Positions 1-64,000 are shown, numbered from the stretch's first letter. The stretch: 64,000 nucleotides of DNA from Candidatus Latescibacterota bacterium (GCA_965222075.1 OZ244937.1:1408001-1472000), one strand, 5' to 3'. Translations and numbers: made by a program. Notes: a model not told the origin generated them from the letters alone.

Positions 1-3000
1 TAGGTTCGGCCCGAGCGCAGGCCGGTGATGGTGCGGGTCCGGGCCAGGCCGCTGTCAGGCCAGTCGGTGAAGGCGCCGCTGTCGCGGTACTGCACAAAGT
101 AGTTCGTGATCGCAGGCCCGGTATTGGTCGGCTCGGTCCAGCTCACGGTCAGGCTGTTCTCCGTTTCGTTGCTCACCGTGGGCGGATCGGGCTTGCCCGG
201 CGGTTCATCGACATCTTTCACGGTGACGGTAATCGTCTGTGTTGCCGTCAGATCCCGGGTCCCCGTGCCGCCGGTGGCTGTGACCGCCACGATGTATTCG
301 TTGTCGCTTCCCGCATCGGCCGGACGCTCGAAGTCGGGATCCTCCTTGAAGCGCAGCTCTCTCGTGTTGATAATCTCGAACCGGTCCCCGTCAGCCCCGC
401 CGGTGACCTCGTAGCCGGTGATCTGGTCGTCTCTGTCGACGTCCTCGGCGGCCACCCTGGCGACAACCTGCTCATTTTCCTTGACCGTGAAGGCATCGTC
501 ACTGGTAAAACTCGGCGGTTCGTTCTCATCCGTGACGGTGACGGTGATCGTCTGCTCGGCGGTCAGTGCCCTGCCTCCCGTGCCGCCAGTGGCCGTGACC
601 TCAACGACATAGTTGTTGTTCCTTCCAGTGTCCGTAGGATTCTCGAAGTCCGGGTCATCCTTGAAGGTCAACACGCCTCCGCTGTTGATCTCGAACCGGT
701 CCCGGTCAGCCCCGTCGGTGATGGTATAGGCTTCGATGCGGTCGGCGTTATCGACATCCTCGGCAGTCACCCTGCCGGCAAACGAGTTGTTTTCCGGCGC
801 CTCGAAGGCCGCGTCGCTGGTAAATGTGGGGGCCTCGTTCACATCGTTCAGGTCAATGAACACGGGAATGGTACGACTGCCTTGATGTCCGTCGGTTGCT
901 TTCACACTCACAACATAGCGGGACTTCGTCTCATAGTCGTAGGTCTCATCCCGGTCGGTCCGAAGCTGACCGCTGCTCTCAACGATGGTGAAGGCATCCG
1001 CGTCCTGTCCTTCGAGGCTGTAGGTCAGCGTGGTGTTCTCGGGGTCGGTGGCACCCACTGGATCGCCGATATTCTCTACGCCTTCCATGTTCTCGGCCAA
1101 ACTGCGCGTGGCGCTCGACCCGTCGGTGAACACAGGTAGCTGATTGGGGTTGGTGATTCCCGTGCCGGATGGCGACCATTCGCTCCAGCCTTCGGCGTTG
1201 TGTGCCTGCACCTGCGCCTGGTAGGTCGTGTCCGGTGTCAGGTCCGTGATGGTCGTGGTGCGGTCCGCGCTGTTGTGAGACCAGGAGGTGAAGGCACCGC
1301 TGTCGCCTTCACGGTATTGCACGTTGTAGCGGTCGATATCAGGGCCGGTGTTGACCGGTTCGTCCCAACTCACCGTCAGGCGGGTCGAGGAGGCTGCCTG
1401 GACTCTGGGTGCTGCCGGATCCTCGGGAGGTTCCTGTTCGTCGTTCAGGGCGACCGTCACCTCAATGGTGTTGCTGCCACCCTGACCGTCTTCTACGCGC
1501 ACCACCACCTCATAGCGGTCCTTCTCCTCGTAGTCGTAGGTCTCGCCTGCCCGGGTCTGAAGCTGGTCACCATCGATTGCGAAGGAGGCCCGGTCCTCGC
1601 CTTCGAGGCTATAGCTCAGTGTCCCCCCGTCGCTGTCGGTAGCACTCACCGGGTTGCCGATGTCGCGGGTGCCTGTCGTATTCTCGGCAAAACTGCGCGT
1701 GGTGGTCGAACCATCGTTGAAGGTGGGCGCCTGATTGGCGACGGTCGTCCCATTGCCCGCATCCGACCAGAGGCTGGTTCCTTCGTCACTGGTCGCCTGC
1801 ACCTGAATCTGATAGGCGGTGTTCGACTGCAGGTTCGAAATCGTCGTGGTCCTGCCGGGGCCATCGTGCGTCACAGAGGTGAAGGGGCCACTGGTACCTT
1901 CGCGGTATTGCACATTGTAATCGGTGATGGCCGGCCCGGTGTTGGTCGGGGCCGTCCACCGCACGGTCAGACTGGTCAACGTCGATTCCGTCACCGAAGG
2001 CGGGTCGGGTTGGCCCGGCCGTTCGTTGTCGTCATCGGTCACTTCAATCGTCACCGCGATGGTCGCACGGCCGCCCTGCTCGTCCTCTGCCTCCACTGTC
2101 ACCACATAGCGATCCTGCGCCTCAAAGTTGTAGGTGGCGCCCGTCCTGGTCTGAAGATGACCGCTGCCCGGGTCGATGGTGAACCGATCCGTATCCCCGC
2201 CGGCGAGGCGGTAGCTCACCGTGCGGCCTTCGGGGTCGGTCGCCGTCACGGGATCGCCGATGTCCTGGACGCCAGTCGTGTTCTCTACCAGGCTGCGCGT
2301 TGGCGCGGTCTCGTCGAATACCGGCGGCTGGTTGGCACTGGTGGTCCTGAATCCCGAAGGGGACCACTGGCCCGTACCTTCGTCGTTGTGTGCCTGTACC
2401 TGCACCTCGTAGCGCGTGTTCACCTTCAGGTCCGCAATCGTCGTGGTCGTGCCCGTGTTGTTGTGCGGCCAGGGTAGGAAGCTGCCGCTACCTTCCCGAT
2501 ATTGCACGTCGTAGTCGGTGATGTCGGGACCGGTGTTGACAGGAGCCGTCCACGTCACGGTCAGGCTGGTGGATGAGGCCGGCTGTACACCGGGCCGCGC
2601 CGGCGCTTCGGGCGGTTCGTCCACGTCGGCCACATGGATCGTCACGTCAATGGTGGCATCGCCGCCATAACCGTCGTCCGCTTCCACGGTCACCGCATAG
2701 CTAACTTTCGTCTCGTAGTCGTAGGTGACGCCCGATCGGGTGCGCAACTGCCCGTTGCCTGCGTTGATGGCGAATGAATCGGCATCGGCCCCATTCAATC
2801 GGTAGGTCAGCCGGTGTCCGTCACCATCGGTGGCGCGGACCGGGTGCTGGATGTTTTGACCTGATGCCGTGTTTTCGGCTACGCTGCGGGTGGCGCTCGG
2901 GCCCTCGTCGAAGGTGGGGGCCTGATTGGGACCCGGCGGCGGCGGTGGCGGCGGTGGCGGCCGCTGAGGCGGTGGCGGCGGTGGCGGCGGTGGCGGCGGT

Positions 3001-4514
3001 GGGGGTGATGTCACGACGACCCTGAAGGTGGTTTCCACACGGTTGCCCTGCGCATCAATCGCGGTTATGGTGATGGTCGCACGACCCGGCCTGTTGGAGG
3101 TAATCCTCACCACCGAACCCGAAACGCGCACCGATGCCACATTGGGCTTTGACGAGGACACCTCATATTTCAAGGTGGTCTCAGAACGGAAGAGGCCGGA
3201 CACATTCACTGTCTCTTCACGACCATCCGGATTTAGTGTCTGCGTGTCAACCGAACCGATGACCTCTATGGGCTTGACGAACAGGCGCAGCGGATCGCCC
3301 ACTCCCGTCCGGATACCCCGATAACCTTCCGGCGCCCCGGACACGGACTCCAGGCTTACCACGGTCACGTTGTCCCCACTCTGCGTCACGGTGATGGGTG
3401 TGCTCGTGGTGCTGCCCACTGCGATGGTGGTGTGCGACAGGCTACCGCCCGTAACGGACAGGCGCACACTCATGTTGAACGGCGCACCTTCGGGGAGGGT
3501 GACCCTCACCCTCCCCGGACCGGGTGCAAACACATCCGGCGTATCTGTCCGTTTCAGTGCCAGCATAAGCGGGAAGGGCGCCCCCGGGTTGTGGTCCAAC
3601 CACAGCGATTGCAAGCTGGATAGCCCGGCGAATATACCCTCGGGCAGCGTGTGCAGTTTATTCACATAAAGCAACAGGGTCTGAAGGTCGGACAGGTCGG
3701 AGAACACGCCTCCGGGCAGCGCGGTCAAAGCATTGCCCCCCAGGTCCAGCCGTTGCAGGTTGGACAATTTGGAGAACACGCCTCCGGGCAGGCTGCTCAG
3801 GGCATTGGCGCCAAGCTGGAGGTCTTGCAAGCTGTCCAGACCGGAGAAGATAGCTTTGGGCAACGCAGTCAGACTGTTGCTGCCCAGACGCAGGACGTTC
3901 AGGTTGGACAGGCCGGCAAAATCACCGGCCTTCAAAGCCGTGATCTCCTGCTTTCTCACATTCAGGGTATCCGTGATCGTGCTTAAGTGCGCCTCTGTGA
4001 CCAGCGCGCAGTCCGTGATCTCCGGAATCAGGGATAAGAGCGCATCGCGCACCTGTGGGGTGCGCCCGCAGATCCCCGGCGCGGTCAGCAGCACGGCTAC
4101 GGCAATCTCCTGCGTTGCGCTCCAGCGGCCGTCGTTGGCTGTGACGGTGATGGCTGCACGCCCCACAGCCACAGGGCGGATGGTCACGATGGAATCCGAC
4201 ACGCTGACCGTTGCAATGGCTTTATCGGAGGATGCTGCCGTGTAGGTCAGCGTCCCCTCACCTGGATGGGTGAACGCGCCTGCCACATTCACCACAGCGG
4301 TATCCCCCTCAGTCAGAATCAGGGTCTGCGCAGGAATGACGCCCACAGGCACCGGCCCTCCCACGGGTGTGCCGGAAACAGGGGCTGACCATTCGCTCGC
4401 CCCCTCCTCGTTAAGCGTTCGGATGCGCACCTGATACGCCTGGTCGTTGGTCAGACCCGTGAGCGTGACGCTCGTATCGGTGCGACTGCTCAGGGTTTGC
4501 CCGTCCCCCCATTG
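1..4514 (-). CDS. Giant surface protein, distal part (Fn3 + Ig-like + LRR + poly-Pro linker + alternating cadherin-like/Fn3 repeats); runs off the window edge
   Basis: Manual translation at both ends gives the same frame: QWGDGQTLSSRTDTSVTLTGLTNDQAYQVRIRTLNEEGASEWS at 4514 and TITGLRSGRTY at the window start. LRRs (LSNLQRLDLGGNALTALPGGVFS) at ~3590-3960; cadherin-like motifs (TRSxxEN, YDYE). Absent from the ORF track, consistent with no stop codon in the window. Confidence 0.85.
2933..3005 (-). repeat. GGCGGCGGT-type microsatellite encoding a poly-proline linker
   Basis: Tandem ggcggcggt units read as PPPPP on the minus strand between domains. Confidence 0.85.
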
Positions 4515-5704
4515 CCGCTCTCTCCACCGTTCTCTCCTTGCCCAAGCGCCACCTCATACCCGCTCACCGGGGGCTTGCCGGCTTCGTCGGACGCCGCATC
4601 CCAGCGCACCGCCAATTGGCGATTGCCCGGCGCGATAACCACCTGCGAGGGTGGTGTGGCAGGCGGTTCGGCGATGTCGGTGATGGTGATGCCGACGACG
4701 AGACTGGCGCGGCCCCCCTCACCGTCGCTGACGCGCACGATCACTGAGTAGCTGCTTTGCGCCTCAAAGTCATACGCCCCCTGTGTCCGTATCTGCCCGG
4801 TGCTCGCGTCAATGGCGAAACTGTCCGCATCAGCACCGCTCAAGCTGTAGGCGAGGGTATTGCCATCGGCATCCGTCGCAGAGAGGGGATCACCCATCGG
4901 CTCACCCGCCGGGGTGTTCTCAGCCACAGAACGCGTCACAGGACTTGCCTGCCCGTCGGGCGCAAGCAGGGGCGTTGCGGTGAAGACCGGCACGCGGTTC
5001 ACCGCCTTGCCAAAGCTGTTGGCAAGGATCTCAAAGTCGTCAAACCCAATCTCGCCATCGCTGCTCAGGTCGTACCTTGCATCATACTTCTCATCACCCT
5101 CCTGATACCCGAACGCGCCTGCGAACAGCACAAAGTCGGAAAAATTCACAAGCCCACTCCCGTCAAAGTCCGGGGAAGGGGGCGCAGCGACCTGTAAGGC
5201 AACGCTGAGGGATAGAGTCACCGCCTCGGATTGTTCACCCCGGCCAAGTTCAGCACGCACCAGCCGAATCTCTGTCTCTGAAAACGCATCTGTGGTTCGA
5301 AAACGTATTGTGCCGATCAGGCCCGCGTTCACCGTAGATCCACCCGGGGACGCGATGCCGATCCGGACAAAAGTCGAGTCCTGCTCTACAAGTGCCTGCG
5401 CATTGGGCAAGACATCGCCCGCATCAAATCCCTCGTAAACAACCTGAGTCGAATCGTATTCAAAGCGAACGGAAATACTGCTCGCATCTTGAATACCTGT
5501 GCCAAAAATCTGAATGGGAACAACACGATCGGGAGATACATCCAGAGAGGATACTGCCTGGTCGCCTTGAGAACTATCCAAATCCAGAGAGAGGGAAAAG
5601 CTGCTGGTCTGTGTGGAAAGAGACCATGGAGAAATCAAAAGAAGAAGGCTCAGCACACTGGCGATGCCGAGCGCGAGGGGAAAAAATCTAACAGAGGGTT
5701 TCAT
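4490..5704 (-). CDS. N-terminal part of the giant surface protein (signal peptide, cohesin-like, dockerin/EF-hand-like, cadherin-like, start of Fn3); ended by a frameshift
   Basis: Hydrophobic N-terminus; DFDGSGLVNFSDF and DLSSDGEIGFDDF EF-hand-like motifs; cadherin-like YDFE motif; Fn3 begins and continues in another frame after ~4525. Confidence 0.85.
   Translation of the reverse strand: MKPSVRFFPLALGIASVLSLLLLISPWSLSTQTSSFSLSLDLDSSQGDQAVSSLDVSPDRVVPIQIFGTGIQDASSISVRFEYDSTQVVYEGFDAGDVLPNAQALVEQDSTFVRIGIASPGGSTVNAGLIGTIRFRTTDAFSETEIRLVRAELGRGEQSEAVTLSLSVALQVAAPPSPDFDGSGLVNFSDFVLFAGAFGYQEGDEKYDARYDLSSDGEIGFDDFEILANSFGKAVNRVPVFTATPLLAPDGQASPVTRSVAENTPAGEPMGDPLSATDADGNTLAYSLSGADADSFAIDASTGQIRTQGAYDFEAQSSYSVIVRVSDGEGGRASLVVGITITDIAEPPATPPSQVVIAPGNRQLAVRWDAASDEAGKPPVSGYEVALGQGENGGESGNGGTGKP
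4944..4970. repeat. Degenerate 27-bp CCTGYCTG/CAGRCAGG palindrome within a CDS
   Basis: cttgcctgcccgtcgggcgcaagcagg; encodes LLAPDGQAS, which is absent from sibling cadherin-repeat starts. Confidence 0.55.
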
Positions 5705-5820
5705 ACATCAACCCACCGGGATGCCCAAATCGTCCAAAAGACCGTTGGAAAGGCCTCATTGTGGTATGGCCGAAAATACTGTATTGCGTTCCAAAAATAT
5801 AGCAAAGGGAGTGAGATTTA

Positions 5821-6426
5821 TCAATCCTCCACCCCCCCATCTACCTCCTGCAGGGCAGCTTCATAGTCCTCCGGGCTGTTCACGTTTCGCAGCGACCGGA
5901 GAGCCGGATCCACACCCCGCAGATCTTCTACCGGGACACGCCGAGCCAGACACTGATCGGGCAAGAGGCTCAGGCGCAGGCGATCCTGGCGGAGCAGATC
6001 CTGGATCCTGGATAAGACCGAAATCCGGTAGACCGCCGATAAGGGATGCGCCAGACCGCCTTCCTGGGGAACCACGGCCTCCCATTCCCCAAGCAGGCCA
6101 ATCAGATGGCGCACAAAAGCAGGCCGTAAAAGGGGCACGTCGCAGGAGGAGACATAGGCGGCCTCGACCTGCCCGGACAGGGCCGAGAATCCCGTTGCCA
6201 GGCCCTGCAGGGGGCCTTTCCCCGCGCTTTCATCTCGCACCAGGGCCACCGCTGGAGGAAGGGGGGGCACCTCCTGTGCGGGGGCGGCCACCACAACCAG
6301 AGGGTCTACAACCTCCCCCAGCACCCGGACGACCCGCTGCAGCATCCGCTCCCCATCAAACGGGAGCCAGGCCTTGGGGGTGCCCATCCGCCGGCTTTCG
6401 CCGCCGCAGAGCACGATTCCCCCCAT
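5821..6426 (-). CDS. mobA: Molybdenum cofactor guanylyltransferase-like NTP transferase
   Basis: LCGGESRRMGTPKA, GPLQG, CDVP and NVNSPED motifs; start placed at MGGIVL. Confidence 0.8.
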   Translation of the reverse strand: MGGIVLCGGESRRMGTPKAWLPFDGERMLQRVVRVLGEVVDPLVVVAAPAQEVPPLPPAVALVRDESAGKGPLQGLATGFSALSGQVEAAYVSSCDVPLLRPAFVRHLIGLLGEWEAVVPQEGGLAHPLSAVYRISVLSRIQDLLRQDRLRLSLLPDQCLARRVPVEDLRGVDPALRSLRNVNSPEDYEAALQEVDGGVED

Positions 6427-6479
6427 GGGAAGATTTCGGATTTCGGATTTCAAGGCTTTCGCGCCGTAAAATCTACCGT

Positions 6480-6911
6480 TCAGATATCTAAAATCACAAA
6501 CGCCTCCCAGCCCCGTTCCGTCTCCCCCACCCAAAAGCGATGGAGCGTCACTGCTTTCACATCCACGATCAGGTCGTGGCGGTGCATATCCAGCTCCTCG
6601 CCCGCCAGGTCCGCAGATGCCCGGAAGGTCTCCCCCTCCTGTTCAATCCGAACCGTTTCCGCCCGGAGCAGCAGCCGTTCGGCGTCTTTATAGAAAATGA
6701 ACTCCTGCAAAAAGTTGAACAACAGGAGGTCTGAGGCCTCCGCTTCGACCTGGACGGACCGACGCGTCCGCTTCGCAACCGTCTCCAGGTCCTCCACCAT
6801 CACGTTCATCGTGGCCTCTGCCGCCGCCACGAACATGGCCTCTACCGTATCGCCCCAGGCCTCAAAGGCCACATCGGCAATCGCCACATCTTCAAGAAAC
6901 CGATAAGACAT
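6480..6911 (-). CDS. Archease (RtcB activator)
   Basis: N-terminal ADVAFEAWG, C-terminal VKAVTLH...ILDI; same operon as rtcB. Confidence 0.9.
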   Translation of the reverse strand: MSYRFLEDVAIADVAFEAWGDTVEAMFVAAAEATMNVMVEDLETVAKRTRRSVQVEAEASDLLLFNFLQEFIFYKDAERLLLRAETVRIEQEGETFRASADLAGEELDMHRHDLIVDVKAVTLHRFWVGETERGWEAFVILDI

Positions 6912-6939
6912 TCAATATATTCCATTGTGCCACAAAAGT

Positions 6940-7827
6940 TTATACCTCACAATCCTGAAGCTTGTTCAGGACCGATTCCCGCACCTCCTCCGCCCCCTTC
7001 CCGATAAAGACCAGCTCTGTCTGATCCGCCTCAAACGGCTCCAACTCCCAGTGCCCGGCCACAAAGTTGAACAAAAAATCCCCGTCGGCACACCGCAGGA
7101 ACCCCTTGGCCCGGTATATCTGCGGCGAAAGGCGGGCGGCCACCGATTCAAACCGCGACCGGTCCAGGGAGCTGTTCGAACGGTACACAAAGGAGCCGAT
7201 CTCCGAATCGTGATGGTGGCCCACGCCCGGCGCGGGACGGCTGCGGCCGGCCATGTCCATCCCGAAAAGGAGCGAGGGGTCCACCTCGCACCGGAGCGTT
7301 CGCAACTTCGCCGCATCCGGGTTGACCGCGCAGAGGCGGGCCTCAACAGCCTCCAGGTCGCCCTGGGACACCAGATCGAGCTTGTTGACCAGAACCACGT
7401 CGGCGGCCTCGAACTGCGCCCGGGTCACGTAGCCCAGGTCCGGAAACCGGACCATCCCGTCCGCGTCTGCAATCACAATCACGCTGTCTAAGCGGACCTC
7501 CGGCAGGCTGTCCTCCACATCGAAGATCACCGCATCCGGTTCGGCCACGCCGGTGGTCTCCACCACGATCAACGCCGGCCCTACCCTCTGGGTAATCTCC
7601 CGCACCGCAGCCTCGAATTCGCCCACCAGGGAACAGCAGACGCAGCCCCCGGCCAGCTCGGTCATCTGGATATGTTCGCCCTGTACGACCCGGCTGTCGA
7701 TCGCGATCTCCCCGAATTCGTTCATCAGAATGGCGATCTTCCGGTCTGCGTGGGCGATCAGGTGGCGCAGCAGCGTCGTCTTCCCGCTCCCCAGTGCGCC
7801 GGAGATAAGGATCATCGGCGTTTTCAT
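6940..7827 (-). CDS. COG0523/CobW-family G3E GTPase metallochaperone
   Basis: GALGSGKT, NEFGE, GCVCC, ETTG, NKLD; CobW_C-like RAKG...LVFIG; short His cluster. Confidence 0.9.
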   Translation of the reverse strand: MKTPMILISGALGSGKTTLLRHLIAHADRKIAILMNEFGEIAIDSRVVQGEHIQMTELAGGCVCCSLVGEFEAAVREITQRVGPALIVVETTGVAEPDAVIFDVEDSLPEVRLDSVIVIADADGMVRFPDLGYVTRAQFEAADVVLVNKLDLVSQGDLEAVEARLCAVNPDAAKLRTLRCEVDPSLLFGMDMAGRSRPAPGVGHHHDSEIGSFVYRSNSSLDRSRFESVAARLSPQIYRAKGFLRCADGDFLFNFVAGHWELEPFEADQTELVFIGKGAEEVRESVLNKLQDCEV

Positions 7828-7830
7828 TCC

Positions 7831-9288
7831 CTACCCTTTCACATTCCCAATCGGAATAAACCGCACCACCCGCCGGCTGATGCCTGCCTGCCGGGTGACG
7901 TTGATCACCTCGTCGATATCCTTGTAGGCCCCGCCCGCCTCTTCGGCCAGGCCCCGGAAGGAGACGGTGCGCACGTAGATCCCCCGCTGTTCCATCTCCT
8001 GCTGCAGCCGCTTCCCGTGGAACTGCTTCCGGGCGCGGGTGCGGCTCATCGTGCGCCCGCTGCCGTGGGCCGTGGAGAAGAAAGTCTGCGCCCCGCTTTC
8101 CACCCCCGCCAGGAGGTAAGACCCGGTCTCCATGCTCCCGCCGATAATCACCGGCTGGCCCACCTGCCGGTAGCACTGCGGCAGATCCGCCATCCCGGGC
8201 CCGAAGGCCCGGGTCGCGCCCTTCCGGTGGACCAGCACCTCCCTCTCCGTCCCATCCACAACGTGCCGCTCCAGCTTGGCCGTGTTGTGGGCCACATCGT
8301 AGACCATGCGCATCCCCATCTCCTCCGCACTGCGCCCCAGCACCTCGGAAAAAACCTCCCGGATGCGGTGCAGGATAACCTGTCGGTTGGCCAATGACAT
8401 ATTAACACCACATCTCATCGCAGCGAAATAGTCCTGCCCCTCCGGCGACCGGAACGGCGCGCAGGCCAGCTCCCGGTCCCGGACCTGGATGCCGTACTTG
8501 CTCTGCATGGCCTTCAAAAAGAGCTGCAGGTAGTCGGTAGCTACCTGGTGCCCGAACCCCCGGCTGCCGCAGTGGAACATCACGACCACCTGGTCCGGGA
8601 CCGTTATCCCGAAGGCCTCGGCCGTTTTTTTGTCGTAAACGAACTCCGGTTTGGCCACCTGGATCTCCAGATAGTGGTTGCCGGACCCCAGCGTGCCAAT
8701 CTGTTTGAACCCGCGCTCCACGGCCTTCCGGCTGACCCTGGAGGCGTCCGCCCCGGCGATGCAGCCCCCTTCCTCGGTCCGCTCCAGGTCCTCTTCCCAA
8801 CCATACCCCTTTTTCACACACCACCGGGCGCCCTCTTCAACAACCGTCCGGAACGCGTTGTGGGACAGCTTGAGGAATCCGGTACTGCCCACCCCGGCCG
8901 GCACGCGTTCAAAGAGTCTGTCCACCAGCTTCTTCAGGTGGGGTTTCACTTCGTCGTGGGTCAGATTTGTGGTGACCAGGCGCATCCCGCAGCAAATATC
9001 AAACCCGATTCCGCCGGGCGAAATCACCCCCTCTTCCGCATCCATCGCCGCCACCCCCCCAATGGGGAACCCGTAGCCCCAGTGCCCGTCCGGCATGCAG
9101 TAGGCGTACTTCAAGATCCCCGGCAGCGTGGCCACATTGGTGACCTGGTCGATCACCCCCTCATCCATCTCCCCCATCAGCTTTTCGGTCGCATAAATAC
9201 GTGCGGGTACCCGCATCCCCTCTTTGTAGGAGGTTGGGATCTCCCAGATCGTATCCGAAATCTTTTGCGCCGCAGACGGAATCGGCAT
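7831..9288 (-). CDS. rtcB: RNA-splicing/repair ligase RtcB
   Basis: PDGHWGYGFPIG, GNHYLE, HCGSRG, HNTAK, HRKGAT, HGSGR, terminal KG. Confidence 0.95.
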   Translation of the reverse strand: MPIPSAAQKISDTIWEIPTSYKEGMRVPARIYATEKLMGEMDEGVIDQVTNVATLPGILKYAYCMPDGHWGYGFPIGGVAAMDAEEGVISPGGIGFDICCGMRLVTTNLTHDEVKPHLKKLVDRLFERVPAGVGSTGFLKLSHNAFRTVVEEGARWCVKKGYGWEEDLERTEEGGCIAGADASRVSRKAVERGFKQIGTLGSGNHYLEIQVAKPEFVYDKKTAEAFGITVPDQVVVMFHCGSRGFGHQVATDYLQLFLKAMQSKYGIQVRDRELACAPFRSPEGQDYFAAMRCGVNMSLANRQVILHRIREVFSEVLGRSAEEMGMRMVYDVAHNTAKLERHVVDGTEREVLVHRKGATRAFGPGMADLPQCYRQVGQPVIIGGSMETGSYLLAGVESGAQTFFSTAHGSGRTMSRTRARKQFHGKRLQQEMEQRGIYVRTVSFRGLAEEAGGAYKDIDEVINVTRQAGISRRVVRFIPIGNVKG

Positions 9289-9491
9289 GGCCTCCTCCTC
9301 TTTCAGATCACCTGTGGTGGCCGCTCTTTGCGTAGTGCCTGCGCAGCATGGGAACTCCTGGTGGGAACATAATACCAGTCCAGGCGTTCCACATCTTTAA
9401 GAAGCTGCAAACCGGCTGGTCTATAAATATATCCTGTGTCCGGCCAATGGTCCAGAAGATTTGTCGATGTCACCCCCCGGGAGGACGCAAC

Positions 9492-10373
9492 ATGACGGGA
9501 GGCGTATCCATCGTGCTGCTGATAGCCGCATCGTTCTGCATGTTCTCCGCAACAGGCTGCGGCACGGTCCCCCCGGACGGGCCGCAGGAAGGCGAGGTTT
9601 TCACCGCGGCGCTCCCGGACAGTACGAGGATGGCGTTTGTCTGGATCGAGTCCGGGTCATTTGTCATGGGGTCGTCCAATTTTGAACAGGGACGGTTTCC
9701 GGACGAGAGCCCGCAGCATACAGTCATCATAAGCGAGGGGTTCTACATCGGAAAATTTGAGGTAACACAGGGGCAGTGGACGGCGGTGATGGACACCTAT
9801 CCCTGGCGCCTGCGTCTCCCTGCCCAGGGGCCAAGAGACTATGTTGTGGAACACCCGGACCACCCTGCGGTGTATATCTCCTGGCACCTTGCACAGGCTT
9901 TCATCCAGAGGTTGAACGAGACCGCCGGAGATTCGCTCTACCGGCTGCCCACCGAGGCGGAATGGGAGTATGCGGCGAGGGCCGGGACGATTACGGCGTG
10001 GTCGTTTGGGAACAATGAAAGCAGAATGAAAGATTATGGGTGGTACCTGGACAACGCCTGGGTCAGCGATCAGGAGGATGAGGGGGAGAAGTATGCGCAC
10101 AGGGTGGGCACCAGGCTGCCCAATCCCTGGGAACTGCACGACATGCACGGGAACGTATGCGAGTGGGTACAGGACTGGTATTCGGAGACCTACTACAGCG
10201 TCTCCCCCCCCGAAGACCCCACCGGCCTCCCATCGGGCAGGTACCGCGTCCTTCGGGGTGGCGCCTTCAACAACAATGCCGCACGGACAAGATCGGCCCG
10301 GCGCAGCGGCCTCCCTCCGGAGTTTATGGGGAACGGAAGCATCGGCTTCCGATTGGTGAGGCGGGCGGATTGA
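9492..10373 (+). CDS. FGE-sulfatase (SUMF1) domain lipoprotein
   Basis: Lipobox-like ATGC; FVMGS, EVTQGQW, RLPTEAEWEYAARAG, DMHGNVCEW, RGGAF, IGFRL. Confidence 0.88.
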   Translation: MTGGVSIVLLIAASFCMFSATGCGTVPPDGPQEGEVFTAALPDSTRMAFVWIESGSFVMGSSNFEQGRFPDESPQHTVIISEGFYIGKFEVTQGQWTAVMDTYPWRLRLPAQGPRDYVVEHPDHPAVYISWHLAQAFIQRLNETAGDSLYRLPTEAEWEYAARAGTITAWSFGNNESRMKDYGWYLDNAWVSDQEDEGEKYAHRVGTRLPNPWELHDMHGNVCEWVQDWYSETYYSVSPPEDPTGLPSGRYRVLRGGAFNNNAARTRSARRSGLPPEFMGNGSIGFRLVRRAD

Positions 10374-10469
10374 TGGATTGAACCTTTTTTTGAACGGATA
10401 TATGAAAAATTGTTCAAATATTAAATTATTTAGACACAAAGCACAGCGTGAGAAAAAAACAAAGCCCGA

Positions 10470-11492
10470 TCAGGCTGCGACTGCTTCCATCTCCTGCGAA
10501 TACCTGCCATAGCGCGCTGCGCTGTTGCACCTGGCCCGATGGTAGAAGACCCGCTGGGCCTCAGGCGCGTTTTCTGCCTTCCCTTTCCACGCGCTGCGCG
10601 CCGGATCCTGCAGCGCCCGCCCGTAGGAGAAGCTCAGCTCCCAGGGGTGGTCGCCCAGGGCGTTCATCGCATTGAGGTGCTCCGTGGACCGCTCCGGACT
10701 TTGACCACCGGAGAGGAACACGATCCCGGGCACGGCCGCCGGAACGGTCTGGCGCAAACAGCGCACGGTGGCCTCTGCAACCTCGTCCACCCCCGCCTGC
10801 TGCAGGCAGTTCGTGCCGGAGAGGACCATGCTGGCCTTAAGCAGTGTGCCCTCAAGCAGCACGTGGTGCTCAAACAATTCGGAATACACCCGGCTCAGGG
10901 TAGCTTCCGTGACCGCTTCGCACTGCGCGATCGTGTGGTCGCCTTCCATCAGCACCTCCGGCTCGACGATGGGGACCAGCCCCACGTCCTGGCAGAGGGC
11001 GGCATAGCGCGCCAGCGCATGCGCGTTCGCGTCAATACATGCGCGGGTCGGCATGCCCTCGCCGATGGTGGTCACCGCCCGCCACTTGCCAAACCGCGCC
11101 CCCAGGTCGCGGTACCCGGTGAGACGACCGCGGAGTCCGTCCAATCCTTCCGTAATCTGCTCACCGGGGAAACCGGCCAGATCCACAAGGCCCGTATCCG
11201 CCTTGATGCCGGGGATCATGCCCACCTGCGAGAGCAGTTCGGGAAAGGGCGTCCCATCCCCGGCCGTCTGACGCAGGGTCTCCTCGTAGAGAATGACGCC
11301 GCTGATGAATTCCTCAATCCCCGGCGTGGTGAACAGCATCTCCCGGTAGACACGGCGGTTGTCCTCCGTCGGTTCAAGGTGGATGCTCTCAAAACGGCGT
11401 TTGATGGTGCGATCGCTCTCATCGGCAGCCAGAATCCCTTTCCCTTCCGGGACGAGTGCCTGTGCTATAGATTCGAGTGCCTGTTTGTGCAT
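10470..11492 (-). CDS. Fructose-bisphosphate aldolase class I
   Basis: KGILAADES, VPIVEPEV, FLSGGQS, SFSYGRALQ; GAGGT RBS upstream of ATG 11492. Confidence 0.95.
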   Translation of the reverse strand: MHKQALESIAQALVPEGKGILAADESDRTIKRRFESIHLEPTEDNRRVYREMLFTTPGIEEFISGVILYEETLRQTAGDGTPFPELLSQVGMIPGIKADTGLVDLAGFPGEQITEGLDGLRGRLTGYRDLGARFGKWRAVTTIGEGMPTRACIDANAHALARYAALCQDVGLVPIVEPEVLMEGDHTIAQCEAVTEATLSRVYSELFEHHVLLEGTLLKASMVLSGTNCLQQAGVDEVAEATVRCLRQTVPAAVPGIVFLSGGQSPERSTEHLNAMNALGDHPWELSFSYGRALQDPARSAWKGKAENAPEAQRVFYHRARCNSAARYGRYSQEMEAVAA

Positions 11493-11653
11493 GGATACGA
11501 CCTCGTTGGGGGTGAAGGTTATGGATCTTCGGATTTCAACACAGAGGGATTCATCCGAATTTTTCAATTTGCAATTTGCAATTTTCTTGTATATTAAAGG
11601 TTTCAGAACCCTTCACCTGAAGCCTTTAACTTTTTATTATTATTTATCTTAAC

Positions 11654-12481
11654 ATGTTTAGCTCTCTCATCTACCAGATCTTCAGTCAACTCGCCGTAGG
11701 CGGCCTGATCGCCGTCCTGCTTGTGCCCCCATCGGCGGGCAAAAGCTTCTTCAGGTTCTGCGGCATCACCTGCCTGATTTTACTCATTCTGGCCCTCTGG
11801 GCCGGCCCCTATCCCCTGGCTCTCGTCGGCGACTTCCTCACCAACGCCAGCACCGGACACGCGCTCTCCCTCACGCTCCTCATCCTCACCGGCGCGTTGG
11901 CGCTCGGCTTCGTCATCGCCGTGGTCGCCGAGCGCCAGCCCCTGCAAAAGCCCCTCTTAGCCGGGGCGGGACTGCTGGGCGCTGCCGGGGTCCTGATCGA
12001 TGGCTTCCACGACGTGCCCGTCGACATGCCCGCCTTCGCCCCCCTGCTTGCGGCCCTCTACTTCCTCGTCTCCGCGCTCTTCCTGGGCAGTGTAATCTTT
12101 GCGATGATCCTGGGCCACTGGTACCTGGTAGTGCCCACCCTCCCCATCCATCCCCTCCGGTCGCTGACCCTGGCGATGGTTGTCACCACCCTGGTCAAAG
12201 TCCTGCTCGCGGGGCTAACCCTCTACCTTTTCTGGACGGCCGGGGGTCTTCAGGCCCGCGAGGTCCTGCGGTCATTTTTCGGGATTGGAGGGATCTTCTT
12301 CTGGACCCGGGTGCTCTTCGGGCTAATCGGCCCCATGGCCGTTGCCTATATGACGTGGGAAACGGTCAAGATCAACTCCACGCAGTCGGCGACCGGCCTG
12401 CTCTACGTGGCCACCATCTTTGTCCTGATCGGCGAAACGACTTCCAGGTATATCTTCTACACCACATCGATCCCCCTATAA
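11654..12481 (+). CDS. Multi-pass membrane protein of unknown function
   Basis: About 8 hydrophobic segments; ILGHWYLV and TQSATGLLY motifs. Confidence 0.7.
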   Translation: MFSSLIYQIFSQLAVGGLIAVLLVPPSAGKSFFRFCGITCLILLILALWAGPYPLALVGDFLTNASTGHALSLTLLILTGALALGFVIAVVAERQPLQKPLLAGAGLLGAAGVLIDGFHDVPVDMPAFAPLLAALYFLVSALFLGSVIFAMILGHWYLVVPTLPIHPLRSLTLAMVVTTLVKVLLAGLTLYLFWTAGGLQAREVLRSFFGIGGIFFWTRVLFGLIGPMAVAYMTWETVKINSTQSATGLLYVATIFVLIGETTSRYIFYTTSIPL

Positions 12482-12484
12482 GCT

Positions 12485-12937
12485 ATGGAAATCGCCTGCC
12501 GCTGTCCTCAGTGCCAGACTGCACACAGCATCGATCCGATCGGGGTCCAAAACTCGGTCGCCTGTTCTGCGTGTGGCAGCCGGATCCCGCTCGTCCCGTC
12601 CGAATCCATCCGGAAATACAACCTCGTGGATGCCTGTCCCCGGTGTGGAAAAACGACATTCTACATCCAGCGCGACTTCAACCAGAGGCTGGGACTTGGC
12701 ATCATGATCCTCTTTGCCCTCATCGGGCTGGTCTTTGTCTGGCTGGACCGCCCCCTCTATTTCTACCTCAGCCTGGGGGCGGGTGCCCTGCTCGACCTCC
12801 TGCTCTACGTGATGCTGCCGGAAGTCACCATCTGTTATGCCTGTAAGACCGCCTTTCGAAACGTGTCAAAAAATCCGGACCATAAACCGTTCGACCTGCA
12901 CATCGCCGACATCTACGACAACCGCTCGAAGGGATAG
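12485..12937 (+). CDS. Zinc-ribbon membrane protein
   Basis: CPQC, CSAC, CPRC and CYAC motifs flanking two TM helices. Confidence 0.75.
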   Translation: MEIACRCPQCQTAHSIDPIGVQNSVACSACGSRIPLVPSESIRKYNLVDACPRCGKTTFYIQRDFNQRLGLGIMILFALIGLVFVWLDRPLYFYLSLGAGALLDLLLYVMLPEVTICYACKTAFRNVSKNPDHKPFDLHIADIYDNRSKG

Positions 12938-12958
12938 CACCCCCCAGGGCCTTCCTCT

Positions 12959-13537
12959 TTACGCTTCGCGCCTTCTGCCCAGCAGGTCCAGGAATTCTTC
13001 TCGTGTGCCCCGCTCCTTTTTGAACACGCCCCGAACGGCCGACGTGGTCGTCCACGTGCCGGGCTTTTCCACCCCTCTCATCTCCATGCACAGATGCCGG
13101 GCCTCTACGACCACCATGGCGCCCTTTGGGGTGAGTTCCCGCTCCAGATATTCGGCGATCTGATGCGTCATCCGTTCCTGGATTTGGGGCCGCCTGGCGT
13201 GGTACTCCGCCACCCGGGCAAGCTTGCTCAGCCCCACAATTTTGTCCGTAGGAATATAGGCCACATGTGCATGCCCCCAGAAGGGCATCAGGTGGTGCGC
13301 GCACATCGAATAGAACGCGATATCCGTCATCACCACCATATCCTCGAACCCCTCTTCGTTGGGAAATACGGTCATCCCGGGTTCGTTTTCACGATCCAAC
13401 CCCTCAAAAATCTCCAGATACATGCGGGAAAACCGCTCGGGCGTGTCCCGGAGGTGGGGATCGTTCAGGTCCAGATTCAGAACTTTCATAATCTCAGCAA
13501 TGTGATAGCTGATCCGCTCCATCCTGTCTTCAGCCAT
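12959..13537 (-). CDS. folE: GTP cyclohydrolase I
   Basis: DTPER, SMCAHHLMPF, GLSKLAR, RPQIQER, HLCMEMRG. Confidence 0.95.
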   Translation of the reverse strand: MAEDRMERISYHIAEIMKVLNLDLNDPHLRDTPERFSRMYLEIFEGLDRENEPGMTVFPNEEGFEDMVVMTDIAFYSMCAHHLMPFWGHAHVAYIPTDKIVGLSKLARVAEYHARRPQIQERMTHQIAEYLERELTPKGAMVVVEARHLCMEMRGVEKPGTWTTTSAVRGVFKKERGTREEFLDLLGRRREA

Positions 13538-13625
13538 ACGCTCCTCTCATCCCCATTGAAGGCCCATTTCCCGTATATTTCAGGTCCCGGCGCCCGCCAG
13601 TAGACCCGTTTTGCCAGATGACGTA

Positions 13626-13654
13626 AGTATATACGGAAACCGCCCGAACGTCAA
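13626..13654 (-). promoter_or_regulatory. Sigma70-type promoter for folE
   Basis: TTGACG-N17-TATACT on the minus strand. Confidence 0.65.
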
Positions 13655-13874
13655 GCAATTTGATCTCATATCCCTTCGTATAACACATTGAATTTCAACC
13701 TGCTAAGGCCTTTGTATCACGCTTCCTTTTAAACACGTCCCACCTTGTCCCAACTCCGGACCTGCCCGCTGTCAACAGATCGTCTTGCAGGAGACATCTC
13801 CTGTTGGGCCTTTACATTGTGTTAAGTTTTTATGAAACATAGCCATACTCTTTACAAAAAGGGTCGAAAATCTG

Positions 13875-13903
13875 TTGACGGAAATCCTTTTTCAGCGTAC
13901 CAT
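13875..13903 (+). promoter_or_regulatory. Sigma70-type promoter for the defence island
   Basis: TTGACG-N17-TACCAT about 115 bp upstream of the DUF499 start. Confidence 0.6.
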
Positions 13904-14018
13904 AACAACGGCTGATTGTGATTTTGGACGTGACTCAGTGCCCTGATTCGCTGGATTCATTGACGAGAACCCGAAATTTTCGCCATAAAGGGCGCAGCGA
14001 ACAGGCGGAGCACAAGCC

Positions 14019-17000
14019 ATGACCATCCCGACCATATTCGAGACATGCCGTCCACGCGCGGATGTTCTCAAGGGAGCGATTACCGAGGCCGATTTCGCGG
14101 CGGACCTGGCCCAGGTCATCACCGGCACGGGAAATGCCGAATATCTTGACCCGGCCCGTTTCTTCGCCAACACCTATCCCACAAGGGGCCTCAAGAACCT
14201 GCTCGCCAATGTCTGCCGACGGCTGACCGGTGCGGGCGGTGAAGTCGCATCTATTTTCCGGCTCGACACCTCCTACGGCGGCGGCAAGACCCACGGGCTG
14301 ATCGCGTTGTGCCATGCCGCACGCGGCATGCAGGGTGTGTCGGGTATTGCGGAATTTGTCGATCCCTCCCTCCTGCCGCAGAGCCACGTCCGCATCGCCG
14401 CCTTCGATGGCGAAAACGCCGATCCGGCCAATGGCCGGACGATGAAAGACGGTCTTCTCGCTTACACCCCCTGGGGCGAGATCGCTTATGCGCTTGCCGG
14501 CAAGGATGGGTATGCGCGGGTGCGCAAGAGCGATGAGAGTCGCATCGCGCCCGGCGCCGAGACCCTGCGTGAGCTGTTCGGCGGTGAGCCGGTGCTGATC
14601 CTGCTCGACGAGCTGTCGGTTTACCTGCGCAAGGTGCGCAATCTCGAAGATGCCCGCGATCAACTGACCGCGTTCCTGACCTCGCTGTTCAAGGCCGTCG
14701 AAAGCGCGCCTGACGCCGTCCTGGTCTATACACTGGCGATCGGCAAGGACGGGCGGGCGACCGACGCCTACAACGAAGAGAACCAGTTCATCGCCGACAA
14801 CATGGCGGAAGCGGAGAGTGTTTCCGCGCGCAAGGCAACGCTTTTGAACCCCACCGAGGAGGACGAAATGGTTCAAGTCCTCCTCCGCCGCCTGTTCGAG
14901 TCCATCGATGAGACGAGGGTTCCGGCCATCATCGATGCCTACCGGGATCGCTGGGCAGCCAACAGAGAGTCCCTGACTGGCGATGCCGCCCGCTCCGAGA
15001 CCGCCGAGACCTTCCGGTCGAGTTACCCGCTGCATCCGGACGTTCTGGAAACCCTGACCGGCAAGACGGCGACGCTCGGCAATTTTCAGCGAGTACGCGG
15101 CATGCTGCGGCTGCTGGCGCGCACGATCTCGCATCTTTGGGAGAAGAAGCCCAAGGATGCGACCGCGATCCATCTTCACCATATCGATCCCGGCTACGAA
15201 CCGATTCGTCAGGAGATCGTGACGCGCCTCGGGCAATCCGCCTACGTACCGGCCATTACCCACGATATCGCCGCCGGACCGGTCGAGAAGAAGGCACTGG
15301 CGCAGGAGATTGATGCCGGGCATCACGGCGGCATGCCACCGTATGCGGTCTACGTTGCCCGCACCATCTTCATGCACACGCTGGCCTTCAACGATCCGCT
15401 CAAGGGGATTTCGCCGGAGCAGCTGCGCTATTCGGTCCTGGGTCCCACAACGGACATCAGCTTTATCGAGGAGGCGCGCAAGAAGTTCATCTCCGAATCC
15501 GCCTACCTTGACGACCGCCCCGGCGCGCCGATGCGCTTTCTCGCCGAGGCCAATCTGCGCCAGATCATCCGCCGCGAGGAACACCACGTCGATGCCGGGG
15601 AAGCCCGCGCCGAGCTCAACGACTGCATCCGTGAGATATTTGGTGGCAAGACGTTCGAGACGGTGTCCTTTCCCGGGGGGCCGTTCGACGTTCCCGATGA
15701 GGTCGGCGACGGCCGGCCGAAGCTCGCCGTCCTGGCCTATGACGGCCTGACCATCGGTAGCTCGGTTGATGACGTGCCTGAGTTAATCGAGCGGATTTAC
15801 ACCCGGAAAGGCTCGGAGGGTTCGGCCTTGCGGGCGCTTCGAAACAATCTGGTATTCGTGGTCGCGGACGATGCCCGTAAGGAGGAGATGCATCGCAAGA
15901 CCTTTCATCGTCTGGCACTGCGAGAACTGAAAAAGCCGGAACGCCTCAGCGATCTGGCGGAGCACCAGCAGGCCCAGGTGCGTGAGATGGAAGCCCGATC
16001 CGAGCAGGAACTCGCGATCGCCATTCAACAGTGCTATCGGCACGTTTTCTACCCATCCCGCAACCGGGTTGGCGCGAGTGACGTCGACCTGGCCCATTCG
16101 GCGATCGACATCCATTCCACTTCCGATCGGCCTGGCGCGGGCCAGCAACAAATTGTGCGGGCATTATGCAACCTCAGTAAGCTGCGCCTGTCCGAGGACC
16201 AGCCGGACTCGCCCGCCTATGTGCGCGACCGCACACCGCTCAAGAAGGGTCAAATCACCACGCTGGCGCTGCGCGACGAGTTCAGGCGCGATCCTGCCCT
16301 CCCAATCCTGATTGGCGATGACATCTTCATTCGTGGCGTACGGCGCGGCATCGAGCAGGGCGAATACGTCTACCAACGCGGTGAGTTGCTGTTCGGACCG
16401 GGCGATCCGTCGGCCGGCATCATGATCGACGAGCAATCCGTGGTCTTCACCATGGCCTATGCGAAGAATACCGGCATCTGGCCACGGCAAAAGCCCGATG
16501 AACCCGCGCAGACGGAACCGGGTGGTGGGGAGCCGGGCTGGCGAGCCAAGTCGCCCGGTGGCGAGCCAGGCGCGAGCTTCGCCTCGGGGCCGGTTGGAGG
16601 CTATTCTGTCGGGAAGGCGCCCGGATCGTTGACCGCCGAGGGCGTTCTCAGAGAAGCATTGATCCAGTTGTGGGAGCAGGCCCGGGCGAAGGAAGTCGAG
16701 ACCATCGGGGTTTTGAACATCCGCATGTTCGAGGCAGGCGACGCCTTCCGGCTTTTCGGCGCCGTGGGCGCCGTATCCGGAGCAGAAAAGATCGTCACCC
16801 TCACGGGCGGCTACGAAACCCGTGAGGGTGGATCGTTCGAGTTGACGTTTCAGGGTCCGGTATCGGACGCCCAGCCGGTGAAGGAGTTTCTGGAACCCCA
16901 GCTTCGGGACGCAAGTTCCAGTAACCTCGAGGCGGGTTTCCAGTTGACCTTTGCCGAGGGGCTTTCCATGCAGGGCGACGCGGCGGAGAAGCTCACCGAG

Positions 17001-17063
17001 CGCCTTGCCCGGTTTGCGAGCGGGGCTGCCTACGTGTCGGCCACGGCGGAGGTCAAGGCTTAA
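14019..17063 (+). CDS. DUF499 family AAA+ ATPase (restriction-like defence backbone)
   Basis: FFANTYPT, Walker A YGGGKTH, Walker B LILLDE, YPLHP, FQRVRGMLR. Confidence 0.9.
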   Translation: MTIPTIFETCRPRADVLKGAITEADFAADLAQVITGTGNAEYLDPARFFANTYPTRGLKNLLANVCRRLTGAGGEVASIFRLDTSYGGGKTHGLIALCHAARGMQGVSGIAEFVDPSLLPQSHVRIAAFDGENADPANGRTMKDGLLAYTPWGEIAYALAGKDGYARVRKSDESRIAPGAETLRELFGGEPVLILLDELSVYLRKVRNLEDARDQLTAFLTSLFKAVESAPDAVLVYTLAIGKDGRATDAYNEENQFIADNMAEAESVSARKATLLNPTEEDEMVQVLLRRLFESIDETRVPAIIDAYRDRWAANRESLTGDAARSETAETFRSSYPLHPDVLETLTGKTATLGNFQRVRGMLRLLARTISHLWEKKPKDATAIHLHHIDPGYEPIRQEIVTRLGQSAYVPAITHDIAAGPVEKKALAQEIDAGHHGGMPPYAVYVARTIFMHTLAFNDPLKGISPEQLRYSVLGPTTDISFIEEARKKFISESAYLDDRPGAPMRFLAEANLRQIIRREEHHVDAGEARAELNDCIREIFGGKTFETVSFPGGPFDVPDEVGDGRPKLAVLAYDGLTIGSSVDDVPELIERIYTRKGSEGSALRALRNNLVFVVADDARKEEMHRKTFHRLALRELKKPERLSDLAEHQQAQVREMEARSEQELAIAIQQCYRHVFYPSRNRVGASDVDLAHSAIDIHSTSDRPGAGQQQIVRALCNLSKLRLSEDQPDSPAYVRDRTPLKKGQITTLALRDEFRRDPALPILIGDDIFIRGVRRGIEQGEYVYQRGELLFGPGDPSAGIMIDEQSVVFTMAYAKNTGIWPRQKPDEPAQTEPGGGEPGWRAKSPGGEPGASFASGPVGGYSVGKAPGSLTAEGVLREALIQLWEQARAKEVETIGVLNIRMFEAGDAFRLFGAVGAVSGAEKIVTLTGGYETREGGSFELTFQGPVSDAQPVKEFLEPQLRDASSSNLEAGFQLTFAEGLSMQGDAAEKLTERLARFASGAAYVSATAEVKA

Positions 17064-17064
17064 A

Positions 17065-17541
17065 ATGGCGGGCCTGGAGAGAATCGCCCAGATCGAGACG
17101 CCGGACTCCGCGCCCCGGTACGAGTTGCGGGTGCGCCGTCACGGGCCGGCCAGTACCGAGTATGAAATCTGGCAGATGCCCGCGACAGCCACGCCGCAGG
17201 TCACATCACCGCTGCGTGTCGCGGGGCTTCGGGGCCGCAACCTCGAATTGGTGGAGCACCGGGTGCTGAAGCGGCTTTCTCGATCCGGCGTCAAGCCGGA
17301 GCGGAGCGTGGGCACCAGGAAGCGCGGCTATACCCTCACGGAAGATCTGGCGCTGACGCTGGGGCTGCTGTTCCGCACACTTGCCCCGATGCGCAGCCGC
17401 CACAACATGCGGGCGGTGGCCGAGGGCATCGAGGCCATGGGGCGCGAGGAGGCCGCCTACTGGCTCGGCATGGCGATGCACCGCCAGCATCCGCGCCGGG
17501 TGCTGGCGGCGTTGCGGTTCCTGCTGACTGAGCCGAAATGA
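17065..17541 (+). CDS. Small conserved partner protein of DUF499 systems (occupies the DUF3780-type position)
   Basis: ATG 2 nt after the DUF499 stop; 158 aa; EEAAYWLGMA motif; stop overlaps the next ATG. Confidence 0.7.
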   Translation: MAGLERIAQIETPDSAPRYELRVRRHGPASTEYEIWQMPATATPQVTSPLRVAGLRGRNLELVEHRVLKRLSRSGVKPERSVGTRKRGYTLTEDLALTLGLLFRTLAPMRSRHNMRAVAEGIEAMGREEAAYWLGMAMHRQHPRRVLAALRFLLTEPK

Positions 17542-18692
17542 TGAGCGGACAGGCTGGTATACAAAAGACACCGAGGGACGACGCCATGGAAACTCAACAA
17601 TCCGGTCGGCTAGCCGACGATGAACAAATCGAAGGCCTGGACCCCAAGAGCGAATCGTGGGGCGACTACCCCATTGACGACCTATTGATCCGGAACGAGA
17701 GTCGAACGATTTTCGATATCATCCGACGGATCAAGAAGGGCGACTATGTTATGAATCCAGACTTCCAGCGAGACTTCATCTGGCCGGAAGACAAGCAAAG
17801 CAAGCTGATCGAATCCGTGATCATGCGGATTCCCCTGCCGGTATTCTATTTGGCGGAAGATGACGAAGGGCGGATGGTGGTCGTGGACGGTTTGCAGCGT
17901 CTGATCACATTTCAAAGATTCGTGAAGGGCGATCTGAAGCTGCACCTACCCGACCGCGACGAACTCAATGGCAAAAAGTTCTCCGACCTCTCGTCCAAAC
18001 TCCAGAACCGTATTGAAGATTGCAATCTGATTCTTTACACCATTGACGCGAAGGTGCCGGAACGTACCCGTCTGGATATCTTCGATCGGGTGAATAGCGG
18101 TGAGCCGCTCACCCGGCAACAGATGCGCAACAGTCTGTTCATGGGACAGGCGACCCGCTTCCTGAAAGAGGAAGCACAGACCGATATTTTCCTTGAGGCA
18201 ACAGGCGAGAGTTTGAATTCAAAAAAAATGAGGGATCGGGAGTTCGTCAATCGATTTTGCGCCTTTCAACTCCTTGACCTTGATGTGTATCGCGGTGATA
18301 TGGACGATTTCCTTGCTACATGCCTGCGTAAAATGAATGAGATGGAAAACTCTGACCTATCGCGATTATCCGAAGAATTTCACAGGGGCCTTGCCAATAA
18401 CCTTGTGCTGTTTGGTCGGCACGCGTTCAGAAAACACACGCCGGAACAGGGATGGCGCAGTGTTCTTAATGCGTCCCTCTGGGATGTGATGTCTACCGGT
18501 TTGTCGCGTTACGCCGAAGACCGGGTCATGGAGTGCGCCGCGCCCCTTTGCCAAGCCGTCTATCGGTTGCTCGGTGACGAGGAGTTTGTCACTGCAATCA
18601 CTTATGGGCCGAACGGCGCCAGAAAGGTAAAACGCCGGTTCCAGATGACTCGGGGAAAATTTGAGGAGATCCTGGATGCTTACACGGATTGA
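17538..18692 (+). CDS. DUF262 (GmrSD N-terminal/ParB-like) protein; Menshen NsnA-like
   Basis: PDFQRDFIW, LIES, VVDGLQRL, IFDRVNSG; alternative start at 17586. Confidence 0.85.
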   Translation: MMSGQAGIQKTPRDDAMETQQSGRLADDEQIEGLDPKSESWGDYPIDDLLIRNESRTIFDIIRRIKKGDYVMNPDFQRDFIWPEDKQSKLIESVIMRIPLPVFYLAEDDEGRMVVVDGLQRLITFQRFVKGDLKLHLPDRDELNGKKFSDLSSKLQNRIEDCNLILYTIDAKVPERTRLDIFDRVNSGEPLTRQQMRNSLFMGQATRFLKEEAQTDIFLEATGESLNSKKMRDREFVNRFCAFQLLDLDVYRGDMDDFLATCLRKMNEMENSDLSRLSEEFHRGLANNLVLFGRHAFRKHTPEQGWRSVLNASLWDVMSTGLSRYAEDRVMECAAPLCQAVYRLLGDEEFVTAITYGPNGARKVKRRFQMTRGKFEEILDAYTD

Positions 18693-19842
18693 TCTGCGGC
18701 ATTTCAAATGCTTCGAAATGTTGAAGCTGCCGATGCGTCCGCTGACCCTGCTGTCCGGCGCCAATGCCTCCGGGAAATCGTCCGTGCTACAGGCACTTGT
18801 CCTGCTACATCAGACGATGCGCGAACAGGAATGGTCGACGCGCCTGATGCTCAACGGCGGCACCGTCCGGCTCGGCACCGTAACCGACGTGATCGATCAG
18901 GTTCACGGGCGCCGCGCTTGCGAGATCGCGTTGCTGGACGGTGATGAGGCGTATTTTCGATGGGAATTCGAGGGCGAACCCGATGAGATGTCGATGGCGG
19001 TGACGCACGTCTATGTCGATGGCGTTGACGGTCTCGACGTGGACGAATTCGAGCCGCTTCACTACTTACTGCCTCACCGCCTGCCGACGCCGTCGGGTGC
19101 CGAATCATTGACCGACCGTCTTCGTGGGCTCGCCTACCTGACCGCCGAGAGGCTGGGGCCGCGTGAGACCTATCCATTGGAGGATCCTCAGCATACGTCC
19201 GTCGTCGGTCCAAGGGGAGAACACGCAGTCAGCGTCCTGCACTCTGGCCGTGGCCTGCGTGTTCTGGACGGCTTGGCGATCGCGGGCGTACCGCCGACCC
19301 GGCTGCGGCAAGTTGAAGCACGTATGGGCCGCTTTTTCCCGGGTTGCGAGTTGATTGTCGATAAGATTCCTCAAGCCAACGCGGTAACTTTGGGAATTCG
19401 GACATCGAGGAGTACGGACTTCCATCGTCCGATTCATACCGGCTTTGGGTTGACGCAGGTCCTCCCAATCGTGGTGGCGGCCTTGTCCGCAGATAAGGGT
19501 GGCTTGCTACTGATCGAGAATCCGGAAGTACATCTCCACCCCGCCGGGCAAGCGGCGATAGGCGAATTTCTCGCCGAAGTCGCGGCTGTGGGCGTGCAGG
19601 TCATTCTCGAGACGCATAGCGACCACGTGTTGAACGGCATTCGGCGGGCCGTCAAGAAAAGGGGTTTGGCTCCCGACGATGCCGCCCTGCACTTCTTTCG
19701 ACTGCGGCAGGATGATGAACAGGAGGGTGCTGTGCAGGTGGCAAGCCCGATCCTGGACCGCGACGGCAATGTCGACATGTGGCCGGAGGGATTTTTCGAC
19801 CAGTTCGACAAGGACATGAATTATTTCGCCGGCTGGAGTTGA
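18676..19842 (+). CDS. ABC-type ATPase with DUF3696 C-terminus; Menshen NsnB-like
   Basis: GANASGKSS, GFGLTQVLP, IENPEVHLHP, ETHSDH, WPEGFFDQ. Confidence 0.85.
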   Translation: MLTRIDLRHFKCFEMLKLPMRPLTLLSGANASGKSSVLQALVLLHQTMREQEWSTRLMLNGGTVRLGTVTDVIDQVHGRRACEIALLDGDEAYFRWEFEGEPDEMSMAVTHVYVDGVDGLDVDEFEPLHYLLPHRLPTPSGAESLTDRLRGLAYLTAERLGPRETYPLEDPQHTSVVGPRGEHAVSVLHSGRGLRVLDGLAIAGVPPTRLRQVEARMGRFFPGCELIVDKIPQANAVTLGIRTSRSTDFHRPIHTGFGLTQVLPIVVAALSADKGGLLLIENPEVHLHPAGQAAIGEFLAEVAAVGVQVILETHSDHVLNGIRRAVKKRGLAPDDAALHFFRLRQDDEQEGAVQVASPILDRDGNVDMWPEGFFDQFDKDMNYFAGWS

Positions 19843-19843
19843 C

Positions 19844-20806
19844 ATGGAATTCTTCGCCAACGACCTGTCGATTCACGGACAATTCTACGACATACCTTTG
19901 TTTCGCGATGCGCTTGCGCGGCTGATGGCCATGCGCAACGCAGCCCGGCGCTTCGGTCGGCAGGTGTATTGCCATCGAGCGTTCACGAGTGTCGAGCCGA
20001 TCCCAGACGTGCCGATGCAGCAAGCAGTGCAGCGTCTTAAGAAGGACGAGCAACGGTCCGTGATGAGTTGGCTAACGAAGGGCGGGCCGTTCTGGGACGA
20101 TCTTCGCAAGCATGGCCCAGCCGACTGGCTGGAATGCCGGGGCGAGGTGGTTACGGATTCCGCCGTGGGGGAAGCGGCGTATCGAAAATTGCATGCCATC
20201 GAATGCGGTCTGGTCAGCGTCACACCGTCCAATTGGGACTTCTCGCCTGTGGCGGTGACTTGGCGACGGGAGGCAGAAGGATTAGAAGACCAGCACACAG
20301 ACCTCGACAACTGGCGAGACGCCTTCACGCTGGAAGAAATGCTGCGCGATGCAGCGCCGCCAATTCGGTCATGGGACGATTTACAAGATTCCTCGACGAA
20401 CCGGTTCAGGAGCCTGACGTTCGCTGGCGACTGCTTCAAGCCGCTTGTAGGGATTCCGTTCTCCGAGAGCGCAGCGGACCGCATCCTCTTCCTACTCGGC
20501 ATTCTGGATCAATTCGCACGTGCCTTCGACGCGGACGGTGCGCGGACATCCGAAGGCCATGGGATTTACCAGAACTACTTTACAGGCGGCGAGAATGCGT
20601 TGTTTTCGGACTCATCACCCCGGGAGAAGCGCAATTTCCGTAATGAATTGACCTTTCCTTACCCGGAGAGTCCTGAAAAGTCCTTGTGCTGCACCTGGCA
20701 TGGCAAGGAGCGTCACATGATGCTTCGCCTGCACTTCTCCTGGCCCATCCAATCCGGCAAGCCGGTTTACGTCGTATATGTCGGCCCTAAGATCACCAAG
20801 CGGTAA
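19844..20806 (+). CDS. Putative effector, C-terminus resembling a RelE-like nuclease; Menshen NsnC-like
   Basis: Third gene of the DUF262-DUF3696 operon; WHGK...RLHF...VYVVYVGP tail. Confidence 0.6.
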   Translation: MEFFANDLSIHGQFYDIPLFRDALARLMAMRNAARRFGRQVYCHRAFTSVEPIPDVPMQQAVQRLKKDEQRSVMSWLTKGGPFWDDLRKHGPADWLECRGEVVTDSAVGEAAYRKLHAIECGLVSVTPSNWDFSPVAVTWRREAEGLEDQHTDLDNWRDAFTLEEMLRDAAPPIRSWDDLQDSSTNRFRSLTFAGDCFKPLVGIPFSESAADRILFLLGILDQFARAFDADGARTSEGHGIYQNYFTGGENALFSDSSPREKRNFRNELTFPYPESPEKSLCCTWHGKERHMMLRLHFSWPIQSGKPVYVVYVGPKITKR

Positions 20807-20836
20807 GGCGACGATGACAACCACGGAACGAGACAC

Positions 20837-21070
20837 ATGCCCGACACCCGCCTGATCGAACGATGGCTGCCGATTGCCGAACTTGGCATCGAAAACACGC
20901 GTGAGCGGTGCCACCTACTTGTCGGCCAAGGCGGGGGTCAAGGCTTAAAATGGTGTGGCTATACCCTCACGGAAGATCTGGCGCTGACCCTAGGGTTGCT
21001 GTTCCGCGCGCTTGCTCCGATGCGCAGCCGCCACAATATGCGGGCGGTGGCCGAGGGCATCGAGGCCATG
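20837..21070 (+). pseudogene. Hybrid scar 1: methyltransferase 5' fragment + DUF499 stop region + internally deleted small-gene fragment
   Basis: 20837-20908 MPDTRLIERWLPIAELGIENTRER; 20909-20953 matches ~17027-17068; 20957-21070 matches ~17326-17439. Confidence 0.9.
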
Positions 21071-21099
21071 CGCCGACGGCTTCGGAGAGGACGGATAAC

Positions 21100-21792
21100 A
21101 TGAGGATCGAGCCGGAGATCAGCGGCGTGAATGTCGTTTTGCTTGGGGATTTCAACCCTGCGATCTTCACACCTGCCTGGTTTGCGCTGCACGGCCTCCT
21201 GTCGGAGAGTGTCACAGACAGCGCAGATTTGCAGGTCGCCCACCAGCAGGTGACAGACTTTGTCGCTGACTGGCTTAGCCTGCAGGTCACGACCGAACGT
21301 TTTTCCGTCGGAACCTTGCAGGCGCCCTATATTCGCCTGCGCGATCTCGTCGCACGGATATTCAAAGAGCACCTGCATCATACGCCCCTCAGAGCGTTCG
21401 GCATCAACCGTTTCGTTCATTTTCAGGTGCAGAGTTTGAATGAGCGGGATCGAATCGGTAGAACACTGGCGCCGGTGGAACCGTGGGGAGCCTGGGGGCA
21501 CGACCTTGGGGTGAATGGCGAGCATGGCGGCATGACATCGCTGACGATGTCGCAAGTCGCCCCCCAGGGAAGGCCAACGGGTGGTCAGATCAACGTCACG
21601 GTGGAGCCGTCCAAACAGATTGGCAAGGGGCGAACTGGAGTTTACGTTCGGGTCAACGATCACTATGCCATCGACAATGCCGAGTTGGGAACTGCCGGAC
21701 GCTTAATGCAACTTTTCGAGGACAACTTCGATACGTCACTCAAACGTAGCGACGGTATCGTTGATCACATCATGTCCTTGGCAAAGACATAA
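21100..21792 (+). CDS. Hypothetical protein (possibly TIGR04255-like), gene 1 of MBL cassette
   Basis: RBS-like GAGAGGA; VVLLGDFNPAIFTPAW, AFGINR and VNDHY motifs. Confidence 0.65.
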   Translation: MRIEPEISGVNVVLLGDFNPAIFTPAWFALHGLLSESVTDSADLQVAHQQVTDFVADWLSLQVTTERFSVGTLQAPYIRLRDLVARIFKEHLHHTPLRAFGINRFVHFQVQSLNERDRIGRTLAPVEPWGAWGHDLGVNGEHGGMTSLTMSQVAPQGRPTGGQINVTVEPSKQIGKGRTGVYVRVNDHYAIDNAELGTAGRLMQLFEDNFDTSLKRSDGIVDHIMSLAKT

Positions 21793-21805
21793 GGAGGTTT
21801 AGTTC

Positions 21806-22411
21806 ATGTTGCAGGCGGCTCAATCCACAGCGGCGCAGCACGCCAATGCGCGTGAAAGGCTCAGTGATTTCGATGAAGATGACGCGCGGGAGTACCTCGT
21901 TCAGAATGCGGACCAACCTGTCCGCTTGTTGTTAGAGCAGGGAGTGGGCTCTCCGACAACAAGTGTACACGACCAGGATATGGAAGGGATGACTATGCCG
22001 GCGTTCGCAGGTCGTGAACAGGACGCCGACAATTTCTCGTGGATTGTGAACTTGCCGCAGCCGCGACCACACCGGTCGCCGCCAGTGACTTTCCACGCCT
22101 TACAAGAGTGGGAAGGCTATGTCACTGAGATAAACGACATGGAATTTACTGCAAGCCTGACCGACCTGACGGCTGGGGCGACCTTTGCGGGAGAAGAAGC
22201 GGATATCCCTATAGACGAAATATTAGAAGCTGATGCCGCTAAAATGCAGGTCGGGAGTATCTTCCGCTGGGTGATCGGCTACGAGCGCACGGCGGGATCG
22301 AAAAAGCGGGTCTCCCATATCGTGTTCCGCGACCTTCCCGCGATTACCAGGACCGACCTGCGGGATGGCGAGGAATGGGCGCATAAAATCATGGCGACTT
22401 TCGAGCAGTGA
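21806..22411 (+). CDS. Hypothetical protein with acidic N-terminus and small beta-rich C-terminal domain, gene 2 of MBL cassette
   Basis: AGGAGG RBS; QEWEGYV...FRWVIGY; stop overlaps the next start (GTGA). Confidence 0.7.
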   Translation: MLQAAQSTAAQHANARERLSDFDEDDAREYLVQNADQPVRLLLEQGVGSPTTSVHDQDMEGMTMPAFAGREQDADNFSWIVNLPQPRPHRSPPVTFHALQEWEGYVTEINDMEFTASLTDLTAGATFAGEEADIPIDEILEADAAKMQVGSIFRWVIGYERTAGSKKRVSHIVFRDLPAITRTDLRDGEEWAHKIMATFEQ

Positions 22412-23502
22412 CAGAAACCAGAAAAGCGGGCAACCCGCCAGGCGAGGATGAGTTTGAGGTCGTGTTGCTTGGCCCTGGCTACGGCGAGAGCATCGTCCTG
22501 CATGTAGGCTGCGGCGGCTGGGTAATCGTTGATTCCTGCATCAACGTCGAAGGGAAACCACGTGCCCTGGAGTATCTCGAAAGCATCGGCGTCAACCCGG
22601 CGGAAGCCGTTGATCTGGTTGTGGCGACTCACTGGCACGACGACCATATACGCGGGATAGCAAAGCTGGTCGAAGCCTGCAGAAAGGCCGATTTCTGTTG
22701 TGCCAATGCGCTTCTCAACAAAGAGTTTCTCGCTGCCGTTGATGCTTTGGAGGGTCGCCACCTTTCCGCGGACGGTTCAGGAGTTCGTGAGATTTACCGC
22801 GTATTCACCTGGCTTGAGTCCGCGGCGTCACGTCCCACGTTCGCTCTATCCAACCGACGCGTCCATGCCCGAGGCAAGTGTGAAATCTGGTCATTGTCGC
22901 CCGATGACACCGCCTTTAAGAACTTCCTGAAATCTGTTGGCAATCTGTTCCCCGGCGAAGGCCGGACAAAGACTCGGCTTCCACCCGTTGCTCCCAACGA
23001 TATTGCGGTCGCGCTGTGGGTCGGCGTTGATGATATTGTGGTACTGCTTGGTTCGGATCTGGAAAAGCGTAGTTGGGTAGAGATTCTACAGAGTGAGGAG
23101 CGGCCGACCAGCAAGGCGTCGGTGTTTAAGGTTCCGCACCACGGAGCGGAAAGCGCCCATGAACCGGAGGTATGGAAGCGGATGCTCGCGCCCGATCCGT
23201 TCGCGGTACTCACGCCCTGGCGCAGAGGCGGCCGTGCGTTGCCGAGCCAAGACGATGTACAGCGCATTCTCTCGCACACCAAAAACGCCTACGCCACCGC
23301 GAAAGCTGGTCCGGCTGCTCAATCCCCGAGATACGCTAACCGAACAGTTGCCCGAACCATTCGCAGTACCGGCATCGAACTTCGGCGGCTCGCGATGTCG
23401 CCCGGCGCGATTCGACTACGGTGCCTGATCGGTTCTCGGGCACCCTGGAAGGTCGAGACCTTCGGAACCGCCTGCCATCTCAAGGACCTCGCCGGGTTAT
23501 AG
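22408..23502 (+). CDS. ComEC/Rec2-like metallo-beta-lactamase-fold hydrolase (putative nuclease)
   Basis: GYGES, VDS, THWHDDH, LLGSDLE, KVPHHG. Confidence 0.85.
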   Translation: MTETRKAGNPPGEDEFEVVLLGPGYGESIVLHVGCGGWVIVDSCINVEGKPRALEYLESIGVNPAEAVDLVVATHWHDDHIRGIAKLVEACRKADFCCANALLNKEFLAAVDALEGRHLSADGSGVREIYRVFTWLESAASRPTFALSNRRVHARGKCEIWSLSPDDTAFKNFLKSVGNLFPGEGRTKTRLPPVAPNDIAVALWVGVDDIVVLLGSDLEKRSWVEILQSEERPTSKASVFKVPHHGAESAHEPEVWKRMLAPDPFAVLTPWRRGGRALPSQDDVQRILSHTKNAYATAKAGPAAQSPRYANRTVARTIRSTGIELRRLAMSPGAIRLRCLIGSRAPWKVETFGTACHLKDLAGL

Positions 23503-23524
23503 ACCATTTGCTCATGGTGTGAAC

Positions 23525-23721
23525 GTGGATTTGAACCGATGTCCGACACCCGCCTGATCGAACGCTGGCTGCCGATCGCCGAGCTTGGCATCGAAAGTAC
23601 GCGCGAGCGGACGCCCAGCCGGTGAAGGGATTTTTGGAACCCCAGCTTCGGGACGCAAGTTCCAAGAACCTCGAGACGGGTTTCCAGTTGACCTTCGCCG
23701 AGGGGCTTTCCATGCAGGGCG
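23525..23721 (+). pseudogene. Hybrid scar 2: methyltransferase 5' fragment fused to a DUF499 3' fragment
   Basis: 23525-23541 identical to 29378-29394; MSDTRLIERWLPIAELGIESTRERTP, then 23608-23721 matches 16864-16977. Confidence 0.9.
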
Positions 23722-23938
23722 GCGCTACTCGCCCAGAGCGGCCTCACGGGTCCTCTTGAGATTGCCAATTCCCCAATAATATTGTTTGCAACAAGTTCGT
23801 TGGAAAGGGCACGATTATGGGGATAGAAAGCAGGGGCGAGCTGGGTCAAGCGGATCGGTTCTTCGGCTCAGGGAAGCGCGAAGCCGTGGCATCGAGTAGG
23901 GAGAAGGTGGTGAACCCCGCAACCCCACAGCCGTGCAG

Positions 23939-23978
23939 CCGGACCGGAAGGATGTGCGACCCACGGCTGATCGAGCGG
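23939..23978 (+). pseudogene. Degenerate extra methyltransferase 5' fragment
   Basis: ccggaccggaaggATGtgcgacccacggctgatcgagcgg (MCDPRLIER) resembles 26958-26997 including the upstream bases. Confidence 0.6.
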
Positions 23979-24323
23979 CGACCTACAGATAGCCTACAGA
24001 TCCTAACCGAAGCCCGGATCCACCAGAAGTATCGACACTTGGCCGGACGGATTTTTGGATCAGTTCGATGTCTCCTCAGTGCGGCGTTCTCTGTGCGCGT
24101 GAATGGCAGTTATCTTACTCATTAACCTCAATACGACAATAATTCAGCGGCAAAGTCGTTCGCGGATCAGAAATACAGCCTTAGGGGCCATTCGAACGCT
24201 CATTTTTACAGGTCGCACTTGGCGGCTTTGAGATTTCCTGATATGGGACCCCAAGCGCGCGATATTCATCGAACCAAATCCGAGTTCGGGTAGCCAAAAT
24301 ATGTCGGATCAAGGTTAATCGCT

Positions 24324-26978
24324 ATGTCTGATTATGATTTCGCGCAGTATCTTAAGATTCTTAATTCAACGAAGTTTCAGCATCTCTGGCCGGCGCAGAA
24401 GCACATCCTGGACGCCTATGACACTGACTTTCTGGACGTCAGGGACGTCGGTATTGAGCTTCCAACCGGGGCCGGAAAAACACTGATTGCGTTGCTCATT
24501 GGAAGCAAGTGGCTTGATTACGGGAAGAAGGTTGTCATTTTGTCGGCGAACAAGACCCTTGCTCGCCAGATGCGTGATGAGGCCACAGTACTTGGGCTAC
24601 CGGTAGCGTACATGGAAGGACGCGGCGAAGATATTCCGGCTGCAAGTCGTCGCTCTTACCAGCGCGCAAAGAAAATCGGGATCATGAATTATTGGGTTTA
24701 TTTCAACCAAAACCCAGTGGTCGACCCTTCAGATCTTGTAGTGATGGACGACGCGCACTTGGCGGAGCATTGCCTGGATTCGCTTTATTCCATCATCATC
24801 AGCCGGAAAGACCATAAATATCTCTTCGAGCAGCTCATACGTGAGCTTCACGATCGCTTCCCCGACTATGCTATCTTGGCAGACGCGGCTACGGCTAATG
24901 CACCACCGAACACTTCGACAGAGCTTCTGTCGTTCATCGATCACGCTGAGATCGTCGAGCGCCTCAAAGAAAATATCGACGCATCTCCGTTAATGACTTC
25001 GGATAGCGACCTGTGTTTTCGCTGGCACCGTCTCCGGGCACAAATTCATCTTACGAATTTCTATATTGGCCGCGATGCACTCTGGTTGCGTCCATACATC
25101 TATCCGCTCATTAGCAACGAACAATACCGACACACCAAACAGGTGCTCTATATGAGCGCCACAATTGGAGATCCAGGGGACTTGGCACGTCGTTTGGGAA
25201 CTCGACCAATCCGAAAGATCCAGGTTCCGGCGCAGTTCGCGGACCGCAGTTCCGGTAGACGTCTTATCGTGATGAACAGGACGAATGACGACTCGGACAT
25301 TCCGCGTCGGATGGCCCTTGCGCTCCACAATGCCATAAGTACGCATCCCAAAAGCGTTTGGCTTTGCGCGAGTGAACACGAGGCAATCCAACTCTGCGAA
25401 GTAGTTGCGGGGTGGCTTGAAACAAACAACCATGTCGGCCACCCAACATGGATTCTGACGCCCCTCGGAGATGAGATTGATCAATTCCGTCGGGCACCCT
25501 CAGGCCATCTTTTCGTGGCCGGACGCTTTGATGGAATGGATTTCAGTGGCGATGAGTGTCGGATCGTTGTTCTGAGCACGATGCCGAGGGCCATTAACCT
25601 CCAGGAGGAATTCATTTCGAGCTATCTGCGCGACAGCGGTTTCATGCGCAGGCGACTGAACCAACGGGTCGTTCAAGGTCTTGGGAGATGCACGAGGACT
25701 GACGATGATTTCGGAGTCTACTTCTTGGCCGATCAGCGATTTGCTACACACTTCTCTCGCGAATCCAACCGGGAGGGGATTCCGCAACACATGGCAGCAG
25801 AGCTAGATCTCGCCCAAGATCTAGCTGAGCGAGAAGAAAATGACCTTGCGAAGTACGTTACGCAGTTTCTGCATGGCGATTTCACCACCTACGATGTTGA
25901 CCTCGCGAAACTCAACGAAGATACTCCACCGCCGATAAGCGGTAATTTGGTAGGCGCCGACACGTCCAAGGACGAAGTAGTCGGTTGGTCCGCATTGTTT
26001 GAGAGCGAAAATTTCGCGGTTGCGCAGCAACGTTTTGAGCGATGCTGGGACACCGCCAAAGAAGACAACAATCTCCGAGAAATTACGGCTCTACATGGAT
26101 GGCATCGAGCTAAGGCGCTGTATCTTGAAGGTCTTCGCGGAAACCAGGTTTCTGTGGACAGAGCGCTTCACGTGCTGGAAGAGTCGATTGAACGCGGAGG
26201 ACTAAGCTCCTGGTTCAACCGGATGCGAGGCTCGCTCAATCGTGCTCGCAACCACAGTATAGCCACCGAAAGCATTGTCCAGCAGGAATATGGGGAATCA
26301 ATTATCCATGGTTTTGACGAACGTCTCGAGCGCCTCGGGACAACAGGACCCAAGTTTCAAGAATTCGTGAATCACCTCAGAGCAAGGCTGGAATCGGGAA
26401 CTCACGCAGAATATCAGGAAGCCTTGGAGGACCTCGGAACTCTACTCTGTTACCGGGCACGACGGCCCAAATTCGGCGCATCACCCGATTGTGTGTGGCG
26501 CGGCGAGTTCGGCAACTCTCGGGAAATTTTTACTTTCGAGGTGAAGGTTGAACAGGAGCCTTCACATCCAATCACCACCACCCACCTAGGTCAGGCTCAC
26601 ACACAGCACAGCTGGGCCAAACAGAAATATGGTATGCAGGGCTATTCAGTTCGGGCCCTAATAGTCACCCATCTTGACCAATTGGCTCCCGATGCTCAAT
26701 CATCTGTGGAGCCGATCAAACTTCTTCATAAGGACGTCGTCCTGGCGCTTTGGACCCGTGTTTGTGACATCATGACCACGTATCGCTCTCTCTGGAATAT
26801 CGATGACATTCAGGCGAAGAGAACAGCAGCAACGGCTATCAGACCGCGACTTCCCAAGACTGGCTGGTTTCTCCGGGCGTTGGATCGTGCGGCCCCATGG
26901 CTTTCTGAGGCTGATGTGCTGAAGGAATGGGACGTGGCAAGACCTGCGCCCGTGTACCCGGATCGGAAAGATGTCTGA
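24324..26978 (+). CDS. SF2 (DinG/Rad3-type) helicase with C-terminal PD-(D/E)xK-like nuclease; Hna-like
   Basis: LPTGAGKT, DDAH, MSAT, FDGMDF, QGLGRCTR; C-terminal PD...FEVK. Confidence 0.8.
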   Translation: MSDYDFAQYLKILNSTKFQHLWPAQKHILDAYDTDFLDVRDVGIELPTGAGKTLIALLIGSKWLDYGKKVVILSANKTLARQMRDEATVLGLPVAYMEGRGEDIPAASRRSYQRAKKIGIMNYWVYFNQNPVVDPSDLVVMDDAHLAEHCLDSLYSIIISRKDHKYLFEQLIRELHDRFPDYAILADAATANAPPNTSTELLSFIDHAEIVERLKENIDASPLMTSDSDLCFRWHRLRAQIHLTNFYIGRDALWLRPYIYPLISNEQYRHTKQVLYMSATIGDPGDLARRLGTRPIRKIQVPAQFADRSSGRRLIVMNRTNDDSDIPRRMALALHNAISTHPKSVWLCASEHEAIQLCEVVAGWLETNNHVGHPTWILTPLGDEIDQFRRAPSGHLFVAGRFDGMDFSGDECRIVVLSTMPRAINLQEEFISSYLRDSGFMRRRLNQRVVQGLGRCTRTDDDFGVYFLADQRFATHFSRESNREGIPQHMAAELDLAQDLAEREENDLAKYVTQFLHGDFTTYDVDLAKLNEDTPPPISGNLVGADTSKDEVVGWSALFESENFAVAQQRFERCWDTAKEDNNLREITALHGWHRAKALYLEGLRGNQVSVDRALHVLEESIERGGLSSWFNRMRGSLNRARNHSIATESIVQQEYGESIIHGFDERLERLGTTGPKFQEFVNHLRARLESGTHAEYQEALEDLGTLLCYRARRPKFGASPDCVWRGEFGNSREIFTFEVKVEQEPSHPITTTHLGQAHTQHSWAKQKYGMQGYSVRALIVTHLDQLAPDAQSSVEPIKLLHKDVVLALWTRVCDIMTTYRSLWNIDDIQAKRTAATAIRPRLPKTGWFLRALDRAAPWLSEADVLKEWDVARPAPVYPDRKDV

Positions 26979-27286
26979 CACCCGCCTGATCGAACGATGG
27001 CTGCCGATTGCAGCTCTTGGAGAAGAGAGTATTCGCGAGCGACGTTCCATGACGGCGTTGCCGCCCACCTATCATCTCCATGTCTGGTGGGCACGGCGTT
27101 TCTCGCCACCCTGCTGCCCGCGGAGGATGATCTGGAGAGGTGTCCGCAGATCCTTGGGATTCATGGAGATCCATTGGCAGCAATAGAATTGACCGAGCAA
27201 AAAGGGCGGGAGTCGCGGTGAATAATCCCTCTCGCTACACCCTCAGGGAAGATCTGGCGTTGACGCTGGGGCTGCGGTTCCTGCTG
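26971..27286 (+). pseudogene. Hybrid scar 3: decayed methyltransferase 5' ~240 bp + small-gene fragments
   Basis: MSDTRLIERWLPIAALGEESIRERRSMTALPPTYHLHVWWARR matches 29392 onward; 27234-27274 matches ~17327-17367, fused to a match of 17513-17526. Confidence 0.9.
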
Positions 27287-27315
27287 GCCGATTCGAGGCC
27301 GAGGGAGGCTCGCCC

Positions 27316-28635
27316 ATGAAACTAAAGTCTGTGGAAATCGAAAACTACCGGGCGATCGAGAAACTTGAGTTGGCACTCGATCCGTCGCTAACGGTTTTTC
27401 ATGGCGACAATTCGCACGGCAAGACCAGTGTTCTGAGCGCTATTGCCGTCGGTTTGGGGGCGGTTCCTTTCTTGCTGCCGGATGTGTCGGGGATTGGATT
27501 CCTCAAGAAGGACCGCCGCGAGGGTGGTGAATGCGTGCGGGTTTCGCTTACTACGACCAATGAAATTACATGGGAACGAACATCGAGCTATGTACGAAAA
27601 AGTAGGTGGACTCTAAGTGAGGATACAGCCCAAGAACGCCAAGAACGGCCCCGTCATACCTTAAGGGAGTTGAAGCAATGGCTGGAGAAGACTGCACTTG
27701 CTGCTTGGGGAACACCTATCGATCTACCGATAATGGCCTTCTATGACACGGAAAGGGTGGTACGGGGTCTCGCGAAACGACGCGGCCGCCCAAAGAGCGC
27801 GATTTCTCGGTATGCTGCGCTGGAAGGCGCACTGTCTGCACGGACTAGCTTTAGGGAGTTGTTTGAGTGGTTCTACATAAAGGAGAACGAAGAACTGAGG
27901 GAACAGCGAGAAAGGCGCGACCTTGACTTTCGCTTGAAAGAACTGACTGCGGTACGCGATGCGATTTCATCCATGATTGATTGCATTGCCGAACCTCACG
28001 TCGAGCTTCGTCCAATGCGCTTTGTGGTATCCGAGAGATTAGACGGGGAGGCCGCTGAAAAACGAACGCTTGACCAGTTGAGTGGCGGCTGTCAAGCCGT
28101 ACTTGCACTTGCCGCTGATTTGGCTTGGCGGATGGCCCAGGGAAACCCTCATCTCGACGACACGCTCTCCTCCGAAGCAATCGTCCTGATTGACGAGATC
28201 GAACTGCATTTACACCCCTCATGGCAGCAACGCATCCTGGGCGACCTGCGGCGGACATTCCCAAACGCGCAGTTTATCGTCTCTACTCACAGCCCGCAGG
28301 TGCTGACTACGGTCGAGCCGCAGCACATTGTGGAACTGTATCGGGATGGCGACCGCATTGTTGCCGGGGCACCAGGGGGGGCGACTTATGGGGCCGAGGC
28401 AGGAGACGTTCTTTCCGTGGTGATGGGTGTAGATGAGCGACCGCCCGAGAACCGCTTCACAAAAGCTTTGGACCAATACCGGCGGCTGATCAGGGAGGAG
28501 CGGTGGGAGTCCAAAGAAGCCTTGGCTCTGCGAGAGAGTCTGGAGAGCATGTCCCCCTACGATTCGGCCCTTGATCGCGCCGACCTTGAGATCAAGCGGC
28601 GCAAGCTATTCAAGCAGCGGGCCGAGTCACAATGA
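27316..28635 (+). CDS. ABC/AAA_21 ATPase, Septu PtuA-like
   Basis: GDNSHGKT, LSGG signature, LIDEIELHLHPSWQ, STHSP. Confidence 0.85.
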   Translation: MKLKSVEIENYRAIEKLELALDPSLTVFHGDNSHGKTSVLSAIAVGLGAVPFLLPDVSGIGFLKKDRREGGECVRVSLTTTNEITWERTSSYVRKSRWTLSEDTAQERQERPRHTLRELKQWLEKTALAAWGTPIDLPIMAFYDTERVVRGLAKRRGRPKSAISRYAALEGALSARTSFRELFEWFYIKENEELREQRERRDLDFRLKELTAVRDAISSMIDCIAEPHVELRPMRFVVSERLDGEAAEKRTLDQLSGGCQAVLALAADLAWRMAQGNPHLDDTLSSEAIVLIDEIELHLHPSWQQRILGDLRRTFPNAQFIVSTHSPQVLTTVEPQHIVELYRDGDRIVAGAPGGATYGAEAGDVLSVVMGVDERPPENRFTKALDQYRRLIREERWESKEALALRESLESMSPYDSALDRADLEIKRRKLFKQRAESQ

Positions 28636-29387
28636 AGATCATCCGCGAATTGAAAACGCCCACTTCCGGCCTTGCCGAATATCTCGATGCCGTGGACGAC
28701 GACGCGAATTGGGTCGAATTCCGCTCTCACGATTCGGGAGCGTCTTACCACGAACTCAGGGATGCCCTGACCCATAGCCAACACGGGCTTTGCGCGTACT
28801 GCGAGATGGTGATCGATGAGTGGCGTCGTCAGGTCGAGCATGTGATCCCGCAGAGCGATGACGGATTAGGTAAAGTGAAAGCCCTCGACATAGCCAACAT
28901 GGTCGCCTGCTGCAAGGGTGGAATCGTGCAGGATGGTGATGAGGATCATTATCGTAGGCCAGTGAGACACACCATGAGTTGTGGTCAGGCAAAGGGAAAT
29001 CAGATTGACGAAAATTTTATTGACCCCCGTACACTACCTGCGTTGCCATCGCTTGTGAGGGTGGTTGATAACGGGCTGATTGAAGCAGACGAAAATGCCT
29101 GCGAAAGGGCCTGTTTTCTTCCCGACCATGTAACCCGCACCATTGAGATTCTGAACCTCAACGCGGAACGGCTCCGGTTGCAGCGGGAGAAGCGGTGGAA
29201 TGGTCTTGAGGAAGAGTCCGGACAAATTGATGATCCGGACAATCCAGATATGATGAATACCTGGATACGCTCTGTGCTGACGCCGGATGAGAACGACCGG
29301 TTGGATCCCTTCTTCACCACTACCCGGTCGTACTTCGCCCCGTTGGGCGAAGGCATCCTGGCAGAAGAACCCCAAAAGTGGATTTGA
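28632..29387 (+). CDS. HNH endonuclease, Septu PtuB/TIGR02646-like
   Basis: QHGLCAYCE, VEHVIPQS, SCGQAKG, TIEILNLN; start overlaps the ATPase stop. Confidence 0.85.
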   Translation: MKIIRELKTPTSGLAEYLDAVDDDANWVEFRSHDSGASYHELRDALTHSQHGLCAYCEMVIDEWRRQVEHVIPQSDDGLGKVKALDIANMVACCKGGIVQDGDEDHYRRPVRHTMSCGQAKGNQIDENFIDPRTLPALPSLVRVVDNGLIEADENACERACFLPDHVTRTIEILNLNAERLRLQREKRWNGLEEESGQIDDPDNPDMMNTWIRSVLTPDENDRLDPFFTTTRSYFAPLGEGILAEEPQKWI

Positions 29388-29391
29388 ACCG

Positions 29392-32370
29392 ATGACTGAC
29401 ACCCGCCTTATAGAACGCTGGCTGCCGATTGCGGCTCTTGGAGAAGAGAGTATTCGCGAGCGACGTTCTATGACGGCATTGCCTCCTACCTATTATCTCC
29501 ACGTCTGGTGGGCGCGGCGGCCGCTGGTGGCGTCGCGGGCGGCTGTTCTGGCGTCACTGCTACCCGCGGACGCCGACAGGGATAAGTTTATGCGTGTCCT
29601 TGGGATTCATGGGGACCCGGTTGCCGCCAAGAAACGAATTGCTATTGCAAACCGGAAAGGGGAACGTTTAGGTGCAAACGCCTACGGTTATCCGCGCGCG
29701 TTTGGCTACACTCCGGACAATCGGGACAAGGCTTGGCTGGCCGAGAATTCGATGAACGGAGCTATCGTTGCTGATCCGACAGCTGGTGGTGGCAGTGTGC
29801 CCTTTGAGGCCGTTCGTCTTGGACTTGCAATCTATGCCAACGACCTGAACCCGGTTGCGGCCCTGATCGAACGCGCGACGCTTGACTGGCCCGCCATGCA
29901 TGGCCCCGAAATCAAGGTGGCCGTCGAAGAGTTGGGAAACAAGCTAACAGTGGAAGTCCGTAAGCGCCTCGCTGACGTATTTCCCGATGAACCGGGAAAC
30001 AACGCCCGGCCAGACGGCTACCTCTGGGCACACACCATCTCCTGTCCCTATTGCGACGGCCTTGTGCCGCTTTCGCCCAACTGGCGTCTCGCGCCCGACG
30101 GGACGGGGGTCAGGCTCAAGCCTCACCTGGCTTCCGGCCCCGGGACGCAGGGCCGTGTCTGTTCGTTCGAGATCGTCCAATCCGCCAGGGAACAGTCGAA
30201 TGGCACGGTGGCGCGTGGTGCCGGCACCTGCCCGTATCCCGATTGCGGGCGCGTGATCGACGGCGATGAGATCAAGACGCAGGCCCAGGCCGGCCACATG
30301 GGCGAGCAACTCTACACCGTCGTCTACAAGAAACGGGTGCTCAGCGAGACCAAGACCGGCAAGACCCGCGAGAAGTGGGTTCGCGGCTACCGGGCGCCGC
30401 GTCCCGAGGACGACAACAGCGCCGAAATTCAGGCGAGGCTTGCCGAGAAGCTGCCCGAGTGGGAAGCATTTGATATTATACCAACCGAGAGCTACGATTA
30501 TATGTATAGCGACCGGTCAAAAATCTATGGCGTCAACAAATGGAGCGACCTGTTCTCGCCGCGCCAGCTCCTTTGCCACGGCACGAGCGTCGAGATTTTC
30601 CGTGAAATGCTCGACGCCGACCGGGCGGAGGGAAAGCTGAATGAGATTCGCCAAGCGGCGTACGGGTACTTGGCGCTCTCAATCAATAAGTTACTAAACT
30701 ACAACTCCCGGATGACTCGTTGGATTGTGCCCCGTGAAGTTGTGGCGGGCACATTCGATCGGCACGACTTCGCTTTCAAATGGTCCTATGCTGAAATGGC
30801 CCCCCTCATCGTCGGCCTGGGCTATGACTGGGCCATCAAACAGACTGCCAAGTGCATCGACGAACTCGTCGCGCTGGTTCGCCCCGAAGCGAACGACCCT
30901 GCGGGCGATCTGTTCGACAGCGCCGGCGCGATGGAATACACCCCACCGCCCGTCACCATCACCTGTAAGCCGGGCGACAGCCTCGACCATATCGAGGACG
31001 GCAGCATTGACGCGGTGGTCATGGACCCGCCCTATTACGACAACGTGATGTATGCCGAGCTATCGGACTTCTTCTATGTCTGGCTCAAGCGCACCGCCGG
31101 GCATGTCTTCCCGGAGCTGTTCCGCCGTCACCTGACGGACAAGGACAACGAGGCCGTCGCCAATCCGGCGAGGTTCAAGGGCGAAAAGGGCGCCCGGGCG
31201 CTCGCGGGACGGGAGTATCAGGAGCGGATGGCCTCCATCTTCGCCGAGTGCCGCCGGACGCTGAAGCCCGACGGCATCATGACCTTGATGTTCACCCACA
31301 AGGCGACCGGGGCCTGGGACGCCCTCACCAAAGGACTGATGGAAGCGGGCTTCGCCATCACTGCTTCATGGCCGATCAACACCGAGGCCGAAGGCAGCCT
31401 GCACATCAAGAACAAGGCGGCGGCCAACAGCACCATCTTTCTGGTCTGCCGCCCGCGCCCTCCCCGTGCGGAAGAGAATACACTGAAGGTGCGCGAAGCG
31501 CCGGCGGTCTACGGCGAAGCCACAACCGCGGTTTATTGGGAGGACGTGGAACCGCGGGTCGCCAGGGCGGTGCGAACGCGGGTCCAGGAATTCCAGGCCG
31601 CGGGCATTGCCGGAGTCGATCTGTATCTGGCTTCCTTCGGCCCCGCGTTGGAGGAGTTCTCGCGCCACTGGCCGTTAAAGCGCGGCACGCCGCACGAAAT
31701 CCCGGAGAAGCGTCGGCGGCGGCGCCAGCAGGTCCTGTTCGAGGAAGAATGGGACCCCTACGCCGCCACGCCGGAAGACGCCCTTGACGCGGCCCGGCGC
31801 GAGGTCAAGCGCTGGCGACTGGAGCAACTGACGCATCTGAAGGCCGATGCCGATCTCGATCCGGCCACGGCGTTTCTCGTGCTGGCGTGGGACGCCTTTA
31901 AGGCGCCGAAGTTTTCCTACGACGAAGCGCTGAGGCTCGCCCGCGCCGTCGGTATCGATCTCGATAATGACATCGTCGGCCGGCTCGCGGAGAAGAAAGG
32001 CAGCGATATTATCTTATGGGATAGTTCGCGTCGGGCTACCAGGGGGACACTCGGCCCGGTGGATGGCTCCCGGGGCATGGTCGACGCCATCCACCATGCC
32101 GCCCACATGGCCCGCATACGCTCCCTCGCCGCCGCCCAGGAAATGCTCGCCAACGCGCTGGTAGACCAGGAGCCGCGCTTCTTCGCGGCCCTCGAAGCTG
32201 TGCTCGAGGTTCTGCCGGTGTCCAGGGCCTATACCGGGATCGATCTGGAGGGCGAAACCGCAGACGCTGGCGACGATTTCGAAGCCCTCTACAAACTGGC
32301 CCGCCTCGCATACGGCGACGAGATCGACGAGCCCGAGCAACTCAAGCTCTGGCAGGAAGAAAACGCCTGA
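29392..32370 (+). CDS. DUF1156 adenine-specific DNA methyltransferase
   Basis: LHVWWARRPL, DPTAGGGS (motif I), DPPYY (motif IV), CPYC/CPYPDC Zn motifs. Confidence 0.92.
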   Translation: MTDTRLIERWLPIAALGEESIRERRSMTALPPTYYLHVWWARRPLVASRAAVLASLLPADADRDKFMRVLGIHGDPVAAKKRIAIANRKGERLGANAYGYPRAFGYTPDNRDKAWLAENSMNGAIVADPTAGGGSVPFEAVRLGLAIYANDLNPVAALIERATLDWPAMHGPEIKVAVEELGNKLTVEVRKRLADVFPDEPGNNARPDGYLWAHTISCPYCDGLVPLSPNWRLAPDGTGVRLKPHLASGPGTQGRVCSFEIVQSAREQSNGTVARGAGTCPYPDCGRVIDGDEIKTQAQAGHMGEQLYTVVYKKRVLSETKTGKTREKWVRGYRAPRPEDDNSAEIQARLAEKLPEWEAFDIIPTESYDYMYSDRSKIYGVNKWSDLFSPRQLLCHGTSVEIFREMLDADRAEGKLNEIRQAAYGYLALSINKLLNYNSRMTRWIVPREVVAGTFDRHDFAFKWSYAEMAPLIVGLGYDWAIKQTAKCIDELVALVRPEANDPAGDLFDSAGAMEYTPPPVTITCKPGDSLDHIEDGSIDAVVMDPPYYDNVMYAELSDFFYVWLKRTAGHVFPELFRRHLTDKDNEAVANPARFKGEKGARALAGREYQERMASIFAECRRTLKPDGIMTLMFTHKATGAWDALTKGLMEAGFAITASWPINTEAEGSLHIKNKAAANSTIFLVCRPRPPRAEENTLKVREAPAVYGEATTAVYWEDVEPRVARAVRTRVQEFQAAGIAGVDLYLASFGPALEEFSRHWPLKRGTPHEIPEKRRRRRQQVLFEEEWDPYAATPEDALDAARREVKRWRLEQLTHLKADADLDPATAFLVLAWDAFKAPKFSYDEALRLARAVGIDLDNDIVGRLAEKKGSDIILWDSSRRATRGTLGPVDGSRGMVDAIHHAAHMARIRSLAAAQEMLANALVDQEPRFFAALEAVLEVLPVSRAYTGIDLEGETADAGDDFEALYKLARLAYGDEIDEPEQLKLWQEENA

Positions 32371-32372
32371 CC

Positions 32373-35300
32373 ATGCTCTGCGATCGCACATGGAAGCTCA
32401 AATACACGCCTGATAACGGCGATCTCGTCAAGCTGTTCTACGTCCCCGCGCTGGAGGACGCCGAGCGCTACGACCGGCTGACCGGATACTTCAATGCCCG
32501 CGCCCTGACGCTGGCGTCACGCGGCATTGAGGGGCTGGTCCGAAACGGCGGCCGCATGCGGCTCGTGGCCGGCTGCACCCTGGCCCCGCCTGAGATCGAA
32601 GCGATCGAAAAAGGCGAGCAACTCCGCGACCTCGTCGAACGGCATTTGACAAACCTCCCCCCGGCTCCACCGGACCCGGCATCATCCGATGCGCTGGAAC
32701 TGCTGGCCTGGATGGTCGCGCGCGGCCATCTGGATGTGAAGGTCGCCGTCCCCTGCGACGCCAATAGCAAGCCGATCCCGGCGGACGGCATCTTTCACGA
32801 GAAAGCCGGCATCATCGAGGACCGCGGCGGTGACAAGATCGCCTGGAACGGCAGCCTCAACGAGACGGCTGCCGGCTGGCGGCACAACTGGGAGAGTATC
32901 AACGTCTACACGAGCTGGGGGCCGGAACCCGGACGGGTCGCGGATGAGGAGGCCAACTTCGCACGCATCTGGGCCAACAAGGCGCGCCGCGTGGTCGTGC
33001 TCGACGTGCCCGATGCCGTGCGCCAAGACCTGATGCGCTTCATGCCGGCAAATGACATGCCCGCCCGCCTCAAAGAGCTTGAAAAAAAGCCCGCGAAGCC
33101 TTCTCCGGAGCCGGAGGCGAAGGAATCCGCAAAGCCAGCGGAAATCCCACCCGACGACCTGAGAAGCCGCGTCTGGTCTTTTATCCAACATGCACCCTCA
33201 CTGCCTGGGGGCGAGCGCGTAGGCGAAGCAACTTCGGCTATTACCCCCTGGCCGCACCAGGTAAGGGCTTTTGAACGCCTCTACCGCGATTGGCCGCCCA
33301 GGCTTCTGATCGCCGACGAGGTCGGCCTCGGCAAGACCATCCAGGCGGGCATGCTGCTGCGCCAGGCCTGGCTTGCCGGACGCGCCAAACGGATCCTGAT
33401 CCTGGCGCCCAAGGCCGTCCTCGGACAATGGCAGGTCGAACTGCGCGAGAAGTTCAACCTGAATTGGCCGATCTACGACGGCCGCAAGCTGGTCTGGTAT
33501 GATTCCCCAGCGTGGCGTGGGCGGAACGAGCGCGATGTCGACCGCGATCACTGGCATCGCGAACCCGTGGTGATCGCGTCGAGTCACCTGATGCGCCGTC
33601 GCGACCGCGCAGCGGCGCTTCTGGAAGCCGAACCCTGGGATCTGGTGGTGCTCGACGAAGCCCACCATGCCCGGCGCCGAGCCGCGGGAAGCCAGCAGGA
33701 GGGCGGGCCGAACGCGCTTCTCCGGCTGATGCAGGGATTGAAGGACCGCGCCCGGGGACTGGTTCTGCTAACGGCGACGCCGATGCAGGTTCATCCTATC
33801 GAAGTTTGGGACTTGTTGAACCTGCTCGGCCTGCCGCCGGAGTGGACCGCCAGGGCGTTTCTGGACTTTTTCGACGACATTGAGCAGCCGAACCCGTCAT
33901 CGGAGGCGTTGGACCACATGGCACAGCTGTTTCAGTCGGTCGAACGCGCCTACGGTGAAACCAAAACGGAGGCCGTGCAACACCTCGCCGACCTGTCGCG
34001 CCTGAAGGTCAACAAGATTCTCCGCGCGCTACGTAACGACGCCAGCATCCCACGCCGTCAGCTGGAAACGACGGAGCGCCGGACGGCGGTCAAGATCATG
34101 CGGGCGAACACACCGCTCCGCAGGCTGGTCTCACGGCACACCCGCGAACTGCTGCGCCGCTACTTCAAGGCGGGAACGTTGACCACACGGATCGCCGAGC
34201 GCCGGGTCGAGGATCGCTTCCTCGAGATGACGGCCCAGGAGCGGGCGCTCTATGACGCGGTCGAGGATTACATCGCCAGCACCTACAACCAGGCCAGCGC
34301 CAACGAGCGCACGGCGGTAGGATTCGTCATGACCATCTACCGCCGCCGACTCGCCAGCAGTTTTAACGCCCTGCGCAAGACGCTTCAACGCCATCTCACC
34401 GCCATTGCCGCCGGCAACCCGGCGCAATTGACAGGGGTGGACGAAGACGTTTCGGACGATGAAGCCGTCGACGAAATTCCGGACGCAGAGGAGGTAGAAA
34501 AGCTGGAGCGCGAGGCGCTTGCCGCTGAGGAGGAGGCCGACATCCAAAGTCTCCTTGCCCGTATCGGCCAACTGCCGCCCGACAGCAAGCTCGAAAGCCT
34601 GAAGAGCACCCTCGCCGAGCTTCGCCACGACGGCTATCGCCAGGCGATGGTCTTCACCCAGTACACCGACACCATGGATTTTCTGCGTGAAGCGCTCCTG
34701 AAGGACGCCGATTCGAGGTTGATGTGCTTCTCGGGACGCGGTGGAGAAATACCCTCCGCCGACGGCTCCTGGCGTCGGGTCGGCCGCGACGATGCCAAAC
34801 GGCGGTTCCGCAAATTCGAGGCCGACGTTCTGATGTGCACCGACGCCGCGGCCGAGGGCCTGAACTTCCAGTTCTGCGGCGCCCTGATCAACTACGACAT
34901 GCCGTGGAACCCCATGCGGGTGGAACAGCGCATCGGCCGCATTGACCGGCTCGGCCAGCAGCATGAGATCATTCGGATCGTCAATCTGCACTACGAGGGC
35001 ACGGTCGAAACCGACGTTTACCGGGCACTCAGAAACCGCATCGGCCTGTTCGAGTCCGTGGTCGGCCGCTTACAGCCGATTCTGGCGCAATTGCCACGGA
35101 CGATCTCGCAGACGGTGCTGTCGGGCGAGGACCGGGATGCCCTGGGACGCGCTAATGTCGTGGACGCAATCGAGCAACAGGCACGGGAAGCCGCGGGACG
35201 GGGTTTCGATATCGATGTGGTGACGGACGAAGAACTCGCCATGCCGGTGCGTGCGCCGTCGTCTGTCACCATGGAGGATCTCGACAGAGTGATCGGATCA

Positions 35301-35540
35301 TCGGACATGATGCCGCCGGAGACCGATATCCAGCTCATGGGACATCGGGAATACGGCCTGTTGGCCCCCGGCATGACCGAGCGCTTGCGCGTGACCACTA
35401 ACCCGGAGTATTTCGAAGAAAACGCCGAAAGCCTGGAACTGTGGTCCCCCGGCAATCCCCTGTTTACCCCTCCGGAGTTCACAACACGGGCGGGCAAACC
35501 GCCAGCCGACAAGACGTTGAAGGATATCCTGGACGGCTGA
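32373..35540 (+). CDS. PLD-nuclease / SNF2 helicase fusion (restriction-like system)
   Basis: HEK...GSLNET PLD motif; ADEVGLGKT, DEAHH, TATP, EGLN, WNPMRVEQRIGRIDR. Confidence 0.92.
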   Translation: MLCDRTWKLKYTPDNGDLVKLFYVPALEDAERYDRLTGYFNARALTLASRGIEGLVRNGGRMRLVAGCTLAPPEIEAIEKGEQLRDLVERHLTNLPPAPPDPASSDALELLAWMVARGHLDVKVAVPCDANSKPIPADGIFHEKAGIIEDRGGDKIAWNGSLNETAAGWRHNWESINVYTSWGPEPGRVADEEANFARIWANKARRVVVLDVPDAVRQDLMRFMPANDMPARLKELEKKPAKPSPEPEAKESAKPAEIPPDDLRSRVWSFIQHAPSLPGGERVGEATSAITPWPHQVRAFERLYRDWPPRLLIADEVGLGKTIQAGMLLRQAWLAGRAKRILILAPKAVLGQWQVELREKFNLNWPIYDGRKLVWYDSPAWRGRNERDVDRDHWHREPVVIASSHLMRRRDRAAALLEAEPWDLVVLDEAHHARRRAAGSQQEGGPNALLRLMQGLKDRARGLVLLTATPMQVHPIEVWDLLNLLGLPPEWTARAFLDFFDDIEQPNPSSEALDHMAQLFQSVERAYGETKTEAVQHLADLSRLKVNKILRALRNDASIPRRQLETTERRTAVKIMRANTPLRRLVSRHTRELLRRYFKAGTLTTRIAERRVEDRFLEMTAQERALYDAVEDYIASTYNQASANERTAVGFVMTIYRRRLASSFNALRKTLQRHLTAIAAGNPAQLTGVDEDVSDDEAVDEIPDAEEVEKLEREALAAEEEADIQSLLARIGQLPPDSKLESLKSTLAELRHDGYRQAMVFTQYTDTMDFLREALLKDADSRLMCFSGRGGEIPSADGSWRRVGRDDAKRRFRKFEADVLMCTDAAAEGLNFQFCGALINYDMPWNPMRVEQRIGRIDRLGQQHEIIRIVNLHYEGTVETDVYRALRNRIGLFESVVGRLQPILAQLPRTISQTVLSGEDRDALGRANVVDAIEQQAREAAGRGFDIDVVTDEELAMPVRAPSSVTMEDLDRVIGSSDMMPPETDIQLMGHREYGLLAPGMTERLRVTTNPEYFEENAESLELWSPGNPLFTPPEFTTRAGKPPADKTLKDILDG

Positions 35541-35589
35541 TGCACGGGCCGTCAGGTACGCCTGAAACAACAAAACGAGGAAATCCTGC

Positions 35590-35715
35590 TCTGCGTTGAA
35601 CCTGACCGCAGAAGTCCCGCCCCTTGTTGATTTTGAGCTGGGGTTCGACGGCTTGACGCACAATCCCAAAAGTCGGCGGTTCAAGCTGGCGGTTGCCTAT
35701 CAACTCAGGCGTTAA
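35590..35715 (+). pseudogene. 3' remnant of a TonB-dependent receptor paralog
   Basis: ALNLTAEVPPLVDFELGFDGLTHNPKSRRFKLAVAYQLRR* versus GMNLLDTMPPLVNIEQAYDGFTHDPKGRRFKLAVRYQLGR* at the end of 37363-40539. Confidence 0.85.
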
Positions 35716-35733
35716 TGGAAGGAAAATGTTTAA

Positions 35734-37290
35734 ATGTGTGTAGAAGGAAAACAACCACAACTGCCGGATGACAAGGAGTACCGCAAGCTATTCGGTTTGG
35801 ATATCTACCTGACACCGGTGTTCGTGATTTCCAGTATCACCATTGTCGCCTTTGTCATTGGGGCACTTGTCTTCCAGGAAGCTGCGACGGAAGTTTTCAA
35901 AAATATCCGCGGGTGGCTTACGACAAACCTCGATTGGTTCTTTATGAGTGCTGCCAATCTCGTCTTGCTCTTTTGTCTGTATGTGGCTCTATCGCCCCTC
36001 GGCAAGGTGCGCCTGGGGGGCACGGACGCAAAACCCGAATACTCCAATTTAACCTGGCTTGCCATGCTCTTTGCAGCAGGTGTGGGCATAGGTCTGCTGT
36101 TTTTCGGGGTGGCGGAGCCGGTCTACTACTTTCAGAAGCCGCCGCTCGGCATTACCCCCAAAACAGAGGAGGCCGCTATCGTCGGCATCGCGGCGACGGT
36201 CTTCCACTGGGGGCTGCATGGTTGGGCAATCTACGGAGTCGTTGGACTCGCCCTCGGGTTTTTCGCGTACAACAAGGGATTGCCTCTCACCATCCGATCG
36301 GCGTTCTACCCCTTGTTTGGCGACCGCGTCTGGGGCTGGCCCGGACACATCATTGACACGTTCGCCATATTCGCAGGATTGTTTGGGCTTGCGACCTCCC
36401 TCGGTTTGGGGGTTCAACAGGTGACATCCGGGTTCAACTATCTGTTTGATATCCCTGCGAACAACACCACCATGGTGGTGCTGATTGTGGTGATCACGTC
36501 CATCGCGCTGACATCGGTGCTGACGGGTATTAATGTCGGTATCAAGCGTCTTAGCCAGTTCAACATGATTCTCGCGTTTTTGTTGCTATTGGCTGTTATC
36601 ATACTCGGTCCGACGCTCTACATTTTCAACAGTATATTCGCTGTGCTCGGTAGCTATCTCGCGAAGATTGTACCACTCAGCAACTGGATCGGGCGGGAAG
36701 ACACCGGCTTCCTGCACAACTGGACCACGTTCTACTGGGCGTGGTGGTTTGCCTGGGCGCCGTTCGTCGGCACGTTCATCGCCCGCGTTTCAAAGGGGCG
36801 CACCGTTCGCGAATTCATAATCTTCGTGCTCCTGGTGCCGACGCTTTTATGTTTACTGTGGTTTGGTACCTTTGGCAGCACTGCGTTCTACCAGCACATC
36901 GTTGAGGGCTATACCGGTGTAACCCAGAATGTTGAGGCCTGGAAGCTTGAAATTGTATTGTTTAAAATGTTTGACAAACTCCCCATGACGACATTACTTT
37001 CATCTGTTGCGATGCTTCTGACTATCGTATTTTTCGTTACCTCGTCAGACTCCGGATCGTTGATTATCGACACCATTGCAGCCGGCGGCAAGGTTGACGC
37101 CCCAGTAGCACAACGTATTTTCTGGTGTACGATTGAGGGGGTAGTCGCTATAGCGCTCCTGCTTGGTGGAGGATTAAATGCGTTGCAGGCTGCCTCGCTC
37201 GCAACCGGCTTCCCGTTCGCCATTGTCCTCCTGGGAATGGCAGTCTGCGTCTGGATGGGACTTCGTAGCGAAACGCGTAAATCGCACTGA
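35734..37290 (+). CDS. BCCT family (betaine/carnitine/choline) transporter
   Basis: WLAMLFAAGVGIG, HWGLHGW, WTTFYWAWW, FFVTSSDSG; start uncertain. Confidence 0.93.
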   Translation: MCVEGKQPQLPDDKEYRKLFGLDIYLTPVFVISSITIVAFVIGALVFQEAATEVFKNIRGWLTTNLDWFFMSAANLVLLFCLYVALSPLGKVRLGGTDAKPEYSNLTWLAMLFAAGVGIGLLFFGVAEPVYYFQKPPLGITPKTEEAAIVGIAATVFHWGLHGWAIYGVVGLALGFFAYNKGLPLTIRSAFYPLFGDRVWGWPGHIIDTFAIFAGLFGLATSLGLGVQQVTSGFNYLFDIPANNTTMVVLIVVITSIALTSVLTGINVGIKRLSQFNMILAFLLLLAVIILGPTLYIFNSIFAVLGSYLAKIVPLSNWIGREDTGFLHNWTTFYWAWWFAWAPFVGTFIARVSKGRTVREFIIFVLLVPTLLCLLWFGTFGSTAFYQHIVEGYTGVTQNVEAWKLEIVLFKMFDKLPMTTLLSSVAMLLTIVFFVTSSDSGSLIIDTIAAGGKVDAPVAQRIFWCTIEGVVAIALLLGGGLNALQAASLATGFPFAIVLLGMAVCVWMGLRSETRKSH

Positions 37291-37362
37291 TGAGAATATC
37301 AGGCAGGCGGATATGGAAGCTGTCTCTGCGGTACAGGTGAAACAACAAAACAAGGAGGTCCT

Positions 37363-40300
37363 ATGAAGTTCCGGAGCAGGTATATTCCGATTGTGGTATG
37401 CGCGGCATTGCTTTTCAGCGCGGATGCGGTTCGGGCACAATCTGCTGGAACCGTCACCGGTACTGTGGTCGATGCTGAAAATGGAGACAAATTGGAAGTG
37501 GTGCAGGTCTATATTTTAGCCCTGAATCTGGGCGTGGTGTCGGACGCACAAGGCCGCTTTACCATCCACAATGTGCCGCCTGGCGCGCACAAACTGAGGG
37601 CCGACCTGATCGGCTATGCGAGCGTGGAGATTGCGGTCACTGTGGCTGCCGGGCAGACGGTCTCCATCGCGTTGCAGATGCATCCCACCGCGCTTTACCT
37701 GGATGAACTGGTGGTGACCGGCACGGCCTTCAAAGAATCCCCCATCAACTTGCCCTATGCGGTCGCCGTGGTCGGGCGGAAAAAGATGGAAGAACAGGGG
37801 TCTCCGCAGGCCGTTGATTTCTTCAAGAACCTGGGCGCGAGCCACGGCGTGATCGGCGAGCGGAGCAGCTGGTACAACGCCGGCCAGGCCGCCACCCTTA
37901 CGGAGAGCATCGCCAACGTCAACCTGCGCGGCCTGGGGGCCTCGCGCACCCTGGTGTTGATCAACAGCCGCCGCCAGACCTATGTCCCGGCACGCTTGAT
38001 CGGTGGGCGATTCGTCGATGTCAATGTCATCCCCGCCATCGCCATTGACCGGGTCGAAGTGCTCAAAGAGGGGGCCTCGGCCATCTATGGGTCGGATGCG
38101 GTGGCCGGCGTGGCCAATTTCTTGACCCGCGCCGACTTTACGGGCTTTGAAGTCTCGGCGGCCCACGACCATTTCGCCGGGGCCGGCGATACCAACGCCG
38201 GCGCGATATGGGGTGGGAAACTCGGCAAGGCCCATGCGGTTATTTCTGCGGAATGGAGGGGACGGCAAAAGTTGCCGGCCTCCGAAAGGGACTACCTGCT
38301 CCAGCCGTGGTACGGTAGCGGGCAGCGCCTCGGATGGTCGAGCCTGGGCAACCCGGGCACCTTCGCCATCGGAGCGCCCGCTCCATGGACCGCCGCCATC
38401 CACGCCCCGCACTGCGAGGAATTCGGCGGCTACCGGGAATCCTGGACCTGCCGCTTCCGCTATCAGCAGTATGAGAATCTGATCGAGGACATGAGCCATA
38501 CCCGTGCTTTTGCCGAGATCAACGGTTCTCTGGACAATGGCACCGATTATCACGTCGAAGGCCTGTGGGCCGAGGCCAGGATTGACGATTGGTACACGAC
38601 CCCTTCGTACCCTCCCTTCCCCCTGACAGACACGAGTATCCAGGAGGTCGCGCCCAACCACCCGGGCAGGCAGGCGTTCTGCGACGACTACGGCGCTGGG
38701 CCCGGCGACCCATACTACGAGGCATGCCAGGGCAGCGAGAACTGGTATTTCAACGGCCGCCCGTTTGGCAACTCGGGCCCCGGGCGCACGCTGGACCGCG
38801 ACTCCCGCACGTGGCGCGTGGCGGCTTCCGCGAATGGCGACTTTAAGGCATTCGGCGGGCAGGACGCTCATTTTGACCTGGGTATGTCCTATTCCCGCAC
38901 CGAGGGCAACTACAACCTGCCGGGGGTGTACATCGAGCGGATATTCCTTGGCTTCCGCGGTTTTGGGGGGCCAAATTGCGGCGTTGGCGTGGAGGCGGAT
39001 CCCACGTCCCTTGCCGGGATGCGGCTCGGCGCGCTCAACGGCCAGGTGGCAGGTCAGGGCAACTGCCAGTACTACAACCCCTTCGGCAATGCCATCGAGT
39101 TCACGGATCAACATGGCTCGAAGTATGCAACCCAGGCGAATCCCACTTACCGCGCCAACCTTGCCAACAGCCCCCAATTGCGGCAATGGCTCAATCAGGA
39201 AGTCGATCTACAGAGCACCGCGGATATGCTGGTCGCCGATGCGACGCTGACCGGAACGTGGATCGAGGACGTCGCCAGTTACGCGGCCGGCTACCAGTTC
39301 CGTCTGTTCAATGCCAGCGGCGATCCCAACGACGCCGGTGACGTGACCATCAACCCCTGTCCGGTTGTGGGCGATAAGAATTGCTCAGAGGAAGATAAGT
39401 TTGGTCCCTATGCGTTTACGAATGTGAATCGGCCTTATGATGAATCTCAGACGGTGCATCGCTTCTTTGCCGAGATTCCCCTGAGCCTGGGAGAGCGCGT
39501 TGATGCGCAACTCGCCGCGAACTACGAGTTCCACGACGTGGCGAGCAGTTTCGATCCCAAGTTCGGCTGGCGCGCGCAACTTTCGCAATCCCCGACCCAC
39601 TCCCTGTTCATGCGCGGCTCGGTGCAGACGACGTTTCGCACGCCAGCGCTGGACGATGTGAATGAAAGCCCGCTTTCGACGCTCGAGTGGATCAATGAGA
39701 CGGGCGCCTATCAAACGGTGGACCGAATCGGGAGCAAGGACCTCAAACCCGAACAGGCTTTTACCTATAATGCGGGCCTCGTCCTGGTCACAGAGACGGG
39801 CTTTGATGCGACGTTCGACTACTGGAGCTACGATTTCAGCGATGTCATCGGCTCCATGCCGCACGGGGAAATTACTAAATTATATGCCGATGGAGCGAAT
39901 AAGGAGGCCCTGAAGCAATTCATTGTCTGCCCGGACGGGGTAGGCACGGGCACATGCGCGGCCTCAGAACTCGAGCGGGTGCGAGTTGATATCGTCAATT
40001 GGCCAGGGGTCAAGACCTCGGGGATTGATTTGCATCTGGGCACGCGGGCGCAGGCGGGATCGGGGCAATTCGAGGCCAGTCTGGACGGCACCTATACGCT
40101 GGCGTACAAGACCAAGGCCCTGACGCTCGGCAGCCTGGTGCTCCAGAAAGCGGCGGACGCTGCCGGCTACTTGAATTTTGGAAATCCCATTGCAACCTCG
40201 CTTCCCAAGTTCAAGGGCCGGGTATCGGCGGGCTATCACTGGAAAACCCACAGCCTCGTGAGCTTCCTGAACTACATTTCGTCTTACGAGGACCGGGGGT

Positions 40301-40539
40301 CAATGAACTCCGATAATGCTAAAATTAAAGAATTATTCGGTACCATCGACCCGTTCGTCACGTGGGATGTGAGCTTTCTTTGGAACTTGTCCAAGGGGGT
40401 CAACATCGCGGCCTCCGGGATGAACCTGCTCGACACTATGCCGCCTCTGGTCAACATCGAGCAAGCGTACGACGGCTTCACGCACGATCCCAAAGGCCGG
40501 CGGTTCAAGCTGGCGGTTCGATATCAACTCGGGCGTTGA
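37363..40539 (+). CDS. TonB-dependent receptor with N-terminal carboxypeptidase-regulatory-like domain
   Basis: Signal peptide; DELVVTG TonB box; plug NLRGLG...RTLVLIN, EVLKEGASAIYGSDAVAGVANF. Confidence 0.93.
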   Translation: MKFRSRYIPIVVCAALLFSADAVRAQSAGTVTGTVVDAENGDKLEVVQVYILALNLGVVSDAQGRFTIHNVPPGAHKLRADLIGYASVEIAVTVAAGQTVSIALQMHPTALYLDELVVTGTAFKESPINLPYAVAVVGRKKMEEQGSPQAVDFFKNLGASHGVIGERSSWYNAGQAATLTESIANVNLRGLGASRTLVLINSRRQTYVPARLIGGRFVDVNVIPAIAIDRVEVLKEGASAIYGSDAVAGVANFLTRADFTGFEVSAAHDHFAGAGDTNAGAIWGGKLGKAHAVISAEWRGRQKLPASERDYLLQPWYGSGQRLGWSSLGNPGTFAIGAPAPWTAAIHAPHCEEFGGYRESWTCRFRYQQYENLIEDMSHTRAFAEINGSLDNGTDYHVEGLWAEARIDDWYTTPSYPPFPLTDTSIQEVAPNHPGRQAFCDDYGAGPGDPYYEACQGSENWYFNGRPFGNSGPGRTLDRDSRTWRVAASANGDFKAFGGQDAHFDLGMSYSRTEGNYNLPGVYIERIFLGFRGFGGPNCGVGVEADPTSLAGMRLGALNGQVAGQGNCQYYNPFGNAIEFTDQHGSKYATQANPTYRANLANSPQLRQWLNQEVDLQSTADMLVADATLTGTWIEDVASYAAGYQFRLFNASGDPNDAGDVTINPCPVVGDKNCSEEDKFGPYAFTNVNRPYDESQTVHRFFAEIPLSLGERVDAQLAANYEFHDVASSFDPKFGWRAQLSQSPTHSLFMRGSVQTTFRTPALDDVNESPLSTLEWINETGAYQTVDRIGSKDLKPEQAFTYNAGLVLVTETGFDATFDYWSYDFSDVIGSMPHGEITKLYADGANKEALKQFIVCPDGVGTGTCAASELERVRVDIVNWPGVKTSGIDLHLGTRAQAGSGQFEASLDGTYTLAYKTKALTLGSLVLQKAADAAGYLNFGNPIATSLPKFKGRVSAGYHWKTHSLVSFLNYISSYEDRGSMNSDNAKIKELFGTIDPFVTWDVSFLWNLSKGVNIAASGMNLLDTMPPLVNIEQAYDGFTHDPKGRRFKLAVRYQLGR

Positions 40540-40540
40540 C

Positions 40541-40576
40541 AGAAAAAGGCACGGCCCCGTGGCCGTGCCTTTTTCT
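40541..40576. terminator. Bidirectional intrinsic terminator
   Basis: agaaaaaggcacggcc-ccgt-ggccgtgcctttttct between convergent genes. Confidence 0.9.
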
Positions 40577-40599
40577 TTTGATCCTGTTCTACAGACCGT

Positions 40600-41175
40600 T
40601 TATTGGCCTGCGCCCAGCGTCAATCCCACGCTGAATCGGAAAGAACTGTCTATCTGATCGTCTGCAATAACAAGCTTCAGTTCGCCAAACCACAACAGCC
40701 CCCTGCTCACCTTTCGCTGAAATCCGAGCGGGATATTAAGGCTGATCTTGGTATCGTTTTTTAAGTCCGGATTGGCTTGAAGAAACGCAGGATCAAGCCG
40801 GTTGAGGTGAACGCCAATGCCCGCCCCGGCGTATCCGATCATTTTCCCGTTCTGAATAAACAGGTATCGGGCATCCCCGTTCAGCGAGAACGTCCTGTGA
40901 TTGTCCTGTAGAACCACATCCATCCCGGGCACCAGGTGGAGCTTGGGAATAACGACTGGCCCCAGGTCCAGATGCCCCCCCAGAACCAGGCTGGCGGTAT
41001 CGAATGAGGTCCCTCCAAAAACATTTTCCTGCTGCGTAAGGTCCACACCGACCTTCAGGCCAAGCCCCTTCAAACCGATCGCCTCCACGCTGCCTGCAAA
41101 GACCAGCAGGGCCAAAAAAACCCCTCCCATGCATCCCTTACGAAACATAAGCCATCCCATATCTGTTCCCTCCAC
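40600..41175 (-). CDS. Small outer-membrane beta-barrel protein
   Basis: Signal peptide, alternating beta strands, YAGAGIG; start may be 41160. Confidence 0.7.
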   Translation of the reverse strand: MEGTDMGWLMFRKGCMGGVFLALLVFAGSVEAIGLKGLGLKVGVDLTQQENVFGGTSFDTASLVLGGHLDLGPVVIPKLHLVPGMDVVLQDNHRTFSLNGDARYLFIQNGKMIGYAGAGIGVHLNRLDPAFLQANPDLKNDTKISLNIPLGFQRKVSRGLLWFGELKLVIADDQIDSSFRFSVGLTLGAGQ

Positions 41176-41290
41176 TTTTTCAGGCGTCCGGCCGTCGACC
41201 TGAGCTGCTTAAAAAAATACGTACGGATGGTAAAATATACGGAAATCATCCCTTCAGGTCAAACCCTTGAAATACATCCGATGTATATTC

Positions 41291-42373
41291 TCAGACGTGA
41301 AACAAAAACTGAACCACATCCCCATCCCGCACCGGATAATCCTTACCTTCGGTCCGTATCTTTCCGGCCTCCCGGAGCCTGTCCATGCCACCGGCAGCGG
41401 CCAGGTCGCCATAAGAGACCACCTCTGCCCGGATGAACCCCTGCTCCATATCGGAATGAATTTCACCAGCCGCCTCCGGGGCAGGCGTTCCCTCTACGAG
41501 CTGCCATGCCCTGAGCTTTTCGTTGGCCACGGTATAAAAAGTAATCAGGTTCAGCAGCCGGTAGCCCGCCAGAATTAACCGGTCAACACCCGTCTCTTCC
41601 AACCCCAGATCGGACAGGAAGGCCTCCCGGTCTTCGGGAGGCAGCTGGGCGATCTCCGACTCGATCTGGGCCGAAATCACCAGCACCCGGTCCGGGCCGC
41701 AGCGCTCCTTCAGCCGCTCCGTATATGCCCCACCCTCAGGCACATTCTCTTCTCCCACATTCGCCAGATAAAGCACCGGCTTCCCGGTGAGGAAGTGGTA
41801 GCCCTTAACGACCCTCTGCTCGTCTTCGGAGAGGTCCAGGGCGTGCACCGGCACCTCCTGTTGCAGCTCCGATACAACCCTGACCACAATATCCTGCTCT
41901 CGTTTTTCAGGAGCGCGGGGACCGGCCTTCCTCAGCCGCTGCAGCGCCCCTTCGGCGGACTCCAAATCGGCTAAAATCAACTCCGTTCCAACGGTCTCCA
42001 CATCCCGCACCGGATCTACCCCACCCCCCACGTTGGCCACCCGGTCGTCTTCAAAACAGCGGACCACGTGCACCAGCGCATCCGCCTCCCGAATATGGCC
42101 CAAAAACCGGTTGCCCAGCCCCTCTCCCCGGCTGGCCCCCCGAACCAGTCCGGCGATGTCCACGAACCGAATGTGGGTAGGCGTACAGGTCTGGGGCTTT
42201 ATGATCTTGTTCAGACGAACCAGGCGTTCGTCCGGAACCTCCACCATCCCTACGTTGGGTTCCACGGTACAGAAAGGATAGTTGGATGCCTCGGCCTGCG
42301 CCTGGGTCAGGACGTTGAACAGCGTCGATTTGCCCACATTGGGCAGGCCGATAATTCCGATGAACAGGGACAT
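41291..42373 (-). CDS. ychF: Ribosome-binding ATPase YchF
   Basis: GLPNVGKST, YPFCT, DIAGLV, GEGLGN, IHSD, EGKDY..DGD. Confidence 0.95.
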   Translation of the reverse strand: MSLFIGIIGLPNVGKSTLFNVLTQAQAEASNYPFCTVEPNVGMVEVPDERLVRLNKIIKPQTCTPTHIRFVDIAGLVRGASRGEGLGNRFLGHIREADALVHVVRCFEDDRVANVGGGVDPVRDVETVGTELILADLESAEGALQRLRKAGPRAPEKREQDIVVRVVSELQQEVPVHALDLSEDEQRVVKGYHFLTGKPVLYLANVGEENVPEGGAYTERLKERCGPDRVLVISAQIESEIAQLPPEDREAFLSDLGLEETGVDRLILAGYRLLNLITFYTVANEKLRAWQLVEGTPAPEAAGEIHSDMEQGFIRAEVVSYGDLAAAGGMDRLREAGKIRTEGKDYPVRDGDVVQFLFHV

Positions 42374-42397
42374 CTCACCTCGTATGGTGCGCCTTTG

Positions 42398-42437
42398 AAA
42401 AACGGCCAGCGATTGAGCGTTCAATTGCTGGCCGTTC
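42398..42437 (-). terminator. Intrinsic terminator after the Mo-enzyme operon
   Basis: aacggccagcgattga-gcgt-tcaattgctggccgtt hairpin with a U-tract on the minus strand. Confidence 0.75.
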
Positions 42438-42457
42438 AAACCTTCGGCGTTTGCCTG

Positions 42458-42724
42458 TTATCGCCCGCCGCTGATGGCGGTTACAAAGTGGATCTCGCTT
42501 TCCGGGTCTACCTTCTGCCTCATCCCCTCGTTGGTCACCACCCCGTCCACCGAAACGGCAAGACCGGGCCGAATCCGGTCCTCCTCGCACACCCGGTCTT
42601 TGACGCCAGGGTAGGCGGCCTCTAAGTTATTGATCACCTCCCGGATCGTCTCCCCTTCAACCCGAACCTGCTCCTTCCCGCCTGTCAGGCCCTGCATCAG
42701 CGATGGAATCCAGACCACGGGCAT
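42458..42724 (-). CDS. MoaD/ThiS ubiquitin-like sulfur carrier
   Basis: 88 aa beta-grasp pattern ending ISGGR. Confidence 0.85.
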   Translation of the reverse strand: MPVVWIPSLMQGLTGGKEQVRVEGETIREVINNLEAAYPGVKDRVCEEDRIRPGLAVSVDGVVTNEGMRQKVDPESEIHFVTAISGGR

Positions 42725-42728
42725 CGGG

Positions 42729-45056
42729 TTACGCCTTTCCATTTCCGTCTTTGGACCACAGGGTCTCCATGATCCGGCCCGGCGACATCGGCAGTTCGTA
42801 CATCCGCACGCCGACCGCCCGGTAAACCGCATTGGCAACAGCCGCCGGGGGCGGCACAATGGGCACCTCGCCCACGCCGCGCACCCCATAGGGATGCCCG
42901 GGGTTGGGCACCTCTACAATCACCGTCTCGATCATCGGCAGGTCTAAGCAGGTCGGCATCCGGTAGTCCAGGAAGCTGGCGTTGGTCAGCACCCCGTCTT
43001 TGTTGTAAATATACTCCTCGCTCAGCGCCCACCCAACGCCCTGCGCCACGCCACCCTGCATCTGCCCTTCCACGTAGCTGGGGTGGATCGCCTTCCCCGC
43101 GTCCTGGACGATGGTGCAGCGCAGGGTATCCACCTTCCCGGTCTCCGGGTCCACCTCCACGTCCACAATCATCAACGCAAAAGCCCCGCCCGGTCCCCTG
43201 GGCGTCACCGTCGCGCGGCCCACCAGCGCAGGTCCACCCGTCTGGCCGAGCTTCCCGGCCACTTCTTTGAATGTCATCGATTTCGACGCACCTGCCTGTG
43301 CGGAGCACGCAGACAGGTCCGACCTTGACCGGACCGCGCCATCTTCGTAGACCACGTCGTCTTCCGAGATTTCCCAGAACCGGGCCGCCCGCTCGACCAT
43401 CTGCCGTTTGATATCCTGCGCCGCCTCGTAGGCCGCAAAGCCGGTGGCAAAGGTGGTGCGGCTGCCTCCGGTTCCGTCCGTATGGCCGATGGCATCGGTA
43501 TCGACCACCATCGGCGTTACCTCCTCTGCCGGAATACCCAGCGCCTCTGCAAGGTGCATCGCAATAGACGTCCGGGTGCCCCCAATGTCCGGCGAGCCTT
43601 CCACCAGGGTAACCGACCCGTCGGGATTTACGTTCGCAATCGCGACCGACGTCCCCCCGCCGTTGAACCAGAACCCCAATGCGACACCCCGCCCCCGGTT
43701 CGGCCCCTCTAACGGGGCGGTGGTGTGGGGGTGGTCCATCGCAGCCCGGATCACCTCCTCACAGCCGATGCGGGGATAGATCGGGCCGTCCGCCCGCCGG
43801 GTGCCCTCTTTGGACGCATTCGCCAGCCGGAATTCAAGCGGGTCCATGTCCAGTTCTTCGCAGATCTCGTCGATCACCGTCTCGGACGCAAACGCCGCAT
43901 TCGTAGCCCCGGGCGCCCGGTAGGCCGACGTCTGGGGTTTGTTGACCACCACGTCGTACCCATCGATCTGCGTATTCTCGATATTGTAGGGCGCAAAAAT
44001 ACAGCCTGCGCCTGCCCCGACCGGAGACCCCGGATAGGCGCCCGCCTCGTAGGCCATATACGCCTCTGCGGCCACCAGCTTTCCCTCCCTCGTCGCCCCC
44101 ATCTTCACCCGGATGTACGACGCGGGCGTTGGACCGGTGCCCTTGAGGACCTCCGTCCGGCTCATCACAAACTTGACCGGATGGCCAGTTTTTTTGGAAA
44201 GCAGCGCCGCCACAGGCTCGTGGTAAACCCGAAACTTCCCGCCGAATCCCCCGCCGATCTCGGCTGGAACCACCCGAACCCTGGCAATGGGGATGCCCAG
44301 CACATCCGCCACCTGGCTGCGCACGTCGAAAGGCCCCTGTGTGCTGCACCAGACGGTCACCCGACCGTCCGTATTCCAGAGCGCCGTGGCGTTGTGGGGT
44401 TCGATATATCCCTGGTGCACCGTCCCGGTTGTAAACTCCCGCTCGACCACCACATCCGCCTCTTCGAACCCTTTCTCAACATCTCCGAACTTGTGCTGGA
44501 AGTGGTTGGCGATATTGCTCTTCTTATCGGTCTTTTCCCCCAGCGATCTCATCATCAGGTCGTCGTGCAAAAGGGGCACATCCTCTTTCATCGCCTTCTG
44601 AACATCCAGCACCGGGGGCAGGACCTCGTAGTCGACCTCGATCAGTTCCGCCGCCTCTTCCGCGATATGGACAGAGGTCGCAGCCACAGCCGCGACCGCA
44701 TGCCCCTCATAGAGCACCTTGTCATAGGCCAGCACGTTCTTCATCAGGTTGCTCAGCGTAACGACCCCCTCGCCCACCGCTCTGACCTTGTCTTCCACAA
44801 CCCTGGCCAGGTCCTTACCCGTCACCACCGCCTTCACACCGGGGTGCGCCTCTGCGCGGCTGGTATCGATCGATTTGATCCGCGCATGCGCATGCGGGCT
44901 TCTCAACGACTTCCCGTACAGCAGACCGGCCATCTGCACATCGGCCCCATACACCGCCCGCCCCGTCACCTTGTCCGCGCCGTCGTGCCGGATGGGCCGC
45001 GTACCGACGACTTTGTAATCCGTAATTCCCAGATATTCTTCCGTCTTTGTCGCCAT
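42729..45056 (-). CDS. Xanthine dehydrogenase family Mo-binding subunit (paralog 2)
   Basis: [38 protein letters not shown]. Confidence 0.93.
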   Translation of the reverse strand: MATKTEEYLGITDYKVVGTRPIRHDGADKVTGRAVYGADVQMAGLLYGKSLRSPHAHARIKSIDTSRAEAHPGVKAVVTGKDLARVVEDKVRAVGEGVVTLSNLMKNVLAYDKVLYEGHAVAAVAATSVHIAEEAAELIEVDYEVLPPVLDVQKAMKEDVPLLHDDLMMRSLGEKTDKKSNIANHFQHKFGDVEKGFEEADVVVEREFTTGTVHQGYIEPHNATALWNTDGRVTVWCSTQGPFDVRSQVADVLGIPIARVRVVPAEIGGGFGGKFRVYHEPVAALLSKKTGHPVKFVMSRTEVLKGTGPTPASYIRVKMGATREGKLVAAEAYMAYEAGAYPGSPVGAGAGCIFAPYNIENTQIDGYDVVVNKPQTSAYRAPGATNAAFASETVIDEICEELDMDPLEFRLANASKEGTRRADGPIYPRIGCEEVIRAAMDHPHTTAPLEGPNRGRGVALGFWFNGGGTSVAIANVNPDGSVTLVEGSPDIGGTRTSIAMHLAEALGIPAEEVTPMVVDTDAIGHTDGTGGSRTTFATGFAAYEAAQDIKRQMVERAARFWEISEDDVVYEDGAVRSRSDLSACSAQAGASKSMTFKEVAGKLGQTGGPALVGRATVTPRGPGGAFALMIVDVEVDPETGKVDTLRCTIVQDAGKAIHPSYVEGQMQGGVAQGVGWALSEEYIYNKDGVLTNASFLDYRMPTCLDLPMIETVIVEVPNPGHPYGVRGVGEVPIVPPPAAVANAVYRAVGVRMYELPMSPGRIMETLWSKDGNGKA
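43291..43317. repeat. 27-bp palindrome inserted in frame
   Basis: cctgcctgtgcggagcacgcagacagg; adds LSACSAQAG relative to both paralogs. Confidence 0.9.
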
Positions 45057-45093
45057 TTGTGGTCTATCTCCAGGGTCTTAACCCATTTTAAAA

Positions 45094-45120
45094 CCTGTCT
45101 GCGTGCATCGCACAGGCAGG
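45094..45120. repeat. 27-bp palindrome, intergenic copy
   Basis: cctgtctgcgtgcatcgcacaggcagg; 2 mismatches to the reverse complement of 43291-43317. Confidence 0.9.
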
Positions 45121-45160
45121 TCCGAATTTCCGTAGCATGCAGAGCGTCGGCAGGGCGCCC

Positions 45161-47452
45161 CTACGGTCCATCCCCACCTGTGGCCCAGAGCGCCTCCAGA
45201 ATCTGCCCCGGAGACATCGGCAGCACCTCCATCCGCACGCCGATCGCCCGGTAAATCGCATTGGCAAGCGCCGCCGGAGGAGGGACAATGGACGCCTCGC
45301 CTACGCCGCGCACCCCGTAGGGATGGCCCGGATTGGGCACCTCTACAATCACCGTTTCGATCATCGGCAGGTCCAGGCAGGTCGGCATCCGGTAATCCAG
45401 CAGGCTGGCGTTGGCCAGTTCCCCTCTTTCGGTGTAGAAATACTCCTCGTTCAGCCCCCACCCGATGCCCTGCGCCGTCCCGCCCTGCATCTGCCCTTCT
45501 ACGTAACTGGGGTGAATCGCCTTCCCCGCGTCCTGGACCATAGTCACGCGCAGAATATCAACCTTGCCGGTCTCCGGGTCCACTTCCACATCCACGATCA
45601 TCATCGTAAAGGATCCGCCCACCCCCTGTGGATCAACGGTCGCACGCCCCATCAACGGCCCGCCCGTTTGATTAAGCTTGCCTGACAACTCTTTGAACGA
45701 CAGAGATTTCGACGGATCAGATTTGGACCTGAACGTGCCGTCTTCAAATGCTACGTCATCCCCGGAGATCTCCCAGAATGTGGCGGCCCGCTCCACCATC
45801 TGCCGGATGATATCCTGCGCTGCTTCGTAAGCCGCCCAGCCGGTGGCGAAGGTCACGCGGCTACCGCCAGTGACGTCCGTCTCCCCCACCCCGTCGGTAT
45901 CCGCCACGACCGGCTTCACGTCCTCCACCGGGATGCCCAGCGGCTCGGCGAGCTGCATCGCCACCGACGTTCGCGTGCCGCCGATGTCGGTCGAACCCTC
46001 CACCAGGCTGACCGTACCGTCCGTATTCACGCTGGCGCTGGCGCTGGACTTCAGCCCCACGTTGAACCAGAAGCCGGACGCCACTCCCCGGCCCCGGTTC
46101 GGCCCCTCTATGGACGACCTGTAATGGTCGGATGCCATCGCCGCCTTCACCACCTCCTCGTGCCCGACCCGGGGGAAGGTCGGCCCATCCGCCCGGCGCG
46201 TGCCCTCCTTCGCCGAGTTCATCAGCCGAAACGCCAGAGGTTCCATCTCCAGCTGCTCGCAGATCTCGTCCACCACCGTCTCCGACCCAAACGCCGCATT
46301 GGTCGCGCCCGGCGCCCGGTAGGCCATCGTCTGCGGTTTGTTGACCACCACATTGTAGCCTTCGATCAGTATGTTCTCAATATCGTAGGGCGAAAAAATA
46401 CACATCGCCCCCGGCTCCGCCCAGCCGCCCGGGAACCCGCCCGACTCGTAGGCCAGATAGGCCTGTGCGGCCACCAGCCTGCCATCCTTTTTCGCTCCCA
46501 TCTTCACCCGGATATACGACCCCGGGGTCGGTCCGGTCGCCTTCAACACTTCGTCCCGGCTCATCACCATCTTCACCGGCCGGCCGGTCTTCCCTGACAG
46601 CAGCGCCGCAACAGGCTCCAAATAGACCCGGATCTTCCCGCCGAACCCCCCGCCGATCTCTGTGGGAATCACCCGCACGTTCACCACCGAAGTCTGGAGC
46701 AGCGCCGCCACCTGCTCACGGACCGTAAACGCCCCCTGGGTGCTGCACCAGACCGTCAGCCGCCCGTCCGGGTTCCACAGCGCCGTGGCGTTCTGCGGCT
46801 CGATATACCCCTGGTGCACAGTACCGGTTTGAAACTCCCGTTCGACCACCACGTCCGCCTCTTCAAATGCTTTCTCAACATCTCCGAATTTGTGCTGAAA
46901 GTGGGTGGCGATATTGCTCACCTTGCCGGTATCTTCGCCCAGGGACTGGGTGATCAAATCTTCAATCAGAAGCGGCGCATCCTCCGCCATCGCCTCCCGC
47001 ACGTCCAGCAGTGGCGGCAGCACCTCGTAGTCCACCTCGATCAGTTCCAGGGCCTCTTCGGCGGTGTGCGGGTCGGTGGCCGCCACCGCCGCCACCGCGT
47101 GCCCTTCGTAGAGCACCTTGCCGTCGGCCAGCACGTTGGCGCGCAGGTACAGGATATTGGTGGGACCCTCGCCCAACTCCACAATCGCCGACTCCGGAAC
47201 GGGGATATCCGCGACCGTCACCACGGCCCTCACCCCCGGGTGCGCCTCGGCCTTGCTGGTATCGATCGACTTGATCCGGGCGTGTGCATGGGGGCTGCGC
47301 AACACCTTCCCATGCAGCAGGCCGGCCATCTGCACATCGGCACCGTAGATCGCCCGCCCCGTTACCTTGTCCACCCCGTCGTGCCGGATCGGCCGGGTGC
47401 CGATCACCTTATAGTCTTCAATCCCCAGATAGTCTTCAGTCTTGGCCGCCAT
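45161..47452 (-). CDS. Xanthine dehydrogenase family Mo-binding subunit (paralog 1)
   Basis: Same motif set as paralog 2. Confidence 0.93.
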
Positions 47453-47457
47453 CGGTT

Positions 47458-47934
47458 CTATCCCTCCATCGTCTGGGCCGCATCCTGTACGGCCTGGACA
47501 ATTTTATCGTACCCGGTGCAACGACACAGATTGCCTGCCAGCCAGAGGCGGATCCGGTGTTCGGACGGATTCGGCTCCCGCTCCAGCAGCGCCTTTGCCG
47601 CCACGATAAACCCCGGCGTACAGATGCCACACTGAAGCGCCGCGTGTTCCAGGAACTTCTGCTGCAGCGGGTGCAGCCCCTCGGGGCTGGCGACCCCCTC
47701 GATCGTTGTGATCTCGCTCCCCTGCGCCTCCACCCCCAGCACCAGGCAGGAATCGACCACACGCCCGTCCAGGATTACGCTGCAGGCCCCGCAGTTACCG
47801 TTGCTGCACCCCTCTTTTGTGCCGGTCAGCCCGAGGGTATCCCTCAAGACCTCTAAGAGCGTCTCCCGGGGTTCACACAGGAGATCGACATCCTCACCGT
47901 TAATTTTGGTCTCTACGTGTACTTTGCCAGGCAT
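47458..47934 (-). CDS. 2Fe-2S subunit (CoxS/XdhC-like)
   Basis: [30 protein letters not shown]. Confidence 0.95.
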
Positions 47935-47957
47935 TGATCCAGACTCCTTTGCTCGTT

Positions 47958-48833
47958 TTAAGACGCCTGTGCACGTTCAATAGCGCCCCTGATCGCTCGC
48001 CTGGTCAGCACGCCGGTCAGGTGCTTCCGCTGTTCCACGGTGCCGCGCATATCGCTAATAGGCCGGGCGGCCTCCCTCGCGATCTCCGCCGCCCTCTCAA
48101 CCGCCTCATCGGAAATTCCGTTCCCGGCCAGGGCCTCTGCGGCCTCCGACAGAAATAGGGGGATTGGCGCCACCGCGCCCACGGCAATCCGCGCAGACGC
48201 AACCCTGTTCTTGTCCTCATTCAGGACCACCGACGCGGCTGCGTTTACCACCGCGATATCCATCTCGTTCCTCGGAATGAACCGGAGGAAGAACGCCCCG
48301 GAATTGGGCTGCGGCGGTGGGATATGCAGCGAAACCAGAAACTCTCCGCTCTCCAAGACCGTCTGTCCGGGGCCCGTGCAGAAATCCTCAACCGCCACCT
48401 CCCGCCTGCCGTTGGGACCTGCAATCTGCGCCACTGCTCCAAGGACGATAATCGACGGAACCGTATCCGCCGCCGGAGAGGCATTGCACAGGTTGCCGCC
48501 CACCGTTGCGCGGCTCTGGATCTGAATCGACCCGATCAGCGACGTTGAATCCACCAGCGCCGGATAGGCCGCCGCGATGGCTTCATCCTCGTAAATCCGG
48601 CAGCAGGGCACCCCGGCGCCCAGTTGAAGCCCGTTCTCGGAATCGTAAGACAACGCGTTGGCCTCGGGGATCTTTTTGACGTCCACAAGAATATTCACCC
48701 GGAGCCGCCCCTCCTGGAGCTGTGCGATAATGTCGGACCCTCCGGCCAGCAAGCGGGCCTGATCGCCGTGTTCTGAAAGCAGCGAAACCACCTCATCGAC
48801 CGATTGGGGAGCCGCATAGTCAAATGCGTGCAA
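47958..48833 (-). CDS. FAD-binding subunit (CoxM/CutM-like)
   Basis: LAGGSD, ATVGGNLCNASPAAD, PISDMRG; TTG start after GGAGG. Confidence 0.92.
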   Translation of the reverse strand: MHAFDYAAPQSVDEVVSLLSEHGDQARLLAGGSDIIAQLQEGRLRVNILVDVKKIPEANALSYDSENGLQLGAGVPCCRIYEDEAIAAAYPALVDSTSLIGSIQIQSRATVGGNLCNASPAADTVPSIIVLGAVAQIAGPNGRREVAVEDFCTGPGQTVLESGEFLVSLHIPPPQPNSGAFFLRFIPRNEMDIAVVNAAASVVLNEDKNRVASARIAVGAVAPIPLFLSEAAEALAGNGISDEAVERAAEIAREAARPISDMRGTVEQRKHLTGVLTRRAIRGAIERAQAS

Positions 48834-48897
48834 GGCAATTCCTCCTATCGTTTTGGGAGATAAATGCGTCAAAAACCTGCTTTGGCCTTCGAGCACA

Positions 48898-48926
48898 AGA
48901 ATACGATTTCTCAACAACGCTGTCAA
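48898..48926 (-). promoter_or_regulatory. Sigma70-type promoter of the Mo-enzyme operon
   Basis: TTGACA-N17-TATTCT on the minus strand. Confidence 0.7.
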
Positions 48927-49021
48927 GCGTTTTTCAAATAGCTGTCCCTTGATTGTCTTTTACCTTAATTCCTTAAGCCCGAGTTTGGCAATCCATGCCG
49001 AGCCGGGGGCTCACAGGATCG

Positions 49022-50077
49022 TCATTTTGCTCCCCTGGCGCAGAGGACTGTATATCCCTCCCGCTGCCCTGCGTCTTTCACCTCTTCAAAGGCCTGCGCC
49101 ATCCGGCGGCGGTAGAGATTTGGCCGCATCACCACCACCATAAACCGTCCGCCGGGCCTGAGGTGCGCTGCGGCCCCCTCCACAAACGGACCGGCCGTTG
49201 CAATCCCTTCGTGCGTTGGCGGGTTGGACAGGATCAGATCGAACGCCTCTCCTGAAATCGCCTCGAACGTATCGCTCACCTCGGCCCTGGCGTTTGTAAC
49301 CCCATTCTTATCCAGATTTACCCGGGCGCACCGGACCGCCCGCAGGTCCGCATCCACCAGCACCGCCTCCCCCTGCCGGGCCAGCCGGGCTGCCGCAATC
49401 CCGATCGCCCCGTACCCGCACCCCAGGTCGAGCACCCGGTCTCCGGGCCGGACCGCCATCGTCTCGATCAAAAATCGGGTCCCGGGGTCCAGCCCGTCTC
49501 TGGAGAAGACCCCCGCCCGCACTTCAAAGCGATACGGACCGCAAGGCAGGTCCGGCACCTCAAAAGCATACAGGGTATTGACCGGTTCGACGCCCGGCGC
49601 CTCTCCCTTTTTGCAAGCCCGGTAGACCCGAACCCCTCCTTTTTTGGCGACCGCCTCCACATTCCCGAAAACCGCCTCAAGCCGTTTTCGGTAGCTCTCC
49701 ACCCCCCGGTCTTTGCGCCCGGACAGGCAGAACCTCCCTCCCATACGCAGCCTCGAAAAGGCCTCGTCGATCAGTTCAAACACCCGCTTCTTGGCCGCCC
49801 ACCGCACGGGTTGGTAGAGCACAACGTCAAAGGAGCCGCCGGATACCTCCTCCAGCGACTCCATCAGAACCGTCCGAAAATTGACCAATCCATCAGATTG
49901 TATCTTATGCTTGCAAAATCGAATATGCCGTATATCCGAACTCACAAAACAGATCTCTTCGGCCACCTCCGCCACCCCAAAACCAGCGGGCTTGCCCTCA
50001 CACCCCAGGTCCAGCACCCTCTCGCCGGGGCGAACTGCGGCACGCTTTATGAGCAGCATCTTTCTACCCCAGGGCAC
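49022..50077 (-). CDS. RsmC/RlmG-like class I SAM methyltransferase (duplicated domain)
   Basis: GVFSRDGLDPGT, VLDLGCGYG, SNPP. Confidence 0.85.
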   Translation of the reverse strand: MPWGRKMLLIKRAAVRPGERVLDLGCEGKPAGFGVAEVAEEICFVSSDIRHIRFCKHKIQSDGLVNFRTVLMESLEEVSGGSFDVVLYQPVRWAAKKRVFELIDEAFSRLRMGGRFCLSGRKDRGVESYRKRLEAVFGNVEAVAKKGGVRVYRACKKGEAPGVEPVNTLYAFEVPDLPCGPYRFEVRAGVFSRDGLDPGTRFLIETMAVRPGDRVLDLGCGYGAIGIAAARLARQGEAVLVDADLRAVRCARVNLDKNGVTNARAEVSDTFEAISGEAFDLILSNPPTHEGIATAGPFVEGAAAHLRPGGRFMVVVMRPNLYRRRMAQAFEEVKDAGQREGYTVLCARGAK

Positions 50078-50118
50078 GGCACCTGAAGACCATATTCAAA
50101 TTTCCCAAAATGACAACG

Positions 50119-50937
50119 TCACCCGCTCCGCTTGAGCCTCCCCGTTCGCTTCGCATAGACCTCGGCAAGGTGGAACACCCACAATCCCAGCGGAATCAGG
50201 ATCGCCCCGGTAATCACCAGAATCACCAGGTCTCCCCCCACCTCGGCCAGAGAGGCATTCTGAAGCAGCGCCTTTCGGATGGACCGCAGCGCATAGGTCC
50301 CCGGCGAATAGGTCGACAGCGGGCGCAGCCAGTCCGGCAGCACCGACACGTCATAATAGACCCCGGATATCAGCAGCACCAGCGTCCCGAAGATATCGCT
50401 TGCGCGGGCGCCCTTTTCCGGGGACAGGAGCGGGAACACCGCCGCCATCAGCCCCATCCCCAAAAAGGAGAGGCTGCCCGCGGCCAGCACCACGGCGGCC
50501 GTCTGCAGGTTGGCGTCCGCCAGACTCAGAGCGAAAAAGAATACCACGGCCAGCAGCACGATCCCCGCCCGGATAAACCCGTAGAGGACCGCATACAGAC
50601 ACTGCCCCACCAGGTGCGTCAACCGGTAGACCGGGGCCATAAAAGTATACTCGATCGTCCCCTCCCAGCGCTCCCAGGCCACCGATTCGGCCACCTCGTA
50701 AAAGAGCAGCCGGAGAAAATTCCACAGCACCGCACCCACAATCAGAAAAAGCACACTCTGGCGCACCTTCACCGGATCGTCTCCCCCCATGTAGACCCCG
50801 ATCAGCCCGATGGTGAGCACGTGCACCACGTTCCAGAGCACAAAAATGACCTCCCAGCTCGCGTAGCGGCGGGCCAGATTGAAATTCCGCTCCACAAACG
50901 CAACGGAGGCCTTCATTTCTCCTATCACAGAATTCAT
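50119..50937 (-). CDS. ABC-2 type permease
   Basis: Six TM pattern; ERWEGTIE, SGVYY...LPDWL. Confidence 0.88.
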   Translation of the reverse strand: MNSVIGEMKASVAFVERNFNLARRYASWEVIFVLWNVVHVLTIGLIGVYMGGDDPVKVRQSVLFLIVGAVLWNFLRLLFYEVAESVAWERWEGTIEYTFMAPVYRLTHLVGQCLYAVLYGFIRAGIVLLAVVFFFALSLADANLQTAAVVLAAGSLSFLGMGLMAAVFPLLSPEKGARASDIFGTLVLLISGVYYDVSVLPDWLRPLSTYSPGTYALRSIRKALLQNASLAEVGGDLVILVITGAILIPLGLWVFHLAEVYAKRTGRLKRSG

Positions 50938-51797
50938 TCTCCGCCTCCCCCTTCGGCTTCGTCCTCTAAGTCGGCATGGGCCAGGTCCTTGCCGGTCATC
51001 TTGAAAAATACGTCCTCCAGGGACCCACCCTCGCAGCCGGCGTGGATCTTGAGCTCCTCTACTGTTCCCATCGCAATAAACCGCCCGTGGTGAATAATGG
51101 CCACCCGGTCGCAGACCCGCTCGGCCTCGTCCATATCGTGGGTGGTCAGCAGCACCGTGGCGTCGTTCTTTTGTCTGATGTGCAGGATATAGTCCTGCAC
51201 CTGCCGCTTGGACACCGGATCCAGCCCCGTAGTCGGCTCGTCCATCAACAGCAGCACCGGCCGGGTAAACAGCGCCCGGGCCACGGCCACCTTCTGCTGC
51301 ATCCCCCGCGAGAGGTCCTCTAAGGGCTGATCCATCCGGTCCGACCCAAACCCCATCTCCCCCAGAATCTCCTCCACGCGCCGCCTGGCCTCCCGTATCG
51401 GCACCCCGTAGAGCCGGGCCGCGTAGCTCATATTCTCCCAGGCGGAGAGCTTCTTAAAAAAGGCCGCATCCACCGACACCCGGTTGATGTGGCGCCGCAC
51501 GGGCATAGCATCCTTCACCACGTCCATCCCGAAAATCCTGGCCTCGCCCGCGTCGTGAAACACCAGGGTCGAAAGAATCCGAACAAGGGTCGATTTCCCC
51601 GACCCATTGGGGCCCAGAACGCTGAAAATCTCGCCCCTGGGCACCTCGAAGCTCACTTCATCCACAGCGTAGACGGGCTTGCGCGTCGGGCGCAGCCTGC
51701 GCCAGAAACCGTTGCGCCCCTCCCGCTTCATCCGCACCGAAAACACCTTGCTGACCCCCTGGCAGAAAATGGCAGGGGCGCTCAAGTCGATATCCAA
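50934..51797 (-). CDS. ABC transporter ATP-binding protein
   Basis: GPNGSGKST, LSRGMQQ, DEPTTGLD, TTH. Confidence 0.92.
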   Translation of the reverse strand: MDIDLSAPAIFCQGVSKVFSVRMKREGRNGFWRRLRPTRKPVYAVDEVSFEVPRGEIFSVLGPNGSGKSTLVRILSTLVFHDAGEARIFGMDVVKDAMPVRRHINRVSVDAAFFKKLSAWENMSYAARLYGVPIREARRRVEEILGEMGFGSDRMDQPLEDLSRGMQQKVAVARALFTRPVLLLMDEPTTGLDPVSKRQVQDYILHIRQKNDATVLLTTHDMDEAERVCDRVAIIHHGRFIAMGTVEELKIHAGCEGGSLEDVFFKMTGKDLAHADLEDEAEGGGGE

Positions 51798-51876
51798 CGT
51801 GTCATTCCTCCAGTTCGTAAAAAAGAGGATGCGCCTTGCCGGCGCAACCCCTTCCCATTCATCTCCATCGCGTGGC

Positions 51877-52323
51877 TCAGACTCCAGCCTTCTTTTTCAG
51901 TCCCTGGTAGGAATTCTCTTCGGTCACCTCGGCCGATACCGGCAGCCCCGAATCCCGCCAGCCAGGCACCTCAACCCTCCCCGTGCCCGGGTTCACCCTG
52001 CCCCCAAACCCGCCCTGCACGTTCACAGGTCTTGTATACCCCGCCCCTTTCAGGATCTCTGCGGCCATCTGCGACCGGATGCCCGCCTGGCAACCGCAGT
52101 AAATCGGCTTCTCAGGGGGCAAAATCTTCTCTACGACCGCCAGAAAGTCAGGATTGGGCGCCATCCCTCCGCCTGGATTGGGAATGGCCACCGGTATATT
52201 GATGGCCCCCTCCGGGTGGCCCTGCGCAAATTCCATTTCGGTGCGCACGTCTAAATAGACCACTTCCGGATCGGCGTCCAGCGCCGCCTTGGCATCGGGG
52301 GGGGTTACCTGATCGATCGCCAT
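51877..52323 (-). CDS. Rhodanese-like sulfurtransferase
   Basis: LDVRT..EF..GHPEGAINIP, CQAGIRS. Confidence 0.9.
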   Translation of the reverse strand: MAIDQVTPPDAKAALDADPEVVYLDVRTEMEFAQGHPEGAINIPVAIPNPGGGMAPNPDFLAVVEKILPPEKPIYCGCQAGIRSQMAAEILKGAGYTRPVNVQGGFGGRVNPGTGRVEVPGWRDSGLPVSAEVTEENSYQGLKKKAGV

Positions 52324-52485
52324 AGTACCCTCTTTTATTGATGAAACGGTTTGACGTCACACGAATATCCATACCGCTTAATATATCCAAAAGCGCAAAT
52401 CTGTCCAGAAGATTTATGACCGTGACCGGCGCCGTTCGCACTTACCCCTCAGGCTCCTTACGCCTGCTCGAAGTATGACGTAAAG

Positions 52486-52527
52486 AAAAAAACGGCCAGC
52501 GATTGAACCCTCAACCGCTGGCCGTTC
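52486..52527 (-). terminator. Intrinsic terminator, homologous to 42398-42437
   Basis: aaaaaaacggccagcgattga-accc-tcaaccgctggccgtt. Confidence 0.8.
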
Positions 52528-52575
52528 AGGTTCCCAGCGCTTCTCCTACCTGCCGCCCCAGGGCCTCACCACCAG

Positions 52576-54882
52576 TCACGTCTTCCCGTTCCCACCCTTG
52601 CCGTTCTCGGACCAGAGGGCCTTCAAAATCCGTCCCGGAGACATTGGCAGTTCGTTCATCCGCACCCCGACTGCCCGGTAGATCGCATTGGCAACCGCCG
52701 CCAGCGGCGGTATAATGGACGCCTCACCCACCCCTCGCGCCCCGTAGGGGTGGCCCGGATTGGGCACCTCCACAATCACCGTTTCGATCATCGGCAGGTC
52801 CAGGCAGGTCGGCATCCGGTAATCCAGCAGGCTGGCGTTGGTCAGTTCCCCTTTCTCGTTGTAGATATACTCCTCGTTCAGCGCCCACCCGATGCCCTGC
52901 GCCATCCCGCCCTGCATCTGCCCTTCCACATAGCTTGGATAGATCGCCTTCCCTGCGTCCTGGATCATAGTCGCACGCAGGATATCCACCTTACCGGTCT
53001 CCGGATCGACTTCTACGTCCACAATCGCCTGGGTAAAAGACGCGCCCGCACCCCTGGGTTTCACGCTTGCACGCCCCATCACAGGTCCACCTGTCTCATC
53101 AAGTTTCCCCGCCATCTCTTTGAACATCAGGAATTTGGATGGATCGGACCTGGACTGAAAGACCCCATTTTCAAATTCCACATCGTCCTCGGAAATCTCC
53201 CAATAGAGGGCCGCCCTCTCGATCATCTGGCGCTCGACATCCTGCGCCGCCTCGTAGGACGCCCAGCCGGTGGCGAAGGCGGTGCGGCTGCCCCCCGTGT
53301 TGCCGGTATACGCGATCGCGTCGGTATCGGGCACGCTCGGTTTCACATCCTCCGCAGGGATGCCCAGCACCTCGGCAAGCTGCAATGCGCAGGCCGTCCG
53401 GGTGCCGCCGATGTCCACCGAGCCCTCCACCAGACTCACCGTCCCGTCGGCATTCACGCTCGCACAGGCGCTTGAAATACCCCCCCCGTTGCCCCAGAAC
53501 CCCGACGCCACCCCCCGGCCCCGGTTCGCTCCCTCCAGCGGGGTCTGGTAGTGGTCGCTTTCCATCGCCGCCTCCAAAACCTCCTCGTGCCCGACCCGGG
53601 GATAGACCGGCCCATCGGCCCGCCGTGTGCCCTCCTTCGCCGAATTTTTGAGCCGGAACGCCAGTGGGTCCATCCCCAGTTGCTCACAGAGTTCGTCGAT
53701 CACCGTCTCCGACGCAAACGCGGCATTGCTCACCCCGGGGGCCCGGTAGGCCGAGGTGGACGGCTTGTTGACCACCGCCTCATAGGCATCGATAAACACA
53801 TTCTCGATCGTGTAGGGGGCAAACATACAGCGTGCCCCGGCGCCCACCGGGCACCCGGGAAAGGCCCCCGCCTCATAGGCCAGGTAGGCGTATGCCGCAA
53901 CCAGCTTCCCCTCCCTGGTGGCCCCTATCTTCACCCGAATATACGACCCCGACGTAGGTCCGGTTGCTTGCAGCACCTCCGTTCGGGACATCACCAGCTT
54001 TACGGGATGTCCCGTCTGTTTGGAGAGCAACGCGGCCAGAGGCTCCAGATACACCTTGATCTTCCCGCCAAACCCGCCGCCGATCTCGGCCGGAACCACC
54101 CGGACTTTAGAGACCGACATATCGAAGAGCCTGGCTACCTGGTCCCGCACGCCAAACGCCCCCTGGTTGCTGCACCAGATGGTGAGGTGGCCGTCCGGGT
54201 TCCACAGCGCCGTGGCGTTCTGGGGCTCGATATACCCCTGGTGGACCATCCCGGTCTTAAACTCGTGTTCAACCACCACGTCCGCCTCTTCAAACCCCAC
54301 CTCTATATCGCCCAGTTTGTGCTGAAACTGCTGGGAAATATTGCTCACCTTCTCGGTCTCGGTACCCAGCGATCTGGTCGTCTGGTCTCCATGCAGGAGC
54401 GGCGCGCCGTCCGCCATCGCCTCTCGCACGTCCAGCACCGGTTCGAGAACCTCGTAGTCCACCTTGATCGATTCCAGCGCCTCTTCGGCCACGTGAGGAT
54501 TGATGGCCGCTACCGCCGCCACCGGGAACCCCTGGTAGAGCACCTTGTCGGTGGCCAGCACGGCGGCGAAGAGATGCTTCAGCCGGACAATCTCTTCACC
54601 CAGGTCCTCCACCTTGTCTTCGAAGGCGCGAATGAAATCCTGCCCCGTAATCACGGCCTTGACTCCCGGATGGGCCTCCGCGCGGCTGGTGTCAATCGAT
54701 TTGATCCGGGCATGCGCATGGGGGCTTCTCAACACCTTCCCGTGCAGCAGCCCCGCCATTTGCACGTCCGCCCCGTAGATCGCCCGCCCCGTCACCTTAT
54801 CCATGCCGTCGTGTCGAATCGGACGGGTCCCAACAACCTTGTAGTCTTCAATCCCCAGATACGCTTGGGCCTTCGTCGCCAT
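52576..54882 (-). CDS. Xanthine dehydrogenase family Mo-binding subunit (paralog 3, stand-alone)
   Basis: Same motif set; start MATKAQ after GGAGG. Confidence 0.93.
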   Translation of the reverse strand: MATKAQAYLGIEDYKVVGTRPIRHDGMDKVTGRAIYGADVQMAGLLHGKVLRSPHAHARIKSIDTSRAEAHPGVKAVITGQDFIRAFEDKVEDLGEEIVRLKHLFAAVLATDKVLYQGFPVAAVAAINPHVAEEALESIKVDYEVLEPVLDVREAMADGAPLLHGDQTTRSLGTETEKVSNISQQFQHKLGDIEVGFEEADVVVEHEFKTGMVHQGYIEPQNATALWNPDGHLTIWCSNQGAFGVRDQVARLFDMSVSKVRVVPAEIGGGFGGKIKVYLEPLAALLSKQTGHPVKLVMSRTEVLQATGPTSGSYIRVKIGATREGKLVAAYAYLAYEAGAFPGCPVGAGARCMFAPYTIENVFIDAYEAVVNKPSTSAYRAPGVSNAAFASETVIDELCEQLGMDPLAFRLKNSAKEGTRRADGPVYPRVGHEEVLEAAMESDHYQTPLEGANRGRGVASGFWGNGGGISSACASVNADGTVSLVEGSVDIGGTRTACALQLAEVLGIPAEDVKPSVPDTDAIAYTGNTGGSRTAFATGWASYEAAQDVERQMIERAALYWEISEDDVEFENGVFQSRSDPSKFLMFKEMAGKLDETGGPVMGRASVKPRGAGASFTQAIVDVEVDPETGKVDILRATMIQDAGKAIYPSYVEGQMQGGMAQGIGWALNEEYIYNEKGELTNASLLDYRMPTCLDLPMIETVIVEVPNPGHPYGARGVGEASIIPPLAAVANAIYRAVGVRMNELPMSPGRILKALWSENGKGGNGKT

Positions 54883-54987
54883 GGTGTTTTTCCTCCGTAA
54901 CGAGCGCTTTTTCGACACGGTTGGAGACCATCTCGACCTTGTAATGCAGGAAACGCCAACCCCACGAGCGGGCCGTCATATCCCGGT

Positions 54988-55221
54988 TCAGAGCCCCTGA
55001 TCCGGTTTCTGACGTTTTGCCCACCTCCCGTAAGCCCTCCAGTCGATCACTTCGCTCTCTCCATTACACCGGAGAATGCCACAGGCCAGGTATTCCTTCA
55101 CCCTGTCGGTTATTGCATCTGTGGGAATGTCTAAATACTTTGCGGCAACAGATTCTCCCAGACCGGTCTCAAGCAACTTGAGCAAAGCCCGGTCGTCGAT
55201 CGCTACAGGGCGTCCAGACAT
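54988..55221 (-). CDS. Small hypothetical protein (possible HTH/wHTH)
   Basis: 77-aa ORF with a helical pattern (AAKYLDIP..I..RV..Y...GIL). Confidence 0.5.
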   Translation of the reverse strand: MSGRPVAIDDRALLKLLETGLGESVAAKYLDIPTDAITDRVKEYLACGILRCNGESEVIDWRAYGRWAKRQKPDQGL

Positions 55222-55350
55222 AGGCTAACCCCCGGGGGACGAGGCAACGACGATTAGGAAAACAGACGGGGGAGAAACTGGGAAAATGCTACGGTGAAAG
55301 ACAAGAAACGAAAAAAACAGGCCAAACGCCAGCAGAATTTGAAGCGGCGA

Positions 55351-55386
55351 GGCAGGCGCAGGCAGGCGCAGGCAGGCGCAGGCAGG
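55351..55386. repeat. Tandem 10-bp repeat (GGCAGGCGCA)x3.6
   Basis: Read directly; built from the CAGGCAGG arm of the palindrome family. Confidence 0.85.
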
Positions 55387-55529
55387 TAACCCTGCGATTT
55401 GTCTACCCTGGAAGAACCAGCGGGGGATGACCTATCGTGAGATTACACAAACGATCTTGCAGGGAGAGGTCGTTGATCAGAGCCCGAATGCTTCCCCCCA
55501 CCCTGGCCGATCCCGGTTCAAAATCATCG

Positions 55530-55572
55530 AAAAAAGAACCCCCTGCAAGCAGTTGTTCTTGCAGGGGGTTCT
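55530..55572 (-). terminator. Intrinsic terminator after tRNA-Pro(CGG)
   Basis: agaaccccctgcaag...cttgcagggggttct with a U-tract on the minus strand. Confidence 0.85.
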
Positions 55573-55575
55573 CAA

Positions 55576-55652
55576 TGGTCGGGGCGAGAGGATTTGAACC
55601 TCCGGCCTCCTGCTCCCGAAGCAGGCGCTCTACCGGACTGAGCCACGCCCCG
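55576..55652 (-). tRNA. tRNA-Pro(CGG)
   Basis: CGGGGCG acceptor stem, CCTGC-TTCGGGA-GCAGG anticodon arm, GGTTCAAATCC T-arm, encoded CCA. Confidence 0.96.
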
Positions 55653-55735
55653 ACAATCTCGATTTGACACTTAGAATCTGGAAACCCGGGTCGGGAGAAT
55701 ACAAATATAGCAATTTCTTAAGCCGGAAGCAAACA

Positions 55736-56323
55736 TCAACGGTTCAGGGCCAGCTTAACAACCACAGCCCCCAGCACAAGCAGAACCACAAAAACCACGA
55801 ACAGGATATTAAGATAGCGGTCGATAAAGGTCTTAATCGCAGGACCAAAAGCGGAGATCATCCCCCCTACCAGGAAGAACCGTCCCGACCGGCCCAGCAG
55901 GGAAGCGGATACGAGCGTGGCAAAGGGGATCTGAAAGACCCCCGCGGCAATTGCAAAAACCTTGTAAGGAACCGGCGTAAATCCTGCAATCGCAATGGCC
56001 CAAAAAGCGTTCTCCCGATATTGCCCGCCCACATAGTCGAACTGCTCAGTGACGCCGTAAAACTCGATAATCCAGTGCCCCACCAGTTCGTAGGACTCCA
56101 GCCCGATCACATAGCCAATTATCCCGCCGATCACCGACCCCACCGAACAGACCGCCGCGTAAAAGAGGGCGCGTTGGGGCAGTGAGATCGCCAGGGCGAT
56201 CAACAACACATCCGGCGGAACCGGAAAAAATGACGACTCCGCAAGTGCAAGCAGAAAAAGCGCGGGCGTAGCGTAGCGGCTCTCAGCCCACCCCATCACC
56301 CAGTCGTAGAGTCGCTTCAGCAT
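55736..56323 (-). CDS. YqaA/DedA (SNARE-associated) membrane protein
   Basis: [25 protein letters not shown]. Confidence 0.9.
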
Positions 56324-56447
56324 CCCCGACCCTATCCGGCCTCGCTGCTGGACGCGTAACATAGCAAATTGGTCCCCACCTCCAAAACCAAACAGCAAAA
56401 CGGACAGAAGGCCGATCTTTCAAATCCTCCTGCCCGTTTTGCTCTTA

Positions 56448-56524
<77 letters not shown>

Positions 56525-56675
56525 ACATCAAAATATCCGCCCCTGACTTGTCGTTCCAGGTTTTGTTGCCAAGACAACGGTGGTTCTTGACCACAAGAGA
56601 TCGATGCATCAGATTTAATAAAAATAAGCCCAAACGCCCCAAAAGTCAATACCCAACCCCCCAGCCCCGGGCCTG

Positions 56676-58043
56676 TCAATCCACAGAGTTGCCGTAATAC
56701 CGAGAGCTGTAGTACATGCCGGCCAGGATCTTGATCAGGATATTCAAAACGGCCGCCACCGGGATTGCGATGACCATCCCCACAAACCCCCAGAAATGGG
56801 CCGAGACCACAAGCGCAAACATCACCCAGGCCGGATGCAGCCCAACCCGCTGCCCCACCACCCTGGGAGAGAGAAAATTACCCTCGATACCCTGCACCAC
56901 CACGAAAACACCGATCACCTTCAGTAGATTGGCAAAAGGGTCGGCGTCCAGAAGCGCAACCAGAGAGGCCACCCCCAGAGAAACGGCCAGACCAACGTAG
57001 GGAACCAGGTTGGAAATCCCGGCCATGAGGCCCAGAAGAACCGCGTACCGGATGCCGAGTAAGCCCAGCCCCAGAGAGGTCAAAGCCGCAATAAACCCGC
57101 AAACCAGGATCTGCCCACGCACATATTGACCCAGAACAATATCCACCCCCTTCAGAATCCCGACCATCATGTCGACATGGTGCCGGGGCAGGATATCCTG
57201 CAGGGCCTGTTTGATGCGCTCATAATCTTTTAACACGTAGAAGGTGACAAACGGGATTATCAGCAGGTTTAAAAGGGCCGCAAGCCCCGAGGTCAATCCT
57301 TTGAGGGCGGCCGTCGTCTGGTCGGCAAAGATCTGCCCCACCTGGGGCAGCTGTTCAACAAACCACTTTTGAATCTCACCGGCAGGGATCATATACCCGT
57401 AGAATCGGAGATTGGCCAGCAGACGCTCGTAAGCCCGCTCAATATCAGCCGCGTAAACGGGCAACCGTTGGGCCAGTTCTCTAACTTCATCGATCACCCT
57501 GGGGATCACCACGATCCCGATCCCCGACAGAACGCCCAGGACAAACAGAACGATGACGCCAATGGCCAGCGTTCGGGAGAGGCGACGTCCTATAACCCCA
57601 ACCAGGGGGGCTAAGAGATAGGCCAGAACAAAGGAAACCACAAATGGCCAGAGCAGACCGGCGACTTCGGATATAAACCATTCCGCAATCAGCAGGGTGG
57701 AAATAACACCGATGCCCACTTCAAACCGGACACCTTTTTGCGTGAGCAGGAGCAGGCCAAAAATCGAAGCGCCAACCAATAAGGGGGAGAGCCCGTCTCG
57801 CAGAAGCAGAACATAGAGCAAGGCCCCCAAAAAGATAAGAACGACCACCCGGAAAAAAAGACGGTCATCCGCCCCGGCAGGACCTGCCGTATCACCGAGC
57901 CGGGCATCGGGTTTGTCGGCGCTGTAACGGTCCGCGGCCTCCTGCCTGGGAGCAGGCGTAGGCATCGCCGAATCGGCCTCTTCTCGCGCCCCACGGCCCT
58001 CCAAAGTCCCCTCCGGGCCGCTGAGATCCCGATGAGATTCCAT
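56676..58043 (-). CDS. AI-2E family transporter
   Basis: LAYLLAP, YVRGQ, VPYVG, EGNFLSP...GLHP, AIPVAA. Confidence 0.9.
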   Translation of the reverse strand: MESHRDLSGPEGTLEGRGAREEADSAMPTPAPRQEAADRYSADKPDARLGDTAGPAGADDRLFFRVVVLIFLGALLYVLLLRDGLSPLLVGASIFGLLLLTQKGVRFEVGIGVISTLLIAEWFISEVAGLLWPFVVSFVLAYLLAPLVGVIGRRLSRTLAIGVIVLFVLGVLSGIGIVVIPRVIDEVRELAQRLPVYAADIERAYERLLANLRFYGYMIPAGEIQKWFVEQLPQVGQIFADQTTAALKGLTSGLAALLNLLIIPFVTFYVLKDYERIKQALQDILPRHHVDMMVGILKGVDIVLGQYVRGQILVCGFIAALTSLGLGLLGIRYAVLLGLMAGISNLVPYVGLAVSLGVASLVALLDADPFANLLKVIGVFVVVQGIEGNFLSPRVVGQRVGLHPAWVMFALVVSAHFWGFVGMVIAIPVAAVLNILIKILAGMYYSSRYYGNSVD

Positions 58044-58050
58044 GTCGCTC

Positions 58051-58971
58051 CTATCTCCCCTTACGTGTACTCAAAAAGCTTTCTGTCTGCTGATCGACAT
58101 CGAAAAACCGGAGAAAATGTCTGGGCCGGGTTGGATTTTCATATTCCCCGATCAGTTCGGGAACGCCGTCTCCATCTACATCGGCGTATCCGATCTTCTG
58201 CCCGAAACCGTCCGGGAAACGCCATTCCACCTGACGGTAAGTGGCATCCACAACAAACCCGGTATTCAAAACGATCTCTAAAATGCCATCGTCGTCCAGG
58301 TCACCCACGATAATACTGCGTGCAGAAAGACCCGGTTCGCTCTCCCACTCCAAAAAAAGGTGCTTGCAATCGTAGACATACAGGCGGGAAATCTCGGCCT
58401 CCCGCTGCCGCTCCGCCTCTTCCTGGCTCTCCCCTCTCACGCTGGGTTGATAGACCGACACATCGGCCACGGCCTCGCCGCAGAACACCAGTTCAAGTTG
58501 CGGGTCTTCATCCACATTGGTGACAACCATCGCAGAGATCGTGGCGTACTGATCATCGGTACTCCTCCAGATCACCTTGTAGTCGTCGGCTTTGTAAAAG
58601 ACGATATCCCCAAATTCTGAGTAGCCCACAATCTCAAGCTTTCCATCGGCGTCAATATCGGCCACAAAAATCTCTGCAATCGATGACTTAAGGGTCTCAC
58701 TGACCCACTCCTCCTGGAACCGGCCTTCCTTAAACCTCACCGCGTGAATCCGTCCCACGCGATCTCCGTAAATAATCCGGCGGTCGGTCCCATCTTCCGA
58801 GGCAATCACCCGCACGGGGTGCATCTCGTCAACGAACCCGCCAAATGAGATGTCCGGACTCTTTTTCCACCGGTACCATTCCAGCTCCCCGGTTCGGGCC
58901 GAGGGGACAGAAAAAATGGAAACCATCGCAAAAACGAAGACCGCCACAGCAATTCGCATAGTGGACCTCAC
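58051..58971 (-). CDS. Secreted FG-GAP/VCBS repeat protein
   Basis: Signal peptide; DIDADGKLEI, DLDDDGILEI, DVDGDGVPEL. Confidence 0.8.
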   Translation of the reverse strand: MRSTMRIAVAVFVFAMVSIFSVPSARTGELEWYRWKKSPDISFGGFVDEMHPVRVIASEDGTDRRIIYGDRVGRIHAVRFKEGRFQEEWVSETLKSSIAEIFVADIDADGKLEIVGYSEFGDIVFYKADDYKVIWRSTDDQYATISAMVVTNVDEDPQLELVFCGEAVADVSVYQPSVRGESQEEAERQREAEISRLYVYDCKHLFLEWESEPGLSARSIIVGDLDDDGILEIVLNTGFVVDATYRQVEWRFPDGFGQKIGYADVDGDGVPELIGEYENPTRPRHFLRFFDVDQQTESFLSTRKGR

Positions 58972-58986
58972 CGAAAAGATCTAAGA

Positions 58987-59895
58987 TCAGAAAATGCTCA
59001 ACTTAAAATAGCGGGTAGGATCTCTCTTGATATCTTCCAGCAGGCTATTCACCGAAGCCAACGTGCTCTGAAGATCCCTGTAGAGCTGCTCGTCGCTGAC
59101 CAGGCGCCCCAGGGTGCCCTCTCCATTCCGGACCTTCCGCGAGACCTCATTCAGATTTCCCAGCATCTCCTGAAGAGACATGGAGGCAGCCTCCATGTTT
59201 TCCGACATCGCGGCCAGCCGCTCTGTTGTGGTGCGCAGGTCTTCCACGGCCTGCCGCACCTGCTCCCGGTTTTCGTCCAGCATACCCCGCGCCTCGCCGG
59301 AAGCCAGCGCCAGGCTCTCGATCGCTTTTGAAAACGTGGCCCGGTTCTCCTCCAGGATCGTCTTTAACTTGAACGTCGTGCTGTCCATCTGCGTCAGGGC
59401 GTTTTGGATATGGGTGAGGTTGCCTTCGGTGGCGAACTTATCCACTGCCCGATTCAGATCCTGGACCATGTCAGTCGCCCTGGCCGTCAGTTCCTCAAGC
59501 CCCGGGCTCGAGGTCCCGGTCAGGTGCTCGCCATCGGCAAGCACCTGGCTGTCCGAGCCCACCTGGATCTCGATCTCCTTCTCACCGAGCATGCCCTTGC
59601 TCCTTATGGTCAGCTTCGAATCCCGGGGCAGGCCCCGTACCTTTTCAAACCCGAGCGTCACCACCGGACGCCCCTCCCGGATGTCGATGTCCAGCACCTT
59701 CCCGACCTTGACGCCCCGGAGGGTCACCCAGGCGTTTGGGTCAAGCCCCTGAACAGAGTCGAATGTGGCGGTCACCTTGTAGCCCCCCGCAGCTCCGGCG
59801 TAATTCTCTGACAGCCACACAGAGCCCACCACCACAATCGCAAAGGCCACAAAGACGACCGCTCCCAGAACCACCTCACGCTCACGACTTGCCAT
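58987..59895 (-). CDS. MlaD/MCE family protein
   Basis: N-terminal TM, GL...V.LRGVKVGKV, coiled coil, GEGTLGRL. Confidence 0.9.
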   Translation of the reverse strand: MASREREVVLGAVVFVAFAIVVVGSVWLSENYAGAAGGYKVTATFDSVQGLDPNAWVTLRGVKVGKVLDIDIREGRPVVTLGFEKVRGLPRDSKLTIRSKGMLGEKEIEIQVGSDSQVLADGEHLTGTSSPGLEELTARATDMVQDLNRAVDKFATEGNLTHIQNALTQMDSTTFKLKTILEENRATFSKAIESLALASGEARGMLDENREQVRQAVEDLRTTTERLAAMSENMEAASMSLQEMLGNLNEVSRKVRNGEGTLGRLVSDEQLYRDLQSTLASVNSLLEDIKRDPTRYFKLSIF

Positions 59896-60640
59896 GTTCT
59901 CCCCCCAATTGCCCTGCAACAAAACCCTTGAATACCGGATCCTCCCGGATCTCCTCCGGAGCCCCCACCGCTGCTACCCTACCCTTATCGATCAATGCAA
60001 TCCTGTCCGAAACACGAAGGGCCAGCGGGATGTCGTGGGTCACCACAACCGAGGTGATATCCAGATCGTGTTGAAGTTTCAAAATCAGATCGCCCACGAC
60101 ATTGGCCGTATGGGGGTCCAACCCGGTGGTCGGCTCGTCGTAGAGGATAATATTGGGCGACAGGGCAATGGCCCGGGCCAGGGCCGCCCGTTTCCGCATC
60201 CCTCCCGAAAGGTCAACGGGCATCACCCCTTCAACGCCGGGCAGTTCCACCTGCTCCAGACAGACCCGCACCCGCTCGTCAATCTCGGACTCCGACATGG
60301 GGGTATGCATCCGCAGCCCGAAAGCGACGTTTTCTTTCACGTTCATCGAATCGAACAGCGCCGCAGACTGAAACAATACCCCGATGCGCTTTCGGAGCCC
60401 AAACAAATCTCCCTGCTTGATGACATTCATATCGTGTCCGGCCACCATCACACGCCCCTGGTCGGCCTGCAGGATGCCGATGACATGCTTTAGGGTCACA
60501 CTCTTGCCGCAGCCGCTGGGCCCCAGAATCGTGGTCACCTCACCCCAGTGGACCTCTAAGTTCAGCCCCTTCAACACCTGGTTCTCGTCGAACTGCTTGT
60601 ACACCTCTTCAAACCGGATTGCAGGTCCGTTTTGCGCCAT
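59882..60640 (-). CDS. mlaF: MlaF-like ABC ATPase
   Basis: GPSGCGKS, LFQSAALFDS, LSGGMRKR, YDEPTTGLDP. Confidence 0.88.
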   Translation of the reverse strand: MAQNGPAIRFEEVYKQFDENQVLKGLNLEVHWGEVTTILGPSGCGKSVTLKHVIGILQADQGRVMVAGHDMNVIKQGDLFGLRKRIGVLFQSAALFDSMNVKENVAFGLRMHTPMSESEIDERVRVCLEQVELPGVEGVMPVDLSGGMRKRAALARAIALSPNIILYDEPTTGLDPHTANVVGDLILKLQHDLDITSVVVTHDIPLALRVSDRIALIDKGRVAAVGAPEEIREDPVFKGFVAGQLGGEHGKS

Positions 60641-60656
60641 GGCCCGTCTCTATATC

Positions 60657-61430
60657 CTAATACAGCATCGTATGCGTCAAAAAATAATCCAGAATCAGGA
60701 TCAGGGCCGAAGAAACCACAACCGCGGCCGTAGCTGCCCGACCCACCCCCTGGGCCCCGCCCCCGGTCTGCAGCCCCATATAACATCCCATAAATGTGAT
60801 CAGCCCCCCGAAGACCATCGATTTCGCCAGCCCCACAAACACATCGTAAGCCTGAAAATCCAACTTCATGCCCTTGACAAAATTAAAGACGCTGATATCC
60901 ACCTTGATAATGGCGATGATGAACCCTGCACAGACAGACACAAAGCTGGAAAAGACCACCAGCACCGGGATCATCATCAGTCCGGCCAGCAGCCGGGGCA
61001 TCATCAGGTATCCCACCGGATCCACAGCCAGAGAGACCAGCGCATCCACCTGTTCGGAGACCTTCATAGACCCCACTTCCGAGGCGATGCCCGCCCCCAC
61101 GCGACCGGCCAGCACCAGCCCCATCAACACAGGCGCCAGTTCCAGCACCACAGAACGCAGCACCACGCTCCCCACCATATAATCCGGCACGTAGGCCTCC
61201 ATCTGATAGGCCATCTGGATGGAAACCGCCATCCCGCTGAAGCAGGAAACCAGGCAGACCAGAGACAGGGAACCCACCCCGATGGCATAGCACTGCTCAA
61301 CAACCTGCCGGCGATAAAAGTAGAGATGCCGGAACTCTCTCAGACAGCGGGTAAAATAGCGATACATATGATACGCCTGAGAGAAAAAGCGAACAATATA
61401 AACGCCGAGAAAACGGAAGAGACGTTCCAT
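60657..61430 (-). CDS. mlaE: MlaE-like ABC permease
   Basis: ELAPVL, AGRVGAGIASEVGSMKVSEQVDAL, GVGRAAT. Confidence 0.9.
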   Translation of the reverse strand: MERLFRFLGVYIVRFFSQAYHMYRYFTRCLREFRHLYFYRRQVVEQCYAIGVGSLSLVCLVSCFSGMAVSIQMAYQMEAYVPDYMVGSVVLRSVVLELAPVLMGLVLAGRVGAGIASEVGSMKVSEQVDALVSLAVDPVGYLMMPRLLAGLMMIPVLVVFSSFVSVCAGFIIAIIKVDISVFNFVKGMKLDFQAYDVFVGLAKSMVFGGLITFMGCYMGLQTGGGAQGVGRAATAAVVVSSALILILDYFLTHTMLY

Positions 61431-61613
61431 ATTATCTCTGCAATGGCAAAAGGTGAAAAAACGCAAAAAACCGACCTAACGATCCATAGAAAGAATCCCC
61501 CAAAAGGAGAAATTGGAAAGAAGATCAAAACAGGAAGGATCGGCCTGCCGGCCGTTGGCTTTGCAGGTCCGACAGAAGGAGCGGGGACTTTGAAACCGTT
61601 ACAAACCAGGCAC

Positions 61614-62483
61614 TCAGGCCTCTCCACGCTTTCCCTGGGCAAGCTCCGCATTCAGCTCTCCACCCACAAGCAGGAACAGGGCCGTGAGGTAAATCCAGAT
61701 CTGGAGAGCGATAAATCCGCCCAGGAGGCCGTAGACCCTGTTGTAATAGCTGAAATTGCCCACATAATATCCAAACCCCTTGGAAAGGAAAAACCAGAGC
61801 ACGGCAAACAGCACGGCGCCAGGCAGCACCTGCAGGAGTTTTGGCCTGTAGTTGGGCGCAATGTGGTAGAGCAACCCGGCCATCACCACCGCACTTAAGA
61901 AACCGACCGGCCATTTGAGCAACACGACCAGGGAGGGAAGCACACCTTCCACCAGACCAAGACGCACCAGCAGCTGTTGTTCAATCCACGTTCCCATGAT
62001 CAGGAAGTTAAAGGAGACCACCATAGCCAGCCCCACCCCGACCATCAGCCCAACAGAAAGCATTCGGCGAAACCAGAAGGACCGGGCCTCCTCAACGCCA
62101 TAGGCCCGGTTGAGGGCCTTGATCGTCGCCGAGATCGCGCTTGAGGCGGCCCACAGCGCCCCCAAAAGACCGATGGTCATAAGCTTTGGGGAACTGGCTG
62201 CAACCAGATTGCGGACATTTTCCTCCACCATTTCCCTCACAAGATCGTGGAGGAAAATCCCCATCACATCCAGAGACCTGGACACAAATTCCGGCGTAAT
62301 CCCCAGAAGCCCGGCCAGAGCCGCGGTAAACACCGCCGCCGGAAAGATGGAAAGAGAGAAGTCGAATGCCATCTCACCGGCGATCTCCGTGCACTCATGG
62401 TCCATAACGCGGCGAAAGACACGCTTGCAGATCTGAGCGATCGTTCGGCCCCATTTCCATCTCCATAATCTACGGTCCGCCAT
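61614..62483 (-). CDS. YihY/virulence factor BrkB family membrane protein
   Basis: SIFP, ALNRAY, PGA, YNRVYG, WIYL...GGELNA. Confidence 0.9.
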   Translation of the reverse strand: MADRRLWRWKWGRTIAQICKRVFRRVMDHECTEIAGEMAFDFSLSIFPAAVFTAALAGLLGITPEFVSRSLDVMGIFLHDLVREMVEENVRNLVAASSPKLMTIGLLGALWAASSAISATIKALNRAYGVEEARSFWFRRMLSVGLMVGVGLAMVVSFNFLIMGTWIEQQLLVRLGLVEGVLPSLVVLLKWPVGFLSAVVMAGLLYHIAPNYRPKLLQVLPGAVLFAVLWFFLSKGFGYYVGNFSYYNRVYGLLGGFIALQIWIYLTALFLLVGGELNAELAQGKRGEA

Positions 62484-62625
62484 CGAGAGAGAACTGCCCC
62501 CTGGCATGTGTAAGGGCCAACCTGAAGATAGCTGCAATTTAAGCATTTACAAGCAAGATCGCAAGAACCATCCGCCAATGCAACAGGAAAATAAGAGAAC
62601 GCACCACCTCTTGCGCTCCAGCCGG

Positions 62626-62658
62626 AAAAAAAACGGGCAGGGCCGCTTCGCCCTGCCC
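62626..62658 (-). terminator. Intrinsic terminator after the sigma factor gene
   Basis: gggcagggc-cgcttc-gccctgccc followed by a U8 tract on the minus strand. Confidence 0.75.
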
Positions 62659-62674
62659 ACTCTGCGCTCTGCCC

Positions 62675-62695
62675 GCCTGCCTGCTGCAGGCAGGC
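62675..62695. repeat. Short palindrome GCCTGCCTGCTGCAGGCAGGC
   Basis: Same 19-bp core as 63622-63642. Confidence 0.85.
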
Positions 62696-62702
62696 TGGAA
62701 CC

Positions 62703-63605
62703 TCAGACCACGTCTTCCCAGGAGTCTTCGGCGTGCACCCGTTGTTTAAAAAACCGGCGCAGTTTTCCCAGGGCCCGGTTGCGGATCTGGCGCACCCGCT
62801 CACGCGTCACACCCAGGTTCGCCCCGATCTCTCCCAGGGTGTGCCGCTCCTGGCCGTCCAGCCCGAAATAGGCCCGAATCACCTCTGCCTCCCGGCTGTC
62901 CAAGCTGCCGATCAGCGATTCGTTGACCAACTCCAGGCGATCCCGTTCCAGAACATGCAAATCGGGCTCCGGCTCTTCTACCTGGAGGATCTGGAGCAGC
63001 GTCTGCTCTCCAGCCGGATCCATCGGAGATTCCAGCGAAAGGTCGGAACGGACACACCGAAGTGCGCGTTCCGCACGCTTCCGGCTGATCTTCATGTCGG
63101 TGGCCACTTCGTCCAGCGTGGGCACCCGGCCCAGTTCCTGCGTCATCTGCCCCCAGCGCCTCGCCATCCGGTCCATGTCTTCCTGACGATTGGCCGGCAT
63201 CGAGACCGTCGAGGTCCGCTTCAGGGCGTTCAGAATGGCCTGGCGGATCCACCAGACCGCATAGCTGATGAACTTATACCCCCGCTTCTCATCAAACCGC
63301 TTAAGGGCCTCCATCAACCCCATGTTTCCCTCTGCAATCAGGTCCGACAGGGGCACCCCACGGCCCTGGTATTCTAAAGCGACACTGACCACAAAGCGCA
63401 GGTTGGAGGTAATCAACCGTTCAATGGCCCTGGCATCCCCTTTCCGGGCACGCCGCAGGGTCTTTTCTTCCTCCTTGCGGCTCATCGGAGGGTACTTGCG
63501 CAATTCCTTCAGATATCGCTGCACGGAAGCATCGTGTGCAGAACGCGTCTGAACCGTATCGTTCGAATCCATATCCAGCAACGACTCCTCTCGGATTTCT
63601 GTCAT
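62703..63605 (-). CDS. RNA polymerase sigma-70 factor, RpoD/RpoS-like (short form)
   Basis: NLRFVVSVA, DLIAEGNMGL, KFISYAVWWIRQ, TRERVRQI. Confidence 0.93.
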   Translation of the reverse strand: MTEIREESLLDMDSNDTVQTRSAHDASVQRYLKELRKYPPMSRKEEEKTLRRARKGDARAIERLITSNLRFVVSVALEYQGRGVPLSDLIAEGNMGLMEALKRFDEKRGYKFISYAVWWIRQAILNALKRTSTVSMPANRQEDMDRMARRWGQMTQELGRVPTLDEVATDMKISRKRAERALRCVRSDLSLESPMDPAGEQTLLQILQVEEPEPDLHVLERDRLELVNESLIGSLDSREAEVIRAYFGLDGQERHTLGEIGANLGVTRERVRQIRNRALGKLRRFFKQRVHAEDSWEDVV

Positions 63606-63621
63606 CTCATCACCTCCTGGC

Positions 63622-63642
63622 ACCTGCCTGCTGCAGGCAGGT
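63622..63642. repeat. Short palindrome ACCTGCCTGCTGCAGGCAGGT
   Basis: Read directly, just upstream of the sigma RBS. Confidence 0.85.
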
Positions 63643-63710
63643 CAGTATCCAAGGCCTGGAGATTTTGGGGTGCATATCTTAAACGAACCGTCTGTCAAAA
63701 AGTTCCACGC

Positions 63711-63739
63711 GCCTGCCTGCGTCCCCCGGACAGGCAGGC
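63711..63739. repeat. Palindrome GCCTGCCTG-N11-CAGGCAGGC (27-bp core class)
   Basis: gcctgcctgcgtcccccggacaggcaggc. Confidence 0.8.
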
Positions 63740-64000
63740 CAACTATGCCCAACCCGCCTCAAACTGTCATTATGGCAGTACAACATGCTGCCATGTGACT
63801 GTGAGCCAAAAAAGCGTCGCTTCTCAGAGCATCCAGGCGAAAGCAGCGCCTTTCACAAAATCTAACATAAGCTATTGCTTTATAAAATTTTATCTCCGAA
63901 CCAATCCGTCCAAATCAATCGCCTGCTCAATGAGCACCGACCCCTTTGCGCCCTAAGGTATGCATAATCTGTGCCAGAACATCAAATTCAGGCGTTTTTG

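Follow-up and report, generated by a model that had tools for sequence, protein, structure and literature searches.

The Hma hotspot is known to embed other defence systems, an arrangement described as 'guilt by embedding' (Payne et al., 2024, bioRxiv 10.1101/2024.01.29.577857), and Hma has alternatively been named a DUF499-centred BREX-related system (PMC12839542). According to the main text of Payne et al. (2024), the operon comprises HmaA, HmaB, and HmaC, Septu is the most frequent embedded system, and the embedded genes are co-oriented with the operon; the mechanism of embedding 'remains to be explored', and the words 'recombination' and 'remnant' have 0 occurrences each. The window analyzed here, a 64,000-nucleotide stretch from Candidatus Latescibacterota bacterium (GCA_965222075.1 OZ244937.1:1408001-1472000), was found to carry the same operon and the same hotspot, likewise with Septu and with the embedded genes in the orientation of the operon. 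Whereas the published survey dealt with no more than three embedded genes lying between hma genes and left pseudogenes out, the window contains four cassettes together with relics, and the main text of that paper does not describe multi-cassette arrays and core-gene scars of this kind. The proposal of an undescribed system, made in the first-pass annotation, was overstated, as the host is by its predicted genes a published Hma/BREX-related system with a known embedding hotspot (Payne et al., 2024). In the literature searched, no published description of scars, arrays, or an embedding mechanism in Hma was found; what is new here is the anatomy of the scars and what they tell of the embedding route. 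As argued below, the hotspot probably grew to a four-cassette array by repeated, recombinase-free gain of foreign Hma hotspot segments.

Judged from its predicted gene content, the host locus is the known Hma (DUF499/DUF1156/helicase; BREX-related) defence operon, with the HmaC, HmaB, and HmaA genes all identified on the plus strand by PADLOC and Pfam (Table 1). The start of the DUF7680 small gene was picked by aligning 10 homologues, and its stop overlaps the start of nsnA. The DUF7680 protein showed 72-89% identity between genomes labelled as different phyla.

Table 1. Predicted core genes, cassettes, scars, and relics of the Hma locus (positions counted from the first letter of the window).
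Feature	Position	Strand	Evidence
hmaC, DUF499 AAA+ ATPase, left core gene	14019..17063	+	PADLOC HmaC E 9e-97; Pfam DUF499 E 3e-38
Small core gene, DUF7680, 158 aa	17065..17541	+	Pfam PF24728 E 9e-44
Cassette 1, NsnABC	17538..20806	+	PADLOC
NsnA, GmrSD_N-like	17538-18692	+	PADLOC 1e-111
NsnB, ABC ATPase + DUF3696	18661-19842	+	PADLOC 3e-101
NsnC	19844-20806	+	PADLOC 7e-114
Scar 1: hmaB nt 1-72 ('type 1' allele) :: final 51 nt of hmaC :: small-gene nt 262-375	20837..21070	+	blastn, alignments
Cassette 2, unnamed three-gene unit with MBL-fold protein	21097..23502	+	Pfam for MBL fold
orfX, 231 aa	21097-21792	+	no family match
201-aa gene of cassette 2	21806-22411	+	no family match
MBL-fold protein of cassette 2	22408-23502	+	Pfam 1.8e-8
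Scar 2: hmaB nt 1-~81 ('type 1' allele) :: hmaC nt 2846-2963	23539..23725	+	blastn, alignments
Relic zone: decayed S28 3' end + hmaB start; NsnB-like C-terminal fragment	23726..24323	+	blastn, blastx
Cassette 3, PDC-S28, DinG/Rad3-like helicase, 884 aa	24324..26978	+	PADLOC 1.3e-84 over residues 15-828; Pfam Helicase_C_2, DEAD, ResIII
Scar 3: hmaB nt 1-129, frame break, diverged hmaB, internally deleted small gene	26971..27300	+	blastn, blastx
Cassette 4, Septu	27316..29387	+	PADLOC
PtuA (ABC ATPase)	27316-28635	+	PADLOC 9e-111, 1-431 of 439 aa
PtuB (HNH nuclease)	28632-29387	+	PADLOC 4e-55; weak Pfam HNH_5
hmaB, DUF1156 N6-adenine methyltransferase, right core gene, 'type 2' 5' allele	29392..32370	+	PADLOC HmaB 9e-68; Pfam DUF1156 5e-15
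hmaA, PLD-nuclease / SNF2 helicase	32373..35540	+	Pfam SNF2-rel_dom, Helicase_C, PLDc_2; PADLOC PLD_Helicase 5e-75, HmaA 9e-61

Between the DUF7680 small gene and hmaB, the four cassettes noted in the first-pass annotation were found, all with full-length ORFs. The NsnA, NsnB, and NsnC genes of the first cassette are adjacent, with PADLOC matches near full HMM length; in the fourth, PtuA is followed by PtuB, both at full length (PADLOC); and the single gene of the third fits the PADLOC candidate model for PDC-S28, which stems from the candidate list of Payne et al. (2024). Searches of Pfam, PADLOC, and NCBIfam assigned no family to orfX or the 201-aa protein of the remaining unit. Its 201-aa and MBL genes are found again within Hma hotspots (L054, L056, L057, and many of L061-L140), which leave enough space upstream for orfX, and all three genes are present without Hma genes in L017. 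GC content was 0.567 in the Nsn cassette versus 0.63 in the core and 0.527 in the PDC-S28 gene, the overall ranges being 0.53-0.58 in cargo versus 0.62-0.69 in core. A promoter and terminator scan of 13500-33000 was uninformative, since the counts (9 versus 6.8±2.3 and 15 versus 17.8±5.4 in shuffles, respectively) were not above those of the shuffles.

A blastn self-comparison of 13001-36000 yielded 13 off-diagonal alignments (E 2e-4 to 4e-46), all of which tie the inter-cassette gaps to one another or to core genes. The copies of the hmaB start previously noted at 20837, 23539, and 26971, and the degenerate one at 23952, were thereby confirmed, and the head-to-tail repetition of left-flank piece, cargo, and right-flank piece was borne out. 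Three chimeric relics, hereafter scars, part the four cassettes, each combining the first 72-270 nt of hmaB with material from the 3' end of hmaC and/or from the small gene; joining of the copies to fragments of the upstream core genes, as had been described, thus held for all three. The units measure 2.4-3.4 kb, with hmaB 5' copies of 72-129 nt on their flanks.

In scar 1, the hmaB-start copy (20837-20908, 72 nt) shows 84% identity with the real gene across a 50-nt stretch and 90% with the 23539 copy, the hmaC piece (20903-20953) corresponds to 17018-17068 (88%), and the small-gene piece (20957-21070) corresponds to 17326-17439 (94%), with 17069-17325 missing through an internal deletion; the whole is readable as a chimeric ORF of 88 aa (20837-21103). 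Scar 2 joins an hmaB-start copy (23539-23610) to an hmaC piece (23608-23725) equivalent to 16864-16981 (93%). In scar 3, an hmaB-start copy of 129 nt (about 26970-27098; 91% to the resident gene) is followed past the frame break by a second, diverged hmaB stretch (27096-27206, aa 51-90, 50% identity) and by two small-gene pieces, 27234-27281, equivalent to 17327-17374 (92%), and 27268-27296, resembling 17508-17536. The relic zone holds a remnant of the S28 3' end and the hmaB start (23924-23977, ATG at 23952), of which 23931-23977 aligned with 26950-26996 (79%, blastn), and a remnant of an NsnB-like C-terminus (24028-24069), of which 24032-24068 aligned with 19772-19808 (86%, blastn). In-frame fusions of the truncated hmaB and small genes were seen in scar 1, L067, and L080 and not in L107 or scar 3, numbers too few to be told from chance.

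The repeat copies are 74-93% alike, and the exact runs that they now have in common are only 14-35 nt. The first-pass annotation had likened the array to an accordion open to cassette loss and amplification; loss is suggested by cargo-less relics only, and with such short exact runs the accordion itself is weak.

Tandem effector-immunity arrays in the T6SS of Vibrio cholerae were reportedly the subject of work by Kirchberger in 2017. In the accounts of such arrays (PMC8189183) and of orphan rhs-CT/rhsI modules in Rhs/CDI loci (PMC3967940), the tandems are integrase-free and a displaced module retains a fragment of the conserved neighbour gene, both as in the window; the modules come by horizontal transfer and recombine in the conserved part, and the fragments permit later rearrangement. 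In those arrays, however, the repeated fragment derives from one flank, the displaced toxin is truncated to its C-terminal part, and the content consists of toxin-immunity pairs, whereas the window scars are chimeras of both flanks and the cargo units are complete, independent, anti-phage systems. Tandem modules with conserved-neighbour fragments were thus found in the window, and toxin C-terminal parts with immunity genes were not.

The claim that no integrase, transposase, attC, or terminal inverted repeat is visible was upheld by domain and repeat scans. No recombinase domain was detected in 30 ORFs (cargo plus the ORFs flanking it in 4490-13603 and 35734-47452), nor any integrase or transposase domain in cargo and flanks, and no tRNA lies near the array, the nearest being at 55576, 20 kb off. 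No attC-like or terminal inverted repeats were found at the cassette ends; the three weak inverted repeats detected (27-29 nt, 70-74% complementarity) lie elsewhere. Integron arrays resemble the window in their same-strand tandem of promoter-less-looking cassettes at one platform; integrons, however, have IntI, attI, and attC, whereas the array shows no IntI-type recombinase domain, attI, or attC-like cassette ends and its joints are illegitimate and variable. Nor does it match an integrative island, given the missing integrase and the divergence of the repeats, with exact runs of at most 35 nt.

The joint of scar 1 coincides with a GAGCGG microhomology common to hmaC 17018. That of scar 2 would involve a 10-nt microhomology, CGGACGCCCA, between type 1 hmaB alleles and hmaC 16862-16871, on the assumption that the donor hmaB allele resembled those of L014 and L015. 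Across the window, L067, L080, and L107, the cut points in hmaB vary (about nt 39, 60, 72-81, 150, and 129-270), and the left piece begins at differing points of hmaC or the small gene. The microhomologies and the variable positions together indicated that the joints are illegitimate, as the first-pass annotation had supposed, and site-specific joining was ruled out by the differing cut points. One might invoke a trans-acting dedicated recombinase, or a mobile element that escaped recognition, for which the start of hmaB or the end of the small gene would be the attachment site, because scars 1 and 2 both stop near hmaB nt 72-81 and every unit has kept the hmaB start-codon region. The shared end, however, is explained by the GAGCGG(ACGCCCA) microhomology, every other scar examined has differing cut points, the left ends fall variously in hmaC or in the small gene, and no integrase or transposase domain and no attC-like or inverted repeats accompany the units, so that we consider such an agent very improbable.

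The window was compared with the best 80 of 441 related loci, which belong to several phyla and are not independent of one another; the L125 left-flank query matches cargo below query position 240, and such matches were left out of the counts. As to whether scars go with cargo number, a check that had been proposed, scars were associated with multi-cassette loci, occurring in 7/8 of those among the 80 with at least two recognised cassettes versus 16/72 of the others, where scars thus also accompany one recognised cassette (Fisher p 5e-4, loci not being independent), and in six of the multi-cassette scarred loci they lie between cassettes. Among the 56 complete hotspots of these 80 loci, 14 contained flank fragments; by size, scars were found in 0/10 hotspots below 1 kb and in 10/18 of at least 4.5 kb, the median being 6622 nt with scars versus 2622 nt without (Mann-Whitney p 7e-5). 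Detectable scars were missing from the other 8 of the 18 large hotspots and from L133, which has two recognised cassettes, and 34 of the 80 were one-cassette loci without scars.

Empty and single-cargo sites occur (L061, L083, L055, L054). The single-cargo loci that had been postulated are known for three of the four cassettes, namely Nsn, the MBL unit, and Septu, and in L055 (Nsn) and L054 (MBL unit) the distance from the cargo stop to the hmaB ATG is about 30-36 nt, matching the window. For S28 no such locus was found, as none of the best 80 of 441 Hma loci holds S28, and among 80 metagenome loci with S28 relatives (at most 65% identity) three had weak Hma-like neighbours and none was of the window type.

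The flank copies across loci range from 40 to 281 nt. Furthermore, a full-length hmaC lies behind an hmaB or small-gene fragment in 4/72 loci, whole or partial tandem systems, 81-94% alike, are present at L048+L049 and L050, and internal hmaC deletions were seen in L057, L097, L099, and L115. Between the cassettes of a second Hma-like locus in this genome lie DUF1156 5' copies of 281 and 106 nt, as well as 3' and helicase-end copies. By these alignments, the relics form a continuum of sizes.

This continuum bears on the possibility that linear DNA, taken up for instance by natural transformation, recombined by the homology-facilitated illegitimate route, which could create a scar in a single step: one end of an incoming left piece-cargo-right piece segment would pair with the resident hmaB start and the other would join at a nearby microhomology, the illegitimate joint lying a few dozen bases off, with no need for a circle or a tandem intermediate. 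The 6-10 nt microhomologies at joints 1 and 2 agree with this route, which has been proposed for the analogous Vibrio cholerae T6SS effector-immunity arrays (PMC8189183), and naturally competent species are described as holding many 'long target duplication' cases (PMC2853133). The route, however, usually loses or replaces recipient DNA beside the anchor, whereas here the anchor (hmaB nt 1-72/129) is duplicated, and a continuum reaching to full-length core relics and whole tandem systems better fits stepwise deletion. We therefore regard it as rather unlikely and favour, over this route and over joining within a circular intermediate, a two-step origin of the joints, by deletion once larger Hma segments had integrated in tandem.

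Over 72 nt, the hmaB pieces in scars 1 and 2 match the resident gene at 74-78% identity, as against 89-92% for the L077 and L081 alleles, and in scar 3 hmaB nt 1-128 is resident-like (91%) and the following 111 nt match only L126/L016, at 79%. Judged from these similarities, the hmaB alleles in the scars are foreign. Nsn is followed by a type 1 hmaB start in 4/4 full genes and in scar 1 of the window, and Septu by type 2 hmaB in the window and L014, with L029 as an exception. Meanwhile, the left-flank pieces of the scars resemble the resident genes most closely (88-94%, against 86-90% for the next best), and could therefore have originated in the lineage or through gene conversion.

Strict 'insertion with long target duplication', which is a process of restriction-modification systems reportedly treated by Nobusato in 2000, would have copied the recipient flank in situ by break-and-fill or replicative insertion, the copies then diverging. 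Besides the resident-like left-flank pieces, the published cases of such insertions lend it some appeal: restriction-modification genes have entered without mobility genes, leaving direct repeats of more than 30 bp and of tens to hundreds of bp, often over a start or stop codon of the neighbour (Furuta 2010, PMC2853133), and the window units are alike in these respects and also match the insert size used there (below 20 kb). The described repeats, however, are near-identical (for example, 44-47 of 46-47 bp) and derive from one target (PMC2853133), whereas the window copies are 74-93% alike, represent different alleles, and have become joined to part of the other flank. A copy of one target does not yield right-left flank chimeras, the hmaB parts of scars 1 and 2 fall in another allele class than the resident gene and lie nearer to foreign alleles, and cargo is linked to flank allele across genomes, all of which makes in situ duplication improbable.

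The genome apparently derives from a metagenome and was checked against Logan metagenome contigs, all short. An assembler might have concatenated strain variants of one single-cargo hotspot, as the source runs are metagenomes with many related populations, 85-99% identical and with alternative neighbours at the locus, and the estimated contamination of the genome is 5.2%. Joints of the type hmaB-nt-72::hmaC-nt-2850, however, cannot be made by an assembler, the short exact runs between the repeats speak against misjoining, like scars are present in many other assemblies, and contigs of run X1 cover, with 0 differences, 23646-24395, from what is left of scar 2 into S28, and 26069-27006, from S28 into scar 3. 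Among the Logan contigs listed, none bridged a whole scar or a scar with both its cassettes, and an exact 38-mer across joint 2 had 0 matches in the JGI metagenome collection. A joint 17477->23536 in X4 and X6 was discarded, with just 23 letters on one side. Taken together, an artefact appears extremely improbable.

In the recombinase-free gain of foreign segments that we prefer, the incoming DNA would comprise the hmaC 3' end, the small gene, the cargo, and the hmaB 5' end out of another Hma locus. Addition in place of a swap would result from a single homologous (RecA-type) crossover in one conserved core-gene end, which would require a circular or circularised donor and give a tandem arrangement. 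The surplus core-gene DNA between old and new cargo would then be lost, or would have been pre-joined, by illegitimate microhomology joining, with chimeric hmaB5'::hmaC3'/small' scars as the residue. These scars would later erode via small deletions and frame breaks, and more deletions could take out cassettes, leaving cargo-less relics. That a crossover took place, that the donor was circular, and in which order the events came about is what we infer by comparison of loci.

For Hma, the scars offer a concrete, testable answer to the open question of how and why embedding occurs: cassettes would travel between Hma loci along with core-gene pieces, and addition would be possible besides swapping, without a dedicated recombinase, which would explain multi-layer defence operons. 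Core-gene fragments inside a hotspot may thus serve as a signature by which cassettes such as the orfX/201-aa/MBL unit can be delimited or found, and pipelines that limit how many embedded genes are allowed or discard pseudogenes may overlook the richest loci. The scars also relate defence hotspots to the orphan arrays in toxin loci, which have been studied better. The recurrence of this pattern among other bacteria suggests that Hma-type operons gather defences by ordinary recombination, with no integrase. More tentatively, the conserved Hma core-gene ends, that is, the DUF7680 small gene and the first ~70-130 nt of hmaB, might act as portable homology arms of a cassette platform that needs no recombinase, an 'integron without an integrase' stacking cassettes across phyla. 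If this were true, a pool of Septu, Nsn, the MBL unit, and others would be exchanged and stacked across phyla within one habitat, the scars would be a readable fossil record of every acquisition and loss, and embedding would be a selected property of the platform, no by-product.

As summarized in the table below, the ORF list and HMM scans of the window revealed an operon whose genes are all co-oriented and which is the Hma system of PADLOC, also named a DUF499-centred BREX-related system (PMC12839542); four cassettes occupy its hotspot, the interval between the small gene and hmaB. Every cargo gene was found as an open frame, and the PADLOC models of the named cassettes were matched near full length. 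The GC content was 0.53-0.58 in the cargo vs 0.62-0.69 in the core genes. Housekeeping genes flank the block, with GTP cyclohydrolase I and an aldolase upstream and a BCCT transporter and a TonB receptor downstream. In line with the earlier observation that no integrase accompanies the array, the HMM scans detected no recombinase domain in the cargo or flanking ORFs, and the nearest tRNA is 20 kb or more from the block.

Features of the Hma block in the window and of the second Hma-like locus in the same genome
Feature	Position	Strand	Basis or composition
hmaC, DUF499 ATPase	14019-17063	+	HMM
Small gene, DUF7680	17065-17541	+	HMM
Cassette 1, NsnABC	17538-20806	+	PADLOC
Scar 1	20837-21070	+	hmaB nt 1-72 :: last 51 nt of hmaC :: small-gene nt 262-375
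Cassette 2 (unnamed three-gene unit), orfX	21097-21792	+	ORFs and HMM
Cassette 2, 201-aa gene	21806-22411	+	ORFs and HMM
Cassette 2, MBL-fold protein	22408-23502	+	ORFs and HMM
Scar 2	23539-23725	+	hmaB nt 1-~81 :: hmaC nt 2846-2963
Relic zone before S28	23726-24323	+	decayed S28 end and hmaB start (ATG 23952); NsnB-like C-terminal fragment
Cassette 3, PDC-S28, DinG-like helicase	24324-26978	+	PADLOC
Scar 3	26971-27300	+	hmaB nt 1-129, frame break, diverged hmaB (aa 51-90, 50% identity), internally deleted small gene
Cassette 4, Septu (PtuAB)	27316-29387	+	PADLOC
hmaB, DUF1156 methyltransferase	29392-32370	+	HMM
hmaA, PLD-nuclease/SNF2 helicase	32373-35540	+	HMM
Second locus (L032, L033; G000:C1:5220733-5256348), helicase	5220733-5224209
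Second locus, DUF1156	5246463-5249459
Second locus, DUF499	5253502-5256348

Self-blastn of positions 13001-36000, combined with a repeat search, recovered every repeat of the first-pass annotation in its place. Each scar joins a 5' piece of hmaB (hmaB') to the 3' end of hmaC and/or a piece of the small gene. The hmaB' start codon lies ~30 nt behind the stop codon of NsnC and 36 nt behind that of the MBL gene, spacings that agree with those in the relatives' single-cargo loci L055 and L054. Fusions of the HmaB N-terminus with the small-protein C-terminus are in frame at 20837-21103 of the window, in L067 (13076-13200) and in L080 (14340-14450), and all three keep the hmaB start codon, a number too small to separate from chance.

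The two sides of the joints share short sequences: GAGCGG is common to hmaB and hmaC (17018) at joint 1, and CGGACGCCCA to both sides of joint 2, provided that the donor hmaB allele was L014/L015-like. Hybrid scars that arose independently in other genomes have hmaB broken elsewhere: in L067 it is broken after ~13 codons and followed by the small-gene C-terminus, and the break points differ again in L080 and L107. Furthermore, the second type of Hma locus has copies of anywhere between 40 and 281 nt, and the repeat copies in the window have exact runs of only 14-35 nt in common. The joints are thus illegitimate and not site-specific.

The hmaB start falls into two allele classes, type 1 (scars 1 and 2, 74-78% identical to the resident hmaB over 72 nt and 89-92% to the alleles of L077 and L081) and type 2 (the resident hmaB and scar 3). 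Type 1 followed Nsn in all four full-length genes examined as well as in scar 1 of the window, and the start after Septu was type 2 in the window and L014 but type 1 in L029. A mosaic structure is evident in scar 3, which is resident-like over nt 1-128 (91%) and matched over the next 111 nt only by L126/L016, at 79%; this would be the expected trace of a crossover within the conserved first ~130 nt of hmaB. Foreign alleles are thus present in the scars. The left-flank pieces, however, were nearest to the resident genes (88-94%; second best 86-90%), which counts against a purely foreign origin.

To survey related loci, an alignment of ten small proteins was used as the query, and the best 80 of 441 loci in genome contigs were kept, some of them duplicating individually fetched loci. 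They came from MAG records titled Acidobacteriota, Latescibacterota, Binatia, Entotheonella, Alpha- and Gammaproteobacteria, Gemmatimonadota and others, and their small proteins were 72-89% identical to that of the window. Between records titled as different phyla, hmaC/hmaA were 66-89% and the small protein 72-89% identical, which implies that the whole operon would have been transferred across phyla recently. Scars were detected by searching the hotspot interiors with DNA queries pooled from the left and right flanks (E < 1e-6), after one artefactual segment had been cut from the queries.

Among these best 80 of the 441 loci, 56 had complete hotspots, 14 of which contained flank fragments (none of the 10 hotspots below 1 kb vs 10 of the 18 of at least 4.5 kb), and the commonest cargos were Septu, Nsn and the MBL unit. 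As the first-pass annotation had anticipated, single-cargo loci exist, 34 of the 80 holding one recognised unit and no scar. Scars were associated with multi-unit loci. Scars were present in 7 of the 8 loci with at least two recognised units vs 16 of the 72 others (Fisher p 5e-4), and the median hotspot length was 6622 nt with fragments vs 2622 nt without (Mann-Whitney p 7e-5), p-values that overstate the case because the loci are linked by descent and transfer. In 6 of those 7 loci (L067, L076, L077, L080, L107, L137) the scars lay between units. Exceptions were L133, which has two units but lacks a scar, and several scar-free long hotspots. S28 was absent from all 80 survey loci, and none of 80 metagenome loci with S28 relatives held a window-type Hma locus.

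The genome was assembled as one 5.36 Mb contig, and the runs holding its sequence are metagenomes with short contigs. Contigs of run X1 matched 23646-24395 and 26069-27006, among other stretches, with 0 differences; none of the short contigs listed spanned a scar plus both its cassettes. It is nevertheless very improbable that the array is an assembly artefact, because hmaB::hmaC joints are beyond what an assembler can invent and the same scar anatomy recurs in many other assemblies. A 2357-nt contig of run X3 matched 23545-24990 with 4 differences, and its first 883 nt are absent upstream in the window, hinting that a different neighbour may be joined at the hmaB' start. Contigs of this run, from another study, were near-exact to the cassette interiors at 23545-24990 and 20352-20796 and divergent at the cassette ends, which suggests that in some populations these cassettes have different neighbours.

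Homologous operons were found in 3 of 60 relatives, of the same family and at ~75% DNA identity. L014 has the order hmaC-small-201-Septu-[hmaB'::hmaC3'::small']-NsnABC-hmaB, with the same kind of scar and a different cassette order, and in L015 a hmaC fragment precedes Nsn. When 132 genomes of the class were scanned for the N-terminal domain of DUF1156, 65 gave matches; by hand count, ~34 of the 150 listed matches (183 in total) lay in short frames, and many of these were at most 20 kb in front of a complete gene with the same orientation, a pattern checked in fetched loci. In the second, different Hma-like locus of the same genome, cassettes fill ~22 kb from helicase to methyltransferase and ~4 kb from methyltransferase to DUF499; they are bounded by DUF1156 5' copies (281, 106 nt), 3' copies (119, 86-105 nt) and helicase 3'-end copies.

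Lone fragments of DUF1156 starts or small-gene ends also occur far from a full Hma operon, often adjoining ABC-ATPase or Septu-like genes (G000:C1:699499-699744, - strand, L034; L029, L043, L045, L046, L047, L059, L060), and may be remnants of vanished Hma loci or cassettes that travelled with a scar. Septu lies directly 5' of hmaC in several genomes (L055 1-1538, L057 1665-3709, L082 448-6733); in L082 a small-gene fragment lies before it and a hmaB fragment after it, so that arrays can apparently also grow upstream of a full hmaC.

The recurrent unit of orfX (231 aa), the 201-aa gene and the MBL gene occurs at 21097-23502 of the window, at G000:C1:4112698-4115043 (- strand), in L017, L030, L054, L056 and L057, and in many of the survey loci L061-L140. 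The MBL fold excepted, it matched no PADLOC, Pfam or NCBIfam family. Across phyla it ranks among the three commonest cargos of window-type Hma, and in L017 it is present although no Hma genes were detected in its vicinity. The unit is a candidate defence system. A short gene whose homology to the 201-aa protein is confined to the C-terminal half (aa ~96-201) directly follows the small gene in L015 (10235-10540) and L016 (9823-10128) and just precedes hmaB in L053 (8149-8451); in L014 and L018 the complete 201-aa gene stands before Septu.

With one crossover in each flank, the cargo can only be exchanged; for the old cargo to be retained, either a Campbell-type single crossover involving a circular donor or an illegitimate event is needed. 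We propose that a foreign Hma segment would first be added via homologous recombination, and that redundant core material would then be lost through microhomology deletion, the limiting case being a short circle with hmaB'::hmaC' joined beforehand. This two-step route is supported by full-length hmaC directly after a hmaB or small-gene fragment (4 of 72 loci), by tandem systems, whole or partial, that resemble each other at 81-94% (L048+L049, L050), by internal hmaC deletions (L057, L097, L099, L115) and by an MBL::hmaB deletion fusion (L052). One-step homology-facilitated illegitimate recombination is a possible alternative; the fit is poorer for target duplication in situ and for a recombinase acting in trans. 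Besides addition followed by deletion, cargo-less relics point to probable cassette loss: positions 23726-24323 of the window, in L062 and L109, a small-gene fragment right behind the complete small gene, and in L120, hmaB' immediately in front of hmaB. Of the loss and amplification foreseen in the first-pass annotation, only loss is thus indicated, and amplification was not seen.

Payne et al. (2024) reported embedded genes in 931 of 1485 Hma systems, admitting at most 3 embedded genes between hma genes and leaving out pseudogenes, and wrote of the significance of embedding that it "remains to be explored"; neither "recombination" nor "remnant" occurs in its main text. No description of core-gene scars between Hma-embedded cassettes was found in the literature searched. 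The initial observation holds, and its interpretation was largely right. Hma as the host and its hotspot had been described before; what appears to be new is the anatomy of the scars, together with the multi-cassette arrays and their probable accretion without a recombinase. By analogy with Rhs orphan modules (PMC3967940), with T6SS effector-immunity arrays built by homologous and homology-facilitated illegitimate recombination (PMC8189183) and with the P2/P4 defence hotspots, for which the mode of exchange is likewise left open (PMC13586616), the Hma arrays would be a variant of the known recombination-driven cassette arrays.
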